Positions 1-45,859 of a stretch of DNA of 45,859 bases are shown here, piece by piece. The stretch is taken from assembly GCA_043798995.1 (NCBI GenBank), contig JAZDOD010000004.1:1-45859 (forward strand), written 5' to 3'. The DNA comes from a bacterium. Its GTDB lineage: Bacteria > Patescibacteriota > Patescibacteriia > JAACEG01 > JAGUWE01. The notes beneath the pieces are model-generated. The model did not search any database. It was not told the origin of the DNA and saw only the letters and a list, made by a program, of their open reading frames with translations. A program made the position numbers and the translations under genes. Position 1 is the first letter of the stretch; the number at the start of each line of letters is the position of its first letter.

Positions 1-168
1 GTTTTGCCGGCTTTCCTCTAATTTTTTAATTTTTTTTATTTCGCCGATTTCCAATCCTAAATCAGTTTTAACTATAACTTTATCAGCAATCTTAAAATTT
101 ATTTCCTCTTCAAAGCTAAAATCATAAGATTTATCCCAATCATAAAATTTTACTTCAGCTACTTTCAT
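1..168 (-). CDS. PSP1/YaaT(RicT)-like protein, N-terminal part (runs off the window)
   Basis: ATG at 168 gives MKVAEVKFYDWDKSYDF...DKVIVKTDLGLEIGEI, resembling the YaaT/PSP1 N-terminus (V.F......YYF...GD.VIVET..G.E.G). Confidence 0.65.
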   Translation of the reverse strand, partial: MKVAEVKFYDWDKSYDFSFEEEINFKIADKVIVKTDLGLEIGEIKKIKKLEESRQN

Positions 169-184
169 AATAAAATGACTATTA

Positions 185-892
185 TTAGCTGACCAAAGTG
201 CCGACTTTTTCTCCTTTGATAACTTTAGCCAAATTGCCCGGCTGAAATTTAAAAACCACCATCGGCAGCTGGTTGTCTAAACACAAACTAAAGGCCGTGC
301 TATCCATTACTTTGATTCTTTTAATCAATGCTTCGCGGAAAGAAATTTTATCAAATTTTTTTGCTTTTTTATCCTTGAGCGGATCGCCGGAATAAACACC
401 GTCAACTTTATCGGTCATTTTAAGCAGAACATCGGCCTTAATTTCCAAGGCCCTTAGTGAAGCAGCCGTGTCGGTGGTAAAATAAGGATTGCCGGAGCCG
501 GCAGCCATAATGACAATTCGGCCTTTTTCCAAATGCCTGATTGCCCGGCGCCGGATATATGGTTCGGCCACTTCCTGCATGGCAATAGCGGTTTGGACGC
601 GAGTCGGAATTTTTTCTTTTACCTCTAAAACCGATTGCAAAGCCAAAGCATTGAGCATGGTGGCAATCATCCCCATATAATCAGCCGTTGTTTTTTCCAG
701 TTCGTGATTTTTAACCATCCGGCCGCGGAAAATATTGCCGCCGCCAATAACAATGCCGATTTGGACTCCTAAGCGATGAAGAGAGGCAATCTCTTTGGCT
801 AAGCCGTGAATCGCGGTAAAATCAATGCCAAATTTTTTATTGCCCGCAAAAATTTCGCCGGATATTTTTAGCAAGACACGTTTATATTTCAT
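185..892 (-). CDS. pyrH: UMP kinase
   Basis: [31 protein letters not shown] motifs; downstream of tsf. Confidence 0.98.
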
Positions 893-965
893 AAACTTAC
901 AACTTATGACTTACAACTTACAACTATTTTGTTGTCAGTTGTCGGTTGCTAGTTGTTTAGTTGAT
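893..965. repeat. Heptamer tandem repeats with an inverted arm (ACTTACA)n...(AGTTGTC)n
   Basis: aacttac aacttatg acttaca acttaca act ... gttgtca gttgtcg gttgcta gttgttta gttg. Confidence 0.7.
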
Positions 966-972
966 TAAAATT

Positions 973-1548
973 TTACAAGCTATAGCGGACAAATCTTTTA
1001 ATAACGATATTTTCGCCGATTTTGGCGATTTTTCCCTTAAGAAGATCCTCAATTGTCAGTTTATCATCCTTAATATAAGTTTGCTTCAGCAGGCAAACGT
1101 CCTGGTAAAATTTATTTAATTTCCCCTTAATAATTTTATCAATGACATTGGCCGATTTTTTTTCTTTTTTAATTTGTTCAAGATAAATTTTTTTTTCTTT
1201 TTTAATTATTTGGGCAGGAATGTCTTTTTCGGAAAGATAAAGAGGATTCATGGCAACTACCTGCATAGCTAAATCATGAACAAACTCCCCAAATTCCGGA
1301 TTACGAGCGACAAAATCAGTTTCGCAATTGACCTCAACCAGAGCGGCGGTTTTGCCATTACCGTGGACATAAACGCCTATTAAGCCCTCGGCAACAGCGC
1401 GAGTTTGTTTTTTAGCCGCGATTTGCTGGCCCTTTTTTCGCAGGATTTCCAGAGCTTTTTCAAAATTGCCGCCGGCTTCTTCCAGCGCTTTTTTGCAATT
1501 AAGCATCCCGGCGCCGCTAAGTTCGCGTAATTTTTTTATTTCATCCAT
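973..1548 (-). CDS. tsf: Elongation factor Ts (short form)
   Basis: IKKLRELSGAGMLNCKKAL and EVNCETDFVA; start moved to ATG 1548. Confidence 0.97.
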   Translation of the reverse strand: MDEIKKLRELSGAGMLNCKKALEEAGGNFEKALEILRKKGQQIAAKKQTRAVAEGLIGVYVHGNGKTAALVEVNCETDFVARNPEFGEFVHDLAMQVVAMNPLYLSEKDIPAQIIKKEKKIYLEQIKKEKKSANVIDKIIKGKLNKFYQDVCLLKQTYIKDDKLTIEDLLKGKIAKIGENIVIKRFVRYSL

Positions 1549-1558
1549 ATGATTAAAT

Positions 1559-2362
1559 TTATTTTTTAGCTTCTTTTTCCTTGCCCGCCGTAGCTTTCTT
1601 GACCTCCATTTCTTTAGCAAGGGGGGTAGTAGCGAAGGATGGTTCTTTTTCTTTTTCTATTTTTTCATCTTTTTCTTTTTCTTGAGAAGCCTCTTTAATT
1701 GTTTCTGCTACTAAATTAACAATCAATTCAATACTTTTAATACCATCGTCATTGGCAGGAATGGGATAATCAATCAAATCGGGATTAGAATTCGTGTCGC
1801 AGATGGCGATAATCGGTACTTTTTTCCTGTTGGCTTCCTTAACAGCCGTATTTTCTTGTTTGGTGTCAATTATAAAAATGGCGTCAGGCAATTTTTTTAG
1901 ATTAGCCATACCGCCGACCATTTGTTCAAGACGTTCAATTTCCTTATCAAAAAGACTCTGCTCTTTTTTGGTATATTTAACCAGTTCACCACTCTCTTTT
2001 TTAGCTTTTAAGCTATTATATTTTTCAATCAACCTTTTAATCTGGCTAAAATTGGTTAAATTGCCGCCGATCCAGTGATTGATTGAATAAGGCATTTTGG
2101 CAGCTAAAGCGGCATTTTTGACAATTTCCTGGGCTTGGGGTTTAGTGCCTAAAAATAAAATTACTCCATTATTTTTTACGACTTTTTTGACAAAAGTCAG
2201 CGCTTCCTCTAATTTTTCACTGGTTTTTTCCAGATCAATAATATGGATGCCATTACGGACGGTAAAAATGTAAGATTTCATTTTGGGATGCCAGCGAGCG
2301 GTCTGGTGGCCAAAATGAAGACCGGCTTTGAGTAATTCTGACATTTCAGGAATTTGTGACAT
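1559..2362 (-). CDS. rpsB: 30S ribosomal protein S2
   Basis: LLKAGLHFGHQTARWHPKM, DTNSNPD, PANDD; start ATG 2362 after AAAGGAG. Confidence 0.98.
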   Translation of the reverse strand: MSQIPEMSELLKAGLHFGHQTARWHPKMKSYIFTVRNGIHIIDLEKTSEKLEEALTFVKKVVKNNGVILFLGTKPQAQEIVKNAALAAKMPYSINHWIGGNLTNFSQIKRLIEKYNSLKAKKESGELVKYTKKEQSLFDKEIERLEQMVGGMANLKKLPDAIFIIDTKQENTAVKEANRKKVPIIAICDTNSNPDLIDYPIPANDDGIKSIELIVNLVAETIKEASQEKEKDEKIEKEKEPSFATTPLAKEMEVKKATAGKEKEAKK

Positions 2363-2374
2363 AAAAAAAATTCT

Positions 2375-2468
2375 CCTTTCTACTTCTACCCCGTTCATCT
2401 TGCTTAGAATTCTTTATGTAGATTTTAACATAAGGGCAAGGACTAAGCAATCCCAAGGGTATGCGAGA
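2375..2468 (-). promoter_or_regulatory. Putative structured rpsB 5' leader (S2 autoregulation)
   Basis: Minus strand: GCATACCC..TTGCTTAG..TTATGT..ACATAA..CTAAGCAA..GGGGTAGAAG, nested stems just before the SD. Confidence 0.5.
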
Positions 2469-2541
2469 TTAAATAGTAAATTTTAATTATTGCCATTATA
2501 GCACAAATGAAAAATTTGTAAATCCCTTGAAAAAGATTAAT

Positions 2542-2572
2542 AAAAAAAGGCGGTAGATTTGTACCACCGCCT
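2542..2572 (-). terminator. Intrinsic terminator of the pyrE-ending operon
   Basis: AGGCGGT...ACCGCCT stem followed by a T-run on the minus strand. Confidence 0.7.
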
Positions 2573-2605
2573 GAAAAATTATTTTGATAATTTAATTGAT
2601 CTTTG

Positions 2606-2633
2606 GGTCGCTATAGCTTTAGCTAAGGCGACC
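2606..2633. repeat. Small palindromic element with a GCTAAAGC core
   Basis: Minus strand ggtcgc-ctt-agctaaagct-ata-gcgacc; related core in the rpsB C-terminal insert. Confidence 0.6.
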
Positions 2634-2654
2634 CTTTTTTTAGTTGGTTTGTGC

Positions 2655-3353
2655 CTAACTAATAATCTTACCTCCTCTTTCCAGCCAAACTCGGCCTTCT
2701 TCTGTTTTAAGCCAATCTTTTCCTTTGCCTATGTCTACTCGTAGCGGAATTAATTCTTTGCACAACGGACAATCGGAAGCTTTCCATGTTCGCATACCGG
2801 ATTCTCTCAGATAAGTTAAGGCCTTCAAAATAGGAATGTCCAGCTTTGCAGGTGTTACACTGCCCCTATTAGCAAAAACGACCGCGCCTATAACTTCACC
2901 GCCAGCTTTTTTAACAGCATCAATAGTTCTCTTTGCCGAGCCGCCGGTTGTTAGAATATCCTCTACAACCAAAACTTTTTTACCTTGTACATCTTTATCA
3001 AATCCACGAGAAAGCTGGTGAGATGATTTTTTATCAACTGGATTTTCCAGCTCGGTGTAAAGAGCCAAAACATCACGATTCTCTTGCTCGGCAAGATAGA
3101 GTGCAACATGCTGGGCAATCGCTATGGCTCCCATGGCCGGACCAACTACTGCCTCAACATTTTGGCCTAACCATGACACGGCCATATCTTGGTAAAGATC
3201 TTTTGCCTTACGAGGATTTTTTGTAGCATTATCTTTGGCAACGTAGCCATCGCTGTGATGCCAGCCATCCGCCTTGGGTGTCAGACAAACGTGGATATTA
3301 GTAAGAATAGCATTACAACTTCCTAAAATAACTTCGACTTCCTGTTCAGTCAT
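2655..3353 (-). CDS. pyrE: Orotate phosphoribosyltransferase
   Basis: GPAMGA, VVEDILTTGGS PRPP-binding loop, C-terminal CPLC; ATG 3353 after AAAGGAG; near pyrF. Confidence 0.88.
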   Translation of the reverse strand: MTEQEVEVILGSCNAILTNIHVCLTPKADGWHHSDGYVAKDNATKNPRKAKDLYQDMAVSWLGQNVEAVVGPAMGAIAIAQHVALYLAEQENRDVLALYTELENPVDKKSSHQLSRGFDKDVQGKKVLVVEDILTTGGSAKRTIDAVKKAGGEVIGAVVFANRGSVTPAKLDIPILKALTYLRESGMRTWKASDCPLCKELIPLRVDIGKGKDWLKTEEGRVWLERGGKIIS

Positions 3354-3449
3354 TCTATTAACATCTCCTTTCGCAAAAATTTCGCGGCGGAAAGGGCCCC
3401 ACACTATAACTTAAAGTGCGGGGTAAAGTTTTCCGATCCGCCACGGTTT

Positions 3450-3647
3450 TTAATTTTTTGTTCTTCTCATTCTCTTCTGGATATTTCCGATAAATTCAAC
3501 TGCCTCTTCTACTGTAAGCGTACCAGCAATTCTCGGCCCATCGGGCACAATTCTTATTTTAATCTCCTCGGTAATATCCCCATCTCTTATCAAAGCTTCC
3601 AGATATGAACCATCCGAATATTCAAAGTATGCTTTTTCTTCCATCAT
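3450..3647 (-). CDS. Hypothetical small protein
   Basis: 65-aa ORF with SD AAAGGAG between pyrF and pyrE. Confidence 0.65.
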   Translation of the reverse strand: MMEEKAYFEYSDGSYLEALIRDGDITEEIKIRIVPDGPRIAGTLTVEEAVEFIGNIQKRMRRTKN

Positions 3648-3732
3648 CTGTCTCCTTTAGTTGCTTTGCAGATTTTTGTACGTATATCTATTATTCTCCA
3701 CGATCCATTTTATAGACAAACCGTGGTTTTTT

Positions 3733-4866
3733 CTACGCCTGGACTGTAGAAACATTGTTAAATGGGTAAACAATTCCGGCATCAGCCACTTCCGGAAGAT
3801 TGTATGCCTCTTCTTCCTTCTCGCGAAATATTTGGACGCTTTTCATAAGATCCGTTTCAAGATTTTCAATTTTTCCGCTACCACCGTAATTCTCAAAATG
3901 CGGATAATTGGACGCACGGGATAGAGAAAACATTGCGCCTAAACCATTCCATTTTCCACTCTTTATGAGTTCAAGCATAACATAGTTGAACTTGCCACCT
4001 TGAGCTCTAAATCCAGGAACAAGAAGAGTAGTTGTTGGAAAAGCGGCGCGAATGCTACCGTCGCAGGGATGTGTTGAGCCAACAACCAGTCCGAGTGAAG
4101 ATAATCCATCGTGTTCAAGATCGAACTCATTGCTCCAAGCATACGAGTCTGCCACATGGCACATCTGCAAAGTTAGTCCTCTTTCTACGGTATGCAACTC
4201 CTGATAATCTGGTCCGGAAGGATTCGAAGTTTTATTAACTCCGATTAGCCCTTTTCCCTGCTGGAGAAGCTTCAGGCCAAGCAGAGGATTTTTCTTTTTA
4301 TCCTGCAGCGCCATAACATCTTTTCCCATCCACGGAGAAACGTTAATAATGTCGAAGTCGTAAGGGGCATAATCTATACCCCATTGCTCCAGAAGATTTC
4401 CCATAAGTCCCAGGAAATATGCGGCTTGGGTCGTCTCAATATCTCCCCGTTTGCAATCCAGACAGCAAATTATGCGACCTTTTTCCCGCTCATGTTTTCT
4501 TATGTGATATCTCAATCTTGCTAACAGGAAATCGCCAGCAGGGCCAAACTGTTCATAAAAGGCATATTGTGGCTTGAACACTCTGATATTGCATTTGTCA
4601 AGAAAGATATTTATGTTGTTTCGTAAGTAACCCTCGACTCCAGATAGAACAACAGACATTTTTCTGGCTTCCTCTTTCTCTATACCGGGCAGCATACCGG
4701 TTAAGTGTTCGTAATATAGTTGAGTTTCTATATCGCCGAATTTGGAATATATTTCCGCATTTTTCTCCGGCCCAAAAGGATGCGGATCAAGTCCTGCACA
4801 GTAAAGAGTCTTTTGAGCCAATTGGACTTCCGCTAATTGTACAAAATTGTGCTTTATTTCCATCAC
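3733..4866 (-). CDS. pyrF: Orotidine-5'-phosphate decarboxylase (long, GLDP-type subfamily)
   Basis: CAGLDP, FKPQYAFYE, catalytic DCKRGDIETT, KTSNP, LVVGST, LVPGFRAQGG. Confidence 0.92.
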   Translation of the reverse strand: MMEIKHNFVQLAEVQLAQKTLYCAGLDPHPFGPEKNAEIYSKFGDIETQLYYEHLTGMLPGIEKEEARKMSVVLSGVEGYLRNNINIFLDKCNIRVFKPQYAFYEQFGPAGDFLLARLRYHIRKHEREKGRIICCLDCKRGDIETTQAAYFLGLMGNLLEQWGIDYAPYDFDIINVSPWMGKDVMALQDKKKNPLLGLKLLQQGKGLIGVNKTSNPSGPDYQELHTVERGLTLQMCHVADSYAWSNEFDLEHDGLSSLGLVVGSTHPCDGSIRAAFPTTTLLVPGFRAQGGKFNYVMLELIKSGKWNGLGAMFSLSRASNYPHFENYGGSGKIENLETDLMKSVQIFREKEEEAYNLPEVADAGIVYPFNNVSTVQA

Positions 4867-4875
4867 TTCCTCCTT

Positions 4876-5040
4876 TCACTGACTTTTTTTCTTATGCTGG
4901 CAAGCGATTTTGCAGATACTTGCCTTATCGCATCCATCCGAACGATGAATTGTAACTTTTAATACTCCTCCTCCCCTTCTTGAATCCTTTTGCCCTTTTG
5001 GACAATCTGTAAGTTCATACTCGCTTCGCGGTCCTGACAC
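4876..5040 (-). CDS. Small Cys-containing hypothetical protein (54 aa; not in the ORF track)
   Basis: AAGGAGGTG SD, GTG at 5040: MSGPRSEYELTDCPKGQKDSRRGGGVLKVTIHRSDGCDKASICKIACQHKKKSQ*; stop just before the pyrF SD. Confidence 0.6.
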   Translation of the reverse strand: MSGPRSEYELTDCPKGQKDSRRGGGVLKVTIHRSDGCDKASICKIACQHKKKSQ

Positions 5041-5069
5041 TTTCTTCACCTCCTTAATAAAACAATTAC

Positions 5070-5378
5070 TTAATCAAAAACACCTGAACTTCCATGGATT
5101 TTATAATACGGGCTTTCATTAACAATGCACCACAAACTATAATATAGACATTCATCTTTGTATTTCTCATCTGTCAATACACGGGATCCCCTTTCTCTAA
5201 ATATGTTAAGCGCTTCATACCAATTGGCTTTGGAATTAGGATTGCCTGTAATTTCCCAAATCTTATAAGCCAGTTTTTCCACTGAAGATTCTGGAACAAT
5301 TTCCACAATTGCTTCAACAAAAGTTCCTTTTTCAATATCTCCCGGTCTCAAATTTGCCATTATTTCTGTTCTATTCAT
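5070..5378 (-). CDS. Hypothetical protein with a DUF2934-like motif
   Basis: KLAYKIWEITGNPNSKANWYEA resembles the AY..WE..G.P....W..A signature; GGAGGTG SD. Confidence 0.6.
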   Translation of the reverse strand: MNRTEIMANLRPGDIEKGTFVEAIVEIVPESSVEKLAYKIWEITGNPNSKANWYEALNIFRERGSRVLTDEKYKDECLYYSLWCIVNESPYYKIHGSSGVFD

Positions 5379-5571
5379 CCTTCACCTCCCTTTGATAATC
5401 TTTTAAAATCGGGCAAAGATCAGGTCCGCAAAATGAAACATTGCTGTCTCCTTTTGGCGGATTTAATCGGTTCAGGCAGACAGAGCCCTGAAAATCTATT
5501 ATCAGAAAATCCTCACAACCCGGATCAATAAGACCTTCTTCAGTTTGTTCAAAACAAGGCAATTTTATCAT
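5371..5571 (-). CDS. Small Cys-rich hypothetical protein
   Basis: AAGGAGG SD; 5 Cys including CGPDLCP; overlaps the next gene's start. Confidence 0.65.
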   Translation of the reverse strand: MIKLPCFEQTEEGLIDPGCEDFLIIDFQGSVCLNRLNPPKGDSNVSFCGPDLCPILKDYQREVKDE

Positions 5572-5627
5572 TGTTTTTCCTCCTTTTTAAAGGTTACTTT
5601 ATTTTTTTACCGCCCATAATTAGTTAG

Positions 5628-5693
5628 GTTGTCAAGGAACAAAAAAATTAAAAGAGTTTAAAAAACATTACAAGTTATTGAGATTTAAGTCAA
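5628..5693 (-). promoter_or_regulatory. Sigma70 promoter plus boxA-like motif
   Basis: TTGACT(5693-5688)-17-TAATGT(5670-5665); GTTCCTTGACAAC at 5640-5628. Confidence 0.6.
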
Positions 5694-5790
5694 GGGGTCG
5701 TCAAAAATCAGCTCTCCGGCTCTTGCCAAAAATATAAAGTTATGCTATTATTATAATTGTTTAAATTAAATTAATTATTTGGTTATTTTT

Positions 5791-6069
5791 ATGAAAAAAG
5801 ATATCCACCCAACTTACTACAAAGAGGCGGAAATTACTTGCGCCTGTGGCAATAAATTTGTTACCGGCTCAACTCAGCCTAAGGTTCATATTGAAATTTG
5901 TTCGGCCTGCCATCCGTTTTTTACCGGCAAACAGAAATTAATTGACACGGCTCGAAGGGTTGATAAATTTCAAAAACGATTGGAAAAACAAGCAGAACTG
6001 GCTAAAGTTAAAATTGGCCGAAAGGCAAAAAAGGTTCGTCAAGTCAAGGCCAAAAAACAAGCTCAATAA
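5791..6069 (+). CDS. rpmE: 50S ribosomal protein L31
   Basis: [23 protein letters not shown]. Confidence 0.98.
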
Positions 6070-6144
6070 CACTTTTACCCTGCGACGATTTGCTTTTTTA
6101 TTTTTTAAAAAGGCAAAATTCCAAGCAGGGTTTTTATATATTTT

Positions 6145-7182
6145 ATGATAAAAGAAATTCAAAATATCAAAAAAGATTATCAAAAATTAAAAAATCAGCT
6201 GGAAGACCCTGCTATTTTTAGTGATGCGCAAAAACTTAAGGAAATAACCCGCCAGTTTAATGAAGTTAAGGAAAAATATGAAATTTTAGAAAAATTGGAA
6301 AAAGTAGAAGGGGCAATTAAAGAGACAGAATTAACTTTACGAAACGAGCCGGAATTAAAATTATTGGCCGAGGAAGAGCTGAAAAATCTTATTAATGAAA
6401 AAGATAATTTAGAAACAAAATTTTCAGAATTGCTTTTACCCCAGGATCCTTTGGATAAAAAAAATGCGATTTTGGAAATCCGAGCCGGCACCGGCGGAGA
6501 AGAATCGGCTTTGTTTGCGGCTAATCTTTTCCGAATGTACAGCCGCTATGCCGAAAGAAAAGGCTGGCAAGCCAAACTTATTAATAAAAGCCAAACGGCT
6601 TTAGGCGGTTTTAAAGAAGTGATTTTTGAAATTAAAGGCGATAAAGTATATAAGGATTTAAAATACGAAGCCGGTACCCACCGGGTTCAACGAATTCCGG
6701 AAACAGAAAAATCAGGCCGCGTTCACACCTCGGCAGCGACCGTGGCGGTTCTGCCGGAAGCCGAAGAAATTGACATTAAAATTGAAACTAAAGATTTGCG
6801 GATTGATACTTTTTGCGCTTCGGGGCATGGCGGACAAAGCGTTAACACCACTCATTCGGCAGTACGCATCACTTACCTACCGACAAATCTCATTGTCAGC
6901 TGCCAGGACGAGAGAAGCCAGCTACAAAATAAAGAACGCGCCATGCAAATCTTACGCGCCCGCCTTTTTGAGCAAAAATTGGAAAAAAGACAATCTGAAG
7001 AGAAACAAAAAAGAAAATTAATGGTTGGCAGCGGAGACCGCAGCGAAAAAATCCGCACTTATAATTTTCCGCAGGATAGGGTGACTGATCATCGCCTTAA
7101 AAAATCTTGGCATGCCATTGATAGAATCATGGACGGAGAAATCGAAGAAATTATTGAGTCATTAAAACAAGCCGACAAATAA
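6145..7182 (+). CDS. prfA: Peptide chain release factor 1
   Basis: PET tripeptide (RIPETE), GGQ motif, RTYNFPQDR; next to prmC. Confidence 0.98.
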   Translation: MIKEIQNIKKDYQKLKNQLEDPAIFSDAQKLKEITRQFNEVKEKYEILEKLEKVEGAIKETELTLRNEPELKLLAEEELKNLINEKDNLETKFSELLLPQDPLDKKNAILEIRAGTGGEESALFAANLFRMYSRYAERKGWQAKLINKSQTALGGFKEVIFEIKGDKVYKDLKYEAGTHRVQRIPETEKSGRVHTSAATVAVLPEAEEIDIKIETKDLRIDTFCASGHGGQSVNTTHSAVRITYLPTNLIVSCQDERSQLQNKERAMQILRARLFEQKLEKRQSEEKQKRKLMVGSGDRSEKIRTYNFPQDRVTDHRLKKSWHAIDRIMDGEIEEIIESLKQADK

Positions 7183-7183
7183 A

Positions 7184-8158
7184 ATGTTAAACCAACCAAC
7201 AATTAAAGAAACGCTTTTGCGGACAATCAGAAGTTTAAAAACTAAAAACATACTCTCAGCCCAACTTGACGCCGAAATATTATTAGCTCATCTTTTAAAA
7301 AAATCTAAGGAACTTCTATACACTTATCCGGAAAAAGGATTAACTGCAACTCAATCTAATAAATATCAAACTTTGATAAGAAGAAGGTTAAATTCAGAAC
7401 CAGTCGCTTATCTTATTGGTTATAAGGAATTTTATGGTCTAAATTTCCGCGTTAATAAAAATGTTTTAATCCCCAGAGCTGAAACCGAACTAATAGTGGA
7501 ACTTGTAACTTGTAACTTAAAAAAACATGAAACGCAAGAAAAGAGTAAAAAAATAATTGTTGACATTGGCACGGGTTCAGGAAATATTATTATTTCAATA
7601 GCTAAGTCGCTCAAAAATTATGATTTAGGATTGAAGAATTATGAATTTTATGGAATTGATAACTCTAAAGCCGCCTTGTCTATTGCCAGAAAAAATGCCG
7701 AACTTCACGGCGTTGGCAAAAAAATAAAATTCCGTAAAGGGAATTTATTAAATCCGTTAATTAAAAATTTTACGCCAAAGGCGGATCAGCCTCGGGCTGA
7801 AAAAATTAAAAATTCGTTAATTATAACTGCCAACCTTCCTTATTTAACACGCCGACAATATCAACAAAATAAAGAACTTCATTTTGAACCAAAAAAGGCG
7901 CTTGTCGGCGGCAAAGATGGCCTGGAATATATTGAAAGATTATTTCAACAAATTAAAAAGTTATTAGTAGTTAGCTATCTCCCTTCGGGAGATCTCCCGC
8001 AGGGAGATAAGTTGTCAGTTTCAGTTTTTATTGAAATTGACCCCGCGCAAACTAAAAAAATAAAAACAATAATAAAAAAATATTTTCCGCCAAGTAAATT
8101 ACAAATAAAAAAAGACCTCTGCGGTCGCAATAGATTAGTAATACTTAATTTTAATTAA
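7184..8158 (+). CDS. prmC: Release factor glutamine methyltransferase (HemK), with in-frame repeat inserts
   Basis: EPVAYLIG, VLIPRAETE, DIGTGSG, NLPY, EP..AL.GG.DGL. Confidence 0.95.
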   Translation: MLNQPTIKETLLRTIRSLKTKNILSAQLDAEILLAHLLKKSKELLYTYPEKGLTATQSNKYQTLIRRRLNSEPVAYLIGYKEFYGLNFRVNKNVLIPRAETELIVELVTCNLKKHETQEKSKKIIVDIGTGSGNIIISIAKSLKNYDLGLKNYEFYGIDNSKAALSIARKNAELHGVGKKIKFRKGNLLNPLIKNFTPKADQPRAEKIKNSLIITANLPYLTRRQYQQNKELHFEPKKALVGGKDGLEYIERLFQQIKKLLVVSYLPSGDLPQGDKLSVSVFIEIDPAQTKKIKTIIKKYFPPSKLQIKKDLCGRNRLVILNFN

Positions 8159-8166
8159 GGAAGTAA

Positions 8167-9216
8167 TTATTTATATCCAATTAAAGTATCGGCCGAAACG
8201 ATTTCAATCCAAGTTATGCCGCGGTTTAATTCAATTTCATTTGAATTGACATCTAAAAAGATGGTTCTTTCTTTCCGGTTGCTTCTTTTCCAAAAACCTG
8301 TTTTTGCCTGGCCGTCCATGAAAAAAAGCGCCTTGCCCTGCCCAATGGTAGTAATATCGCGCCGGCCGACCTCGTCAATAACCTTAACAATCGCGTATTG
8401 AATAATAATATTTCTACTTCTGACTTCCTCACCGCTATCGGTTAAATATTTTTCATTTGCCTGAAAGCGAAGATAGTCATTTTTTTCTTGATCATAGCGC
8501 CAATTGACCTTGTAAAGAGGCGTTGAAAAATTAATTTCAATGTCCTGAGAATTAGGCCGCAAATTTTTTTCTAAATCTTCTTTGTAGCGCCAATTATCGT
8601 AATTTGGCGTTTTGTCTTTAATTAAATCTTCTTTTGCTCCCTTAAGCAAAGCTGAGGAAGTATAAACGTTATGAGGAGCTGTTCTATTAGCGCTTCGCCA
8701 GAAATATTGACTTTGAAAATATTGGTCTAAATCAATAACCCCTTCATTTTTAATTTTATTAAGCGCTTCAGGTGAACCGCCGACATGGGCTAAAATCGCG
8801 TCATATTCCTCGGCCCAATCAATAAAATAAGCCCTAGCCGAACGAACCGGGCCAATTTTATCAATAATTTCGTCGGTGGCATAAATGACTAAAAAACGAG
8901 TGATGCCGGCTTCGGCTGTTGTTTCATAAATTAAATTTGCTTTATTAATCCCGGCTAGCGGCCAGGCATCAGCGCTGTTTTCAATTACAACCGCAACCGG
9001 ATATAAATCCTGATAAGAAGACATTAAAAGCCCGTCAATTAAACGGGCTTTTTTTGGTTCAATATTTAAATTTTGATTGGCTAAAATTGAAGTATTGGTA
9101 ACCGGGGTTAATTTTTCTTGGGGTAAAAAATTTATAAAAAAGCAAAAAGCAACTCCGGCCAGAACTAACAAAATTATTAAAATCAGTAAAAAACTAACTT
9201 TCCCTTTCTTAGCCAT
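8167..9216 (-). CDS. DUF3048 (YerB-like) membrane-anchored protein
   Basis: N-terminal TM; PVAVVIEN, EAGITRF, IGPVRSAR, APHNVY. Confidence 0.85.
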   Translation of the reverse strand: MAKKGKVSFLLILIILLVLAGVAFCFFINFLPQEKLTPVTNTSILANQNLNIEPKKARLIDGLLMSSYQDLYPVAVVIENSADAWPLAGINKANLIYETTAEAGITRFLVIYATDEIIDKIGPVRSARAYFIDWAEEYDAILAHVGGSPEALNKIKNEGVIDLDQYFQSQYFWRSANRTAPHNVYTSSALLKGAKEDLIKDKTPNYDNWRYKEDLEKNLRPNSQDIEINFSTPLYKVNWRYDQEKNDYLRFQANEKYLTDSGEEVRSRNIIIQYAIVKVIDEVGRRDITTIGQGKALFFMDGQAKTGFWKRSNRKERTIFLDVNSNEIELNRGITWIEIVSADTLIGYK

Positions 9217-9229
9217 AAAATCAAGTTTC

Positions 9230-9871
9230 TTAAGACGCTTCTTTAGTGGCTGGCGGATTTTCACCTTCGGCCGGAGCTACCTCAGCCGGAGCCTGAACAG
9301 GAGGCGCCTCTTCAACTTGGGGTTTGGCAACGCTTGCCACCGCTTCTTCCTGATTATTTAAAATTGCAACTGTTTTAGGAATGACTAAATTTTTAATTTT
9401 GATTAAATCCTCAAAATCCGCAAGATCCGAAATATCAACGTCAATCTTGGTTGGTAAATCTTGCGGTAAACATTCAACTTCAACTTCATCAATGGTCTTG
9501 ACTAAAACCGCGCCTAATTCCTTAACCGCCTTTGATTCACCGATAAAATTAAGCCGAACGGATGTTTTTAATTTTTCGCCTTTTCTGACTTTATAAAAAT
9601 CTATATGCTGGATTTGGTTGGTTTTGTTATCAAATTGAATGTCTTGGATTAAAGCCTGGGTCGGCGCATGATCGTCAATTTTTAAATCAATCAAACTGCC
9701 GGCGCCGCTTACGCCGTAGACTTTTTCAAATTGATTATATGGCACCTGCAAATTTTGCGGCTTTGTTTTATGGCCATAAATAACAGCCGGGATAAATTTA
9801 TCCTGTCTTATTTTTTTTACTTTTTTTCCGGTTATTGTTCTTAGCTTTGCTTCTATTATTAATACATTCAT
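9230..9871 (-). CDS. rplY: 50S ribosomal protein L25/Ctc
   Basis: IPAVIYG, HIDFY, GESKAVK, ECLPQDLP. Confidence 0.95.
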   Translation of the reverse strand: MNVLIIEAKLRTITGKKVKKIRQDKFIPAVIYGHKTKPQNLQVPYNQFEKVYGVSGAGSLIDLKIDDHAPTQALIQDIQFDNKTNQIQHIDFYKVRKGEKLKTSVRLNFIGESKAVKELGAVLVKTIDEVEVECLPQDLPTKIDVDISDLADFEDLIKIKNLVIPKTVAILNNQEEAVASVAKPQVEEAPPVQAPAEVAPAEGENPPATKEAS

Positions 9872-9887
9872 ATTGTATGATAGTTTT

Positions 9888-10241
9888 TTATGAATTAGTT
9901 AATTTTTTAACAAAGTTTTCTTCACTTTCCAAAAGTTTATAAATTTCGATTACGTCATCCGAGCTAACATAATCATTTTCTTTTAATTTTATGACATCCG
10001 AAGCAGTCAAATCGGTTATCAAACTGAAAGAACTGACCCCATTATTATTATTAGTAATAAAAGTTAAAATTGAATTTAAGCATTTCTGGCATTTAATATA
10101 AACCAGATAGCCGTTGTCTCTTTCTTCTAAGATTTTTAAATCCAAATTCTGATAAGATGTCTCACAAATCGGGCAATAAGGGATGATTTTTAAATCATCA
10201 TTACCGGATAAAAACGGTGAAAATTGATCGGGATTAATCAT
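9888..10241 (-). CDS. Hypothetical Zn-ribbon protein
   Basis: CPIC...CQKC; ITDLT..D motif. Confidence 0.75.
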   Translation of the reverse strand: MINPDQFSPFLSGNDDLKIIPYCPICETSYQNLDLKILEERDNGYLVYIKCQKCLNSILTFITNNNNGVSSFSLITDLTASDVIKLKENDYVSSDDVIEIYKLLESEENFVKKLTNS

Positions 10242-10314
10242 AAATTTTGTTTACCCCGCTGGTTTGCGGGGCTTGCCTCAATAATTATAATAAAATATTT
10301 GATTTAGTCAAGAG

Positions 10315-12039
10315 CTAAGAATTAAATTTGATAATTTCGCCGGGTTTTAAGTTTTTTTCCTCATCTCTTGATTTAGCTTCAGTTTTTGGCGCATCAAACT
10401 GCTCTTTTTTATTCAGCCGAAAAGAAACCGGTTTTTGTTTGATAATATCTTTTAAGGAGATTTCTTTGGACGAGTTGACAGGTTCCCTTCTTTCGCTTTT
10501 TAAGATTATATTTTCTGTTTTTTTGTTTTTTAATTCTCTTAGGCAATCTTTGCAATAAACCGGCCTGACATTATCCGGTTCAAATGAAACAAAAGTAGTT
10601 TTTCCGCAGTTAGAGCAGGTGGCCTCATATTTTTTCGAAAAATCACTTATCCTCATCGCCCCGGTATAATTTCTTTCTTTTTTTTCCGGCTCGGAGGCAT
10701 TTTTTTTATTTTTTTCCGGTTCTCTTTTTTCTTCTTCATTATTTTCGTCCATACCTGTCCAGCGAGCGATTTTTTCCTCAATTAAAGCTCGGGGCTTGGC
10801 GTAACGTTCGCGACTAACCTTAATGATTTTTTCAAGATTAGATAATTCCGTTGTTGGTTCAAGGGGCGGTAAAGTGGTGGCTGAAAACGGCTCCGAGGAA
10901 ACACCATCAATCATTAATTTCACATAAATATCATATTTAGCTAAATTAACCAGATCTTCTTCCATAAAACGCGGGGTAAATTCTTTAACTAAGTATTCGG
11001 CGTCAGACGCTCCGACCCTGAAACAAGCAATGGTGCCAACATTGCCGAAAACCGCAGCCTGCACTTTTTCATCAAGTTGTTCAATGTATTGATGCGCAAT
11101 AATCAAATTTAAGCGGTATTTTCTGGCTTCGGATAAAATATTAGCAAATGATTCGGTGGCAAAATTCTGGAATTCATCAACATAAAGATAAAAATCTTGT
11201 CTCTGACTTTCAGAAACATTAATACGTTCCATAGCCGATAATTGAATTTTAGTAATCATCATGGCTCCTAAAAGACTGGAAATATCTTCTCCTATTCTAC
11301 CTTTTGCTAAATTAACCAACAAGATTTTTTGATTATCAATGATTTCTCTGATATCAATCGATGATTTGGTCTGGCCAATAATATTTCGACTAATCGGATT
11401 GGAAATGAATTGTCCAACCTTATTTTGAATTGGATTAATAGCTTCTACTTGAAAGGTGCCGGAATATTTTGTATATTCTTCAGTCCAAAATGATTTAATA
11501 ATCGGATCTTGAACTTTATCAATAACTTTTTTGCGATAATTTTTATCAATTAAAATTCTCATAATACCCAATAAAGTGCTGCCCGGATAATCCATTAAAG
11601 CCAAAATAGCATTGCGTAAAACATATTCCAAGCGTGGACCCCAAGTATCGGCCCATAGTTTTTTAAAAATACCGATTAATCCCGAGGATACTAAGTGTCT
11701 AACCCCAATATCAGCGGCTTCTAAAACATTAAAAGCAATCGGCCATTCAAGATCGGCTGGATTAAAATAAACCACATCGTTAATTCTTGAGGAAGGAATA
11801 AAATTGATAACCTTTTCCACCAAATCACCATGGGGGTCAACTACGGCTACGCCGCGGCCAGAGCGAATATCCTGGATAATCATATTTTCCAGCATAGTTG
11901 ACTTGCCAACACCGGTTTTCCCAATAACATACATATGGCGCCGACGATCGTCTTGTTTAATGCCAAAACGAATCCGTTGGTTGCGGAAGTTAGTTTCGGC
12001 AAAAAGCACTATTTTGTTTTTATTATCTATTTGGTCCAT
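10315..12039 (-). CDS. VirD4/TraG/HerA-like P-loop ATPase with a C-terminal CxxC-x17-CxxC domain
   Basis: DRRRHMYVIGKTGVGKS (Walker A), VDPHGD, LYVDEFQNF (Walker B), SEARKY; CSNC...PVYCKDC. Confidence 0.9.
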   Translation of the reverse strand: MDQIDNKNKIVLFAETNFRNQRIRFGIKQDDRRRHMYVIGKTGVGKSTMLENMIIQDIRSGRGVAVVDPHGDLVEKVINFIPSSRINDVVYFNPADLEWPIAFNVLEAADIGVRHLVSSGLIGIFKKLWADTWGPRLEYVLRNAILALMDYPGSTLLGIMRILIDKNYRKKVIDKVQDPIIKSFWTEEYTKYSGTFQVEAINPIQNKVGQFISNPISRNIIGQTKSSIDIREIIDNQKILLVNLAKGRIGEDISSLLGAMMITKIQLSAMERINVSESQRQDFYLYVDEFQNFATESFANILSEARKYRLNLIIAHQYIEQLDEKVQAAVFGNVGTIACFRVGASDAEYLVKEFTPRFMEEDLVNLAKYDIYVKLMIDGVSSEPFSATTLPPLEPTTELSNLEKIIKVSRERYAKPRALIEEKIARWTGMDENNEEEKREPEKNKKNASEPEKKERNYTGAMRISDFSKKYEATCSNCGKTTFVSFEPDNVRPVYCKDCLRELKNKKTENIILKSERREPVNSSKEISLKDIIKQKPVSFRLNKKEQFDAPKTEAKSRDEEKNLKPGEIIKFNS

Positions 12040-12051
12040 TGTTTAAATTTT

Positions 12052-13395
12052 TTAAGCTGGCGGATTTTCCGGCGGCGGGGCTTTCTCTTCGGTTACTTCA
12101 GTTAAAGTTTCTTCTTCCGAACCTTCAATTGGCAGCCCAATCGGTGGTCCGGCGCGTTTAGCTTCAACCTTCTTCACTAAAGGAGCTTTTACTACTATCG
12201 TTGGAAAATGGTAAAGAGTGGCTAATTCTTCGGTATTCATAATAAAACCCTTCCCCTGACCCGACCAATTACTGCGATTCTTATAAGCCGCCATTATTTT
12301 AGTTCTTCGAGTGTTAAGGCGCCAATTAACAAAAAAGTAATGAGCGTCGGTCTTAGTTATCTTACCGGGCTTGAGACCGTTTAGATTAGCGTCATTAAAT
12401 TGCTTAATTGTACCAATAATCGGTGAAACGCCCTTGGTTTTGGAAAAAATTTCTTTTTTAGCTATATAAACATATCTGACTTTAGTTAAAAAAGCGGTTT
12501 TTGATGCTTTATTCTCAATCGCTTCAACACCCAAACGTTCAATTGGCGAAAGATAAAGCATTTGGCTGCGCAGTTCTTCTTTCTTTTGCGTCGTGGCCGT
12601 TGCGCCGCCCAAAATTTGAGAACTGACAGCGTCATACATCTTGCCGACTTCACCGCTGCCAAAAGCTCCTTTTTTTGTTTGTTTTTTGCCGATTAATTTT
12701 TCTGCTAAAGCCTTACTTTGCTTTATCCAGGAATAATCAGTTACGGTAAGAATTAACTGAAACCAGGCGCATTCCCCTTTTTGTAATTTACTCAGTGATT
12801 CAAGCATAGCTGCCATTGTGTCTTTATATTCCTGGCTTAAACTATGTTCAAATTGAGGATAAGTTCTAATTGGATATTGCCATTTGTTGGTATAAATAAA
12901 CTCCGTTCCCCAAAGATTATATTCTTCGTTGGGAAATTTGGTGGGATAATTTTTAGTATAATCCTCCACTTCGGTAATTTCAGCTTCCGGATATTGCGCA
13001 TAAATAGAAGCTTCAATTAAATCGCGAAAAATAACCGGCGTATAGATTAAAAATTGAACATAACCGCCAATGCTGACAATTTCAAGGGAGAATTTGGCTT
13101 GGAGTGCGCCTTGCCAATACTTTTCATATAAAGTATAGGTTTTGTGAGCCCCGGCTATATGATAAAACATATTTTCAACGGCTTTGGGACTTTGCTCATT
13201 TTCTTTAGGAACATCAATGGCCAATAAAACATATTTTTGTTGGCGAGCAAATTTTGCCTGAACCCAATTAACCCAAAAAAGCCAACTGCCCCAAAATACA
13301 ATCACAACAAAAACAATCCAGCCGCCATGGGTAAATAAAAACCAAGCAAAGGTTAGAGGATTTTGGCTGATTTGTTCGAAATTGATGTTAAACAT
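12052..13395 (-). CDS. Membrane-anchored partner of the VirD4-like ATPase (matches the N-terminal half of 32480..34987)
   Basis: N-terminal TM; FSLEIVS, IYAQYPEAEI.EV.DY, YPIRTY, EELATLYHFP. Confidence 0.8.
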   Translation of the reverse strand: MFNINFEQISQNPLTFAWFLFTHGGWIVFVVIVFWGSWLFWVNWVQAKFARQQKYVLLAIDVPKENEQSPKAVENMFYHIAGAHKTYTLYEKYWQGALQAKFSLEIVSIGGYVQFLIYTPVIFRDLIEASIYAQYPEAEITEVEDYTKNYPTKFPNEEYNLWGTEFIYTNKWQYPIRTYPQFEHSLSQEYKDTMAAMLESLSKLQKGECAWFQLILTVTDYSWIKQSKALAEKLIGKKQTKKGAFGSGEVGKMYDAVSSQILGGATATTQKKEELRSQMLYLSPIERLGVEAIENKASKTAFLTKVRYVYIAKKEIFSKTKGVSPIIGTIKQFNDANLNGLKPGKITKTDAHYFFVNWRLNTRRTKIMAAYKNRSNWSGQGKGFIMNTEELATLYHFPTIVVKAPLVKKVEAKRAGPPIGLPIEGSEEETLTEVTEEKAPPPENPPA

Positions 13396-13437
13396 ATTTA
13401 TTTCAATTATACCATTTAAACTATTTTTTCTCAAGAA

Positions 13438-13477
13438 AAAATCCCCCCGCGGAAATTTATAAAAGGAGGGGATTTTC
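13438..13477. terminator. Intrinsic terminator-like hairpin
   Basis: AAAATCCCC...GGGGATTTTC with an A-run on the left, downstream of 13555..14058. Confidence 0.55.
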
Positions 13478-13554
13478 TTACTCTAATTATATTGTAGCAA
13501 AAATTTCAATTTTTGTCAATAATGAATTTGATATTTTTCTTATTTATTTTTTAT

Positions 13555-14058
13555 TTAATAAGCTAATTTTTGTTCTAATTCATCCCAACGACCATCAATT
13601 AAGGCGTATAAAACACGATTATTTTGCGCGGTTATTTCAATTAAGTGAGGCGTGACTTTTTCTTCTGGTTTTTGCTTGGAACGGTCGCCAAAGCCGGGGT
13701 GGCTTGTTTCAAAATTATAAAGGAAGCGGTAAAAATTATTAGCAATTTCTTTTGTCTCTTTCACGTCTAAATTTTGGCCGTCAAATTTGTAAGTCGGCTG
13801 AGATTTAATCCAATTTTCAATAATCGTCTTGGCCTCATCTAATGTTTTGGTCTGCGGCAAAGTGATTTTTTCAATTTGCTTTTGCTCAGCTTGGCTTAGT
13901 TCTTCTTTGATTGGTTTTTCATTTTCAAGAGTAGTTTGATTTTTTTCTTGATTTATTTTAGCTACTTGATTTTCGGCTGTGAAATTTTTAAAAATCAAAA
14001 TTCCTCCGCTTATAAGAATCACGCCGATAATAATCAAAATTAAATATTTCTTTTTCAT
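13555..14058 (-). CDS. Hypothetical membrane-anchored/secreted protein
   Basis: N-terminal hydrophobic segment; PTYKFDG, HPGFGDR, IDGRWDE. Confidence 0.75.
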   Translation of the reverse strand: MKKKYLILIIIGVILISGGILIFKNFTAENQVAKINQEKNQTTLENEKPIKEELSQAEQKQIEKITLPQTKTLDEAKTIIENWIKSQPTYKFDGQNLDVKETKEIANNFYRFLYNFETSHPGFGDRSKQKPEEKVTPHLIEITAQNNRVLYALIDGRWDELEQKLAY

Positions 14059-14068
14059 AAATTTTATC

Positions 14069-14305
14069 TTATTTTTGCATTAATTTAATTTTTCTTTTTT
14101 CGTAATCAAGGCGGTTGATTTTTCCGCGGCGCAGTTCCTCTTCCAAATTTTCCAGCGGTGTTTTCGATTTTATTTTGGGGCGAAAATTTAATTTATATTG
14201 ATGGCAAATATAAATCATAAAAAACAAAAAACCTCCTAAGATAAAAAGTGTTAATTTGTTTTCCAAATACCATGCATAAAGATACGATTTTATTGCTTCA
14301 ATCAT
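14069..14305 (-). CDS. Small membrane protein with a SHOCT-like C-terminus
   Basis: TM helix then LEEELRRGKINRLDYEKRK. Confidence 0.65.
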   Translation of the reverse strand: MIEAIKSYLYAWYLENKLTLFILGGFLFFMIYICHQYKLNFRPKIKSKTPLENLEEELRRGKINRLDYEKRKIKLMQK

Positions 14306-14310
14306 AATTT

Positions 14311-15069
14311 TTAGCGCAAGCTCTGAGTCAAAAAGCTTTTGATAATTTTTTCTGTTTCGGCGGGATTAGCAGCGGCAGACTGAATGGCCAGCTCCCCTAA
14401 TAAATCATAATCTTTGAGAATTTTTCGCAGTTGTTTAAAGGTCCGCTTAAAACCCTGCCCTTCATGAGTTAATATCAAAAGAAGTTTGGTTTTATTTATT
14501 TCTTTACTTGGCGACAAAATTTTAATGAAAGATTTAACCGGATAAGAAATGCTAAAACCCCAAACCGGACTAATTAGGCAAATTAACTGATAATTGGTCG
14601 GCGAATTTTTAATGTTTTCTATAGCCACGGTTTTGCCAAAAAAGCTCAACCGGCCATGTTTAAAATGATTGGCAAAACCTCGGACATTAATCGGTTCAAT
14701 CTCTTTTATCTCTTCAAGTTCGGCATTTAATAATTTCTTGATAATTTCCCCGACCAGCCGGCAATTGCCGGTTTTAGAAAAATAATAGACAATGGTTTTA
14801 AAATTCGCTAAACCCCAGCGGCCAAGATGATTCAATACTATTTTTGCTTCCTCTAAAGCTCTTTCTGCCGGTAGATTTTTTTCAGTCATTATCCTTTGGG
14901 CAATTTTTTGTTCCATCATTTCTCGCGGTAAATTTTGTTCGGTAAATTGTCCTGATAAATAACAACTTCGGCAATATTCTTCGTTGATTGAGCCGTCTTG
15001 GTTAGTGCCAAAATCAACCGGAGCAATAAGTTTTAGGCCGCAGGACTGGCAATTTTTTTGTTCTTCCAT
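14311..15069 (-). CDS. Zinc-ribbon domain fused to a flavodoxin-like domain
   Basis: CQSCG..GTNQDGS.NEEYCRSCY..G.FT...L.RW, then YYFSKTGNC and SPVW. Confidence 0.8.
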   Translation of the reverse strand: MEEQKNCQSCGLKLIAPVDFGTNQDGSINEEYCRSCYLSGQFTEQNLPREMMEQKIAQRIMTEKNLPAERALEEAKIVLNHLGRWGLANFKTIVYYFSKTGNCRLVGEIIKKLLNAELEEIKEIEPINVRGFANHFKHGRLSFFGKTVAIENIKNSPTNYQLICLISPVWGFSISYPVKSFIKILSPSKEINKTKLLLILTHEGQGFKRTFKQLRKILKDYDLLGELAIQSAAANPAETEKIIKSFLTQSLR

Positions 15070-15079
15070 AATAATTTAC

Positions 15080-15790
15080 TTACATTTTAACATATTTTTC
15101 CCAAAATTGGTAAAGCTGGGCAGTGGCAATTAAATCGCCCGAATTGTAGCGGGCAATTTTTAAATATTCTTTGGTTTTAAATAATTCGGCTAAATTATCA
15201 CCGGTTATGCCCTCGGCTTTGGGGCTTTTAATGCCAAAGGCCTGACAAAAAAGGTGAAGACTGCTTTTTCGCCGCACCGCGCCGTAAAAAGTCAGCTGAT
15301 CCAGCAAATCAATATGAATCGGTCCCATTTTTTGGCTTTCAATGTAACGGTAGGCCATTAAATTAACCGATGGTTTAATTTGATTAATGGCTGAGCGTAG
15401 AATAAGATAGGGAGCGTCAAATCCTCGGCCATTAAAACTAATAAATTCAGTGTAAGAATTAGCTTGCTGCCAAAAAAAAGTCAGCATTTCTTTTTCAGTG
15501 CAGGGCTTGAAAATAAAATTATTTTCGGTTGATTCTTTTAAATTTGACTCGGGTGCCTGATAATAAATAAGGCCGCTGCCTTTTTCCAAATCAAAGATGC
15601 CAATGACAATAATCCGGCCTGTCAAAGGCGAAAAACTCAGGCGCTCTTTAATATCGGTGATTTTTAGCGCTAAATCTTCTTTATCTTCGGCTTCTTTTTC
15701 TGCCCAATAAGTTAAATTTTTCTTGGTAACTTCATCTAACGAGTCATAATCAACGCCGATGGTTTCAATGTCAATAACAAGTTTAGGCAT
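15080..15790 (-). CDS. 3'-5' exonuclease, PolB-like DEDDy/RNase H fold
   Basis: DIET, FNGRGFD.PYL, HIDL, YNSGD. Confidence 0.85.
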   Translation of the reverse strand: MPKLVIDIETIGVDYDSLDEVTKKNLTYWAEKEAEDKEDLALKITDIKERLSFSPLTGRIIVIGIFDLEKGSGLIYYQAPESNLKESTENNFIFKPCTEKEMLTFFWQQANSYTEFISFNGRGFDAPYLILRSAINQIKPSVNLMAYRYIESQKMGPIHIDLLDQLTFYGAVRRKSSLHLFCQAFGIKSPKAEGITGDNLAELFKTKEYLKIARYNSGDLIATAQLYQFWEKYVKM

Positions 15791-15829
15791 AGTTTTTAAG
15801 CTAAAAGCTAAGAATCATATCTAAAATAT

Positions 15830-15925
15830 TATTTATTAATTTATTGCGAGTTAACGAGTTTAACGGGTTAGATTAAAACTAACTCGCTCAACCCGCCAAA
15901 CCCGCTAAATGAATTAATAATATAA
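15830..15925. repeat. Short tandem repeats forming an imperfect inverted repeat
   Basis: gcgagtt aacgagtt taacgggtt ... aactcgct caacccgc caaacccgc. Confidence 0.65.
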
Positions 15926-15959
15926 TTGGGGTAAAAATTTTTCACTTTTAGTTTGGAGT

Positions 15960-16319
15960 TTAATTAAAATATTCTTGTATCTCTTCCAAAATATCCGGCG
16001 GGATGGGAATTGTTTCACGAACCGGACTAACACCCGGGTAGCGCCAGCAGGTAATAATTAATTTGCGATTTCGGATTTTTTTATCCTGGGCATACATCAC
16101 CCAAATTTCCTGCGACCATTTTTTCTTAAGAGTTCCTTTGCCCAGCGGCTGCATTACGGCAATCGTTTCCGGAGCAATCCCCTTTTCTATCCGACGAGGA
16201 TTTTTAATCACGCGCTTAATTCTCTGGGGCGAAAGAGCATATTGGCGCAATTTTTCCAGCGAATGACGCGTCCAACTGTATTTTTTATCATCCTGTGGGA
16301 GTTTTGAGTAGAAAGTCAT
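15960..16319 (-). CDS. Conserved hypothetical protein (DUF4258-like pattern)
   Basis: WTRHS..K..QY, P.R.E.GIA, EIWVMY, IITCWRYPG. Confidence 0.7.
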   Translation of the reverse strand: MTFYSKLPQDDKKYSWTRHSLEKLRQYALSPQRIKRVIKNPRRIEKGIAPETIAVMQPLGKGTLKKKWSQEIWVMYAQDKKIRNRKLIITCWRYPGVSPVRETIPIPPDILEEIQEYFN

Positions 16320-16346
16320 GAAAAATTTAAATGACAATTTGACTAT

Positions 16347-18419
16347 TTATAACCCCAGTTCTTTCACCTTTTCCCAAGTTTTTTCATCAAAAACCACGAT
16401 TTTTTCTTTACCCACGATGTAAAGATAATCATCCAAATAAATTGCCCGCTGAACGTCAACGCCGCTCATTGCTTTTTCCATTTTTAATTTATCATCTTTA
16501 TAAGAAAAAACATAGCCGCCCTTGCTGCCCGGCAAGAAAAAAATCTGATGTTTGGCGTCCTGAGTAAAGGCGTGGTGGGTATTTAAAATTTCTGACCAGT
16601 ATTCATCAAGAATATATTTATCTGTTTCCCGGGGATTTGAAACATCGGAAACATCAAAGAGGGAAATTTTTACTTTTGAACTTTCCTGGCCAATGCCCAA
16701 AATTTTGTTTTCGGCCAAAGGATGCAAATAAGAAGAATAGCCCGGAATTTTTAACTCGCCTTTTTTCTCGGGCTTGGCCGGATTAGTTAAATCCAAAACA
16801 TAAAACGGATCGGTCTGGCGGAAAGTTACCAAATAGCCCTGGCCGCCAATAAATCTGGCTGAATAAATCCGCTCCCCTTGGCCTAAATCCAAAATTGAAC
16901 CAACGGTTTTCAAATCTTTGTCTAAAATATAAATATCATTTAAACTTGAATTTCTGCCCAGATTAAAGTCAAGAAAACCGCTGCCGCCTTCGCCGACGGT
17001 GGTAGCGACCCTAAGATGATCCTGATATTCGTCCATTGAAAACTGGTTTAAAAGCGTGCCCGGCACTTTGCCGGTAGCCGCCACTTCAAAATCAGACAAA
17101 GAAATTTTAATTATCGCGGTGCCGGTTAAATCGCGGATATGCTTCTTAAAATATTCTTCACCGCGATTGCACAACTCGTTTTCCATTTTTAATCTTTCAT
17201 CGGCTGACAGCGAATTTTGATATTTTTCTAAAATCACGCCCAATTCCATTATTTTTGCCATCTGGCTGATATCATAATCTTTAAGTTTATTAATTTTTTC
17301 TGTGATATAAGTTGGAAATAAACCATTAATCTCGGTGTTAAGAAAATCAATCAAGATTGCCATTTGGTCTTCTTGGAATAAATAAGTGACAAATAAATTA
17401 TTCAGCGACATATAAATCACAGAAGAATTGTAATTGGATGAGCCGACAAAAGAAACGGTCTTTTCAATAACGCCGGTTTGGGGGTCAAGGACAAAAACTT
17501 CATAAGTCGCGTCAACCATTGTAGGATTGACTGGATAATAAATATCGGTGCATCTAATTTCCGCAAAATTGCCATTGATTGAAAGCGGTTTAATGGGGCA
17601 GGGTCGTTCTTCGTTAAGTCCTTGTTTGGTAATAAGATAAAGCTTGTTTTGGTAAAGACGCGAGGAGACCAGAGATGTTTTTTCTTCTAAATCTATTTTC
17701 CACTTCTCGGCCGGGGTTTTCGGATCCGAGACATCAAAACCGAAAATTTGGTTGCTTTGGGCGTAGTCATATTGTTTGGCAAAGACCAAAAGCATTTTTT
17801 GGCTCAAAAGCATTTCGCCCATTTTATCAATTTTACCGTCTAAACCTAAAGCCGTCGGCGGGAAAGCTTTGATTAATTGAATGGCTTGTGTTTGTTCCGG
17901 CTGAGGCGGCATTATTTTGCCTTGCTCTTCTAAAATCATCGGCCGCGAATAATAATAATCGTATTTTTCGCGCGAGTAATAAATTTCCTGGCCATCGGTT
18001 TTAACAATATCCGGCTCGTCAATGCCTTCAACCTGGACATTGGTCTGTGACACTCGGCTTGCCTCACCGCCGCCGCCTCGTTCAGCAGTTTGTAAACCGG
18101 CTTCACCGGCATTTAAAGCCATAGGGGCTTCCATTTTTTGAGCAACACCATCCGTAGCTAAATAACCTAATCCCCCCACCGTAACTTCTGGAACTTTTGT
18201 TAGGTAATCTTTAAACTCTGATTCCGAAGCAAATTTTTTCATCTCCACCTTTGATAAGGATTTTATCGGTTTATCTTTCGGCAAAGTTGGCTGGGTATTG
18301 GTTAATGGTTGAGGAGTTTGGCCTAAATTTTGATAGCTGTAAAAAATCACAGCTCCCCAGACAATAATAGTTAAAATCACCAAAAAGGTGATAAGAGTCA
18401 CAAAGGTTCGATTTTGCAT
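16347..18419 (-). CDS. Secreted beta-propeller domain protein
   Basis: N-terminal TM; SQTNVQVEGIDEPDIVKTDG, LLNQFSMDE, GERIYSARF, TFRQTDP, LKIPGYSSYLHP. Confidence 0.88.
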   Translation of the reverse strand: MQNRTFVTLITFLVILTIIVWGAVIFYSYQNLGQTPQPLTNTQPTLPKDKPIKSLSKVEMKKFASESEFKDYLTKVPEVTVGGLGYLATDGVAQKMEAPMALNAGEAGLQTAERGGGGEASRVSQTNVQVEGIDEPDIVKTDGQEIYYSREKYDYYYSRPMILEEQGKIMPPQPEQTQAIQLIKAFPPTALGLDGKIDKMGEMLLSQKMLLVFAKQYDYAQSNQIFGFDVSDPKTPAEKWKIDLEEKTSLVSSRLYQNKLYLITKQGLNEERPCPIKPLSINGNFAEIRCTDIYYPVNPTMVDATYEVFVLDPQTGVIEKTVSFVGSSNYNSSVIYMSLNNLFVTYLFQEDQMAILIDFLNTEINGLFPTYITEKINKLKDYDISQMAKIMELGVILEKYQNSLSADERLKMENELCNRGEEYFKKHIRDLTGTAIIKISLSDFEVAATGKVPGTLLNQFSMDEYQDHLRVATTVGEGGSGFLDFNLGRNSSLNDIYILDKDLKTVGSILDLGQGERIYSARFIGGQGYLVTFRQTDPFYVLDLTNPAKPEKKGELKIPGYSSYLHPLAENKILGIGQESSKVKISLFDVSDVSNPRETDKYILDEYWSEILNTHHAFTQDAKHQIFFLPGSKGGYVFSYKDDKLKMEKAMSGVDVQRAIYLDDYLYIVGKEKIVVFDEKTWEKVKELGL

Positions 18420-18450
18420 TTTGTTTAAAATTAAATAATTAATTATTTTT

Positions 18451-19185
18451 TTACCTAATATCACGGTAATCTTTTGAAATCGGCCGCTTGAAAATAAATT
18501 CGGAAAGAAAATTGGAAATGTAAAGAATTAAAGTTTTAATCACTCCTTGCTGGCGCAGTCGCCGCGGCGAAGAAATCACTTTTAAGCGATTGGTAAATTT
18601 AATTTTACCGTATTTGGCAACGCGTCTGGTCAAGTTGGTATCCTCGCCATAAAAAGCGATATTGGTGTCAAAACCCTCAATTTTTTCAATTACCCGGCGC
18701 CTGACTGAAAAATTACCGCCTAAAAGAAAAATACCGCCATGATTAGGAATTAATTTATAAATTAAATTAACGCCGTGAAAGCAAACTGTGTAGTAAAGCC
18801 ATTCCAGAAAATGTTCAATAAGATTAAGATTCTCGTAATGATAAGGTCCGGAAACGCCGACGATTTGGGGATTTTGGTCGTAAATTGCCAGAGCGTTTTT
18901 AAACCAATTTTTGGGAATAATCGTATCGGCATCAAAATAAACTAAAATCTCGCCGCTTGAGGCCCTAAAACCGGCCTGCCGGGCTTTAGTAAGACCCTTA
19001 GCCGGCTCATCAACTACTTTAACGCCCCGAAAGCTTTGGGCAACTTCTTTGGTTTTATCGGTTGAGGCATTATTAATCACCATAACCTCATGCTCAACCG
19101 GAATATCAGCGGCTAAAATGGAAGCCAAGCAGCGGCCAATTAATTTTTCCTCATTATAGGCCGGGATGATGATTGAAAGTTTCAT
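18451..19185 (-). CDS. Glycosyltransferase family 2
   Basis: SIIIPAYNEE, NNASTD, DAD, GEDT, S.RR. Confidence 0.92.
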   Translation of the reverse strand: MKLSIIIPAYNEEKLIGRCLASILAADIPVEHEVMVINNASTDKTKEVAQSFRGVKVVDEPAKGLTKARQAGFRASSGEILVYFDADTIIPKNWFKNALAIYDQNPQIVGVSGPYHYENLNLIEHFLEWLYYTVCFHGVNLIYKLIPNHGGIFLLGGNFSVRRRVIEKIEGFDTNIAFYGEDTNLTRRVAKYGKIKFTNRLKVISSPRRLRQQGVIKTLILYISNFLSEFIFKRPISKDYRDIR

Positions 19186-19186
19186 A

Positions 19187-20182
19187 TTATTTTTTAGAAA
19201 GTGATGTATAAATTTTTTTAAGCAGTTGCCCTGTTTCTTTAAGATCGTTTTCTTTGGCTAATTTTAAAGCTCCAGCGCTTAATTTTTTTCTTAAAGCCGG
19301 GCTTTTAATTAATCTTTGCAATTGTTTTTTAAGCTCCCGATCGTTTTCGCCGATTAGGCAGTTAATATTATTTTTAAGCCAGCCGCGATAAACCGGCAAA
19401 TCTCTGATTACAATCGGCAGGCCCATAGCCGCGGCTTCCAAAATTACCATGCCCTGATTTTCCTCATAGGACGGGAAGAAAAAAATATCGCCTTCTTTGT
19501 AAGCGGCAATGATATCCGGGGCATAGCCGCAGAACCGGACATTTGACGGAATAGTTTTGGGCAGCGGCGGAAAAAGCGCGGATTTGAAAATTTTGCCGTA
19601 CCAGCGGCACTGGCAATTCGGAAATAAGCCGCCTATTTTAGCAAAAGTATAAGTGCCTTTTCTAGGAATGGCATTAGCGACATTAATAATGGTCAAGCAT
19701 TTTTTCTTTTGATTTATTTTTTTTCTTTTGTTTTTGAATTTGCGCAAATCAACGCCGTTGGAAACGACAAAAATTTTATTCTTATCAACGCCATATTTAA
19801 TAAGCAAGCTCTTGGTATATTCAGAGGGCGAAACTATGGCATCGGCTAAATCATAGGCAAATTTATAATATTTAACGGCCAAAGGATAAAGCAAGCGACT
19901 AATTTTTAAAACTCCCTGAAAGTCTTCGGCCGTGGCATGTGAAGAAATAACAACCTTTTTGCTTTTTAGTTTGGCTTTTAAAATATAATTGAGCGATGCT
20001 AAATACGGAATGTTAATATGTAAAATATCGTAATTAGCGCGCGGATCGGTGGTAACTTTAACCCGGTTAAGCGATAAGGCTTTGAGATAATTTTTATAAG
20101 AAGAAACAAAACCCGTGCCGACTCTTTTGTAAATTTTCCCTTTAGCAAAGTTGGACATTTCCAAATAAAGGCAGACAATCAT
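19187..20182 (-). CDS. Glycosyltransferase family 4
   Basis: SNGVD, RKG, PSYEENQGMVILEAAA. Confidence 0.92.
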   Translation of the reverse strand: MIVCLYLEMSNFAKGKIYKRVGTGFVSSYKNYLKALSLNRVKVTTDPRANYDILHINIPYLASLNYILKAKLKSKKVVISSHATAEDFQGVLKISRLLYPLAVKYYKFAYDLADAIVSPSEYTKSLLIKYGVDKNKIFVVSNGVDLRKFKNKRKKINQKKKCLTIINVANAIPRKGTYTFAKIGGLFPNCQCRWYGKIFKSALFPPLPKTIPSNVRFCGYAPDIIAAYKEGDIFFFPSYEENQGMVILEAAAMGLPIVIRDLPVYRGWLKNNINCLIGENDRELKKQLQRLIKSPALRKKLSAGALKLAKENDLKETGQLLKKIYTSLSKK

Positions 20183-20190
20183 AAATTAAT

Positions 20191-20781
20191 TTAATTCAAC
20201 TTATAAATGTATTTAGAAAGGATTTTTTTGGAAATAAAAATCAAAGCAATGGTAATTAAAACAATCAGAGTTAAAATTTCAGTTCCCTTTTCAAAATAGT
20301 GAGCGGCTATCATGTAAAGACTGCCGAAATAAAATCCTAAACCGACCAAAATCGCCGTTTTTATCAAAGCGCCGATAATATTATAAATAATAAATTTTAC
20401 ATAATTCATCCGGCCGGCACCGGCGCTAACTAAAAAGAAGCCGCCGACAAAAATTAAAAATTTACTGACCAATAAAGTTTTGCCGCCATGATGATGGAAA
20501 ATCTGATCCAATTTATTTAACCGTTCAGTTGGCAGGCCGATGTATTTGCCATAATTATTCAAAATACGATCCCGGCTAAAATAACCGACTAAATAATAAA
20601 GCGTATCGCCGACGATTTCGCCAAAAAGAATGATAAAATAAACTAAATATAAATTTAAAATGCCGACTGACGATAAAAATCCGCCGACTAAGCTGACAAT
20701 CGGCCCTTCAAAAATACCAATCAGAAAAAGCATCCAATAGCCATATTGCTGGATAAGATTGGCTAAATCACCCTCAATCAT
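20191..20781 (-). CDS. DedA/VTT family membrane protein
   Basis: EGP..SL.GGFL, GDTLYY.VG, AG..RM...F; several TMs. Confidence 0.9.
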   Translation of the reverse strand: MIEGDLANLIQQYGYWMLFLIGIFEGPIVSLVGGFLSSVGILNLYLVYFIILFGEIVGDTLYYLVGYFSRDRILNNYGKYIGLPTERLNKLDQIFHHHGGKTLLVSKFLIFVGGFFLVSAGAGRMNYVKFIIYNIIGALIKTAILVGLGFYFGSLYMIAAHYFEKGTEILTLIVLITIALIFISKKILSKYIYKLN

Positions 20782-20862
20782 AATTTAACTTAATTATATC
20801 TTTTCTTTATTGAAATAATTATAGCTTTTTTAATAAAAAATGACAAATAAAGAAAGCTTGGC

Positions 20863-20890
20863 TTGACAAATATAAAAAAAGCTGTATTTT
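20863..20890 (+). promoter_or_regulatory. Sigma70-like promoter
   Basis: TTGACA-16-TATTTT upstream of the small ORF at 20951. Confidence 0.45.
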
Positions 20891-20950
20891 AAAAGAAAGA
20901 CAATTTTTTTTAAAAGAATAACACGCACCTTATAATTAAGGAGGGGTAAA

Positions 20951-21082
20951 ATGGGAAGAAGGCGCAAAAAATATTATAGTGACCTTTATAGGTCAATCAA
21001 AAACCGAATTAGTTGGCCTTATTATGTGTCTATTATGTTTATAACTTCCCTGATTCTCTGCTGTATCGTCCCCGGGGAATAA
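20951..21082 (+). CDS. 43-aa basic/hydrophobic peptide (not in the ORF track)
   Basis: AAGGAGG SD; MGRRRKKYYSDLYRSIKNRISWPYYVSIMFITSLILCCIVPGE*; own promoter and terminator. Confidence 0.6.
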   Translation: MGRRRKKYYSDLYRSIKNRISWPYYVSIMFITSLILCCIVPGE

Positions 21083-21093
21083 TTTTTTGCCCT

Positions 21094-21133
21094 AAAAAAG
21101 AGGAGTTGAAAAAAACAACTCCTCTATTTTTTT
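21094..21133. terminator. Bidirectional intrinsic terminator
   Basis: A-run, AGAGGAGTTG/CAACTCCTCT stem, T-run, between convergent genes. Confidence 0.8.
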
Positions 21134-21174
21134 AGATAATTTTAGTTTAATTTTTCCAAAAAAAATACTAAGAT

Positions 21175-21612
21175 TTATTTCTTAGCATTTGGATCGTCTT
21201 TTTCTTTGGTTTTTTTAAAATGATTAATGACTAAACCGGTAGCGGTCACGGCAGCGGCCAAGGCCCCGACTTTTATGGCGGTGTGAAAATTGGGGCTTTG
21301 AAAAATTTTCTGAACTTTCTCTCTCAAATAAAAAAATTTTTCTTTTAAACCCTTACCGCTGATTTCTCGGTCCAGCTTTTCAAATAGCTCTTTAATGATT
21401 AAATCATCTTTTTTATCCCAGCCGACTAATTCCTTAAGGGGAGGTGTGACTGATTCTGGGAAAAGAACACCCTCAACAATGGCGTGAAAAAGTTGATGAT
21501 CATCTTTGCTTTTACGGCTAAGCTGCAATAAAAAAACCGCCTTTTTGATTTTTTCAATCTCTTCTTTTGAAAGTCCCGCCACATGGCTTTTAAATTCATT
21601 CATTTCTCTCAT
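21175..21612 (-). CDS. Hypothetical protein with a C-terminal hydrophobic anchor
   Basis: AAGGAG SD before ATG 21612; C-terminal IKVGALAAAVTATGLVI. Confidence 0.7.
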   Translation of the reverse strand: MREMNEFKSHVAGLSKEEIEKIKKAVFLLQLSRKSKDDHQLFHAIVEGVLFPESVTPPLKELVGWDKKDDLIIKELFEKLDREISGKGLKEKFFYLREKVQKIFQSPNFHTAIKVGALAAAVTATGLVINHFKKTKEKDDPNAKK

Positions 21613-21778
21613 TTCTTTTCTCCTTTTGTTTTTGATCCAATCTTTTTTTCTTTCTAATTTTGCCCGAAACGGCTTGACCGCAGGAACTAACTCTGCCGGC
21701 ACCAGAAAAAAGCGCTTTCAAGGAAACGTTGACAGTTTTACCATCGCCTTCAAAGTCGTAAAGTTTTATCTTTTTCAA
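21596..21778 (-). CDS. Small basic hypothetical protein
   Basis: AAGGAGG SD then TTG at 21778; 60 aa, overlaps the next gene. Confidence 0.45.
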   Translation of the reverse strand: MKKIKLYDFEGDGKTVNVSLKALFSGAGRVSSCGQAVSGKIRKKKRLDQKQKEKRNERNE

Positions 21779-21800
21779 TTTTTCCCTCCTTGTTTCTAAT

Positions 21801-21857
21801 TTTCTAAAGAACAAATCTTAATTCCTTATATCTTAATCATTTTATTAAAAATGTCAA
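21801..21857 (-). promoter_or_regulatory. Sigma70 promoter plus boxA-like motif
   Basis: TTGACA-16-TAAGAT; GTTCTTTAGAAA at 21812-21801. Confidence 0.6.
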
Positions 21858-21883
21858 CTATAAATTATATCATCTGTGAAAAG

Positions 21884-21910
21884 AAAAAGTGACTCAAAAT
21901 GAGTCACTTC
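21884..21910 (-). terminator. Intrinsic terminator
   Basis: AAGTGACTCA/TGAGTCACTT stem with a T-rich tail on the minus strand. Confidence 0.75.
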
Positions 21911-21918
21911 TAAAAAAA

Positions 21919-22404
21919 TTATTTTTTCTCCGTCCATTTTGTTGCTTCTTTAATATCAGAAAGGTCGCTTACTATCAGCATTTCTTTTTTGCCTGACATT
22001 ACGATTTCAAGCGGCGTGGGCACGCGATAAACCTTGCCCGGCGGCAGCCAAAATCCGGCTCGATCAACGCCGCTCTGGGCACAATCCCATCTTAGGCAGC
22101 CAACTAATTGAAGCGGGTCTTTGTTGAAAATAACCGCATGGGGAGGGATGGCAAAATCTTTGTTTTTTGGCGTGTAGAGAGTAATTGGATAACCAATAAA
22201 GATTGATTTCCCGCACCAAGCACACTGAATTGCCATTTTCTCAAGGCAACGATGGCAATATTCTACCTTGCCATCTTCATCGGGCTTTATGGTCGTAATT
22301 GTTGTCTCGCCAAAAGCCGAAACTTCGTCTTTGAGCTTTATTTCATGCCCGCATTGAGCAATGATCTTTTTCGGTCCAAAAATCTTTTTGAAGATGTTCT
22401 TCAT
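21919..22404 (-). CDS. Cys/His-rich hypothetical protein
   Basis: GAGGAGGTG SD; CGH, CHRC, CAWC, CLRWDC. Confidence 0.75.
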   Translation of the reverse strand: MKNIFKKIFGPKKIIAQCGHEIKLKDEVSAFGETTITTIKPDEDGKVEYCHRCLEKMAIQCAWCGKSIFIGYPITLYTPKNKDFAIPPHAVIFNKDPLQLVGCLRWDCAQSGVDRAGFWLPPGKVYRVPTPLEIVMSGKKEMLIVSDLSDIKEATKWTEKK

Positions 22405-22421
22405 CTATCTCACCTCCTCAT

Positions 22422-22814
22422 TTAAAACCCTTTAAAAACCGTTTGTTTAAAAACCGTCGGGGAATAAACCTCCGCAAACTTTTTTTCTTTAAGAACTATT
22501 TCTTGCAACATATAAAAAGCATTGCCAACCAAAGCCCGGCGCGCGATCTCATCGTCCTTGTATATTTCAAATTCCTCTTGGTATCTCGCCATCAGTTTCT
22601 GGCATTCTCCTAATATTGGATTTTTAGCCGAAGCTCTTTTAACTACCTTGTCAATATCTTCTAAAATATTTTGCCGAGCTTCTGCCAGCCAATAACCGCC
22701 GTCCTCAGCTGCTGATTTTAAGCTCTCCTCGGAATCCTTAAGAATCTCCTTAATATTCTTTACTGGATTTTTCACTTTTCGTTTCTTTCCCAACTTACTA
22801 TTTTTTACTTTCAT
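22422..22814 (-). CDS. Hypothetical protein
   Basis: GAGGAGG SD; 130-aa ORF in an operon. Confidence 0.7.
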   Translation of the reverse strand: MKVKNSKLGKKRKVKNPVKNIKEILKDSEESLKSAAEDGGYWLAEARQNILEDIDKVVKRASAKNPILGECQKLMARYQEEFEIYKDDEIARRALVGNAFYMLQEIVLKEKKFAEVYSPTVFKQTVFKGF

Positions 22815-22850
22815 CTTTACCTCCTCTTTTTGGTTTATATACCCGATATT

Positions 22851-23174
22851 CTAAAAAAAGCCGGTATAGAGACTCTTCCATATCCTGTAATTTTCCCACA
22901 ATTTCTTCTGTTCGGGATTTAACGAGTTCTCAAGTTTTCCCATTGAGTTTCCTAAATTTTTATCTAGACAATCCAGACAAATTTTATGTTTTTTTGGCAA
23001 ATGACTTACCTTTTTGCCGCATTGCAGACAAATTGACTCCCAAGATCTAAGACATAATACGTCTTTCATGCAATCAAGACAATAGATATTTTCCTTGGGG
23101 ATCAAGCCAATTTTCTCGCATCTTAAACATTTTCCTTCATACACTTTAAAAACTTCTTCCAATTCTTCTGCCAT
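22851..23174 (-). CDS. Hypothetical protein with two tandem Zn-ribbon-like repeats
   Basis: AGGAGG SD; CLRC..CLDC and CLQC..CLDC. Confidence 0.7.
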   Translation of the reverse strand: MAEELEEVFKVYEGKCLRCEKIGLIPKENIYCLDCMKDVLCLRSWESICLQCGKKVSHLPKKHKICLDCLDKNLGNSMGKLENSLNPEQKKLWENYRIWKSLYTGFF

Positions 23175-23204
23175 TTTCTCCTCCTTTTTTGGTTAGGGTT
23201 TTAT

Positions 23205-23254
23205 TTGTTTAATGAACGATTAACTTATTTTAGCCAGATTTACTTTTTTGTCAA
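23205..23254 (-). promoter_or_regulatory. Sigma70 promoter plus boxA-like motif
   Basis: TTGACA-16-TAAAAT; GTTCATTAAACAA at 23217-23205. Confidence 0.6.
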
Positions 23255-23361
23255 GTATAAAAACACCCTTTGGAGGTGTTCTTGCCGATTGGTTGCCAAA
23301 TTTTTTTGCCTACTATAAAAACCGCCGAATTTACAAAATGGCGGTTAAAAGCAATAAAAAA

Positions 23362-24057
23362 CTAATATTCGTAGATTTGGATTTCCTTTTCATCAATGGT
23401 GATGTAGGTGCAGGGGGTATCGGTCCAGCAGCCGCTATTGTAGTATAAAACGGCCTGATTTTTTTTCTCAAGCGCCTTGTGGGTATGCCCGCAGAAAACA
23501 TAATTGGCTTCGTTTTTTTTCCCGTAAAGCATCGCGGAGCTGGCCACTTTTTCCGACAATCTCAGCCAGCCCTTGCTTTTACTTTTGAGAAAATGGCTGA
23601 ATTTTTTTTCATCGGAATCGATTCTCTGGATAAAATTATAAACATCGGTAGCCAGGTGGCTCAGAAAGGCGTTATCAACCAGGAACCGGTCAAACTGATG
23701 GCCGTGGATAGCCAGGTATTTCTCCTGCTTATACTGCCAGGTATATGTTTCGTAGATCTTGGCATCCATCAAAGATTTGAAAATATTTGACAGCCCGTAA
23801 TCATGATTGCCTATCACCCACCGCACTTTTTTATCCTTGGAAATTTTTCCGACGTAGGTCAAAAAATCCCAGCATTCTTTGGTCAGATTCCTTAAATCCA
23901 GGTCGTCAAAAATATCCCCCAGGAGGATTAGCTTGCTGAAGGAATAGCTTTGCAATACTTCCAGAGCTTTGCCGGGCTGGCTGACCAATGACCCCAAATG
24001 CAAATCGGAGATGATCAGGGTGTGAGTTTTTTTATTTTCAATTTTTTGTTTCACCAT
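23362..24057 (-). CDS. Calcineurin-like metallophosphoesterase (UDP-2,3-diacylglucosamine diphosphatase-like)
   Basis: SDLHLG, GDIFD, GNHD, HGHQFD, GHTH, NSGCW. Confidence 0.9.
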   Translation of the reverse strand: MVKQKIENKKTHTLIISDLHLGSLVSQPGKALEVLQSYSFSKLILLGDIFDDLDLRNLTKECWDFLTYVGKISKDKKVRWVIGNHDYGLSNIFKSLMDAKIYETYTWQYKQEKYLAIHGHQFDRFLVDNAFLSHLATDVYNFIQRIDSDEKKFSHFLKSKSKGWLRLSEKVASSAMLYGKKNEANYVFCGHTHKALEKKNQAVLYYNSGCWTDTPCTYITIDEKEIQIYEY

Positions 24058-24102
24058 TTTTTTGAGTATTTTATAAACCGCTAGATCTGTTTTGGTCAGG
24101 AC

Positions 24103-24699
24103 TTAAATCCACTTATTGGCGATCAAAAAATCCCTAATTTTGATAAAAAGCTTTTTGTGTCCAGTCGCATTAGGATGGAGCCCATCATCAAAATCCCCAT
24201 TATTTAAAATGCCAAATATATCAAGAAACAAAATATTATTCTTTTCACAAACTTCTTTTATTATTTGATTATATGTCTCTATATCCTTGTTCGTGTAAAA
24301 AATATTGCGCCAGGACACGGGTGTTGTTTTTGATTCATCGCAATTCTTAAATCCTATAAATATTATATTGTCGGTAATATTTTTTGCTCCTTTAATTATC
24401 TCTTTGAGATTTGACTTAAATTTATCAGGAGCAACACAATGATTTCCATTTTGATGTTCACGAGAAGCATCATTTCCGCCGGTTTGGAAGATAAGAGCGT
24501 CGGCCTCTCTGATTTTAGCTTCAGCTTCAAACCGAGTAAGAATTGTCTCGCTTGTACCGCCTGAAATACTAAGATTGTAGACATCACAATCTAAATCTTT
24601 TTCGGCAATAAATAACCAAAGGCGATTAACCCAGCCGCCTTTTTCTAAATCCCAAGCACCCCAAGCGGTGCTATCTCCAAATATGCAAATTGAATTCAT
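24103..24699 (-). CDS. SGNH/GDSL hydrolase
   Basis: FGDSTAWG, GGND, DGLHPNATGH. Confidence 0.92.
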   Translation of the reverse strand: MNSICIFGDSTAWGAWDLEKGGWVNRLWLFIAEKDLDCDVYNLSISGGTSETILTRFEAEAKIREADALIFQTGGNDASREHQNGNHCVAPDKFKSNLKEIIKGAKNITDNIIFIGFKNCDESKTTPVSWRNIFYTNKDIETYNQIIKEVCEKNNILFLDIFGILNNGDFDDGLHPNATGHKKLFIKIRDFLIANKWI

Positions 24700-24766
24700 A
24701 ATAATTTTATTACATTATGGTATGCAGGCAGGTTTTACCCCGCCACGGCAAGGCGCGCCGCCACGC

Positions 24767-25150
24767 TTATTTTTGAATTGCTTTTTTTCTTAAGCCGACG
24801 ATAAGAGGAAGAACAAAGGTCAAAGCGTAATACAAATAAACGTCCAGTTTGTAATAGCCGTCCGCCGGCTTGAACGCCTTGACAAGAAAAAAATAATCAA
24901 AAACAATCGCGATCAAAACCCACACGACTGCCAAAAACGCGTAATACTGAAATGTATCACCTTTTACCTTCTTTAATAATACCCAAAGCGTGATGATGGT
25001 GCCGATGGGCATAATAATCCAGCCGATCACGGCAAGAGGCACAAGCGAAAAAAGCATTATGCCGAGGGCGTAGCCGATAAGCCAGAGAATAAATCCCCAG
25101 CCCACGGCGTCTTTCAGAAATTGCCTGTCCCGAAAAATTGGTTTATTCAT
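24767..25150 (-). CDS. Hypothetical 4-TM membrane protein
   Basis: Four hydrophobic segments; GYYKLDVYLYY. Confidence 0.75.
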   Translation of the reverse strand: MNKPIFRDRQFLKDAVGWGFILWLIGYALGIMLFSLVPLAVIGWIIMPIGTIITLWVLLKKVKGDTFQYYAFLAVVWVLIAIVFDYFFLVKAFKPADGYYKLDVYLYYALTFVLPLIVGLRKKAIQK

Positions 25151-25171
25151 ATTTTTATTATTTTTGACTAA

Positions 25172-25516
25172 TTAGTCAACTTGCCTTCTCTCCTGTCTTA
25201 TAGCCAGATTAACCACGGAAAGAATCAAACTCAAAAGCAGGGCCCACCAGAAATTAGAGACAATAAAGCCAGGCACAAGGTAGCCGGTCAGCATAATGAG
25301 AGCGGCATTAATGACAAAAGTAAAAAGCCCCAGAGTCAAAACATTAATCGGCAGAGTCAGAAGCAATAAAATCGGCCTAAGAACCATATTGATAAGCCCC
25401 AAGGCCACGGCAGTCACCAAGGCAATGGAAAAATTTTCCACCGTAATGCCGGGCAGAATATAGGAGGCGGCAAAAATTACCAAGGAAGCCGCCAGCCAAT
25501 TGATAAGAAGCTTCAT
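25172..25516 (-). CDS. YvlD/DUF360 (4-TM holin-like) membrane protein
   Basis: RPILLLLTLPINVLTLGLFTFVINA; start ATG 25516. Confidence 0.88.
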   Translation of the reverse strand: MKLLINWLAASLVIFAASYILPGITVENFSIALVTAVALGLINMVLRPILLLLTLPINVLTLGLFTFVINAALIMLTGYLVPGFIVSNFWWALLLSLILSVVNLAIRQERRQVD

Positions 25517-25593
25517 AAAGTTGGTTTTTAATTTATTAAAATATAAAATTAATTTTGCTGCCGAACCTGTCCTAAGTTGTATTAAAGGATTTT

Positions 25594-25749
25594 TTAACTG
25601 CTTTTTTTCTTTATCGTAATTCCACACTCTTTCATGCACTCATCATGCTCTTTTTTGCTGCCGCAGCCGCCGTGTTCTTTGTGCCACCTTTCGTGCTCGG
25701 CAACCGTGACAACCATTTCTTTTTTGGATTTTTTGGATTTTTTTAACAT
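25594..25749 (-). CDS. Small His/Cys-rich hypothetical protein (51 aa; not in the ORF track)
   Basis: MLKKSKKSKKEMVVTVAEHERWHKEHGGCGSKKEHDECMKECGITIKKKSS*. Confidence 0.55.
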   Translation of the reverse strand: MLKKSKKSKKEMVVTVAEHERWHKEHGGCGSKKEHDECMKECGITIKKKSS

Positions 25750-25862
25750 AGGTTTATAATTATTAAATTATTTTCATTTTCCCTCTTTATTGCCATTTTA
25801 TCACTAAAAATTCTTTATTTCAACCAACAATGCTAAACGCGGACAAATAAAAAAGCCGATTC

Positions 25863-26156
25863 TTATTGAGAACCGGCGAAGTTGAGTTCGAGTTGTTTTG
25901 TTTTAATTTTTTTTGATTTTTTAGGCCGCGGCCTATGGCTTTTAACTATCTTGGGATGTCCTGCCGGCTTGACTGTTACTTCCTTGCCGTATTTTTTGGC
26001 CGCTCTTTTCTTGGCAAAGGCCAGGGCCATATTTTCAGCCGCTTGAAAAGAAAATGTTTCAAAAATCTTGTTGACCCATAACTGATCTGTTATCAATATC
26101 TCGTGTTCGTCATAAACTTTGAACCTTTGGGTTACCTTTAAATAATATTCGCGCAC
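25863..26156 (-). CDS. Hypothetical basic protein
   Basis: AGGAG SD; GTG start overlaps the upstream TAG; ends in QLELNF. Confidence 0.65.
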   Translation of the reverse strand: MREYYLKVTQRFKVYDEHEILITDQLWVNKIFETFSFQAAENMALAFAKKRAAKKYGKEVTVKPAGHPKIVKSHRPRPKKSKKIKTKQLELNFAGSQ

Positions 26157-26329
26157 TATTTTTTCTCCTGCTTTTCGAGAAGTTCTTTAAGCGCCCAGTT
26201 CGCCACTGGCTCTGGGCCGTTTTTGGCGATCCACCAAAGATCGTCGTTACTATAATTTACCTTAGACCTGTTCCAGGCCCCTTGTATCAAACCCTCCATA
26301 AAATCTCCGACTTTTGTTAAAGCGGGCAT
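26156..26329 (-). CDS. Small hypothetical protein (57 aa; not in the ORF track)
   Basis: TAAGGAGG SD; MPALTKVGDFMEGLIQGAWNRSKVNYSNDDLWWIAKNGPEPVANWALKELLEKQEKK*. Confidence 0.65.
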   Translation of the reverse strand: MPALTKVGDFMEGLIQGAWNRSKVNYSNDDLWWIAKNGPEPVANWALKELLEKQEKK

Positions 26330-26351
26330 AAATCCTCCTTATTGAATGTTT

Positions 26352-26399
26352 TTTTCAAAGATTTCAAAATATCATACATCAGAAAAATTTCGCTGTCAA
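26352..26399 (-). promoter_or_regulatory. Sigma70 promoter plus boxA-like motif
   Basis: TTGACA-17-TATGAT; AATCTTTGAAAA at 26363-26352. Confidence 0.65.
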
Positions 26400-26494
26400 G
26401 CACTAGGTAAAATGTCTTTTCTTGTTGATTTTAGATTTTTTAACAATTATATCTTTCATTTTTTATCCTATTGTTTTAAACAAACTTTAAAAAT

Positions 26495-26812
26495 TTACTT
26501 CACCTCTATCGGCGCGCTGTAAAGCGAGGGTTTTTTGATAATGATTTTGTAAATATTTTCCAAAAGATCGCCGCCGGCATAGCCCACCACGAAAGCCAGA
26601 GCGGGGTTGAGCGCCAAGCCTAAAAAACTAACGCCCAGTTCTTTGGCCACCATGGCAGTCACCAATCCGGTTACTCCGGAAATAGCAGTCATAGCCAGAA
26701 AATAATTGAGATTGAATTTGACATTCTTGTAGGAAAATTGGTATTTGGTAAAACCGACCAGTCCGCGCAATGCTCCGCCAGCAAACCCGGCAAGGATGAT
26801 GTAAAGATACAT
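26495..26812 (-). CDS. Hypothetical membrane protein
   Basis: GFAGGALRGLVG, GYAGGDLLENIYK; 3 TMs. Confidence 0.75.
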   Translation of the reverse strand: MYLYIILAGFAGGALRGLVGFTKYQFSYKNVKFNLNYFLAMTAISGVTGLVTAMVAKELGVSFLGLALNPALAFVVGYAGGDLLENIYKIIIKKPSLYSAPIEVK

Positions 26813-26886
26813 AAGGTTTAAAGTTAAGAATTAGATTATTTAAAATGTTTTTTTCAAAGGATTTTTACCCCGCCGCTTTCATATTT

Positions 26887-27315
26887 TTAATTTATCACGT
26901 CTCGGCAATTTTTACTACTACATTGACATTCAAAAGAAACCAAACTGCCTTTTTTGTAATCAGAAGTTATTTCCTCGCCTTTTTTAATATCTCTCGCGGC
27001 GACATCACAGTAGTTTTTTGACTGCGTATTTGCTTCGCAAGAATGATTAACTAATTTTTCAGGCGATTGCATTAAAAGATACTTATCCTTTCCGACCTTG
27101 TAAATATAATGCTTTTGGTTATTTCTTAACTTTTCAACTTCTGCTTTTCCCAAAAATTTTGGAGTCCACTTTAAAACAATCTCGCCTTTTTTGAAATCCT
27201 TTGCTGCAAACACGCCCTTCTTGTTGATTTTCGATTTTTTTATGTCGTAGCCATTTCTTTGAGCCCATTCGATGACCGGCTGTTCGGTTAAAGTATTTTC
27301 GTTAAGATTTACCAT
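26887..27315 (-). CDS. SET-domain lysine methyltransferase-like protein with an HsdR-like N-terminus
   Basis: KSKINKKGVFA, NHSCEAN, EEITSDY, post-SET CQCSSKNCR; ATG 27315 overlaps the upstream stop. Confidence 0.8.
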   Translation of the reverse strand: MVNLNENTLTEQPVIEWAQRNGYDIKKSKINKKGVFAAKDFKKGEIVLKWTPKFLGKAEVEKLRNNQKHYIYKVGKDKYLLMQSPEKLVNHSCEANTQSKNYCDVAARDIKKGEEITSDYKKGSLVSFECQCSSKNCRDVIN

Positions 27316-27959
27316 ATTTTTAAAAGGATATAAATTATTACCATTAGGGCAATCAGCCAATAAAAAATTTTCCTACTAATCCATTTAAAAGCAAGTGGAA
27401 TATTTAATAATACCAATAGAGCTGGAATTATAATCAGCTTTTTATCGAAATATTCTTTCTTATAAATAAAGAAAAAATAATACAAAATAGCAAAAAATAT
27501 TTCATTAGTAACAAGCCAGAGCTTTTCTCTCCCAAATTTACTAGATAAAAATTTCATTCCATCAAAAAAATAGAGAGACAATAATAAAAGGATGCCGAAT
27601 TTTGACCAGTGGAAAATGAAATCTAATTGATTTTTGAAAGAAGTGTGAATAAAAGCGAAGAGATTAAATATAAATAAACCGACAGATAAAGAAAGTAAAG
27701 TAGAGTTGAGGGCTATTGATTTTGGAGTTTCTTCTTTATAACTAATCAACTTAATCCAAAAATTGATAATCAAATAGCTTAAAAGTGCTGTGAATAATAT
27801 AAGTAATAAAACTTGCACCATTCTTAACGAATCATTTTGGAATTGTGTAATCTGTAAAAATAAACCAGTTATTATACCAACAAAGCCCGTTATGTCAATT
27901 AGACGCTTTTTCTTGTCGTAATAATTTTTTAGAAAATCTTGATATTTTTTATTTTCCAT
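27309..27959 (-). CDS. Hypothetical multi-pass membrane protein (very AT-rich)
   Basis: 216 aa, about 6-7 hydrophobic segments. Confidence 0.75.
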   Translation of the reverse strand: MENKKYQDFLKNYYDKKKRLIDITGFVGIITGLFLQITQFQNDSLRMVQVLLLILFTALLSYLIINFWIKLISYKEETPKSIALNSTLLSLSVGLFIFNLFAFIHTSFKNQLDFIFHWSKFGILLLLSLYFFDGMKFLSSKFGREKLWLVTNEIFFAILYYFFFIYKKEYFDKKLIIIPALLVLLNIPLAFKWISRKIFYWLIALMVIIYILLKIW

Positions 27960-27963
27960 AATT

Positions 27964-28011
27964 ATTTATTCTCACCTCCCCACCCATTAATTTTAGCAAA
28001 ATCAAATCGCG
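27964..28011 (-). pseudogene. Probable 3'-end remnant of type I R-M specificity subunit hsdS
   Basis: Translates RDLILLKLMGGEVRI, versus the typical HsdS end RDLLLPKLMSGE(I/V)RV. Confidence 0.6.
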
Positions 28012-28131
28012 AGAAAGATAATAAAATAAACCGGCTTTGCCCCGGCTTGAATTTTTGAGGTTCTTGTCGGGGTAATACCCCATTTATAACTAGATTACAA
28101 CAAATTTTTTAGAGAAAATCAAGGTTTTCCC

Positions 28132-28176
28132 TGTGGATAACTTTCGGTTTATTTTCGGTATCACTTGTGTTATAAT
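28132..28176 (+). promoter_or_regulatory. lexA promoter: DnaA-box-like 9-mer, TTCGG-N6-TTCGG direct repeat, extended -10
   Basis: TGTGGATAA 28132-28140; TTCGG 28143-47 and 28154-58; TGtTATAAT ends at 28176, 6 nt before the ATG. Confidence 0.65.
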
Positions 28177-28182
28177 ATAAAC

Positions 28183-29721
28183 ATGCTTACCAAACGCCAA
28201 AAACAAATATTGGACTTCATCAAATCTTTCCAAAAAAAGAAGGGGTATTCACCTACTCTTGAGGAAATTGGAAGAAAGTTTAAGCTTTCCTCCGTTGCAA
28301 CTATCCATCAGCATATAAAAGCATTAAAAGAAAAAGGATATTTACAGAAACAAAAAAATCAGAAAAGAGCTATTGATGTAATAAGGCGCGACGAAATAAT
28401 TAAAATTCCAATAGTAGGCACTATCGCCGCTGGCCAACCCATAGAGGCAATAGAGGTTCCCAGCGATACAATTGCGGTAACCAAAAATGAAATCGGCAAA
28501 TTCGGCAATCATTATGCTTTACGTGTTCAAGGTGACAGTATGATTAACGATGGGATTTTTGACGGTGATATTGTTGTAATTCGAAAACAAGAAACTGCCG
28601 ACGATGGCCAGACAGTCGTAGCGATTATTGACGACAATGAAGCTACTCTAAAAAAAATTTATAGGGAAAAGTCACGTTTTAAATTACAACCGGCAAATCA
28701 ATCAATGTTGCCGATTTACCGTAAGGAGGTAGAAGTGCGAGGCGTTGTAGTCAAAATTGTAAGAAATTTAGAGAATGGCACCCAAGATAATACGCTCACC
28801 TATAAGAAAAAAACTTTTTTAGACCGCATAAAAAGTTCTAATCCAAATAGTCAAAATAAATACAAAAGAGTTGCTCTTTCCCCTATTAGATATGCTGGGG
28901 GGAAAAGTTTGGCAGTTGGACATGTTATTGAGCTATTACCTGACAATACAAAAAAGGTTGTTTCGCCATTCTTTGGCGGTGGCTCAATTGAAATAGCTAT
29001 AAGTAAAGAGCTTGGCCTAGAAGTTATTGGCTATGATATTTTTGACATCCTTTGTAATTATTGGAAATTTCAAATAGAAAAACCGGAACTTCTTTGTAAA
29101 AAACTGAAAGAATTAAAACCCAATAAAAAAACTTTTGAAAAAATAAGATTGATTTTAAATGATGTTTGGAAAAAGAAAATAAAATTAGATCCGCTGACTT
29201 TGGCGGTCTATTATGTTTATAACTTTAATTTATCCTATGGCCCGGGGTTTATGGGTTGGTCGTCTGATATTTACTTAAATGATAAAAAATACAAAAGAAT
29301 GATAGAAAACATCCGGGATTTTGACCCGAAAAATCTAAAAGTAGAATGTGCGGATTTCCAAGAAGTAATTAAAAATCACCCCAACGACTTTCTTTATTGC
29401 GACCCTCCCTATTATATTGGTAAGGATTCAAAAATGTTTAAGGGGATTTATCCAATGAGAAATATTCCCGTTCACCACAACGGATTTTCTCATGAAGCTC
29501 TGCGAGATTTATTAAAAAGCCACAAAGGAGGTTTTATCCTTTCGTATAATAACTGCCCAACAACAAGAGAATACTACAAAGAATTTCAGCAGTTCTTCCC
29601 CTCCTGGCAATATACTATGGGTCAAGGAGAAACGAGAATAGGACTAAACAGGAAAAATGGTAACGGCAGCCATGTAAAAGAATCTCACGAAATAATTATT
29701 TTTTGCCCGCCAAAAAATTAA
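28183..29721 (+). CDS. lexA: LexA repressor fused to a Dam-like (D12-class) DNA adenine methyltransferase
   Basis: LTKRQKQILDFI..GYSPT..EI HTH, IAAGQP cleavage site, GDSM, ATLKK; then PIRYAGGKS, SPFFGGGS, YCDPPY in the same frame. Confidence 0.92.
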   Translation: MLTKRQKQILDFIKSFQKKKGYSPTLEEIGRKFKLSSVATIHQHIKALKEKGYLQKQKNQKRAIDVIRRDEIIKIPIVGTIAAGQPIEAIEVPSDTIAVTKNEIGKFGNHYALRVQGDSMINDGIFDGDIVVIRKQETADDGQTVVAIIDDNEATLKKIYREKSRFKLQPANQSMLPIYRKEVEVRGVVVKIVRNLENGTQDNTLTYKKKTFLDRIKSSNPNSQNKYKRVALSPIRYAGGKSLAVGHVIELLPDNTKKVVSPFFGGGSIEIAISKELGLEVIGYDIFDILCNYWKFQIEKPELLCKKLKELKPNKKTFEKIRLILNDVWKKKIKLDPLTLAVYYVYNFNLSYGPGFMGWSSDIYLNDKKYKRMIENIRDFDPKNLKVECADFQEVIKNHPNDFLYCDPPYYIGKDSKMFKGIYPMRNIPVHHNGFSHEALRDLLKSHKGGFILSYNNCPTTREYYKEFQQFFPSWQYTMGQGETRIGLNRKNGNGSHVKESHEIIIFCPPKN

Positions 29722-29723
29722 AT

Positions 29724-30263
29724 CTATTTTTTGTTTAGTCTCTTTTGATGATACAAATTGTGTTTTCTTGCTAATTCTGGAGGATATGGCTTGTGATTTT
29801 CCTGGAAATTCCAATCGGGATATCTCTTTTCTTTTGAATAATAATCAGATTTACACAAATCCTCCATCTCCTTAAAACTTGCAATTTCTACTTTTTTATA
29901 ACCAAATAAACCACTGACTTTAGCTAATGTCCTGGGAGAAGTTATCATAAACAATTCTGCCTTTGATTTGTTGCGTAAAGCTCTTTCAATAAGTAAGTGG
30001 AGAACAAATCTGGGGACACCCGGACTTCCTGTCATAGCAGAAATATAAAACATCATAGTTGCTTTAATTCCTCCTTTTGAGGCAGAGCCACCGATTTTCT
30101 TAATAATCCCATCTTGAACTATTAAATAAATTCTTGCCGAATCATCACTCAGTGTTTTATTGCCAAGACCAGATAAATACTTGATATCTATTTTGTTTCT
30201 ATGATTTTGCCTTAACGCAAAATCACCAACCTTAATTGCCGTTTTTACATCTTTTATATTCAT
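29724..30263 (-). CDS. GIY-YIG family type II restriction endonuclease (Hpy188I-like), probable cognate of the MTase
   Basis: RIYLIVQDGIIKKIGGS degenerate GIY-YIG, later E..L.......P.WN; converges on the MTase with a 2-bp gap. Confidence 0.7.
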   Translation of the reverse strand: MNIKDVKTAIKVGDFALRQNHRNKIDIKYLSGLGNKTLSDDSARIYLIVQDGIIKKIGGSASKGGIKATMMFYISAMTGSPGVPRFVLHLLIERALRNKSKAELFMITSPRTLAKVSGLFGYKKVEIASFKEMEDLCKSDYYSKEKRYPDWNFQENHKPYPPELARKHNLYHQKRLNKK

Positions 30264-30326
30264 AGAAATTTTATTTCAAAAAAAGCTGCTGTCTTTTTCA
30301 TAAACTTTACTTTTTTGCCATAAATG

Positions 30327-30397
30327 TTCGGGAGTAGGGACTCGAACCCCAATTAGCAGAGCCAGAATCTGCTGTCCTACCATTAGACGACTCCCGA
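30327..30397 (-). tRNA. tRNA-Gln (anticodon CTG), CCA not encoded
   Basis: TCGGGAG TC GTCTAATGGTAGGAC A GCAGA-TTCTGGC-TCTGC TAAT TGGGG-TTCGAGT-CCCTA CTCCCGA A cloverleaf. Confidence 0.95.
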
Positions 30398-30448
30398 AAA
30401 AATTAGTGCGGGGCAAGTTAGACGATCCCGCAATGAATTTTTTCAAGT

Positions 30449-31552
30449 TCAGATTTTGCCGATTTTTTCAGTAGCTTCAATGATGGCCAATTCCAACGGC
30501 AGTTGAATGATTTCCGAATATTTAATTTCCGGCTTGCGGCGGTTGAAAATTTCAATCATAGCCATAATATCCGCTAAATCTAATTCTTTGTTTAAATCAA
30601 TGATTTCTTTTTCCAAAGTTTCATCTAACTCAATACTGAACTGCTCCAAATTGCCGCCGATTTTGGCCAGTAAAATTTTCCGTAGAATTTCAATCAAATC
30701 ATTGGTAAACTGAATCAGATTTATGCCTTCAAAAACAATGCGGTTAATAAAACCGATGGCCGCCGGAGCTTCTTTTTTGGCCAAATATTTAAGCAGTTCC
30801 AAAATCAAATTAAAATCCGAGCGGGGCAAAATCAAGTCCGCTTCCTCAAGCCCGACTTCCTTTTCGCCCAAAGCCAGAATCTGCCCCAAAACGCTTTCGG
30901 CGTCGCGGATTGAACCGCCGGAAATTCTGGCAATATTTTCCAAAACTTTTTTGTCAATTTTGATTTTTTCTTTTTCGGCGATGGAAGCCAAGAGCACCAC
31001 AATTTCTTTCGGGCTTATCTTTTTAAAATCAAACCGCTGACAGCGCGAAATAATGGTCGCCGGCACTTTATGGATTTCGGTGGTGGCCAAAATGAAAACA
31101 ACGTTTTGCGGCGGTTCTTCCAAAATTTTTAAAAGGGCGTTAAAAGCGGCGCCGGAAAGCATGTGAACCTCATCAATAATAAAGACCCGATATTTAAAAC
31201 GGGCCGGACTGATTTTGGCAGTAGTAATAATATTTTCCCGGACATTATCAACGCCGGTATGAGAAGCCGCATCAATTTCAATCACATCAAAAGATTTGCC
31301 CACGGTGATTTCCTGACAAACATTACACTCATTACAGGGTTCGGTCGGCTCATCTTTATTATTTAAACAGTTGATGGTTTTGGCTAAAATTCTGGCGGTC
31401 GTGGTTTTGCCAATACCGCGCGGTCCGGCAAAGATAAAAGCATGGGCTAATTTGCCCATCCTGATTTCATTCTGCAGTGTTATTTTTATATGATTTTGAC
31501 CAACCAGTTCTGAAAACTTTTGCGGCCGGTATTTGCGATAAAGAGTAGACAT
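30449..31552 (-). CDS. dnaX: DNA polymerase III subunit gamma/tau
   Basis: LYRKYRPQKF, GPRGIGKTT, EIDAAS, IDEVHML, SRCQRF; start ATG 31552. Confidence 0.97.
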   Translation of the reverse strand: MSTLYRKYRPQKFSELVGQNHIKITLQNEIRMGKLAHAFIFAGPRGIGKTTTARILAKTINCLNNKDEPTEPCNECNVCQEITVGKSFDVIEIDAASHTGVDNVRENIITTAKISPARFKYRVFIIDEVHMLSGAAFNALLKILEEPPQNVVFILATTEIHKVPATIISRCQRFDFKKISPKEIVVLLASIAEKEKIKIDKKVLENIARISGGSIRDAESVLGQILALGEKEVGLEEADLILPRSDFNLILELLKYLAKKEAPAAIGFINRIVFEGINLIQFTNDLIEILRKILLAKIGGNLEQFSIELDETLEKEIIDLNKELDLADIMAMIEIFNRRKPEIKYSEIIQLPLELAIIEATEKIGKI

Positions 31553-31561
31553 AAATTCAAA

Positions 31562-31700
31562 AGGATTAAATTCAAAATTCGAAGCACGAAATTCTAAACA
31601 ATATCTAAATTCCAATTTCCCAAATTTTAAACAGTTTGGAATTTTAAATTTAGGATTTAGAATTTGTTTAGGATTTAGAATTTTGGATTTCGAATTTTAA
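31562..31700. repeat. Long imperfect palindrome built of heptamer repeats
   Basis: aaattcgaagcacgaaattctaaacaa...ttgtttaggatttagaattttggatttcgaattt. Confidence 0.75.
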
Positions 31701-31705
31701 AAAAG

Positions 31706-32371
31706 TTAAGAACTTTTTTTGATTATATTCTCCACCGCGGCCCAGCGGCTTTTGCAGTCTTTAGGCGCTAAAACCACTGTCTCATCCCCTGCTTCGCCTT
31801 TAAAATAAGTTACCGAAGCAGTCAAGACCTTCCATTTTTGATCGCCTAAAACCACATAATACTGGCTCTTGGCTTCATTAAAAATTAAGCTGCCGATTAT
31901 CCTTTCGCGTTCAACCGGGCCGATTTGCTTAAAGATAAATGAGCCGTCTTTGTGGATGGTCAGCTTTAAAATATCGCCTTCCACCAGTTTTGATTTTGAA
32001 GCGTAGTTAGCCGGCACCGAATAAATTTTGCCATCCGGTCCGACCATATTTTGGCCGTCAAAAACTCCCTCAATAATTTTTTCGCCGGCTTTGCCGGTTT
32101 TAATTTCCGGTTTGATAGCGGCTAATTTATCCGAACTGAATTCCAACTCAACTTCGCCGCTGCCAAGATCAACTTCTTCAATTAAGTTAAGAAGCTGGGT
32201 TGTTTCATTTTTGATTTTTTGCAAACCGGCTTTTAATTCTATGATATTAATTTTAGCTTTAACCGGAGCTTTTTCTTCTTTTTTCTTGCCTTTTGTTTCT
32301 TCCGGCAATTCCAAATCATCCAGCTCATCCAGAATGTCTTTTGTTTTTTTGTTTTTGGTTTCGCTTGTCAT
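31706..32371 (-). CDS. Conserved hypothetical protein
   Basis: IIEGVFDGQNMVG, YSVPANYASKSKLVEGD, FKQIGPV, VLTASVTYF. Confidence 0.8.
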   Translation of the reverse strand: MTSETKNKKTKDILDELDDLELPEETKGKKKEEKAPVKAKINIIELKAGLQKIKNETTQLLNLIEEVDLGSGEVELEFSSDKLAAIKPEIKTGKAGEKIIEGVFDGQNMVGPDGKIYSVPANYASKSKLVEGDILKLTIHKDGSFIFKQIGPVERERIIGSLIFNEAKSQYYVVLGDQKWKVLTASVTYFKGEAGDETVVLAPKDCKSRWAAVENIIKKSS

Positions 32372-32479
32372 AGTTTTGGTTTTTTATTTTTTTAGTTTAA
32401 TTTAATTTTGATAAATTTAGATAAATTTAGCAGATTTGACTAAATAAGTCAACCAGTTTTAACAGCGGCAAACTTGGGC

Positions 32480-34987
32480 TTACGCATTAATATTGACGCG
32501 TTTGAGGATTTCTGCTTCAACCAGGGCTAAATCACGGCCGTATTTTAAGCGGGAAAGCTGTCTAATTTTTTCACTGCGATCTTCATCGCCTCTTTCTAAG
32601 GGCAAAGTCAACATATTAAATGGCCGGGCCGATTGATTATCAATCAAGAGTTTAACATAAGCGTTATATTTTTCAATATTAATCAAATCACGCTCATTAA
32701 AAACCGGGGCAAATTCCTGGGCAATAAATTTGGCGTCCTCCGCCCCGATTTTAAAAGTAATCATAGTGCCGACATTGCCAAAGACCGCATCGCGGATTGA
32801 GCTGTCCTGCCCCTTAACTAATTGGCCGATATACTGATGGGCAATAATCAGGTCAAGATGATATTTTCTCGCTTCAGACAAAATAATGGCAATGCTGTCG
32901 GTAATAAAATTCTGGAATTCATCCAGATAAAGATAAAAATCGCGCCGCTTTTCCTGATCCAGATCCGTCCGGCTTAAGGCAGCCATTAAAATCTTGCCAA
33001 CCAAAACCATGCCGATTAAATAAGCGTTTAAATCGCCCAGTTTGCCTTTGGCCAAATTAACAATTAAAATTTTGCCTTCATCCATAATTTGCCGCAGATT
33101 AAAGGCGCTTTTTTGCTGGCCGATAATAGGCCGCATCATATCATTGGCCACAAAGGCGTTGAGTTTGGAAGTAACATAAGGCACCACATTGGCCAAAGCC
33201 GCTTCGCCGCCGGCTTTTTCCGCTTCTTTTTGCCAAAAATCCTTGACTACCGGATTTCGGCAGTTGCTTAATTTCAAGCGGCGAAAATCAGCTTCGGCTA
33301 AAACCTTGGGAATTTCCATTAAAGTACTGCCTGACTGCGGATGATCCATCACTAACAGCATGGCGTTTCTCATATATTGTTCAAATATCGGCCCGCCGGT
33401 CTGTTTTAGATCATAAAGTTTGTCAAAAATCTTAATCATTTCATTAATGACAAAAGTTTTTTGTTCAGGATATTTTGGATCGTATTCCAAAAGATTTAAA
33501 CCCATCGGCCGTGGAGTATCGGCCGGATAAAAGTAAATTACATCCTCGGCCCGTTCGGCTGGAATTTGCTCTAAAATATCGTTGGCTAAATCCCCGTGCG
33601 GATCAACAACGCAAAGCCCTGCGCCGGCTTTTATATCCTGAACGGCCATATTAGCAATCAAAACCGATTTGCCGACACCGGATTTACCAATAATATAAAC
33701 ATGGCGGCGGCGATCAGTTTTTCCAATACGGATTAAATTTTCTTCGCCGCGGAAAATATTTTTACCCAAAATAACGCCTTCCGCGGGAATGTTAAGCGGT
33801 GCCGGCGCTCGTTTGGCCGCCAGCCATAAAATATTCGGCGTTTCGGTTCCGGGCAGGGGAAAATGAAAAATGCTGGCAACTTCCTCGCAATTGAGAAGCA
33901 TTTTTTTTCTTTCATCAAAGTTGCGGTAAATAAAATTACGGATGATTTTTTTATTATTTTTTAATCTTTTAAGGCGAAATGAATTGCCGTACTGATAAAT
34001 ATTGTATTGAGGGAAAGCGTCCAAAATATTATTTAAGTACATCTCGGCGCGAGTCGGGTTTTCCGAAGAAACAACAATCCTTATATTAACATCCAAACCG
34101 GCTTTGGACGTTTTTTCTTCCAGGTTTTTAACCAGTTCTTCTTCCATAGGCGAAAGCCGGTATGGCTCCTGATAAGGATTTTTTTTCTGCATTTGCTTTT
34201 GGGCATTGGCGCCGCCGCCGATTAGCATATGCCCCACTTCCTGCCAGAACGGATGACCGCCAACGCCGGTTGAATTGGCTGATTTCATTGCTTCTTTTAA
34301 AGGTTTGCCCTGCTTCATCTGGCTGGCAATTTTAGCTCCCCAGGCATGCCACTGGGCTTTGGCCGAACGAATTGTTATCTGAATGGCGGCGCCTTCATTT
34401 TTTTGAAGTTTTGAAAGCGAATTGGTTAAAGAATTCAAAGGATCAGAATTTAATTTTTTGTAAGTTTTAATCGGGAAAATATAGGGTTTGACTTGAGTAA
34501 TAATGGCGGTTTTAATAACGCCGCGGGGCGAAAAAATATTATAGTCAGTTACTTTTTCAATCAATGCCTCCTGATATTGGGCATGAATTTCCTGTTCCAG
34601 AAATCTTTCCAGATAATGCGGCACGGCCACAAAAAAATAAATAATGCCTTTGTGCGAAACGATTTCCAAGGTAATGTGATCAGAACGGCCGAAAAGCAGG
34701 GCCTTAAAACCGCGCTGAGCCCGAATACCGCCTAAACTGCTAAAGAGAGATTCGGCTAAGCCAATTTTTTCCTGGATGGCCTGAAGAGAAGCAAACTTAG
34801 TTGAATCTTGGTCTTTGGTGGACTCCTTTGGCAAAGTGACTAAAAAAAGTGTTTTTTGAAAAGCATAGGGCAGCCAGCCGCGCCTTCTTAAAACAAAACG
34901 GACAACTAAAATACCAACAAAAACAAAAATAACAATGAGGATAAATATCATTGTTAAATAAATTAAAATTGTGGTTTGATTTTCCAT
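32480..34987 (-). CDS. Membrane-anchored VirD4/TraG-like ATPase (fused form)
   Basis: N-terminal TM; LEIVS, FPIKTY, EEVASIFHFP; DRRRHVYIIGKSGVGKS, DPHGD, LDEFQNF, SEARKY. Confidence 0.9.
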   Translation of the reverse strand: MENQTTILIYLTMIFILIVIFVFVGILVVRFVLRRRGWLPYAFQKTLFLVTLPKESTKDQDSTKFASLQAIQEKIGLAESLFSSLGGIRAQRGFKALLFGRSDHITLEIVSHKGIIYFFVAVPHYLERFLEQEIHAQYQEALIEKVTDYNIFSPRGVIKTAIITQVKPYIFPIKTYKKLNSDPLNSLTNSLSKLQKNEGAAIQITIRSAKAQWHAWGAKIASQMKQGKPLKEAMKSANSTGVGGHPFWQEVGHMLIGGGANAQKQMQKKNPYQEPYRLSPMEEELVKNLEEKTSKAGLDVNIRIVVSSENPTRAEMYLNNILDAFPQYNIYQYGNSFRLKRLKNNKKIIRNFIYRNFDERKKMLLNCEEVASIFHFPLPGTETPNILWLAAKRAPAPLNIPAEGVILGKNIFRGEENLIRIGKTDRRRHVYIIGKSGVGKSVLIANMAVQDIKAGAGLCVVDPHGDLANDILEQIPAERAEDVIYFYPADTPRPMGLNLLEYDPKYPEQKTFVINEMIKIFDKLYDLKQTGGPIFEQYMRNAMLLVMDHPQSGSTLMEIPKVLAEADFRRLKLSNCRNPVVKDFWQKEAEKAGGEAALANVVPYVTSKLNAFVANDMMRPIIGQQKSAFNLRQIMDEGKILIVNLAKGKLGDLNAYLIGMVLVGKILMAALSRTDLDQEKRRDFYLYLDEFQNFITDSIAIILSEARKYHLDLIIAHQYIGQLVKGQDSSIRDAVFGNVGTMITFKIGAEDAKFIAQEFAPVFNERDLINIEKYNAYVKLLIDNQSARPFNMLTLPLERGDEDRSEKIRQLSRLKYGRDLALVEAEILKRVNINA

Positions 34988-35003
34988 TTTTTTGTTTTTG
35001 GGA

Positions 35004-35555
35004 TTAAATTAGATCGTCGACGTCCAATTCTTTTTCTTTTTGTTTTTCGTCTTTTTTGGCCAGTTGTAAAATTTTATCGGTTTTTATTTTAGCTTCTTGC
35101 TCTAAAAAAAATCTATTCACGCCGGGAATAAATTTGAGCCAGTCTTTGATTAAATTTAAAATCTGCGAAACTTTAATTTTAACCTGGGATAAAACTGTTT
35201 CAATTTTGGTAGCCGTTACCTCGCCTTTTTGCTTGAACTCGGTTTTTTTCTCAGAAGGCAACTTAAAATAAATTTCTCCCAAATCTTCTTCTAAAATATT
35301 TTCAATTTCTTTAAGCGTCTGGCTTTTAATGATTTTGGTGCTGACTTGGCTGCTGGACGTAAGGATTTCCGGTTTCGACTCTTCTTTTGTAGTTGCAGGC
35401 AATTCTTTTTCATTTTCCGGTTTTACTTCACCTGTTTTTTCCAACGCTTTTTCCAACGCTTTTTCCCCAACTTCAAACTGAGGAAGCGAATTTTCTTTTT
35501 TTGGCGTTTCCTTTTCACTGCTGGTTAAATTTTGGCTTGGGGAGATGTTAGGCAT
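35004..35555 (-). CDS. Conserved hypothetical protein
   Basis: IENILEEDL, FKQKGE.TA, WLKFIPGVNRFFLEQEAKIKTD. Confidence 0.75.
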   Translation of the reverse strand: MPNISPSQNLTSSEKETPKKENSLPQFEVGEKALEKALEKTGEVKPENEKELPATTKEESKPEILTSSSQVSTKIIKSQTLKEIENILEEDLGEIYFKLPSEKKTEFKQKGEVTATKIETVLSQVKIKVSQILNLIKDWLKFIPGVNRFFLEQEAKIKTDKILQLAKKDEKQKEKELDVDDLI

Positions 35556-35673
35556 AGCTTTATATTATTATACAAATTTTAGCTTCTTTGGTCAATAAAG
35601 TAAAAATATGGTATAATACTTATCAACAACCCAACTATCAAATTTTAAATTTGAAATTCTAAATTTTAAATTG

Positions 35674-36600
35674 ATGTATCAAATTTTTAAAAATGGCGGT
35701 TTTCAATGGATTGATGTCAAGCAAGCAAAAAAAGCCGATTTAGAATTCCTGAAAAAGAATTTTGATTTTCAGTTAAAGGATTTGCGGGCATCGCTCCCGA
35801 GCGTTTCTGCCCAGCGCTTAAAAATAAAACGTTACGATCATTACTGTTTTATTATTTTCCGCTTCCCCCATTACAACGAGAATGAAGGAACAATCTTGGT
35901 TGAAGAAATTGATTTTTTCCTGGGGAAAAATTTTTTAGTTTCGGTTCATAATGGTTTTTTGCCGCGCTTTAATGAAATTATCAATATCTGCAAAAAGGAT
36001 TCGGCAACACTCAAAGAATATCTTAAAAAAGAGCCGGGAAACTTGCTTTTTGAAATTTTAGAGCAACTCCTAAAATCCTGCTTTCCTATCTTGGACAAAA
36101 TCAGCTGGGATGTTAGCCGGTTAGAAGAGTTTATCTATCAGGGCAAACAACAGGAAGGCATAACCGATATTATGCGCATTAAAAGAAATGTCATTACTTT
36201 CCGCCGCATAATGCAGTCGCACAAAAATGTTATCAGACGCTTAGCGCAGACTGAAGGCAGTTTTTTTATAAGCGAAGCGCTTCGCTCAAAATTTAATTCT
36301 TTAATCCAGAAAACCAAAGATATTTGGGAAATTTTGGAAAGTCACAAAGAAATGATTGAGGCCCTGGAATACACTAATGATTCAATACTTTCTTATAAAA
36401 CTAATGAGATTATCAAAACCCTAACTATGTTTTCGGTGACGATTTTTCAAATGACACTTTTGGCTACGATTTTTTCAATGAGAGCTAATGGCGGCATGCC
36501 TTTCTTGAATAATCCTTATAACTTCTGGATTATAATCGGCCTGATGCTGACAATAATACTTTCGATGCTGCTTTTGTTTAAGAAAAAGAGATGGTTTTAA
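35674..36600 (+). CDS. corA: CorA-family divalent cation transporter
   Basis: WIDV, NEIIKTLT, two C-terminal TMs, FKKKRWF; SMR in place of GMN. Confidence 0.85.
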   Translation: MYQIFKNGGFQWIDVKQAKKADLEFLKKNFDFQLKDLRASLPSVSAQRLKIKRYDHYCFIIFRFPHYNENEGTILVEEIDFFLGKNFLVSVHNGFLPRFNEIINICKKDSATLKEYLKKEPGNLLFEILEQLLKSCFPILDKISWDVSRLEEFIYQGKQQEGITDIMRIKRNVITFRRIMQSHKNVIRRLAQTEGSFFISEALRSKFNSLIQKTKDIWEILESHKEMIEALEYTNDSILSYKTNEIIKTLTMFSVTIFQMTLLATIFSMRANGGMPFLNNPYNFWIIIGLMLTIILSMLLLFKKKRWF

Positions 36601-36616
36601 AATTAATTTAAAAGCA

Positions 36617-36648
36617 AAAAAATAAGCTCAAAACGGGCTTATTTTTTT
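36617..36648. terminator. Bidirectional terminator
   Basis: AAAAAATAAGCTC-AAAAC-GGGCTTATTTTTT between convergent corA and dus. Confidence 0.75.
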
Positions 36649-37613
36649 TATTTTAAAATCTTTTTTATTTCATCTAAGGTTTCAATCTGCACTAACTTTT
36701 GGCGAAGCCGAGTTGCGTTTTTGAGACCCTTGACATACCAGCAAAGATGTTTTTTGAGAATTGAAATAGCGTCGACGCGGGGTAATTTAAATGAAAGTTT
36801 GGCCTGCTTTAAGGCAATCTTAAAAATTTCCTTTTTTTTCGGCCGCTGATATTGCCCTGACTTCAAAAGATTGATTGTTTGGCTGATAATCCAAGGGTTG
36901 CCCAAGACCCCTTTGGCAAAAATCAGACCATCGGCGCCAGTTTCTTCTAATATTTTAATTGCCGCCTCCGGCGTGTAAAGTCCGCCGCTGGCAATAAGCG
37001 GTATCTTCAGATTTTCTTTGACCATTTTCATAATCTGATAATTAACCTGACCTCGGAAAAGCTGCGGATAGGTCCGTCCATGAAGAATCAAAGCATCCAA
37101 GCCGCAATTTTCCAAGCTTTTGGCAAATTTCAAAATTTCCTTTTCACTTTGAAAACCAAGGCGGGTTTTAACCGAAACCGGCAAATTGATTTCTTTTTTA
37201 ATTATTTCAATAATATAACAAGCTAAATCAAGATCTCTCATCAGCGAAACGCCATGACCGGCCTCAACCAAACGTCGGGCCGGACAGCCCATATTAATAT
37301 CAATGCCGTCTGGTTTAAATTTGCGGCTGATAATTTTTGCCGCCTTGGCCATTATTTCCGGCTGGCGGCCGAAAAGCTGAATGATAATCGGCCTTTCTTT
37401 GGCTGAAAAGCCGGCAATCGCCAAGGTTTTGTTATATTCATCGCGGCCGGATTTTCTCTGGCCATAAAACAAACCGTCGGCGCTAATCATTTCGGAAAAA
37501 ACAATTTCCGCCCCAAAATCCTTCGCAATTTGCCTGAAAGCGGAGTCGGTAATACCGCTCATCGGCGCCAAGCCAATGATCGGCCGCGGCAATTGTTGCC
37601 AAATATTTTTCAT
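36648..37613 (-). CDS. dusB: tRNA-dihydrouridine synthase (DusB/NifR3 family)
   Basis: LAPMSGITD, QLFG, DINMGCP, SVKTRLG, HGRT. Confidence 0.9.
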   Translation of the reverse strand: MKNIWQQLPRPIIGLAPMSGITDSAFRQIAKDFGAEIVFSEMISADGLFYGQRKSGRDEYNKTLAIAGFSAKERPIIIQLFGRQPEIMAKAAKIISRKFKPDGIDINMGCPARRLVEAGHGVSLMRDLDLACYIIEIIKKEINLPVSVKTRLGFQSEKEILKFAKSLENCGLDALILHGRTYPQLFRGQVNYQIMKMVKENLKIPLIASGGLYTPEAAIKILEETGADGLIFAKGVLGNPWIISQTINLLKSGQYQRPKKKEIFKIALKQAKLSFKLPRVDAISILKKHLCWYVKGLKNATRLRQKLVQIETLDEIKKILK

Positions 37614-39028
37614 TTTTTTACAATCTTTGTTCCTTCTTTAGTATCGGAAATTTTTCGAGGGAGAATAAGTTTAGATAAATTTTGATCAATTTCTTGACGC
37701 AGTCGATCGGATAATTGATATTTTTTTTCTTTCCGTGCTTTTTCATATTGTTTAATTTTTTCTTTGATATATTCAGTCAAAACCACTTCGGGTGGCTTAA
37801 CATTAAGATTTAATCCTAACACCTCGTCAAATTTTAGCAAAGTTGTCCTTTTGTCTTGGTCTTTTTCTTTAGTTTTAGTCACTTCCTGAGCTATAGTCAT
37901 TGCCTTAGGTAAATCCAAATTATTATTAATGGCGCTAATAAATTCCTCCAAATAATTTTTTAAAATTTTGCCCCGGCCTGTTTTCATTTCGCCAATTTTA
38001 AACCACAAACTGAACAAACTTTCCTGGGCCATTCGCAAACCCTCCCAAGAAAAGTCTAGCTTTTTTTGATAATGGGTCCCTAAACAAAAATATCTAAATG
38101 CCAAAGGTAAAAATTTCTGTGCGGGAGGTGAAGTTATTTTTTCGTCTAAATCCCTCAGGGTAATAAAATTGCCGGCTGATTTAGCCATTTTTTGGCCGTC
38201 AACTAAAATATGCTCGCTGTGGAGAAAAAAATTAACTAATTTTTTTGCGCCATAACCGGTAATGCTTTGGGCAATTTCATTTTCATGGTGCGGAAAGCGC
38301 AAATCAACTCCGCCGGTGTGGATATCAAAAGGAATGCCTAAATACTCTTGGCTCATGGCACTGCATTCAATATGCCAACCCGGCCGGCCGGGAGAGTTTT
38401 TGCCCTGCCAATTAAAATTCCAAAATGGTTCGCCAACTTTTCTTGCCTTCCATAAAGCAAAATCTTGAAGCGCTTCTTTTTCATATTCATCATTTTCCAT
38501 TCTTTCGCCCTGCTTAAGTTGGTTTAAATCTAAATCAACTAATTGCCCGTATTTAAAATTTTTGGCGTATTTAGCAACATTAAAATAAAAAGAGCCGTCT
38601 TTTTCATAAGCAAAGCCGGCCTGAACAATTTTTGTGATCAACTCCTGCATCTGGGAAATAAACTCGGTGGCCTGCGGAATTTTATTTGGCCTTTGAATGT
38701 TTAAGCTGGCTAAATCCTGCCAAAACGTCTTTTCGTATTTGGCAGTTAATTTTTTTAATGCTTCTTTGGGAGCTAAATCAGGATAATCTTTTTGCGAATC
38801 ACGGATGGTCTTATCATCCACATCAGTTATGTTCATCACCCAGTTGACTTTTAGGCCATTAAATTTCAAGATTCGTTGCAAAAGATCGGCTACCACAAAG
38901 GCCCGTAAATTGCCGATATGGGCGTAGTTATAAACCGTCGGCCCGCAGGAATAAATGCCAACTTGGCCTTTTTTTATCGGCTTAAATTCTTCTTTTTTGC
39001 GAGTGAGGGTGTTGTAAAATTTTAGCAT
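37610..39028 (-). CDS. cysS: Cysteine--tRNA ligase
   Basis: CGPTVY, HIGN, GRPGWHIECSAM, HHENE, KMAKS; start ATG 39028. Confidence 0.98.
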   Translation of the reverse strand: MLKFYNTLTRKKEEFKPIKKGQVGIYSCGPTVYNYAHIGNLRAFVVADLLQRILKFNGLKVNWVMNITDVDDKTIRDSQKDYPDLAPKEALKKLTAKYEKTFWQDLASLNIQRPNKIPQATEFISQMQELITKIVQAGFAYEKDGSFYFNVAKYAKNFKYGQLVDLDLNQLKQGERMENDEYEKEALQDFALWKARKVGEPFWNFNWQGKNSPGRPGWHIECSAMSQEYLGIPFDIHTGGVDLRFPHHENEIAQSITGYGAKKLVNFFLHSEHILVDGQKMAKSAGNFITLRDLDEKITSPPAQKFLPLAFRYFCLGTHYQKKLDFSWEGLRMAQESLFSLWFKIGEMKTGRGKILKNYLEEFISAINNNLDLPKAMTIAQEVTKTKEKDQDKRTTLLKFDEVLGLNLNVKPPEVVLTEYIKEKIKQYEKARKEKKYQLSDRLRQEIDQNLSKLILPRKISDTKEGTKIVKK

Positions 39029-39040
39029 ATATTTCACAAT

Positions 39041-39147
39041 GTCATTGCGAGGAGTCCGCCAACTGGCGGACGACGAAGCAATCCCGTTCAAATCCGCTTA
39101 AATACGAGATTGCCACGCTCCGACTTGGCGTCGGAGCTCGCAATGAC
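39041..39147. repeat. REP-like palindromic element GTCATTGCGAG...CTCGCAATGAC with nested hairpins
   Basis: Perfect 11-bp terminal IR; inner GCAATC/GATTGC stem; TCCGCC-AACT-GGCGGA and CTCCGAC/GTCGGAG hairpins. Confidence 0.85.
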
Positions 39148-39242
39148 CAAAAAGCGAGTCTTTGGACAGTCTATTAAAATGACATTTATATTTTTAATTT
39201 TTAAATTGTTAATTACTTGATGTGTAACTATTATACCTCTGC

Positions 39243-39316
39243 TTGACAAATTTTCCAAATTCCGCTATATTAATTTGTTATACTACAACAAATAAATGCT
39301 TTTTGACAAAGGAGGG
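39243..39316 (+). promoter_or_regulatory. Sigma70 promoter, boxA-like motif and SD
   Basis: TTGACA-17-TATATT; TGCTTTTTGACAAA 39297-39310; GGAGG. Confidence 0.65.
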
Positions 39317-39320
39317 ATAA

Positions 39321-39533
39321 ATGAAAATTTTAGCTGTTCTTGTTTATCTTATAGGAGTTGGATTGGCCTTGGGATTAGGGACTTACGTTCTTCTTTTTGA
39401 TAAACTTTCTGATCAGCCGCCAAGTCGTGGTTTTATATTACTTATATTACTTGTAGCTCTGATTTTTATGGTGATAGGACTTATGATAAAAAGAAGAAAT
39501 GAAACTAATAAAAACAAATTTAGAAAGTTTTGA
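39321..39533 (+). CDS. Small 2-TM membrane protein
   Basis: AAGGAGG SD; two hydrophobic helices. Confidence 0.7.
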   Translation: MKILAVLVYLIGVGLALGLGTYVLLFDKLSDQPPSRGFILLILLVALIFMVIGLMIKRRNETNKNKFRKF

Positions 39534-39549
39534 AAGGAGGAAGGAAAAA

Positions 39550-39786
39550 ATGTTAGCTACTCAAAAGGGAAAGAAATACGCTTTAAAAAAATTAAAAAAG
39601 AGAAGAGCTCAGGCCAAAAAGGAAGGACAGATTGACGACAGCACTTTACCAGTAGGAGCGCCGATGCATTATTACTGCGAGAGCTGCGGCTTAATAGCAG
39701 ATGTTCTCCCTGAGGCACATATTGGATCACCCAAAGAACTTTGTGATGAGTGCCAAGCCCTGAAAGATCTTGGTTGGCTTGAATAA
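39550..39786 (+). CDS. Small Zn-ribbon hypothetical protein
   Basis: AAGGAGG SD before ATG 39550; YCESC...LCDEC. Confidence 0.7.
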   Translation: MLATQKGKKYALKKLKKRRAQAKKEGQIDDSTLPVGAPMHYYCESCGLIADVLPEAHIGSPKELCDECQALKDLGWLE

Positions 39787-39840
39787 TTATTACAATACGA
39801 GGCCGAAAACAAAATTAAAAAGTTTTGAGAGGAGGAGAAG

Positions 39841-40173
39841 ATGAATTTTTTATTCTGGTTTGGATTAGGATTGGTGTTAATTTCTATTGGAATAGCGCTG
39901 GTTTATCTTTTTGTAAAAGATAAAGTAATGCCGATAGCTTTGGTAATATTAGTTATTATAGGGTCAGCAGCTATCAAAAACGCTTCAATGGATGAATTGC
40001 AGGAGAATTTGCGAAAAGAAGTTCCTTTACAAAAAGTGACGATAAAAGGTGAACAAATCTTTGAGGCAAAAGTGAAGATAATTTACAAAAATGGAGAAGC
40101 AGAACCAGCGCGGTTGGTGCCCAATTCAACTATTCAAGTCGAAACTAAAGAGACAGAAGAAAAAAGTCAGTAG
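39841..40173 (+). CDS. Hypothetical membrane protein
   Basis: GAGGAGG SD; two N-terminal TMs. Confidence 0.7.
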   Translation: MNFLFWFGLGLVLISIGIALVYLFVKDKVMPIALVILVIIGSAAIKNASMDELQENLRKEVPLQKVTIKGEQIFEAKVKIIYKNGEAEPARLVPNSTIQVETKETEEKSQ

Positions 40174-40186
40174 TGCTCGCAAATAA

Positions 40187-40255
40187 TAAAAAGGGCGTGG
40201 ACAAAATCCACCCCTTTTCTTTTCCTAAAAAAGCCCCAAAAAATTCGGGCTTTTT
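40187..40255. terminator. Tandem terminator hairpins between convergent operons
   Basis: AAAAGGGcGTGGA/TCCACCCCTTTT and AAAAAGCCC/GGGCTTTTT. Confidence 0.7.
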
Positions 40256-40262
40256 ATTTTGT

Positions 40263-40289
40263 TGGATTCCCGCTTTCGCGGGAATGACA
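40263..40289. repeat. REP-like hairpin TGGATTCCCGC-TTTC-GCGGGAATGACA
   Basis: ATTCCCGC/GCGGGAAT stem; shares the AATGAC end with the 39041 element. Confidence 0.8.
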
Positions 40290-40293
40290 TAAG

Positions 40294-41406
40294 TTACAAT
40301 TCCTTTTCTAGTTCTTTTAACAATTCTTTTTGTTTCTTGGTTAAATTCTTCGGCGTTTTGATGATAATTTCCACTATTTCATCGCCCCGGCCAAAGCCGC
40401 GTAAGCGCGGCAAGCCCTTACTGCGCAGGCGAAACTTTTCGCCGCTTTGCGTGCCTTCGGGAATAGCCAATTTTACAGATCCGTAAAGCGTTTCTATTCC
40501 AATTTTATCACCTAAAGCGGCTTGAGTAATATTAATAACTTTCTTGGTATAAATATCAGCTCCGCGGCGAATAAATAAAGGATGGGGCTCAAGATGAATA
40601 TTAACATATAAATCGCCGGCCGGCGAACCCTTCGGACCGGCTTCGCCTCCGCCTTGAAAGCGAATCACTTCACCCCCATCAATGCCGGCCGGTATATTAA
40701 TTTTAATTTTTTTAGACTCTTTAACAGTTCCTTCGCCCTGGCAACCTGAGCATTTTTTTTCCGGCACTTTCCCGGTGCCTAAACACTCCGGACAAACAGC
40801 GGTTGTTCTTATTTGGCCTAAGATTGTGGAGCGAACCTGATGAATTTGTCCCTGACCCTTGCAGGTCGGGCAAGTCTTGATGGAACTGCTCGGCTCGGCA
40901 CCGCTGCCGTCACAGCGTGAACAATTAACTTTTTTATAAAGCTCAATAATTCGTTCTGCTCCCCGCGCCACTTCTTCCAAGGTAATGGTTAAGTCAACTT
41001 CAATATTTTTACCGACACGTGATTGTCTTCTTTTTCCACCCATACCAAAAAAATCTGAAAAAACATCAGAAAAATCACCAAAATTTGAAAAATCAAATTC
41101 AACGCCACCGCGGCCGCCTTGGCGAAAGGCGTCGGTAAAATCCGAAAAATCGCGAAAACCTTCAAAACCGGAAAAACCGCCTCCGGCTTGAGCTTGTTCA
41201 AAAGTTTGCCCGAATTGGTCGTATTGAGACCTTTTTTGCGAATCAGAAAGAACCTGATAGGCCTCATTAATTTCTTTGAATTTTTTTTCATCACCGCCGG
41301 TTTTGTCGGGGTGATGTTGGTGAGCTAAGCGGCGAAAAGCTTTTTTAATTTCTTCCGCTGAAGCATTTCGCGAAACGCCTAAAATTTTGTAGTAATCTTT
41401 AGCCAT
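40294..41406 (-). CDS. dnaJ: Chaperone DnaJ
   Basis: [13 protein letters not shown]-rich region, four CxxCxGxG. Confidence 0.98.
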
Positions 41407-41428
41407 TATTTCCTTATTTATTTTATTT

Positions 41429-41588
41429 AAACCAACGAGTTGTCTAAAAAACCTTTGGCGAGACCGCTTAGTAAAATCATTATTTAAATATTAAAATTCT
41501 TGCGGTCGAGCCATAGAGCGAACGGAAAAAAATTTATTTTTTATAAAAAGTCTCTTGTGAGCGTGTTTTAAAGGCAACTCGCTGGTTT
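41429..41588 (+). repeat. ~160-bp structured element, copy 1 (MITE-like or ncRNA)
   Basis: Terminal IR AAACCAACGAGTTGTCT/AGGCAACTCGCTGGTTT; internal stems shared with copy 2. Confidence 0.8.
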
Positions 41589-43488
41589 ACTTTTTTTCTC
41601 CTTCCTCAAACTCCCCTTCTTTTGGCTCTTCTTTTTTGTCTTCGGCAGAAGTTTGACCCGAGGGTTGCTCCGAAGAGCTTTTTTCTTGGGCCGCTTTGTA
41701 CATTTCTGCTCCGACTTTTTGAATGGTTTGATTCAGGTCGGCTACTGCCTTTTTGGTTGAATCAATGTCATCACTATCTTTAACCTTTTTTAGCACCTCA
41801 ACTTTGGCCTCAACTTCTTTTTTAACGGTTTCTGAAACCTTATCACCGGCCTCGCGCAAAACTTTTTCTGTCTGAAAAACTAAAGTATCGGCTTCATTTT
41901 TAAGATCGGCTGTTTCCTTTTTCTTGCGGTCTTCCTCGGCATGAATTTCGGCCTCCTGTTTCATTTTTTCAATTTCATCCTTTGATAAGCCGGAAGAAGC
42001 GGTAATGGTAATTGATTGTTCTTTGCCTGTGGCTTTATCGCTGGCCTTGACATTTAAAATACCATTGGCGTCAATATCAAAAGTAACCTCAATCTGGGGA
42101 ATGCCGCGCGGCGACGGCGGAATACCGGAGAGAATAAAACGGCCTAAGGTTTTATTATTTTCAGCCATCGGACGCTCGCCTTGTAAAACATGGATTTCAA
42201 CCGAGGTTTGAGTATCAGCCGCGGTAGAAAAAATCTGCGACTTTGAAGTCGGGATGGTTGTATTTTTTATAATAAGCGGGGTGGCTACGCCGCCTAAAGT
42301 TTCAATACCTAAGGTTAATGGCGTCACATCAAGAAGTAAAACATCCTTTACCTCGCCTTGCAAAATCCCGCCCTGAATAGCCGCGCCAACAGCCACTACT
42401 TCGTCGGGATTGACTGAAATGTTTGGTTTTTTAGCGAAAAATTTTTCAACTGTTTTGAGTACTAAGGGCATTCGAGTCATGCCGCCGACCATCACCACTT
42501 CTTCAATGTCTGAAATGGTAAGCCCAGCATCTTTAAGAGCTTGACGGCAAGGTTCAAGAGTTTTTTCAACTAAATCACCGACTATCTCTTCAAGTTTGGC
42601 GCGGCTCAATTTCATCACTAAATGTTTTGGGCCCGCCGCATCGGTCGTGATAAATGGCTGATTAATTTCGGTTTCGGCCGTGGTTGAAAGCTCAATTTTA
42701 GCTTTTTCAGCCGCTTCTTTAAGCCGTTGCAGAGCCAATTTATCTTTGGCCAAATCAATGCCTTGATCGCGCTTAAATTCGGAAATTATCCAGCTAATAA
42801 TTCTCTGGTCAAAATCGTCACCGCCCAAATGAGTGTCGCCATTGGTTGATTTAACTTCAACTGTATCATCGCCAATATCCAGAATTGAAATATCAAAAGT
42901 TCCGCCGCCTAAATCATAGACCGCAATCTGCTGGCCTTTTTTCTTATCAAAACCATAAGCCAAAGCGGCCGCGGTTGGTTCATTAATAATTCGGCGGACT
43001 TTAAGACCGGCGATTTCCCCGGCATCTTTGGTAGCCTGGCGTTGAGAATCATCAAAATAAGCCGGCACGGTGATAACCGCTTCCTCAATTTTTTCACCCA
43101 GACGATCTTCAGTATCGGCTTTTAACTTTTGCAAAATCATAGCCGAAATTTCCTGCGGTGAATATTCTTTGCCGCCCATGACTACTTTAACCCCTTCGCC
43201 GGAACGGACAATTTTATAAGACATAAGTTTAATGTCCCGCTGAACCTCTATATCATCATATCTTCGGCCAATCAGACGTTTAACTGAAAAAATCGTATTT
43301 TCCGGATTAGTCACTGCTTGTCTTTTGGCAATCTGACCTACTAATCTTTCGCCGTTTTTAGAAATTGTCACCACCGAGGGAGTTGTTCGCGCTCCTTCTT
43401 TGTTTTCTAAAACCTTTGGCTCACCGCCCTCAACAATGGCCATAGCACTGTTTGTCGTGCCTAAATCAATACCTAAAATTTTTCCCAT
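41587..43488 (-). CDS. dnaK: Chaperone DnaK
   Basis: [34 protein letters not shown]. Confidence 0.99.
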
Positions 43489-43547
43489 AGAATTTAAATT
43501 TAATTATAATTTTAAAAAATGAATTAAGTTGCCAAACTAATTTTTTT

Positions 43548-43703
43548 TAGGCAAACTTGTCTGAAAAACCTTTGACGAGACCGCCGTAAAAATAAACTCT
43601 TAAAATGCCAGCTAACTGCGGTCGAGTCATAGAGCGAGCGTAAATTAATTTTCAATTCTTAAAAGAATTTAGTGCGAGCGTGTTTTGAAGGCAAGTTTGC
43701 CTA
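43548..43703 (+). repeat. ~156-bp structured element, copy 2
   Basis: Terminal IR TAGGCAAACTTGTCT/AGGCAAGTTTGCCTA; same internal blocks as copy 1. Confidence 0.8.
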
Positions 43704-43764
43704 GAAACTATCCAAAAAAAATAATTTGGCAACCTAAGGGCGAGAAAAAATTCTCGCCAACAGT

Positions 43765-44232
43765 TTACTTCTTTTTCTTTTTCGGCGTAACAATTTTGAC
43801 CGGTGTACTGCTTTTGCCCGCTTTGATTTTAATGGTTTTAGATTTGATTTGCGGAGCTTTTGGTAAAATAATCTTTAGCATTCCTTTGTCAAAATTGGCG
43901 GTTGCTTTATCAGCCAAAACTCGCGCCGGCAATGCCACTGAACGATAAAAACTGCCAGATCTGATTTCCTTGCGATAATAATTCTTTTCATCAACCTCGG
44001 TTTTCTTTTCTGATTTGCCGGAAATTGTCAAAACATCATTTTCAACCGCAATGTCAACATTTTCCGGATCAATGCCAGCCAAAGGCGTTTCAATTATAAT
44101 ACTTTCCTTGTCTTGATAAACATCAACTTGCGGCATAAAACCGCTGATTTGTGAATGCGCCATCTCCTCAAGCCATTTATCCCAATCCTCAAAGGGAGTT
44201 GGCCAACCCGGACGCCATCGTATAATTGCCAT
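43765..44232 (-). CDS. Small heat shock protein Hsp20/alpha-crystallin family
   Basis: PQVDVY, LAGIDPENVDI.VENDVLTISG, GSFYRSVALP, GMLKIILPK. Confidence 0.95.
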   Translation of the reverse strand: MAIIRWRPGWPTPFEDWDKWLEEMAHSQISGFMPQVDVYQDKESIIIETPLAGIDPENVDIAVENDVLTISGKSEKKTEVDEKNYYRKEIRSGSFYRSVALPARVLADKATANFDKGMLKIILPKAPQIKSKTIKIKAGKSSTPVKIVTPKKKKK

Positions 44233-44297
44233 ATATTTTCTCCTACGGAAGTAATTAAACAAACAATAATTACTTCTTAATTAATTTGAATTTTGCA

Positions 44298-44849
44298 TTA
44301 TTTTACTACCACCTTGGACGGCATTATTACTCTGCCGTGCATGGTGTAGCCGGCGCTGACTTCCTTAACAATCGTTTGTTCTTTTTCGTCTTTTTTGATT
44401 TCTTTATTTTCCTCAACCTCTTCTTCAATTGCTTCATGAAACTGGGGATTAAATTTTTCGCCTATGGTCTTTATTTCCTCAATGCCTAATTTTTTAAGCA
44501 GTTCAAAAATCTGATTATAAATGTGCTTGAAGCCAACAAAATAACTTTTGACTTTTTCATCTTTAATTTCTGACAAATGTTCAAAAGCACGCTTAAAATT
44601 ATTGACAATCGGCAGAAGCTGGATAATTAAAGCTACGCCGGCAAAACGGGCAAATTCTTCTTTTTCTTTTTCGGTGTCGCGCTTTAGGTTGATATAATCG
44701 GCCTTGGCTCTTTTCCAGCCGTTAAGATATTCTTCGGACTTTTTCTGACAGATTGCCAATTCTTGCTTAAGTTTTTCAACCTCATCTTGTTTATCGCTTG
44801 GCTGACTAACCTCCTCCGACATTTGATCTTTTTTTTCTTTATCGTCCAT
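44298..44849 (-). CDS. grpE: Nucleotide exchange factor GrpE
   Basis: RAKADYIN, LLPIVNNF.RA, FNPQFHEA, GY..HGRVI.PS.V.V. Confidence 0.96.
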   Translation of the reverse strand: MDDKEKKDQMSEEVSQPSDKQDEVEKLKQELAICQKKSEEYLNGWKRAKADYINLKRDTEKEKEEFARFAGVALIIQLLPIVNNFKRAFEHLSEIKDEKVKSYFVGFKHIYNQIFELLKKLGIEEIKTIGEKFNPQFHEAIEEEVEENKEIKKDEKEQTIVKEVSAGYTMHGRVIMPSKVVVK

Positions 44850-44933
44850 ATTTTTATTATTAAGCGAGAGAGACCCACCAAAGTTTTTGAAAAAAATTTA
44901 GGCGAGCGCTGATATCAAAGGGTTTAATACCTT

Positions 44934-45614
44934 TTATTTTTCAACATAATTTTTAAAACATTTCACCAAAGCCAGATTTCTTTCATAATCCATTCTCATC
45001 GGACCAATTAAGCCCAGCAATGTTTTGTTGTTTGCCATGGTTAAAATGCTGGCAAGATAAGGGCTGAACGGATTAGTGTGGCCAATTGAAATTTCAATCT
45101 GGCTGCCTAGCTGATTATATAATTTAGCGATAATTTCGTCCAGATTATCAATCATACGGGAAAAATTTCTGACTAAATCAAATTCGCTAAATTCCGGCTG
45201 GGAAAATAAATTAAAAACACCCGTATAATAGGTATTATTTTTAGAAAAACTAATCACAATTGTTTGGCCTGATAATTGCGCGGCACTTTTAGCAACATTC
45301 TTGTAAACTTCCTCTTTATTTTTAGCAGATTCAATCCGTCTTATACTTTTCTCAAATTCTGCCGATAAATCTTTTTCTGATAAAAAATTATCCAAATAAA
45401 ACTGATAGCCCTTTTCGGTGGGAATACGGCCGGCTGAAGTATGGGGCTGATAAATATAGCCCCCGTCTTCCAATTTAGCCATTTCGTTTCTGACAGTGGC
45501 TGAGGAAAGATTACCGCCAAGTTTTCTAATCAAAAATTCAGAACCGATTGGTTGGGCTGATCTGACATAACTTCTGACTATTTCTTTTAAAATTTTTTGA
45601 TGCCGTTCAGTCAT
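44934..45614 (-). CDS. hrcA: Heat-inducible transcription repressor HrcA (short form)
   Basis: SSATVRNEM, QPHTSAGRIPT.KGY, IGPMRMDY; start ATG 45614. Confidence 0.95.
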   Translation of the reverse strand: MTERHQKILKEIVRSYVRSAQPIGSEFLIRKLGGNLSSATVRNEMAKLEDGGYIYQPHTSAGRIPTEKGYQFYLDNFLSEKDLSAEFEKSIRRIESAKNKEEVYKNVAKSAAQLSGQTIVISFSKNNTYYTGVFNLFSQPEFSEFDLVRNFSRMIDNLDEIIAKLYNQLGSQIEISIGHTNPFSPYLASILTMANNKTLLGLIGPMRMDYERNLALVKCFKNYVEK

Positions 45615-45629
45615 AGAATTTATCATTTT

Positions 45630-45668
45630 GTCATTGCGAGTTCCGCCAAGGCGGGACGCGGCAATCTC
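45630..45668. repeat. Half copy of the GTCATTGCGAG REP-like element in the hrcA leader
   Basis: GTCATTGCGAG-TTCCGCC-AA-GGCGGGA-CGCGGCAATCTC. Confidence 0.75.
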
Positions 45669-45704
45669 AATTGTTGAGTTATTCAATAATTTCATTTTAC
45701 CTAA

Positions 45705-45731
45705 TTAGCACTCACCTGTCAAGAGTGCTAA
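45705..45731. promoter_or_regulatory. CIRCE operator
   Basis: Perfect TTAGCACTC-N9-GAGTGCTAA upstream of hrcA. Confidence 0.97.
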
Positions 45732-45735
45732 TTAA

Positions 45736-45764
45736 ATAATAGAAAATAAAAAAATAACTGTCAA
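45736..45764 (-). promoter_or_regulatory. Sigma70 promoter of the hrcA operon
   Basis: TTGACA-17-TATTAT immediately upstream of CIRCE. Confidence 0.8.
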
Positions 45765-45792
45765 GCAACAGTCTAATAAACAATGTTTAAAT

Positions 45793-45858
45793 TTATAATT
45801 TCTTAAACTCTTCTAATGCTTTTTGACCAATAGTGTGGCGATACGGATGAAGCGTTTT
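45793..45858 (-). CDS. C-terminal end of an unidentified gene (partial)
   Basis: Open frame ...KTLHPYRHTIGQKALEEFKKL* at the window edge. Confidence 0.4.
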   Translation of the reverse strand, partial: KTLHPYRHTIGQKALEEFKKL

Positions 45859-45859
45859 T

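Follow-up and report, generated by a model that had tools for sequence, protein, structure and literature searches.

In CRISPR leaders, BoxA protects untranslated arrays from Rho. The BoxA of rRNA operons is the NusB-NusE (S10) site of the rrn antitermination complex in Escherichia coli, Aquifex and, according to PMC13753749, Bacillus subtilis. Within this element, transversions at G2, C5 and U6 are reported not to be tolerated and U8 to stack on F122 of NusB (Stagno 2011, PMC3177189). The consensus given by Baniulyte et al. 2017 (PMC5725501) is GYTCTTTAANA; the same paper describes BoxA in the mRNA 5′ UTRs of suhB, rpsJ, prsA and a ParE-like toxin gene of E. coli/Salmonella, where loading of the Nus complex represses translation, even from beyond 50 nt, and where Rho completes the repression of suhB. 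Strict BoxA matches number 0-7 per gammaproteobacterial genome, and few targets per species are expected (PMC5725501). With regard to Shine-Dalgarno (SD) usage, the ribosomes of Bacteroidia are described as SD-blind, the anti-SD being retained and sequestered by bS21 and rpsU being a rare SD-led gene (PMC7797042, PMC9976891, PMC13000453), and part of the Parcubacteria has lost the anti-SD (Tsurumaki et al. 2022, PMC9297842).

The window, the whole 45,859-nucleotide stretch analysed here, comes from a 765 kb, Patescibacteria/CPR-like genome; promoters, transcription starts and gene starts are predictions, and a simple in-house gene caller was used. Across the whole genome a strong SD precedes 98 of 704 predicted genes (about 14%), 34 of the 98 being uncalled gap ORFs, while an SD-like 4-mer at 3-12 nt from the start is absent in 552 of the 670 called genes. 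The initial annotation had stated that core genes lack an SD and had proposed a comparison with the 16S anti-SD; direct inspection of the dnaK, prfA, pyrH, grpE, dnaX and cysS leaders bore out the first point, and the anti-SD is canonical, CCTCCT being retained. SD poverty is class-wide, found in 41 of 41 genomes with 30-222 AGGAGG-N4-9-ATG sites apiece. The genome therefore resembles Bacteroidia in being SD-poor with a canonical anti-SD, an A-rich context before starts and a small strong-SD minority. It differs in that this minority is about 14% of genes and not one gene, in that bS21 was not found in the genome, and in the T at -1 and -2 before the start of non-SD genes; the accessible portions of the three Bacteroidia papers describe no BoxA link. 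With the Parcubacteria that lost the anti-SD it shares a CPR lineage and weakened SD use, but here CCTCCT is kept alongside an SD class that looks functional, and the accessible portion of PMC9297842 does not treat leaders or BoxA.

Five loci in the window had been annotated as a near-consensus promoter followed by a related 12-14-mer and a strong SD, and on re-reading of the sequence all five were as described. AGGAGG sits 3′ of the 12-14-mer and 4-7 nt ahead of the start codon at every locus, the start codon being ATG at four of the five and TTG at site 2, and an independent consensus scan placed three of the five promoters among the best promoter-like sites in 20500-27000. A sixth unit, absent from the initial annotation, was also identified. 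The features are as follows (scores in bits are for the matrix derived from SD leaders, unless stated otherwise).

5665..5693, minus strand: unit 1 promoter, TTGACT (5693-5688), 17 nt, TAATGT (5670-5665)
5630..5641, minus strand: unit 1 BoxA-like motif TGTTCCTTGACA, 14.0 bits; 12.9 bits with the matrix from relatives' rRNA leaders
5579..5584, minus strand: unit 1 SD AGGAGG, 7 nt before ATG 5571
2655..5571, minus strand: unit 1 genes, each with its own SD: orphans of 66, 102 and 54 aa, an OMP-decarboxylase-like protein of 376 aa, an orphan of 65 aa and a phosphoribosyltransferase of 232 aa
21830..21857, minus strand: unit 2 promoter, TTGACA (21857-21852), 16 nt, TAAGAT (21835-21830)
21802..21813, minus strand: unit 2 BoxA-like motif TGTTCTTTAGAA, 9.3 bits, exact GYTCTTT-N-AGGAGG match
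21175..21790, minus strand: unit 2 span, SD AGGAGG 21790-21785, TTG start 21778, 60-aa ORF ending 21596
21702-21175, minus strand: unit 2 overlapping ORF in another frame, 175 aa
21125-21099, minus strand: unit 2 terminator-like hairpin
23227..23254, minus strand: unit 3 promoter, TTGACA (23254-23249), 16 nt, TAAAAT (23232-23227), 11 of 12
23207..23218, minus strand: unit 3 BoxA-like motif CGTTCATTAAAC, 9.9 bits
21885..23185, minus strand: unit 3 span, SD 23185-23180, three SD-led orphans of 107 aa (Cys pairs), 130 aa and 161 aa
21911-21885, minus strand: unit 3 terminator-like hairpin
26371..26399, minus strand: unit 4 promoter, TTGACA (26399-26394), 17 nt, TATGAT (26376-26371), 11 of 12
26353..26364, minus strand: unit 4 BoxA-like motif AAATCTTTGAAA, 8.2 bits, weakest of the five and without G2
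25855..26339, minus strand: unit 4 span, SD 26339-26334, ORFs of 57 aa and 97 aa
25877-25855, minus strand: unit 4 terminator-like hairpin
39243..39271, plus strand: unit 5 promoter, TTGACA (39243-39248), 17 nt, TATATT (39266-39271)
39297..39308, plus strand: unit 5 BoxA-like motif TGCTTTTTGACA, 11.4 bits, adjoining the SD
39310..40173, plus strand: unit 5 span, SD AGGAGG 39310-39315, three SD-led small ORFs of 70, 78 and 110 aa
20863..21082, plus strand: sixth unit, TTGACA, 16 nt, TATTTT at 20863-20890
20924-20935, plus strand: sixth unit motif-like CGCACCTTATAA, 10.4 bits
20939-20944, plus strand: sixth unit AGGAGG, with a 43-aa ORF at 20951-21082

Across the genome, about 40 self-contained transcription units form a single class that includes the five loci, each unit consisting of a near-consensus sigma70 promoter, the motif, a strong SD and 1-6 accessory or orphan genes, with a terminator where examined. 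Most units hold 1-3 short genes, and 50 SD units consist of a single short gene. De novo expectation maximisation (EM) on the 98 SD leaders returned TGTTCTTTGAAAA, which is the BoxA consensus (log-likelihood 138.5, against 32-52 in 12 shuffles), and on the 37 promoter-delimited SD leaders it returned TGTTCTTTAAAA with an estimated occupancy of 89% (111.9, against 24-36 when shuffled). The proposals that the motif resembles boxA and co-occurs with the SD in a class set apart from the SD-poor core thus hold genome-wide: at 8 bits or more, the motif is present in 26 of 37 promoter-delimited SD units and in 2 of 70 non-SD units. An upstream BoxA is also the arrangement at the SD-led suhB, but in the present genome, which is about six times smaller, an entire class of genes has it as a rule; these targets are accessory or orphan, and no Rho was found. 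The box is nevertheless not a general companion of the SD, since the core SD genes tuf, rpsB and hsp20 lack it.

Enrichment was also evident with a heptamer fixed a priori, G[CT]TC[TA]TT, whose counts are 22 in 7.7 kb of SD sense leaders and 5 in 37.8 kb of non-SD leaders (Fisher p 3e-13), and in motif density (5.35 per kb of SD leaders, 0.34 per kb of non-SD leaders). It is extremely improbable that the motif serves a transcription factor as a DNA operator, or that it arose by chance or from the composition of AT-rich leaders, although it lies just downstream of promoters and its matrix is low in information (coding DNA has 0.5-0.7 matches of at least 9 bits per kb). There is neither a palindrome nor a second half-site; orientation is strict, with no reverse-complement heptamer in SD leaders and matches of at least 9 bits in 37 of 86 sense and 2 of 86 antisense sequences; and the motif lies anywhere from 0 to 56 nt from the -10 box. 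Chance is rejected by the shuffles, the antisense strand, the non-SD leaders, a second genome (below) and a train/test split, in which both halves gave an identical consensus and held-out sites were found in 31 of 98 SD and 23 of 359 non-SD leaders. The distance from motif to SD varies likewise (0-72 nt), and variable spacing on both sides is as expected for a linear RNA site.

The mRNA leader motif is 12 nt long, yGYTCTTTrAAA. In the profile of 41 aligned sites, G2 is conserved in 87%, Y3 in 84%, T4 in 78%, C5 in 92%, T6 in 80%, T7 in 97% and T8 in 100%, followed by an A-rich stretch. The motif shares the consensus of rRNA-operon BoxA, and the positions critical for NusB/S10 binding are among those it conserves best (G2, C5 and U6-U8); like that BoxA, it is a single-stranded, sense-strand site in a promoter-proximal leader. 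The strict E. coli consensus GYTCTTTAANA is found within 100 nt in only 4 SD leaders, inside the gammaproteobacterial range of 0-7 per genome. The T-rich core could instead signal NusG-dependent pausing, for which the non-template-strand motif is TTNTTT, and so hold polymerase for ribosome loading, as in B. subtilis leaders, where about 20% of 1600 NusG-dependent pauses are reported to lie in 5′ leaders (PMC11602163, PMC9963633). TTCTTT is compatible with TTNTTT and NusG is encoded; however, TTNTTT occurs in only 13 of the 41 sites while G2 and C5, which it does not require, occur in 33, and TT[AGT]TTT is not enriched (8.35 per kb of SD leaders, 12.7 per kb of non-SD leaders), making this reading very unlikely.

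The 16S leader of the genome carries GAACTTTGACAATT about 113 nt before 16S, the single best match in the genome (20.9 bits) to a matrix built from the rRNA leaders of 15 relatives. Comparison with the host rRNA-leader boxA gave a divided answer: the rRNA box, GAACTTTGACAA, is related to the mRNA GYTCTTTRAAA but not identical, differing at positions 3-4 (GAAC and GYTC, respectively), and the rRNA-leader matrix scores four of the five reported sites at only -1.6 to 5.2 bits. The GAACTTTRA variant is present in two SD leaders too. Because the rRNA box falls within the helix formed by the 16S leader and trailer, its conservation may be partly structural. The SD units and the rRNA share a promoter type.

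The box is conserved in relatives. In the orthologous pyrB and plsX leaders of a congener it is kept while the flanks have diverged, and de novo EM on 400 kb from a different family of the class again yielded GTTCTTTTAAAA; in that family the matrix from the present genome matched 21 of 64 SD leaders and 6 of 292 non-SD leaders. Among 41 genomes, GYTCTTT-N1-30-AGGAGG has 218 matches, compared with 99 and 87 for two reversed controls.

Two alternatives place the action of the motif at the level of translation. The motif may be a cis-acting anti-SD mimic with no role for Nus factors, its UCUUU core pairing with AAAGGA of the SD region and occluding the SD as a fourU-type thermometer or translational attenuator would. 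Motif positions 2-8 are predicted to pair with the SD region at a probability of 0.40, against 0.14 for shuffled motifs (Wilcoxon p 2e-6), rising to 0.53 against 0.18 where the start codon is no more than 25 nt from the site, and SD occupancy is 0.57 against 0.47. However, half of the sites lie farther off than 25 nt, with a pairing of 0.27, and the pairing is weak and nearly unchanged at 15 C. Moreover, the well-conserved G2 and the A-rich 3′ half are unable to pair with AAAGGAGG, position 4 is T where a true GGAGG complement needs C, selection is not for CCUCC-type complements, and TTCATT variants lack a compensating change in the SD flank. We regard the mimic as unlikely, although it is the alternative given most weight. 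Next comes a site for another RNA-binding protein or ribosome component that serves SD-dependent initiation directly, such as an S1-type standby site or translational enhancer, or a site for a lineage-specific factor, for example the SD-led RRM-domain (RRM_1) protein encoded at C7:49876-50178. The confinement of the motif to SD-led mRNAs, the gap of at most 25 nt between motif end and SD in 21 of 37 sites (first matrix), the short distance (25 nt or less) between 20 of 41 aligned sites and the start codon and the U- and A-rich context all fit such a binder, but a generic AU-rich enhancer would not be expected to have a specific G2 and C5 or to match the BoxA consensus exactly, and a related box stands in the rRNA leader, which is untranslated. 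This alternative, too, is unlikely.

The reading we prefer, at about an even chance, is that the boxes are putative mRNA BoxA sites loading NusB-S10. As for rRNA-operon BoxA, the factors are at hand: NusB (a check proposed in the initial annotation), S10, NusG and NusA are encoded, and in NusB the helix that contacts BoxA, KFVNGVL, is preserved together with the Phe that aligns to E. coli F122. Unlike in rRNA operons, the box stands on about 40 mRNA leaders beside strong SDs, with GYTC in place of GAAC, and the mRNAs showed no boxB/boxC partner. Searches for Rho found none in this genome and none over the cut-off in 40 relatives, and the SuhB family was not found in this 94.5% complete genome; classical anti-Rho antitermination is thus unsupported. 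The units had been called antiterminated, a reading left without its usual target by the lack of a detected Rho and the shortness of most units, and single-gene units leave little work for processive antitermination. BoxA is used outside rRNA here as in CRISPR leaders, but CRISPR arrays are untranslated and Rho-protected, whereas the present RNAs are predicted to be translated.

If the preferred reading is right, the motif would most likely act on the nascent RNA as BoxA, bound by NusB together with S10 (NusE); as on the rRNA leader, NusB-S10 may join the elongating polymerase along with NusG and NusA. With most units short and Rho apparently not encoded, anti-Rho antitermination is probably not the output; SD-dependent mRNAs would more likely be coupled to the free Nus-factor pool, possibly by a change in how readily ribosomes reach the nearby SD, for which E. 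coli suhB is a precedent, or through suppression of pauses and intrinsic terminators in the leader.

The gene content of the class was only partly as annotated. The products had been described as small, often Cys-rich or membrane orphans; orphans are enriched (a Pfam hit in 33 of 98 SD genes and 74 of 98 length-matched controls), as is cysteine (2.3% against 0.7%), but membrane proteins are not (23 of 98 against 30 of 98), and the units are not exclusively orphan, with pyr/pur genes, plsX, radical-SAM enzymes and histidine kinases also in the class. Alternatively, the SD-led units could be horizontally acquired accessory genes with donor expression signals, an account of origin and not function. 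The dicodon score is lower in SD genes (median 0.237 against 0.294, p 1e-4) and GC is higher (0.39 against 0.365), the SD state is clustered along the genome (17/26 against 16/290), and near-identical leader segments stand ahead of unrelated genes (site 2 and C9:32029). Against this, no SD-rich donor is evident within the class because all 41 genomes are SD-poor, one common leader box is not expected from unrelated donors, the promoters are of the rRNA type, the box is retained despite divergence in orthologous leaders, and acquisition would account for the SD and composition but not the motif; we consider it distinctly unlikely. Distribution is patchy, in keeping with acquisition: pyrB-like genes occur in 14 of 61 genomes, plsX in 2 of 41 and the 107-aa orphan of unit 3 in 1 of 151, with no homologue in 150 other genomes of the class. 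Among 5.8 billion proteins, this 107-aa protein has two homologues (91% and 72% identity).

The window spans positions 1-45,859 of contig C7 in an assembly (G000) of 765 kb in 12 contigs, with about 38% G+C. The window uses the standard bacterial code, and its gene content is of the Candidate Phyla Radiation (CPR)/Patescibacteria type, with DUF3048, beta-propeller and type IV coupling-protein-like ATPase genes and few biosynthetic genes. Five loci of the window had been described in the initial annotation as small genes behind a sigma70-type promoter, a BoxA-like motif and a strong Shine-Dalgarno (SD) sequence. At all five, the hexamers, spacers, 12-14-mers and AGGAGG are in place, with AGGAGG 4-7 nt before the start codon. 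Sites 2-4 are among the top promoter-like sites of positions 20500-27000 in a consensus promoter scan and terminator-like hairpins close units 2, 3 and 4; the promoters and hairpins together suggest that the units are self-contained mini-operons. A further unit was found in this analysis:

Window 20863-21082, forward strand: sixth unit, same architecture.

An Rfam search of the window at gathering thresholds revealed one tRNA and nothing else. Among 151 class genomes, only one encodes the 107-amino-acid product of unit 3, and a collection of 5.8 billion proteins contains two homologues of it (91% and 72% identity), indicating a real, narrowly distributed gene. At site 2 (window 21175-21778, reverse strand) the SD-led, TTG-initiated 60-amino-acid ORF overlaps by about 100 nt, in a different frame, a 175-amino-acid ORF without its own SD. 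The gene may be frameshifted or use a programmed shift, or the assembly may be wrong here. The leader of site 2 contains a segment (window 21785-21813, GTTCTTTAGAAAATTAGAAAC) nearly identical to one on another contig of the genome (C9, about 31990-32028, GTTTTCTAGAAAATTAGAAAC). Paralogy of the genes behind the two leaders (the second at C9:32029) was rejected, as their products have no protein similarity. Similar leaders before unrelated genes hint that leaders or parts of them move between genes.

Genes were called with a self-trained dicodon model, and the calls, starts and promoters are predictions from simple scripts. Genes with AGGAG, GGAGG or AGGAGG 3-12 nt upstream of the start were classed as SD genes. 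This applies to 64 of the 670 called genes, compared with 11 of 617 internal control positions, and 552 of the 670 do not have even an SD-like 4-mer, in agreement with the earlier remark that most core genes lack an SD. A further 44 combinations of SD, start and ORF, with low coding scores, lie in gaps between called genes; adding 34 of these ORFs brought the totals to 98 SD genes and 704 genes overall. The non-SD majority has a start context of its own, A-rich at -6 to -4 with T at -2 (52%) and -1 (70%), as at dnaK (43488), prfA (6145) and the GT4 gene (20182) of the window. The shared context indicates that the non-SD starts are mostly correctly placed, and the called starts of DnaK and DnaJ agree, by eye, with their known N-termini. 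A 400-kb stretch of G035, a genome from a different family of the class, has the same context, with A-rich positions -6 to -4 and T at -1 in 61% of starts. The A-rich/T-T context may serve the class as an SD-independent initiation signal. Sites of the form AGGAGG-N4-9-ATG are scarce in 41 of 41 class genomes (30-222 each), which indicates that the entire class is SD-poor.

In many CPR bacteria SD-based initiation is weakened or lost. The 16S rRNA gene of G000 is divided between two contig ends, and its 3' end, which the initial annotation had singled out for comparison, carries the canonical anti-SD GGATCACCTCCTTTCT. In being SD-poor with the anti-SD retained, G000 resembles the Bacteroidia type of SD-independent translation. 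Protein bS21, which with bS18 and bS6 sequesters the anti-SD in that type, was not found in G000. For the Bacteroidia, SD-blind translation with a single SD-led gene is described (PMC7797042, PMC9976891, PMC13000453), and loss of the anti-SD is reported for part of the Parcubacteria (Tsurumaki 2022, PMC9297842).

The SD genes differ from the remainder in their products. A Pfam family was assigned at E<=1e-5 to 33 of the 98 SD genes and 74 of 98 length-matched non-SD genes (p 6e-9), and the Cys content of the SD proteins is 2.3% versus 0.7% (p 2e-5), with at least two CxxC motifs in 15/98 versus 4/98. The supposed orphan and Cys-rich character of these genes is therefore confirmed; an enrichment in membrane proteins is not, hydrophobic segments occurring in 23/98 SD and 30/98 non-SD proteins. 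SD genes have a somewhat higher GC content and a lower dicodon score. They also cluster along the genome: an SD gene is followed by another in 17 of 26 cases, a non-SD gene by an SD gene in 16 of 290. Those with an annotation are accessory: ATCase, a DHODH-like protein, OMP decarboxylase, a phosphoribosyltransferase, GARS, an AIR-synthase relative, PlsX, a CDP-alcohol phosphatidyltransferase, two radical-SAM proteins, two GAF histidine kinases, a DksA-type zinc finger, an RRM protein and Hsp20. Their distribution is patchy: 14 of 61 genomes have the pyrB-like gene and 2 of 41 have plsX. EF-Tu and S2 are SD-led and have no box.

On reading, boxes resembling CGTTCTTTnAAAA were visible in many of the 98 SD leaders. 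Sense SD leaders (7.7 kb) contain the a-priori heptamer G[CT]TC[TA]TT 22 times, and non-SD leaders (37.8 kb) contain it 5 times (Fisher p 3e-13); its frequency elsewhere is 0.3-0.5 per kb. Unbiased ZOOPS-EM on all SD genes, from -90 to -12, returned TGTTCTTTGAAAA (LL 138.5 versus 32-52 in 12 shuffles). This first matrix had also caught -35 boxes, owing to the resemblance of TTGACAA to TTTGAAAA, and the search was therefore restricted to leaders between a recognised promoter (in 38/98 SD and 90/606 non-SD genes) and the start codon and the matrix rebuilt. EM on the 37 usable promoter-delimited SD leaders gave TGTTCTTTAAAA, with an estimated occupancy of 0.89 and LL of 111.9 versus 24-36; on 70 promoter-delimited non-SD leaders it gave no convincing motif. 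At a threshold of at least 8 bits the motif is present in 26/37 SD and 2/70 non-SD leaders (p 5e-14). The BoxA consensus is the most significant leader motif of G000, linked almost one-to-one to the few genes with a strong SD, and it is more frequent there than in non-SD leaders by both de novo search and count. A split in which half of the contigs served for training and the rest for testing returned the same consensus both ways, with held-out hits in 31/98 SD and 23/359 non-SD leaders from box matrices that are low in information.

A box lies in the leader of 41 of the 98 SD genes, and 26 of these 41 have no Pfam family. The aligned profile reads y, G (87%), Y, T (78%), C (92%), T (80%), T (97%), T (100%), R, A, A, A, and both G2 and C5 are found in 33 of the 41 sites. 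The strand and placement of the box fit downstream of the predicted -10 boxes, at a variable spacing of 0-56 nt from the -10 box and 0-72 nt to the SD. A palindromic operator is ruled out, since the reverse complement of the heptamer has no match in SD leaders and the aligned profile has no second half-site. The leader element is in these respects sense-strand, position-flexible, sequence-specific and restricted to SD-led mRNAs. By eye, about 8 of the 38 SD-unit promoters have a G run (GTGGGGG-like) immediately 5' of the -35 box, for example at window 5694-5697 (CCCC) and on contig C1 at about 104000; for a motif upstream of the -35 box EM gave a borderline signal only (LL 46.8 versus 28-38).

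The 16S leader has the promoter TTGACA-17-TAAAAT and, downstream, the box GAACTTTGACAATTAAAAAGTGATAGAAA about 113 nt before the 16S gene. In the rRNA leaders of 15 relatives the box GAACTTTGACAA is conserved, and with a matrix built from these leaders alone the G000 rRNA box is the single best match genome-wide (20.9 bits). The mRNA motif, likened in the initial annotation to the BoxA of rRNA leaders, is related to the organism's own rRNA box in sharing G2, C5 and T6-T8 but is not identical to it, positions 3-4 of the rRNA box being AA, not YT. The rRNA box scores 8.4 bits with the first mRNA matrix. The rRNA-leader matrix gave 12.9, 3.5, 3.8, -1.6 and 5.2 bits for sites 1-5, where site 1 alone is high and the other four are noise-like; as a measure of the five sites it was superseded by the GYTC version from the SD-leader EM. 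The GAACTTTRA form is also present in two SD leaders and in the pyrB leader of the congener G001. The rRNA box and the next 14 nt are complementary to sequence just past the 16S 3' end on contig C2, and so would also be part of a leader-trailer helix:

Contig C9 787-960 and the end of contig C2, both reverse strand: leader-trailer helix, about 26 bp.

The 23S gene was not found in the G000 assembly. Downstream of the 16S gene, ARAGORN identified a tRNA-Ile(GAT) within an apparent second tRNA-Ile-like gene, which is split in the anticodon loop and has a palindromic insert in the T-arm:

Contig C2, about 270-560 nt from the contig end (L046, about 8200-8480), reverse strand: nested tRNA-Ile.

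BoxA and the Nus factors are textbook components of rRNA and phage-lambda transcription; to our knowledge, their regulation of ordinary genes is limited to just a handful of cases per genome. The BoxA consensus given by Baniulyte et al. is GYTCTTTAANA (PMC5725501). According to Stagno et al. (PMC3177189), the site recognised by NusB-NusE spans 8 nt and does not tolerate transversions at G2, C5 or U6, and its U8 stacks on F122 of NusB. The mRNA motif fits the consensus GYUCUUUAANA, including the critical G2, C5, U6 and U8; the strict 11-mer lies within 100 nt in four SD leaders only. As to the factors themselves, NusB is encoded in G000, as are S10, NusG and NusA, and its alignment to solved NusB structures reveals an intact BoxA-contact helix (KFVNGVL). 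Rho was not found, Rho_RNA_bind (PF07497) having no match in the G000 genome and TIGR00767 scoring over the cut-off in 0/41 class genomes; nor was the SuhB family found in the G000 genome. Given the features of the box, with best-conserved positions that include those read by NusB-S10, we take the mRNA box as a BoxA that would load Nus factors on SD-led transcripts, a reading whose chances, judged from sequence pattern, seem about even. A NusG-dependent pause was rejected as an explanation: the TTNTTT motif fits only 13 of the 41 sites and TT[AGT]TTT shows no enrichment in SD leaders.

What a BoxA would do on these mRNAs is a separate matter. The initial annotation had envisaged antiterminated units, and this classical reading is unsupported, because Rho and SuhB were not found and the units are mostly short; with no Rho found, and with 50 of the SD units being single short genes, the pattern is not that of processive antitermination against Rho, which presupposes Rho and RNAs that are long or not translated. 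Control of ribosome access to the SD would be a plausible output, by analogy to E. coli suhB, where the effect is reported to persist even beyond 50 nt (PMC5725501). Suppression of pausing or of intrinsic termination would be another plausible output, and the G000 pyrB leader has a hairpin and T-tract between two copies of the box. In both species the pyrB-like leader has a hairpin followed by a T-tract between promoter and SD (contig C6 about 20970-21060, L090; G001 L104), and this hairpin is a possible attenuator.

The box may also act through the SD directly. In SD-sequestering leaders of the fourU/ROSE kind, a pyrimidine stretch and the SD form a defined hairpin. Here, pairing between the UCUUU core and AAAGGA near the SD has a predicted probability of 0.40, far above the 0.14 of shuffled boxes. 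This supports either simple occlusion of the SD by the box or a combined model, with protein binding and box-SD pairing in competition. Pairing alone, however, would account for neither G2 nor the A-rich tail, which are unable to pair, nor for the T, rather than C, at position 4. Furthermore, box variants have no compensating change, there is no covariation, and half of the boxes are distant from the SD.

Conservation was followed in a sample of relatives that are not mutually independent. The pyrB leader of G001 is otherwise unalignable to that of G000, yet GAACTTTGACAA is kept directly before the SD. Between the plsX leaders of the two species the -35, the -10 and the island TTAAAAGGAGGyGCACTTTGAmA are kept, and past the island a 6-nt indel and substitutions precede the SD. 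Conservation of the box in the plsX leader (contig C3 27110-27170, L107; G001 L108) extends to a second SD-like sequence, AAAGGAGG, which adjoins it upstream; the TTG inside the box could conceivably start a short upstream ORF. The pattern GYTCTTT-N1-30-AGGAGG has 218 matches in 41 class genomes, compared with 99 for a reversed control and 87 when only the core is reversed. A clear excess over the two controls is seen in G000 (13 versus 2 and 0), G001 (7 versus 0 and 0), G031 (21 versus 4 and 0), G035 (24 versus 2 and 3), G039 (20 versus 1 and 2) and G015 (10 versus 0 and 2); other genomes have none. The entire pipeline was replicated on the 400 kb of G035 (34% GC; 64 SD and 292 non-SD genes). 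De novo EM gave GTTCTTTTAAAA (LL 105 versus 24-33), and the G000-trained matrix found the motif in 21/64 SD leaders (0 antisense) and 6/292 non-SD leaders (p 1e-12), which extends the association to a second family.

A broader and rather unlikely scheme is that the class has an SD-independent default for the core genome and a BoxA-tagged, SD-dependent second regime gated by NusB-S10 without Rho. The default would use the A-rich upstream context with T at -1 and -2; the SD-dependent regime would be reserved for accessory, often orphan, Cys-rich genes, with every mRNA BoxA-tagged. NusB-S10, otherwise occupied on the single rRNA operon, would be the global gate, admitting ribosomes or shutting them out by binding a box that, when unbound, can pair with the SD. 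If true, about 5-14% of the genes would have their expression coupled to the state of ribosome synthesis, and BoxA gating would operate in bacteria without Rho, where the classical purpose of BoxA is absent.

No published description of BoxA-tagged SD leaders in Patescibacteria/CPR was found in the literature searched. The leaders offer a testable handle on accessory and orphan gene expression in ultra-small uncultured CPR bacteria, and a natural system for the role of NusB-S10-BoxA without Rho to antagonise. The combination of promoter, box and AGGAGG, seen for 34 ORFs in gaps of the gene calls, also provides an annotation rule that flags real small genes missed by composition-based finders.

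Two further features of the window were observed. Two TraG/TrwB-type coupling-protein-like ATPases, one with a treble-clef zinc finger, are encoded at 10315-12039 and 32480-34987 (reverse strand), and no other conjugation genes were recognised in the window. At 28165-29721 (forward strand, likely start ATG 28181) a 518-amino-acid ORF combines, according to Pfam, a complete LexA (DNA-binding domain and S24 peptidase) with a Dam-type N6-adenine DNA methyltransferase. Just 6 nt separate its ATG from an extended -10 box, TGTTATAAT, which suggests that the mRNA may be leaderless.

Follow-up and report, generated by a model that had tools for sequence, protein, structure and literature searches.

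Copies of a folded element on either side of dnaK

The window, the whole stretch of 45,859 nucleotides analysed here (contig JAZDOD010000004.1 of genome G000), contains a heat-shock operon with the gene order hrcA-grpE-hsp20-dnaK-dnaJ. A perfect CIRCE operator (45705-45731) lies directly upstream of hrcA, and the operon mRNA therefore very probably traverses both copies of the element described below. Further CIRCE sites are present at C7:60623 and C9:11879. The element is about 160 nt long, and one copy lies on each side of dnaK, in both cases antisense to the operon. The genes and the parts of the two copies are as follows:

40294..41406, minus strand: dnaJ, context (Pfam DnaJ and DnaJ_C, CXXCXGXG)
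41429..41588, plus strand: copy 1 of the element, in the spacer from the dnaK stop to the dnaJ start (178.8 bits with model R1, 158.9 bits with model R2)
41429..41445, plus strand: copy 1, 5′ arm of the outer closing stem, paired with 41572-41588
41446-47 and 41570-71, plus strand: copy 1, 2x2 internal loop AA/AA
41448..41452, plus strand: copy 1, inner closing helix AAAAC, paired with GTTTT at 41565-41569
41453..41516, plus strand: copy 1, hairpin P2, stems 41453-41467 and 41502-41516, with tandem G.A
41518..41562, plus strand: copy 1, hairpin P3, stems 41518-41525 and 41555-41562, with tandem G.A; loop 41526-41554
41587..43488, minus strand: dnaK, context, outside the element (Pfam HSP70, E 5e-256)
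43529..43732, plus strand: copy 2, extra outer inverted repeat, 43529-43548 paired with 43714-43732, 10-nt bulge at 43704-43713; read from the sequence
43548..43703, plus strand: copy 2 of the element, in the spacer separating the hsp20 stop from the dnaK start (165.9 bits with R1, 152.4 bits with R2)
43570..43632, plus strand: copy 2, hairpin P2, loop 43585-43617
43634..43679, plus strand: copy 2, hairpin P3, loop 43642-43671
43765..44262, minus strand: hsp20, context (in the congener G001, no hsp20 lies between grpE and dnaK)

A strict search of the window for the scaffold GAGACCGC-N25-45-GCGGTCGAG returned two matches, at 41460-41510 and 43577-43626, both on the plus strand, and the same search returned none in each of 100 dinucleotide shuffles. 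Mean column identity between the aligned copies was 82%, and the loops could not be aligned. The pattern search, the shuffles and the alignment together confirm the preliminary description, which had reported a pair of such scaffolds flanking dnaK. It had also placed the right arm of copy 1 over the dnaK stop codon, as is the case: the arm ends at 41588, inside the dnaK reading frame. The 5′ arm of the outer stem of copy 1 is unique in sequence apart from the conserved TTGTCT. With its additional outer inverted repeat, copy 2 forms a palindromic unit of about 204 nt overall, and both copies in G001 have an extra outer layer resembling this one.

A third copy was found on contig C1 of the same genome (14326-14486), with unrelated genes on either side. 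The bracketing of dnaK is therefore incidental, and a special link to dnaK is not supported, as relatives also adjoin unrelated genes. The neighbours of other copies include genes for glycosyltransferases, acetyl-CoA synthetase, pyruvate oxidoreductase, RNase H, RNase Y and gyrA.

Fold, selected strand and variable loops

The fold comprises a long closing stem, a three-way junction and two hairpins. Tandem G.A/A.G mismatches are present in the arms of both inner hairpins, as had been noted, and also in the closing stem of some copies. RNAalifold applied to the three copies of G000 gave 39 pairs, 13 of which had changed on both sides, so the compensatory stem differences first seen between the two window copies hold up. 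Across 10 Patescibacteria copies, both-sided changes were observed at 29 of the 39 pairs. In the alignment of these copies, which was fitted to the model, 98.1% of 370 cells were able to pair, a figure that fell to 69.8% in shuffles and to 35-44% when the partners were slid; the covariation score was 0.740 against 0.208, and was matched by none of 500 shuffles. This covariation agrees with the proposal that structure rather than sequence is under selection.

The strand on which selection acts was indicated by two measures. In 10 non-redundant Patescibacteria copies there were 22 G.U cells on the plus strand and 2 A.C cells, and among family members the plus strand folded better than its complement in 70 of 73, with a mean gain of 11.4 kcal/mol. 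Selection thus acts on the fold of the plus strand, the strand antisense to the operon, as had been suggested. A strain contig that is approximately 95% identical (run X1) retains copy 1. In this comparison, which covers copy 1 only, there are five differences, all at unpaired positions, and two of them convert the AA/AA internal loop to GA/GA.

The P2 loops of the two window copies are 34 and 33 nt long, that of copy 1 (41468-41501) being open and A/U-rich, and the P3 loops are 29 and 30 nt. The first pair agrees with the lengths given in the preliminary description; the second does not (31 and 32 nt there), because the stems were delimited differently. In Patescibacteria the first loop measures 32-38 nt; the second has 29-31 nt in 10 of 11 copies and 24 nt in the remaining one. 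In folding strength these loops do not exceed shuffled sequences (mean z 0.15 and -0.22), and hidden hairpins were rejected. The earlier statement that the loops share no obvious sequence and keep their length is thus correct within Patescibacteria, where they are open and constant in length. Outside this group the same positions are occupied by short or structured hairpins of other lengths.

The loops had also been suggested to be slots for cargo or guide sequences. When six loops were compared with their own genome, the longest exact matches were within the range of shuffles, except for one 15-mer from the first loop of copy 2, which matches a coding region on C5 without extension. Two loop 20-mers gave no match in viral contigs, nor did the family pattern. 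These results, and the different loop lengths of relatives, lend no support to slots. In TIGR-Tas systems a tandem array lies beside a Tas (Nop-domain) gene and has dual 9-nt spacers with box C/D flanks (PMC12045711). The element occurs as isolated, scattered units next to housekeeping genes and forms no array, and a TIGR-Tas guide array was rejected.

Distribution, relatives and mobility

The element is present in three dispersed copies on two contigs of G000, and Patescibacteria genomes carry 1-3 copies. Members recognised by R2 were found in 4 of 150 other genomes sampled from the class and 3 of 150 from the phylum, and also in one Saccharibacteria and one Aminicenantes assembly. Weak matches at the level of the order (G002, G003, G007 and G008; E 2.7e-4 to 0.098) were not counted as members: the G008 match lies in coding-looking sequence, and the other three are partial matches of 34-51 nt. 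A pattern scan of the genome collection yielded 86 stretches, and 4 of the 80 loci examined passed R2; the remainder were rejected as chance matches in GC-rich genomes.

GC-rich relatives are common in metagenomes, where the pattern scan returned at least 123 stretches. Of 80 metagenome loci, 10 without the fold were set aside by eye (L117, L142, L149, L153, L160, L173, L180, L182, L185 and L186). R2 at E<=1e-5 recovered 15 of the 80 loci but none of subfamily A, a group of relatives in Aminicenantes-class genomes. The window copies are therefore linked to subfamily A through intermediate subfamilies and the mixed model R3. R3, which was built from non-Patescibacteria relatives only, found the G001 and G089 copies at E of about 6e-4 and a GC-type copy in G158 at 50.3 bits; its best match in the window was copy 1, on the plus strand (14.5 bits, E 0.11). 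The GC-rich relatives in other phyla are homologous to the element.

A covariance search of 41300-43900 against Rfam 15 gave no match at E<=10. The whole window gave none at the gathering score besides a tRNA elsewhere, and the loci of ten relatives gave none at E<=1. The element is thus undescribed in Rfam, as the preliminary description had supposed, and our literature searches returned no description of either the Patescibacteria or the Aminicenantes form.

Empty sites were found in a related dnaK operon, a comparison that the preliminary description had proposed. The congener G001 (same genus, DnaK 91% identical) is empty at both positions: its dnaK-dnaJ spacer is 12 nt, and grpE lies directly before dnaK. 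G001 carries two nearly identical copies at other sites, and G047 has two copies that are approximately 97% alike inside. Gain and loss at different sites indicate that the element is or was mobile. Insertion into a pre-existing palindrome is ruled out, since the dnaK-dnaJ spacer of G001 contains none. The orthologous site of copy 3 gave no DNA match in G001.

The ends of the Patescibacteria copies are variable. No terminal repeat is shared by the three G000 copies, whose outer stems are unrelated in sequence although each still pairs; they have in common only subterminal TTGTCY and RGRCAA. Copies 1 and 3 are flanked by TAAA-like repeats of 3-4 bp only, in AT-rich DNA. A search of 13 Patescibacteria copies for target duplications found none besides an artefact of an A/T palindrome at copy 2. 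A search for ISKra4-family transposase (NF033572) gave no match in any of 11 genomes, among them G000, the complete G089 and five Aminicenantes-class genomes with high copy numbers.

Subfamily A has the hallmarks of a miniature transposon (MITE). Nearly all copies have a 22-bp terminal inverted repeat, and four copies, 232-237 bp in length, are flanked by perfect 9-bp target duplications, with none in the control. Across 56 flanks there are 17 outward promoter-like sites, 14 of them at a distance of 16-19 bp from an end; insertion is at a fixed distance upstream of sigma-70-type promoters. The terminal repeat was detected in 24 of 151 genomes of the class, with about 100 occurrences in G249; among 100 of the 101 matches listed there, no pairs were spaced 1-3 kb apart. 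Subfamilies B, C and D showed no target duplications.

Explanations for the element and comparison with known systems

The preliminary description had offered a structured non-coding RNA or a non-autonomous mobile element that folds as single-stranded DNA. The non-autonomous mobile part of this proposal stands as the best reading, but the window copies have neither shared ends nor a clear duplication. We favour, at roughly an even chance, a non-autonomous mobile repeat of about 160 nt (about 200 nt with the outer arms) that has a conserved, RNA-like folding core. The window copies would have been inserted by transposition or a similar process, using an enzyme supplied in trans that is presumably not encoded in the genome at present. 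As a cut-and-paste DNA element needs no single-strand fold that tolerates G.U pairs, mobility alone leaves the core unexplained. A protein that recognises the folded transcript at the G.A motifs close to the junction may be what maintains the core; extruded single-stranded DNA would be a less likely binding form. Such binding could aid the element's own propagation or render its insertion harmless. Within operons, most surviving copies would be those oriented so that the mRNA receives the complement, which folds less strongly; this would account for both dnaK copies being antisense to the operon.

Strong conservation of the core in genomes without a transposase would fit a host-useful RNA equally well.

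A possible but less probable explanation is that the element is a free-standing gene on the plus strand for a trans-acting structured RNA, its junction and G.A motifs forming a platform for protein binding and its two open loops of about 30 nt being displayed for pairing or binding, with mobility secondary and the RNA carried by different elements. Covariation and a G.U bias are what RNA typically shows, the junction sequences AAAACC, GAGCGA and GAGCGUGUUUU are kept across phyla, and the low copy number in Patescibacteria and the unstructured loops of constant length also fit. A promoter-like site on the plus strand (43482-43510) lies approximately 20 nt before the outer arm of copy 2, but such sites occur in the region at chance level (7 found, 4.5 expected), and no conserved promoter or terminator flanks the copies. 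In four copies the neighbouring start codon lies as close as 23-44 nt to the 5′ end, leaving no room for an external promoter. Against this reading are also the presence of the element in only 2-3% of sampled genomes, the different positions in congeners and the lack of targets for the loops.

The core junction, the G.A motifs and the plus-strand pairing are kept in ultra-small Patescibacteria and in Aminicenantes-class genomes on elements with different ends, which argues for a function of the fold itself. It is conceivable, though we think it doubtful, that the three-way-junction core is a new structured RNA module that rides on different carriers across phyla and has a job of its own, for example protein binding or self-processing. 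The carriers would then be a miniature transposon in the Aminicenantes class, and bare palindromic arms in Patescibacteria and in other subfamilies. In Patescibacteria two open loops, fixed in length (about 34 and 30 nt) but free in sequence, would have taken the place of the distal domains and could act in pairing or display. Dispersed structured non-coding repeats are known in a few cultivated groups, and the roles of their folds are mostly unsettled. If the function were RNA-based, the element would represent an undescribed RNA class; if the core were mere transposon baggage, it would account for a recurring "structured intergenic element" in metagenome-assembled genomes, and would caution against taking such elements for local regulators of the genes beside them, here dnaK.

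Action in cis from the minus strand is unlikely. The element would here form an intercistronic hairpin in the operon mRNA that affects processing, stability or translation of dnaK and dnaJ, for instance as an RNase III site, a stabiliser or a thermosensor, and the CIRCE operator upstream of hrcA is in line with this. The complement strands of the two dnaK copies do fold strongly (-45.1 and -40.8 kcal/mol), and each copy stops 23-60 nt short of the next start codon. Correia and ERIC repeats are described in a review as acting on expression at the RNA level (PMC3184786). The signature of selection, however, is on the opposite strand: in the mRNA the 22 G.U cells become A.C mismatches and the G.A tandems become U.C. 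Moreover, the neighbours of other copies are unrelated, and the congener has the same operon without the element.

It is more unlikely again that the element is a single-stranded DNA substrate for recombination or transposition, used by a tyrosine recombinase like an integron attC site or by a Y1 HUH transposase like the end hairpins of IS200/IS605. The fold is strand-specific and has two similar hairpins, each with a conserved mismatch, and the Patescibacteria copies show no terminal repeat or target duplication. In all three G000 copies the folding strand is the C-rich strand by GC skew and is antisense to the genes; the bottom strands of attC sites in chromosomal integrons have the same orientation. 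Like the element, attC sites are folded single strands in which structure prevails over sequence, and they lie after open reading frames with the recombined strand antisense. They differ in that their outermost R boxes are conserved and IntI is needed, whereas here the inner junction is conserved and the outer stems vary. The best tyrosine recombinases scored 139.7 and 96.7 bits against a cut-off of 265 (TIGR02249), and matches below the cut-off were also obtained in 14 of 14 control genomes. With no integrase above the cut-off and variable outer stems, the element does not qualify as an attC site.

IS200/IS605 ends, too, consist of a pair of similar imperfect hairpins on the same strand and have neither a terminal repeat nor a duplication. 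The element differs from these, and from palindrome-associated elements, in its long closing stem, and its folding strand is opposite to that expected for lagging-template transposition of IS200/IS605. Y1 transposase (PF01797) gave no match in G000, G089 and G052 and was present in G001, G047 and G158. This co-occurrence (three of three genomes with recent duplicates, none of three without) says little, since 91 of 151 genomes of the class have the gene. No element lies beside a Y1 gene, and a non-autonomous element of the IS200/IS605 type is rejected because Y1 is absent or unlinked.

A double-stranded operator or promoter module for heat-shock genes, such as an HrcA site with phased half-sites, is highly improbable: two copies do precede dnaK and dnaJ, the constant A/T-rich spacers of 29-34 bp could hold a promoter and weak -35-like hexamers occur at the element end, but a protein site would not be expected to show compensatory changes between arms separated by 40 nt, other copies lie away from heat-shock genes and the congener lacks the element. 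The CIRCE operator bound by HrcA is the inverted repeat TTAGCACTC-N9-GAGTGCTAA, which is absent from the element; as canonical sites lie elsewhere, a CIRCE/HrcA operator was rejected.

Among dispersed repeats, bcr1 carries a TTTAT-type duplication. No duplication of this type is seen here, and the element has conserved tandem G.A and a core conserved across phyla. The bcr1 repeat of the Bacillus cereus group is likewise a dispersed non-coding repeat of about 150 nt, regarded as mobile and structured at the RNA level (PMC3184786); it belongs to an unrelated phylum, and the likeness is by description rather than by comparison of sequences. ERIC and Correia (CREE/NEMIS) repeats are short imperfect palindromes, intergenic and co-transcribed, that closely related strains may have or lack and that are believed to influence transcripts or promoters (PMC3184786); they have conserved terminal repeats, TA-type duplications and a single hairpin. 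The window copies differ from them in having no shared terminal repeat, a three-way junction and strand-specific selection.

Subfamily A matches the Mutator-like ISKra4 group, ISLre2 and TnGBS in its 9-bp duplications and in the -35 box located 16-19 bp from an end, on either side. The window copies differ from these transposons: they lie 23-60 nt from start codons, share no ends and lack a promoter at such a distance. Promoter-targeted insertion is documented for the ISKra4, ISLre2 and TnGBS transposases, with reported targeting at 13-17 bp and insertion in either orientation for elements with symmetric repeats (PMC3942029).

Element copies in the heat-shock operon and elsewhere in the genome

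The strict scaffold GAGACCGC-N25-45-GCGGTCGAG was matched exactly twice in the window and in none of 100 shuffles, and the two copies of the element, at 41429-41588 (copy 1) and 43548-43703 (copy 2), align with a mean column identity of 82%, although their loops are unalignable. The two scaffold-sharing copies of the preliminary description are thus confirmed. They occupy the dnaK-dnaJ and hsp20-dnaK spacers of an operon with the following features (genes by Pfam):

45705-45731, perfect CIRCE operator, 10 nt upstream of the hrcA start
44934-45695, minus strand, hrcA
44298-44849, minus strand, grpE
43765-44262, minus strand, hsp20
41587-43488, minus strand, dnaK
40294-41406, minus strand, dnaJ

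The position of the CIRCE operator places hrcA-grpE-hsp20-dnaK-dnaJ under what appears to be classical HrcA control, in an ultra-small genome. Further perfect or near-perfect CIRCE inverted repeats were found at G000:C7:60623-60649 and G000:C9:11879-11905 (G000 being the window's genome). A GC hairpin, GGCGAGAA-loop-TTCTCGCC (~43738-43758), follows hsp20 in the grpE-dnaK interval. At the dnaK start, 43482-43535 carries promoter-like hexamers on both strands that have one A/T-rich -10 region in common (+ strand TTCCCA-17-TATAAT; minus strand TTGGCA-18-AATTAT). These could serve as promoters for dnaK and, in the opposite direction, for the + strand of copy 2; promoter-like sites are no more numerous in this region than expected by chance.

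A search with the central 23-mer, allowing three mismatches, located a third copy at G000:C1:14326-14486, between the 3′ end of one upstream ORF and a family-2 glycosyltransferase gene. Since this copy lies elsewhere in the genome, the bracketing of dnaK seen in the preliminary description is not special to that gene. A covariance model built from the three copies (R1) recovered only these copies from the 765-kb genome, at 166-180 bits; the best unrelated match had an E value of 0.6. Six kb from copy 3 lies a tyrosine-recombinase gene (G000:C1:20247-21050) whose match to an integron-integrase model falls into two parts (positions 2-179 and 236-314), lacks what should lie between them and has one TAA reported within the second part; the gene is either broken or simply Xer-like.

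Fold, covariation and strand

RNAalifold predicted 39 pairs for the three copies. From the outside in, the closing stem consists of a copy-unique outer part, the conserved TTGTCY/RGRCAA, a 2x2 internal loop and AAAAC/GUUUU. The junction gives rise to hairpins P2 and P3, and a few pairs away from it each of them has the tandem G.A/A.G noted earlier in both inner stems. The + strand of all three copies folds well below shuffles in energy (z -4.8 to -6.2). The compensatory stem changes claimed from two copies were borne out in ten Patescibacteria copies: 29 of 39 pairs changed on both sides, 98.1% of 370 cells pair (69.8% in shuffles, 35-44% with slid partners), and the covariation score was 0.740 against 0.208, matched by none of 500 shuffles, in an alignment fitted to the covariance model, which favours structure in these figures. 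A strain contig from run X1, ~95% identical, keeps copy 1 with five differences inside the element, all at unpaired positions; two of them, A>G at 41446 and at 41570, convert AA/AA in the closing stem's internal loop to GA/GA, as in copy 2.

The helices of ten non-redundant Patescibacteria copies contain 331 Watson-Crick and 22 G.U cells and only 2 A.C cells. The + strand was the more stable in 70 of 73 family members (mean difference 11.4 kcal/mol), many of which are copies of a few subfamilies and so not independent, and was favoured in eight of nine separate copies from Patescibacteria or Aminicenantes. Because the element's + strand is the one richer in C at each of the three sites in the genome, replication skew would be expected to produce A.C rather than G.U. 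Pairing is therefore selected in the single-stranded + strand form, as RNA or single-stranded DNA, in agreement with the original choice of this strand, antisense to the operon.

As the preliminary description anticipated, Rfam 15 yielded no matching family: no match was obtained for the whole window at the gathering score besides one tRNA, for 41300-43900 at E<=10, or for ten relatives' loci at E<=1.

Relatives and loops

Among 150 other genomes of the class, a five-copy model (R2) found clear members in 4 (that in G111 partial); among 150 of the phylum it found members in 3 (that in G391 partial). Two further assemblies, one of Saccharibacteria (68.8 bits) and one of Aminicenantes (44.3 bits), came from a pattern scan of species genomes, in which 4 of 80 fetched loci passed R2. 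The family pattern had no match in the viral collection. Scanning metagenomes with AAAACC-N50-80-GAGCGA-N20-50-GAGCGTGTTTT gave at least 123 stretches; 80 fetched loci held 82 matches, and 10 loci were excluded by eye for a missing fold. The remainder, which are GC-rich, were divided into subfamilies, with 37 unique sequences in A, 12 in B and smaller numbers in C and D. They have further invariant positions in common that were not part of the search pattern, and between the two GAGCG boxes they form a compact P3 hairpin.

At E<=1e-5, R2 recovered 15 of the 80 metagenome loci; these belong to B, C, D or singletons, and A is not represented among them. A model of 22 A-D sequences with no Patescibacteria sequence included (R3) found copies in G001, a same-genus genome, and in G089 (E about 6e-4). 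In the window its top-scoring match coincided exactly with copy 1, in the correct orientation (14.5 bits, E 0.11); R3 missed copies 2 and 3. R3 also found a GC-type copy (50.3 bits) ~500 bp from the AT-type copy in a Saccharibacteria contig. From these sequence matches we take the family to be real, although the window is tied to subfamily A only indirectly. ORF-poor DNA of ~500 bp separates the two Saccharibacteria copies (L235:835-1333). At its end, near 1229-1270, is a hairpin with a T-run that resembles a terminator, and the stretch may represent a further gene for a non-coding RNA.

The loop of P2 measures 32-38 nt in 11 Patescibacteria copies; that of P3 measures 29-31 nt in ten of them and 24 nt in the other, from G052. 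Both are A/U-rich, with no common sequence besides a weak central UUAA. At the same positions the GC-rich relatives have a short hairpin in P3 and, in P2, a structured domain in which GCNNGG is conserved, so the reported constancy of loop length holds for the Patescibacteria form and not for these relatives. The idea that the loops are guide slots fared poorly, as they had no above-chance match in their own genome and two 20-mers tried against viral contigs had none. Hidden hairpins were also rejected (mean z against shuffles 0.15 and -0.22).

Gain, loss and proposed mobility

The element is real and more general than the window sequence alone could show. The best-supported reading is a non-autonomous mobile repeat with a conserved, + strand-specific, RNA-like three-way-junction core, as indicated by empty sites in G001, the three copies and the covariation. 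In G001 (DnaK 91% identical) the dnaK-dnaJ spacer is only 12 nt and neither dnaK junction has an element, a palindrome or hsp20. Because grpE there directly precedes dnaK (compare L021:1150-1520), hsp20, the GC hairpin and copy 2 are all extra at the grpE-dnaK junction of the window's genome. G001 has two nearly identical copies at other sites, one with a small SecG-like gene on one side and a gene resembling a pyruvate-oxidoreductase gamma subunit on the other, the second preceding an acetyl-CoA-synthetase-like gene (all named by reading translations).

Two copies in G047 (L019:1421-1734 and L236:1421-1732) are ~97% alike inside and ~60% alike in their outermost stems, where the changes are compensated, a pattern suggesting that the centre underwent gene conversion or that older arms received a new core. 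G158 has conserved stems and diverged loops. The copies of the window's genome have loops saturated with change and a core ~90% identical, implying purifying selection on the core or copies from separate sources. The window copies have no common terminal repeat, and target duplications there are TAAA-like at best.

The 3′-side ORF is on the opposite strand in 10 of 12 Patescibacteria copies with such an ORF called, and in seven of these ten the element's end is at most 26 nt from that ORF's stop codon. Any intergenic insertion in a compact genome would be expected to show this closeness; the informative part is the orientation bias. Both neighbours were called for 27 metagenome copies, and in 26 of these at least one neighbour reads away from the element (orientations (-,+) 12, (-,-) 11, (+,+) 3 and (+,-) 1).

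The sequences of subfamily A identify it as a miniature transposon. An identical 22-bp inverted repeat bounds almost every A copy, and four copies, 232-237 bp long, have perfect 9-bp direct repeats at their ends (none in a reversed-flank control). Of 151 genomes of the class around the Aminicenantes assembly, 24 contain this terminal repeat. G249 has ~100 matches to it, and among the 100 listed out of 101 there was no repeat pair 1-3 kb apart. The NF033572 transposase model had no match in 11 genomes tested. Subfamilies B, C and D have paired arms, and no target duplication was found. In 56 flanks of A, with the end estimated, 14 of 17 outward-facing sigma-70-like sites start 16-19 bp from the end, on either side. 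This fits the promoter-targeted insertion that PMC3942029 reports for transposases of ISKra4, ISLre2 and TnGBS, whereas the window copies, 23-60 nt from the next start codon, leave no room for a promoter at a 16-bp offset.

No description of the element was found in Rfam or the literature searched. The closest described analogues, as structured intergenic repeats, are bcr1, ERIC and Correia (PMC3184786). Y1 (IS200-like, PF01797) transposase homologues are present in 91 of 151 genomes of the Patescibacteria class, unusually common for genomes so small; in many cases the ORF is 200-260 aa long and its match to the domain is confined to the C-terminal two thirds.
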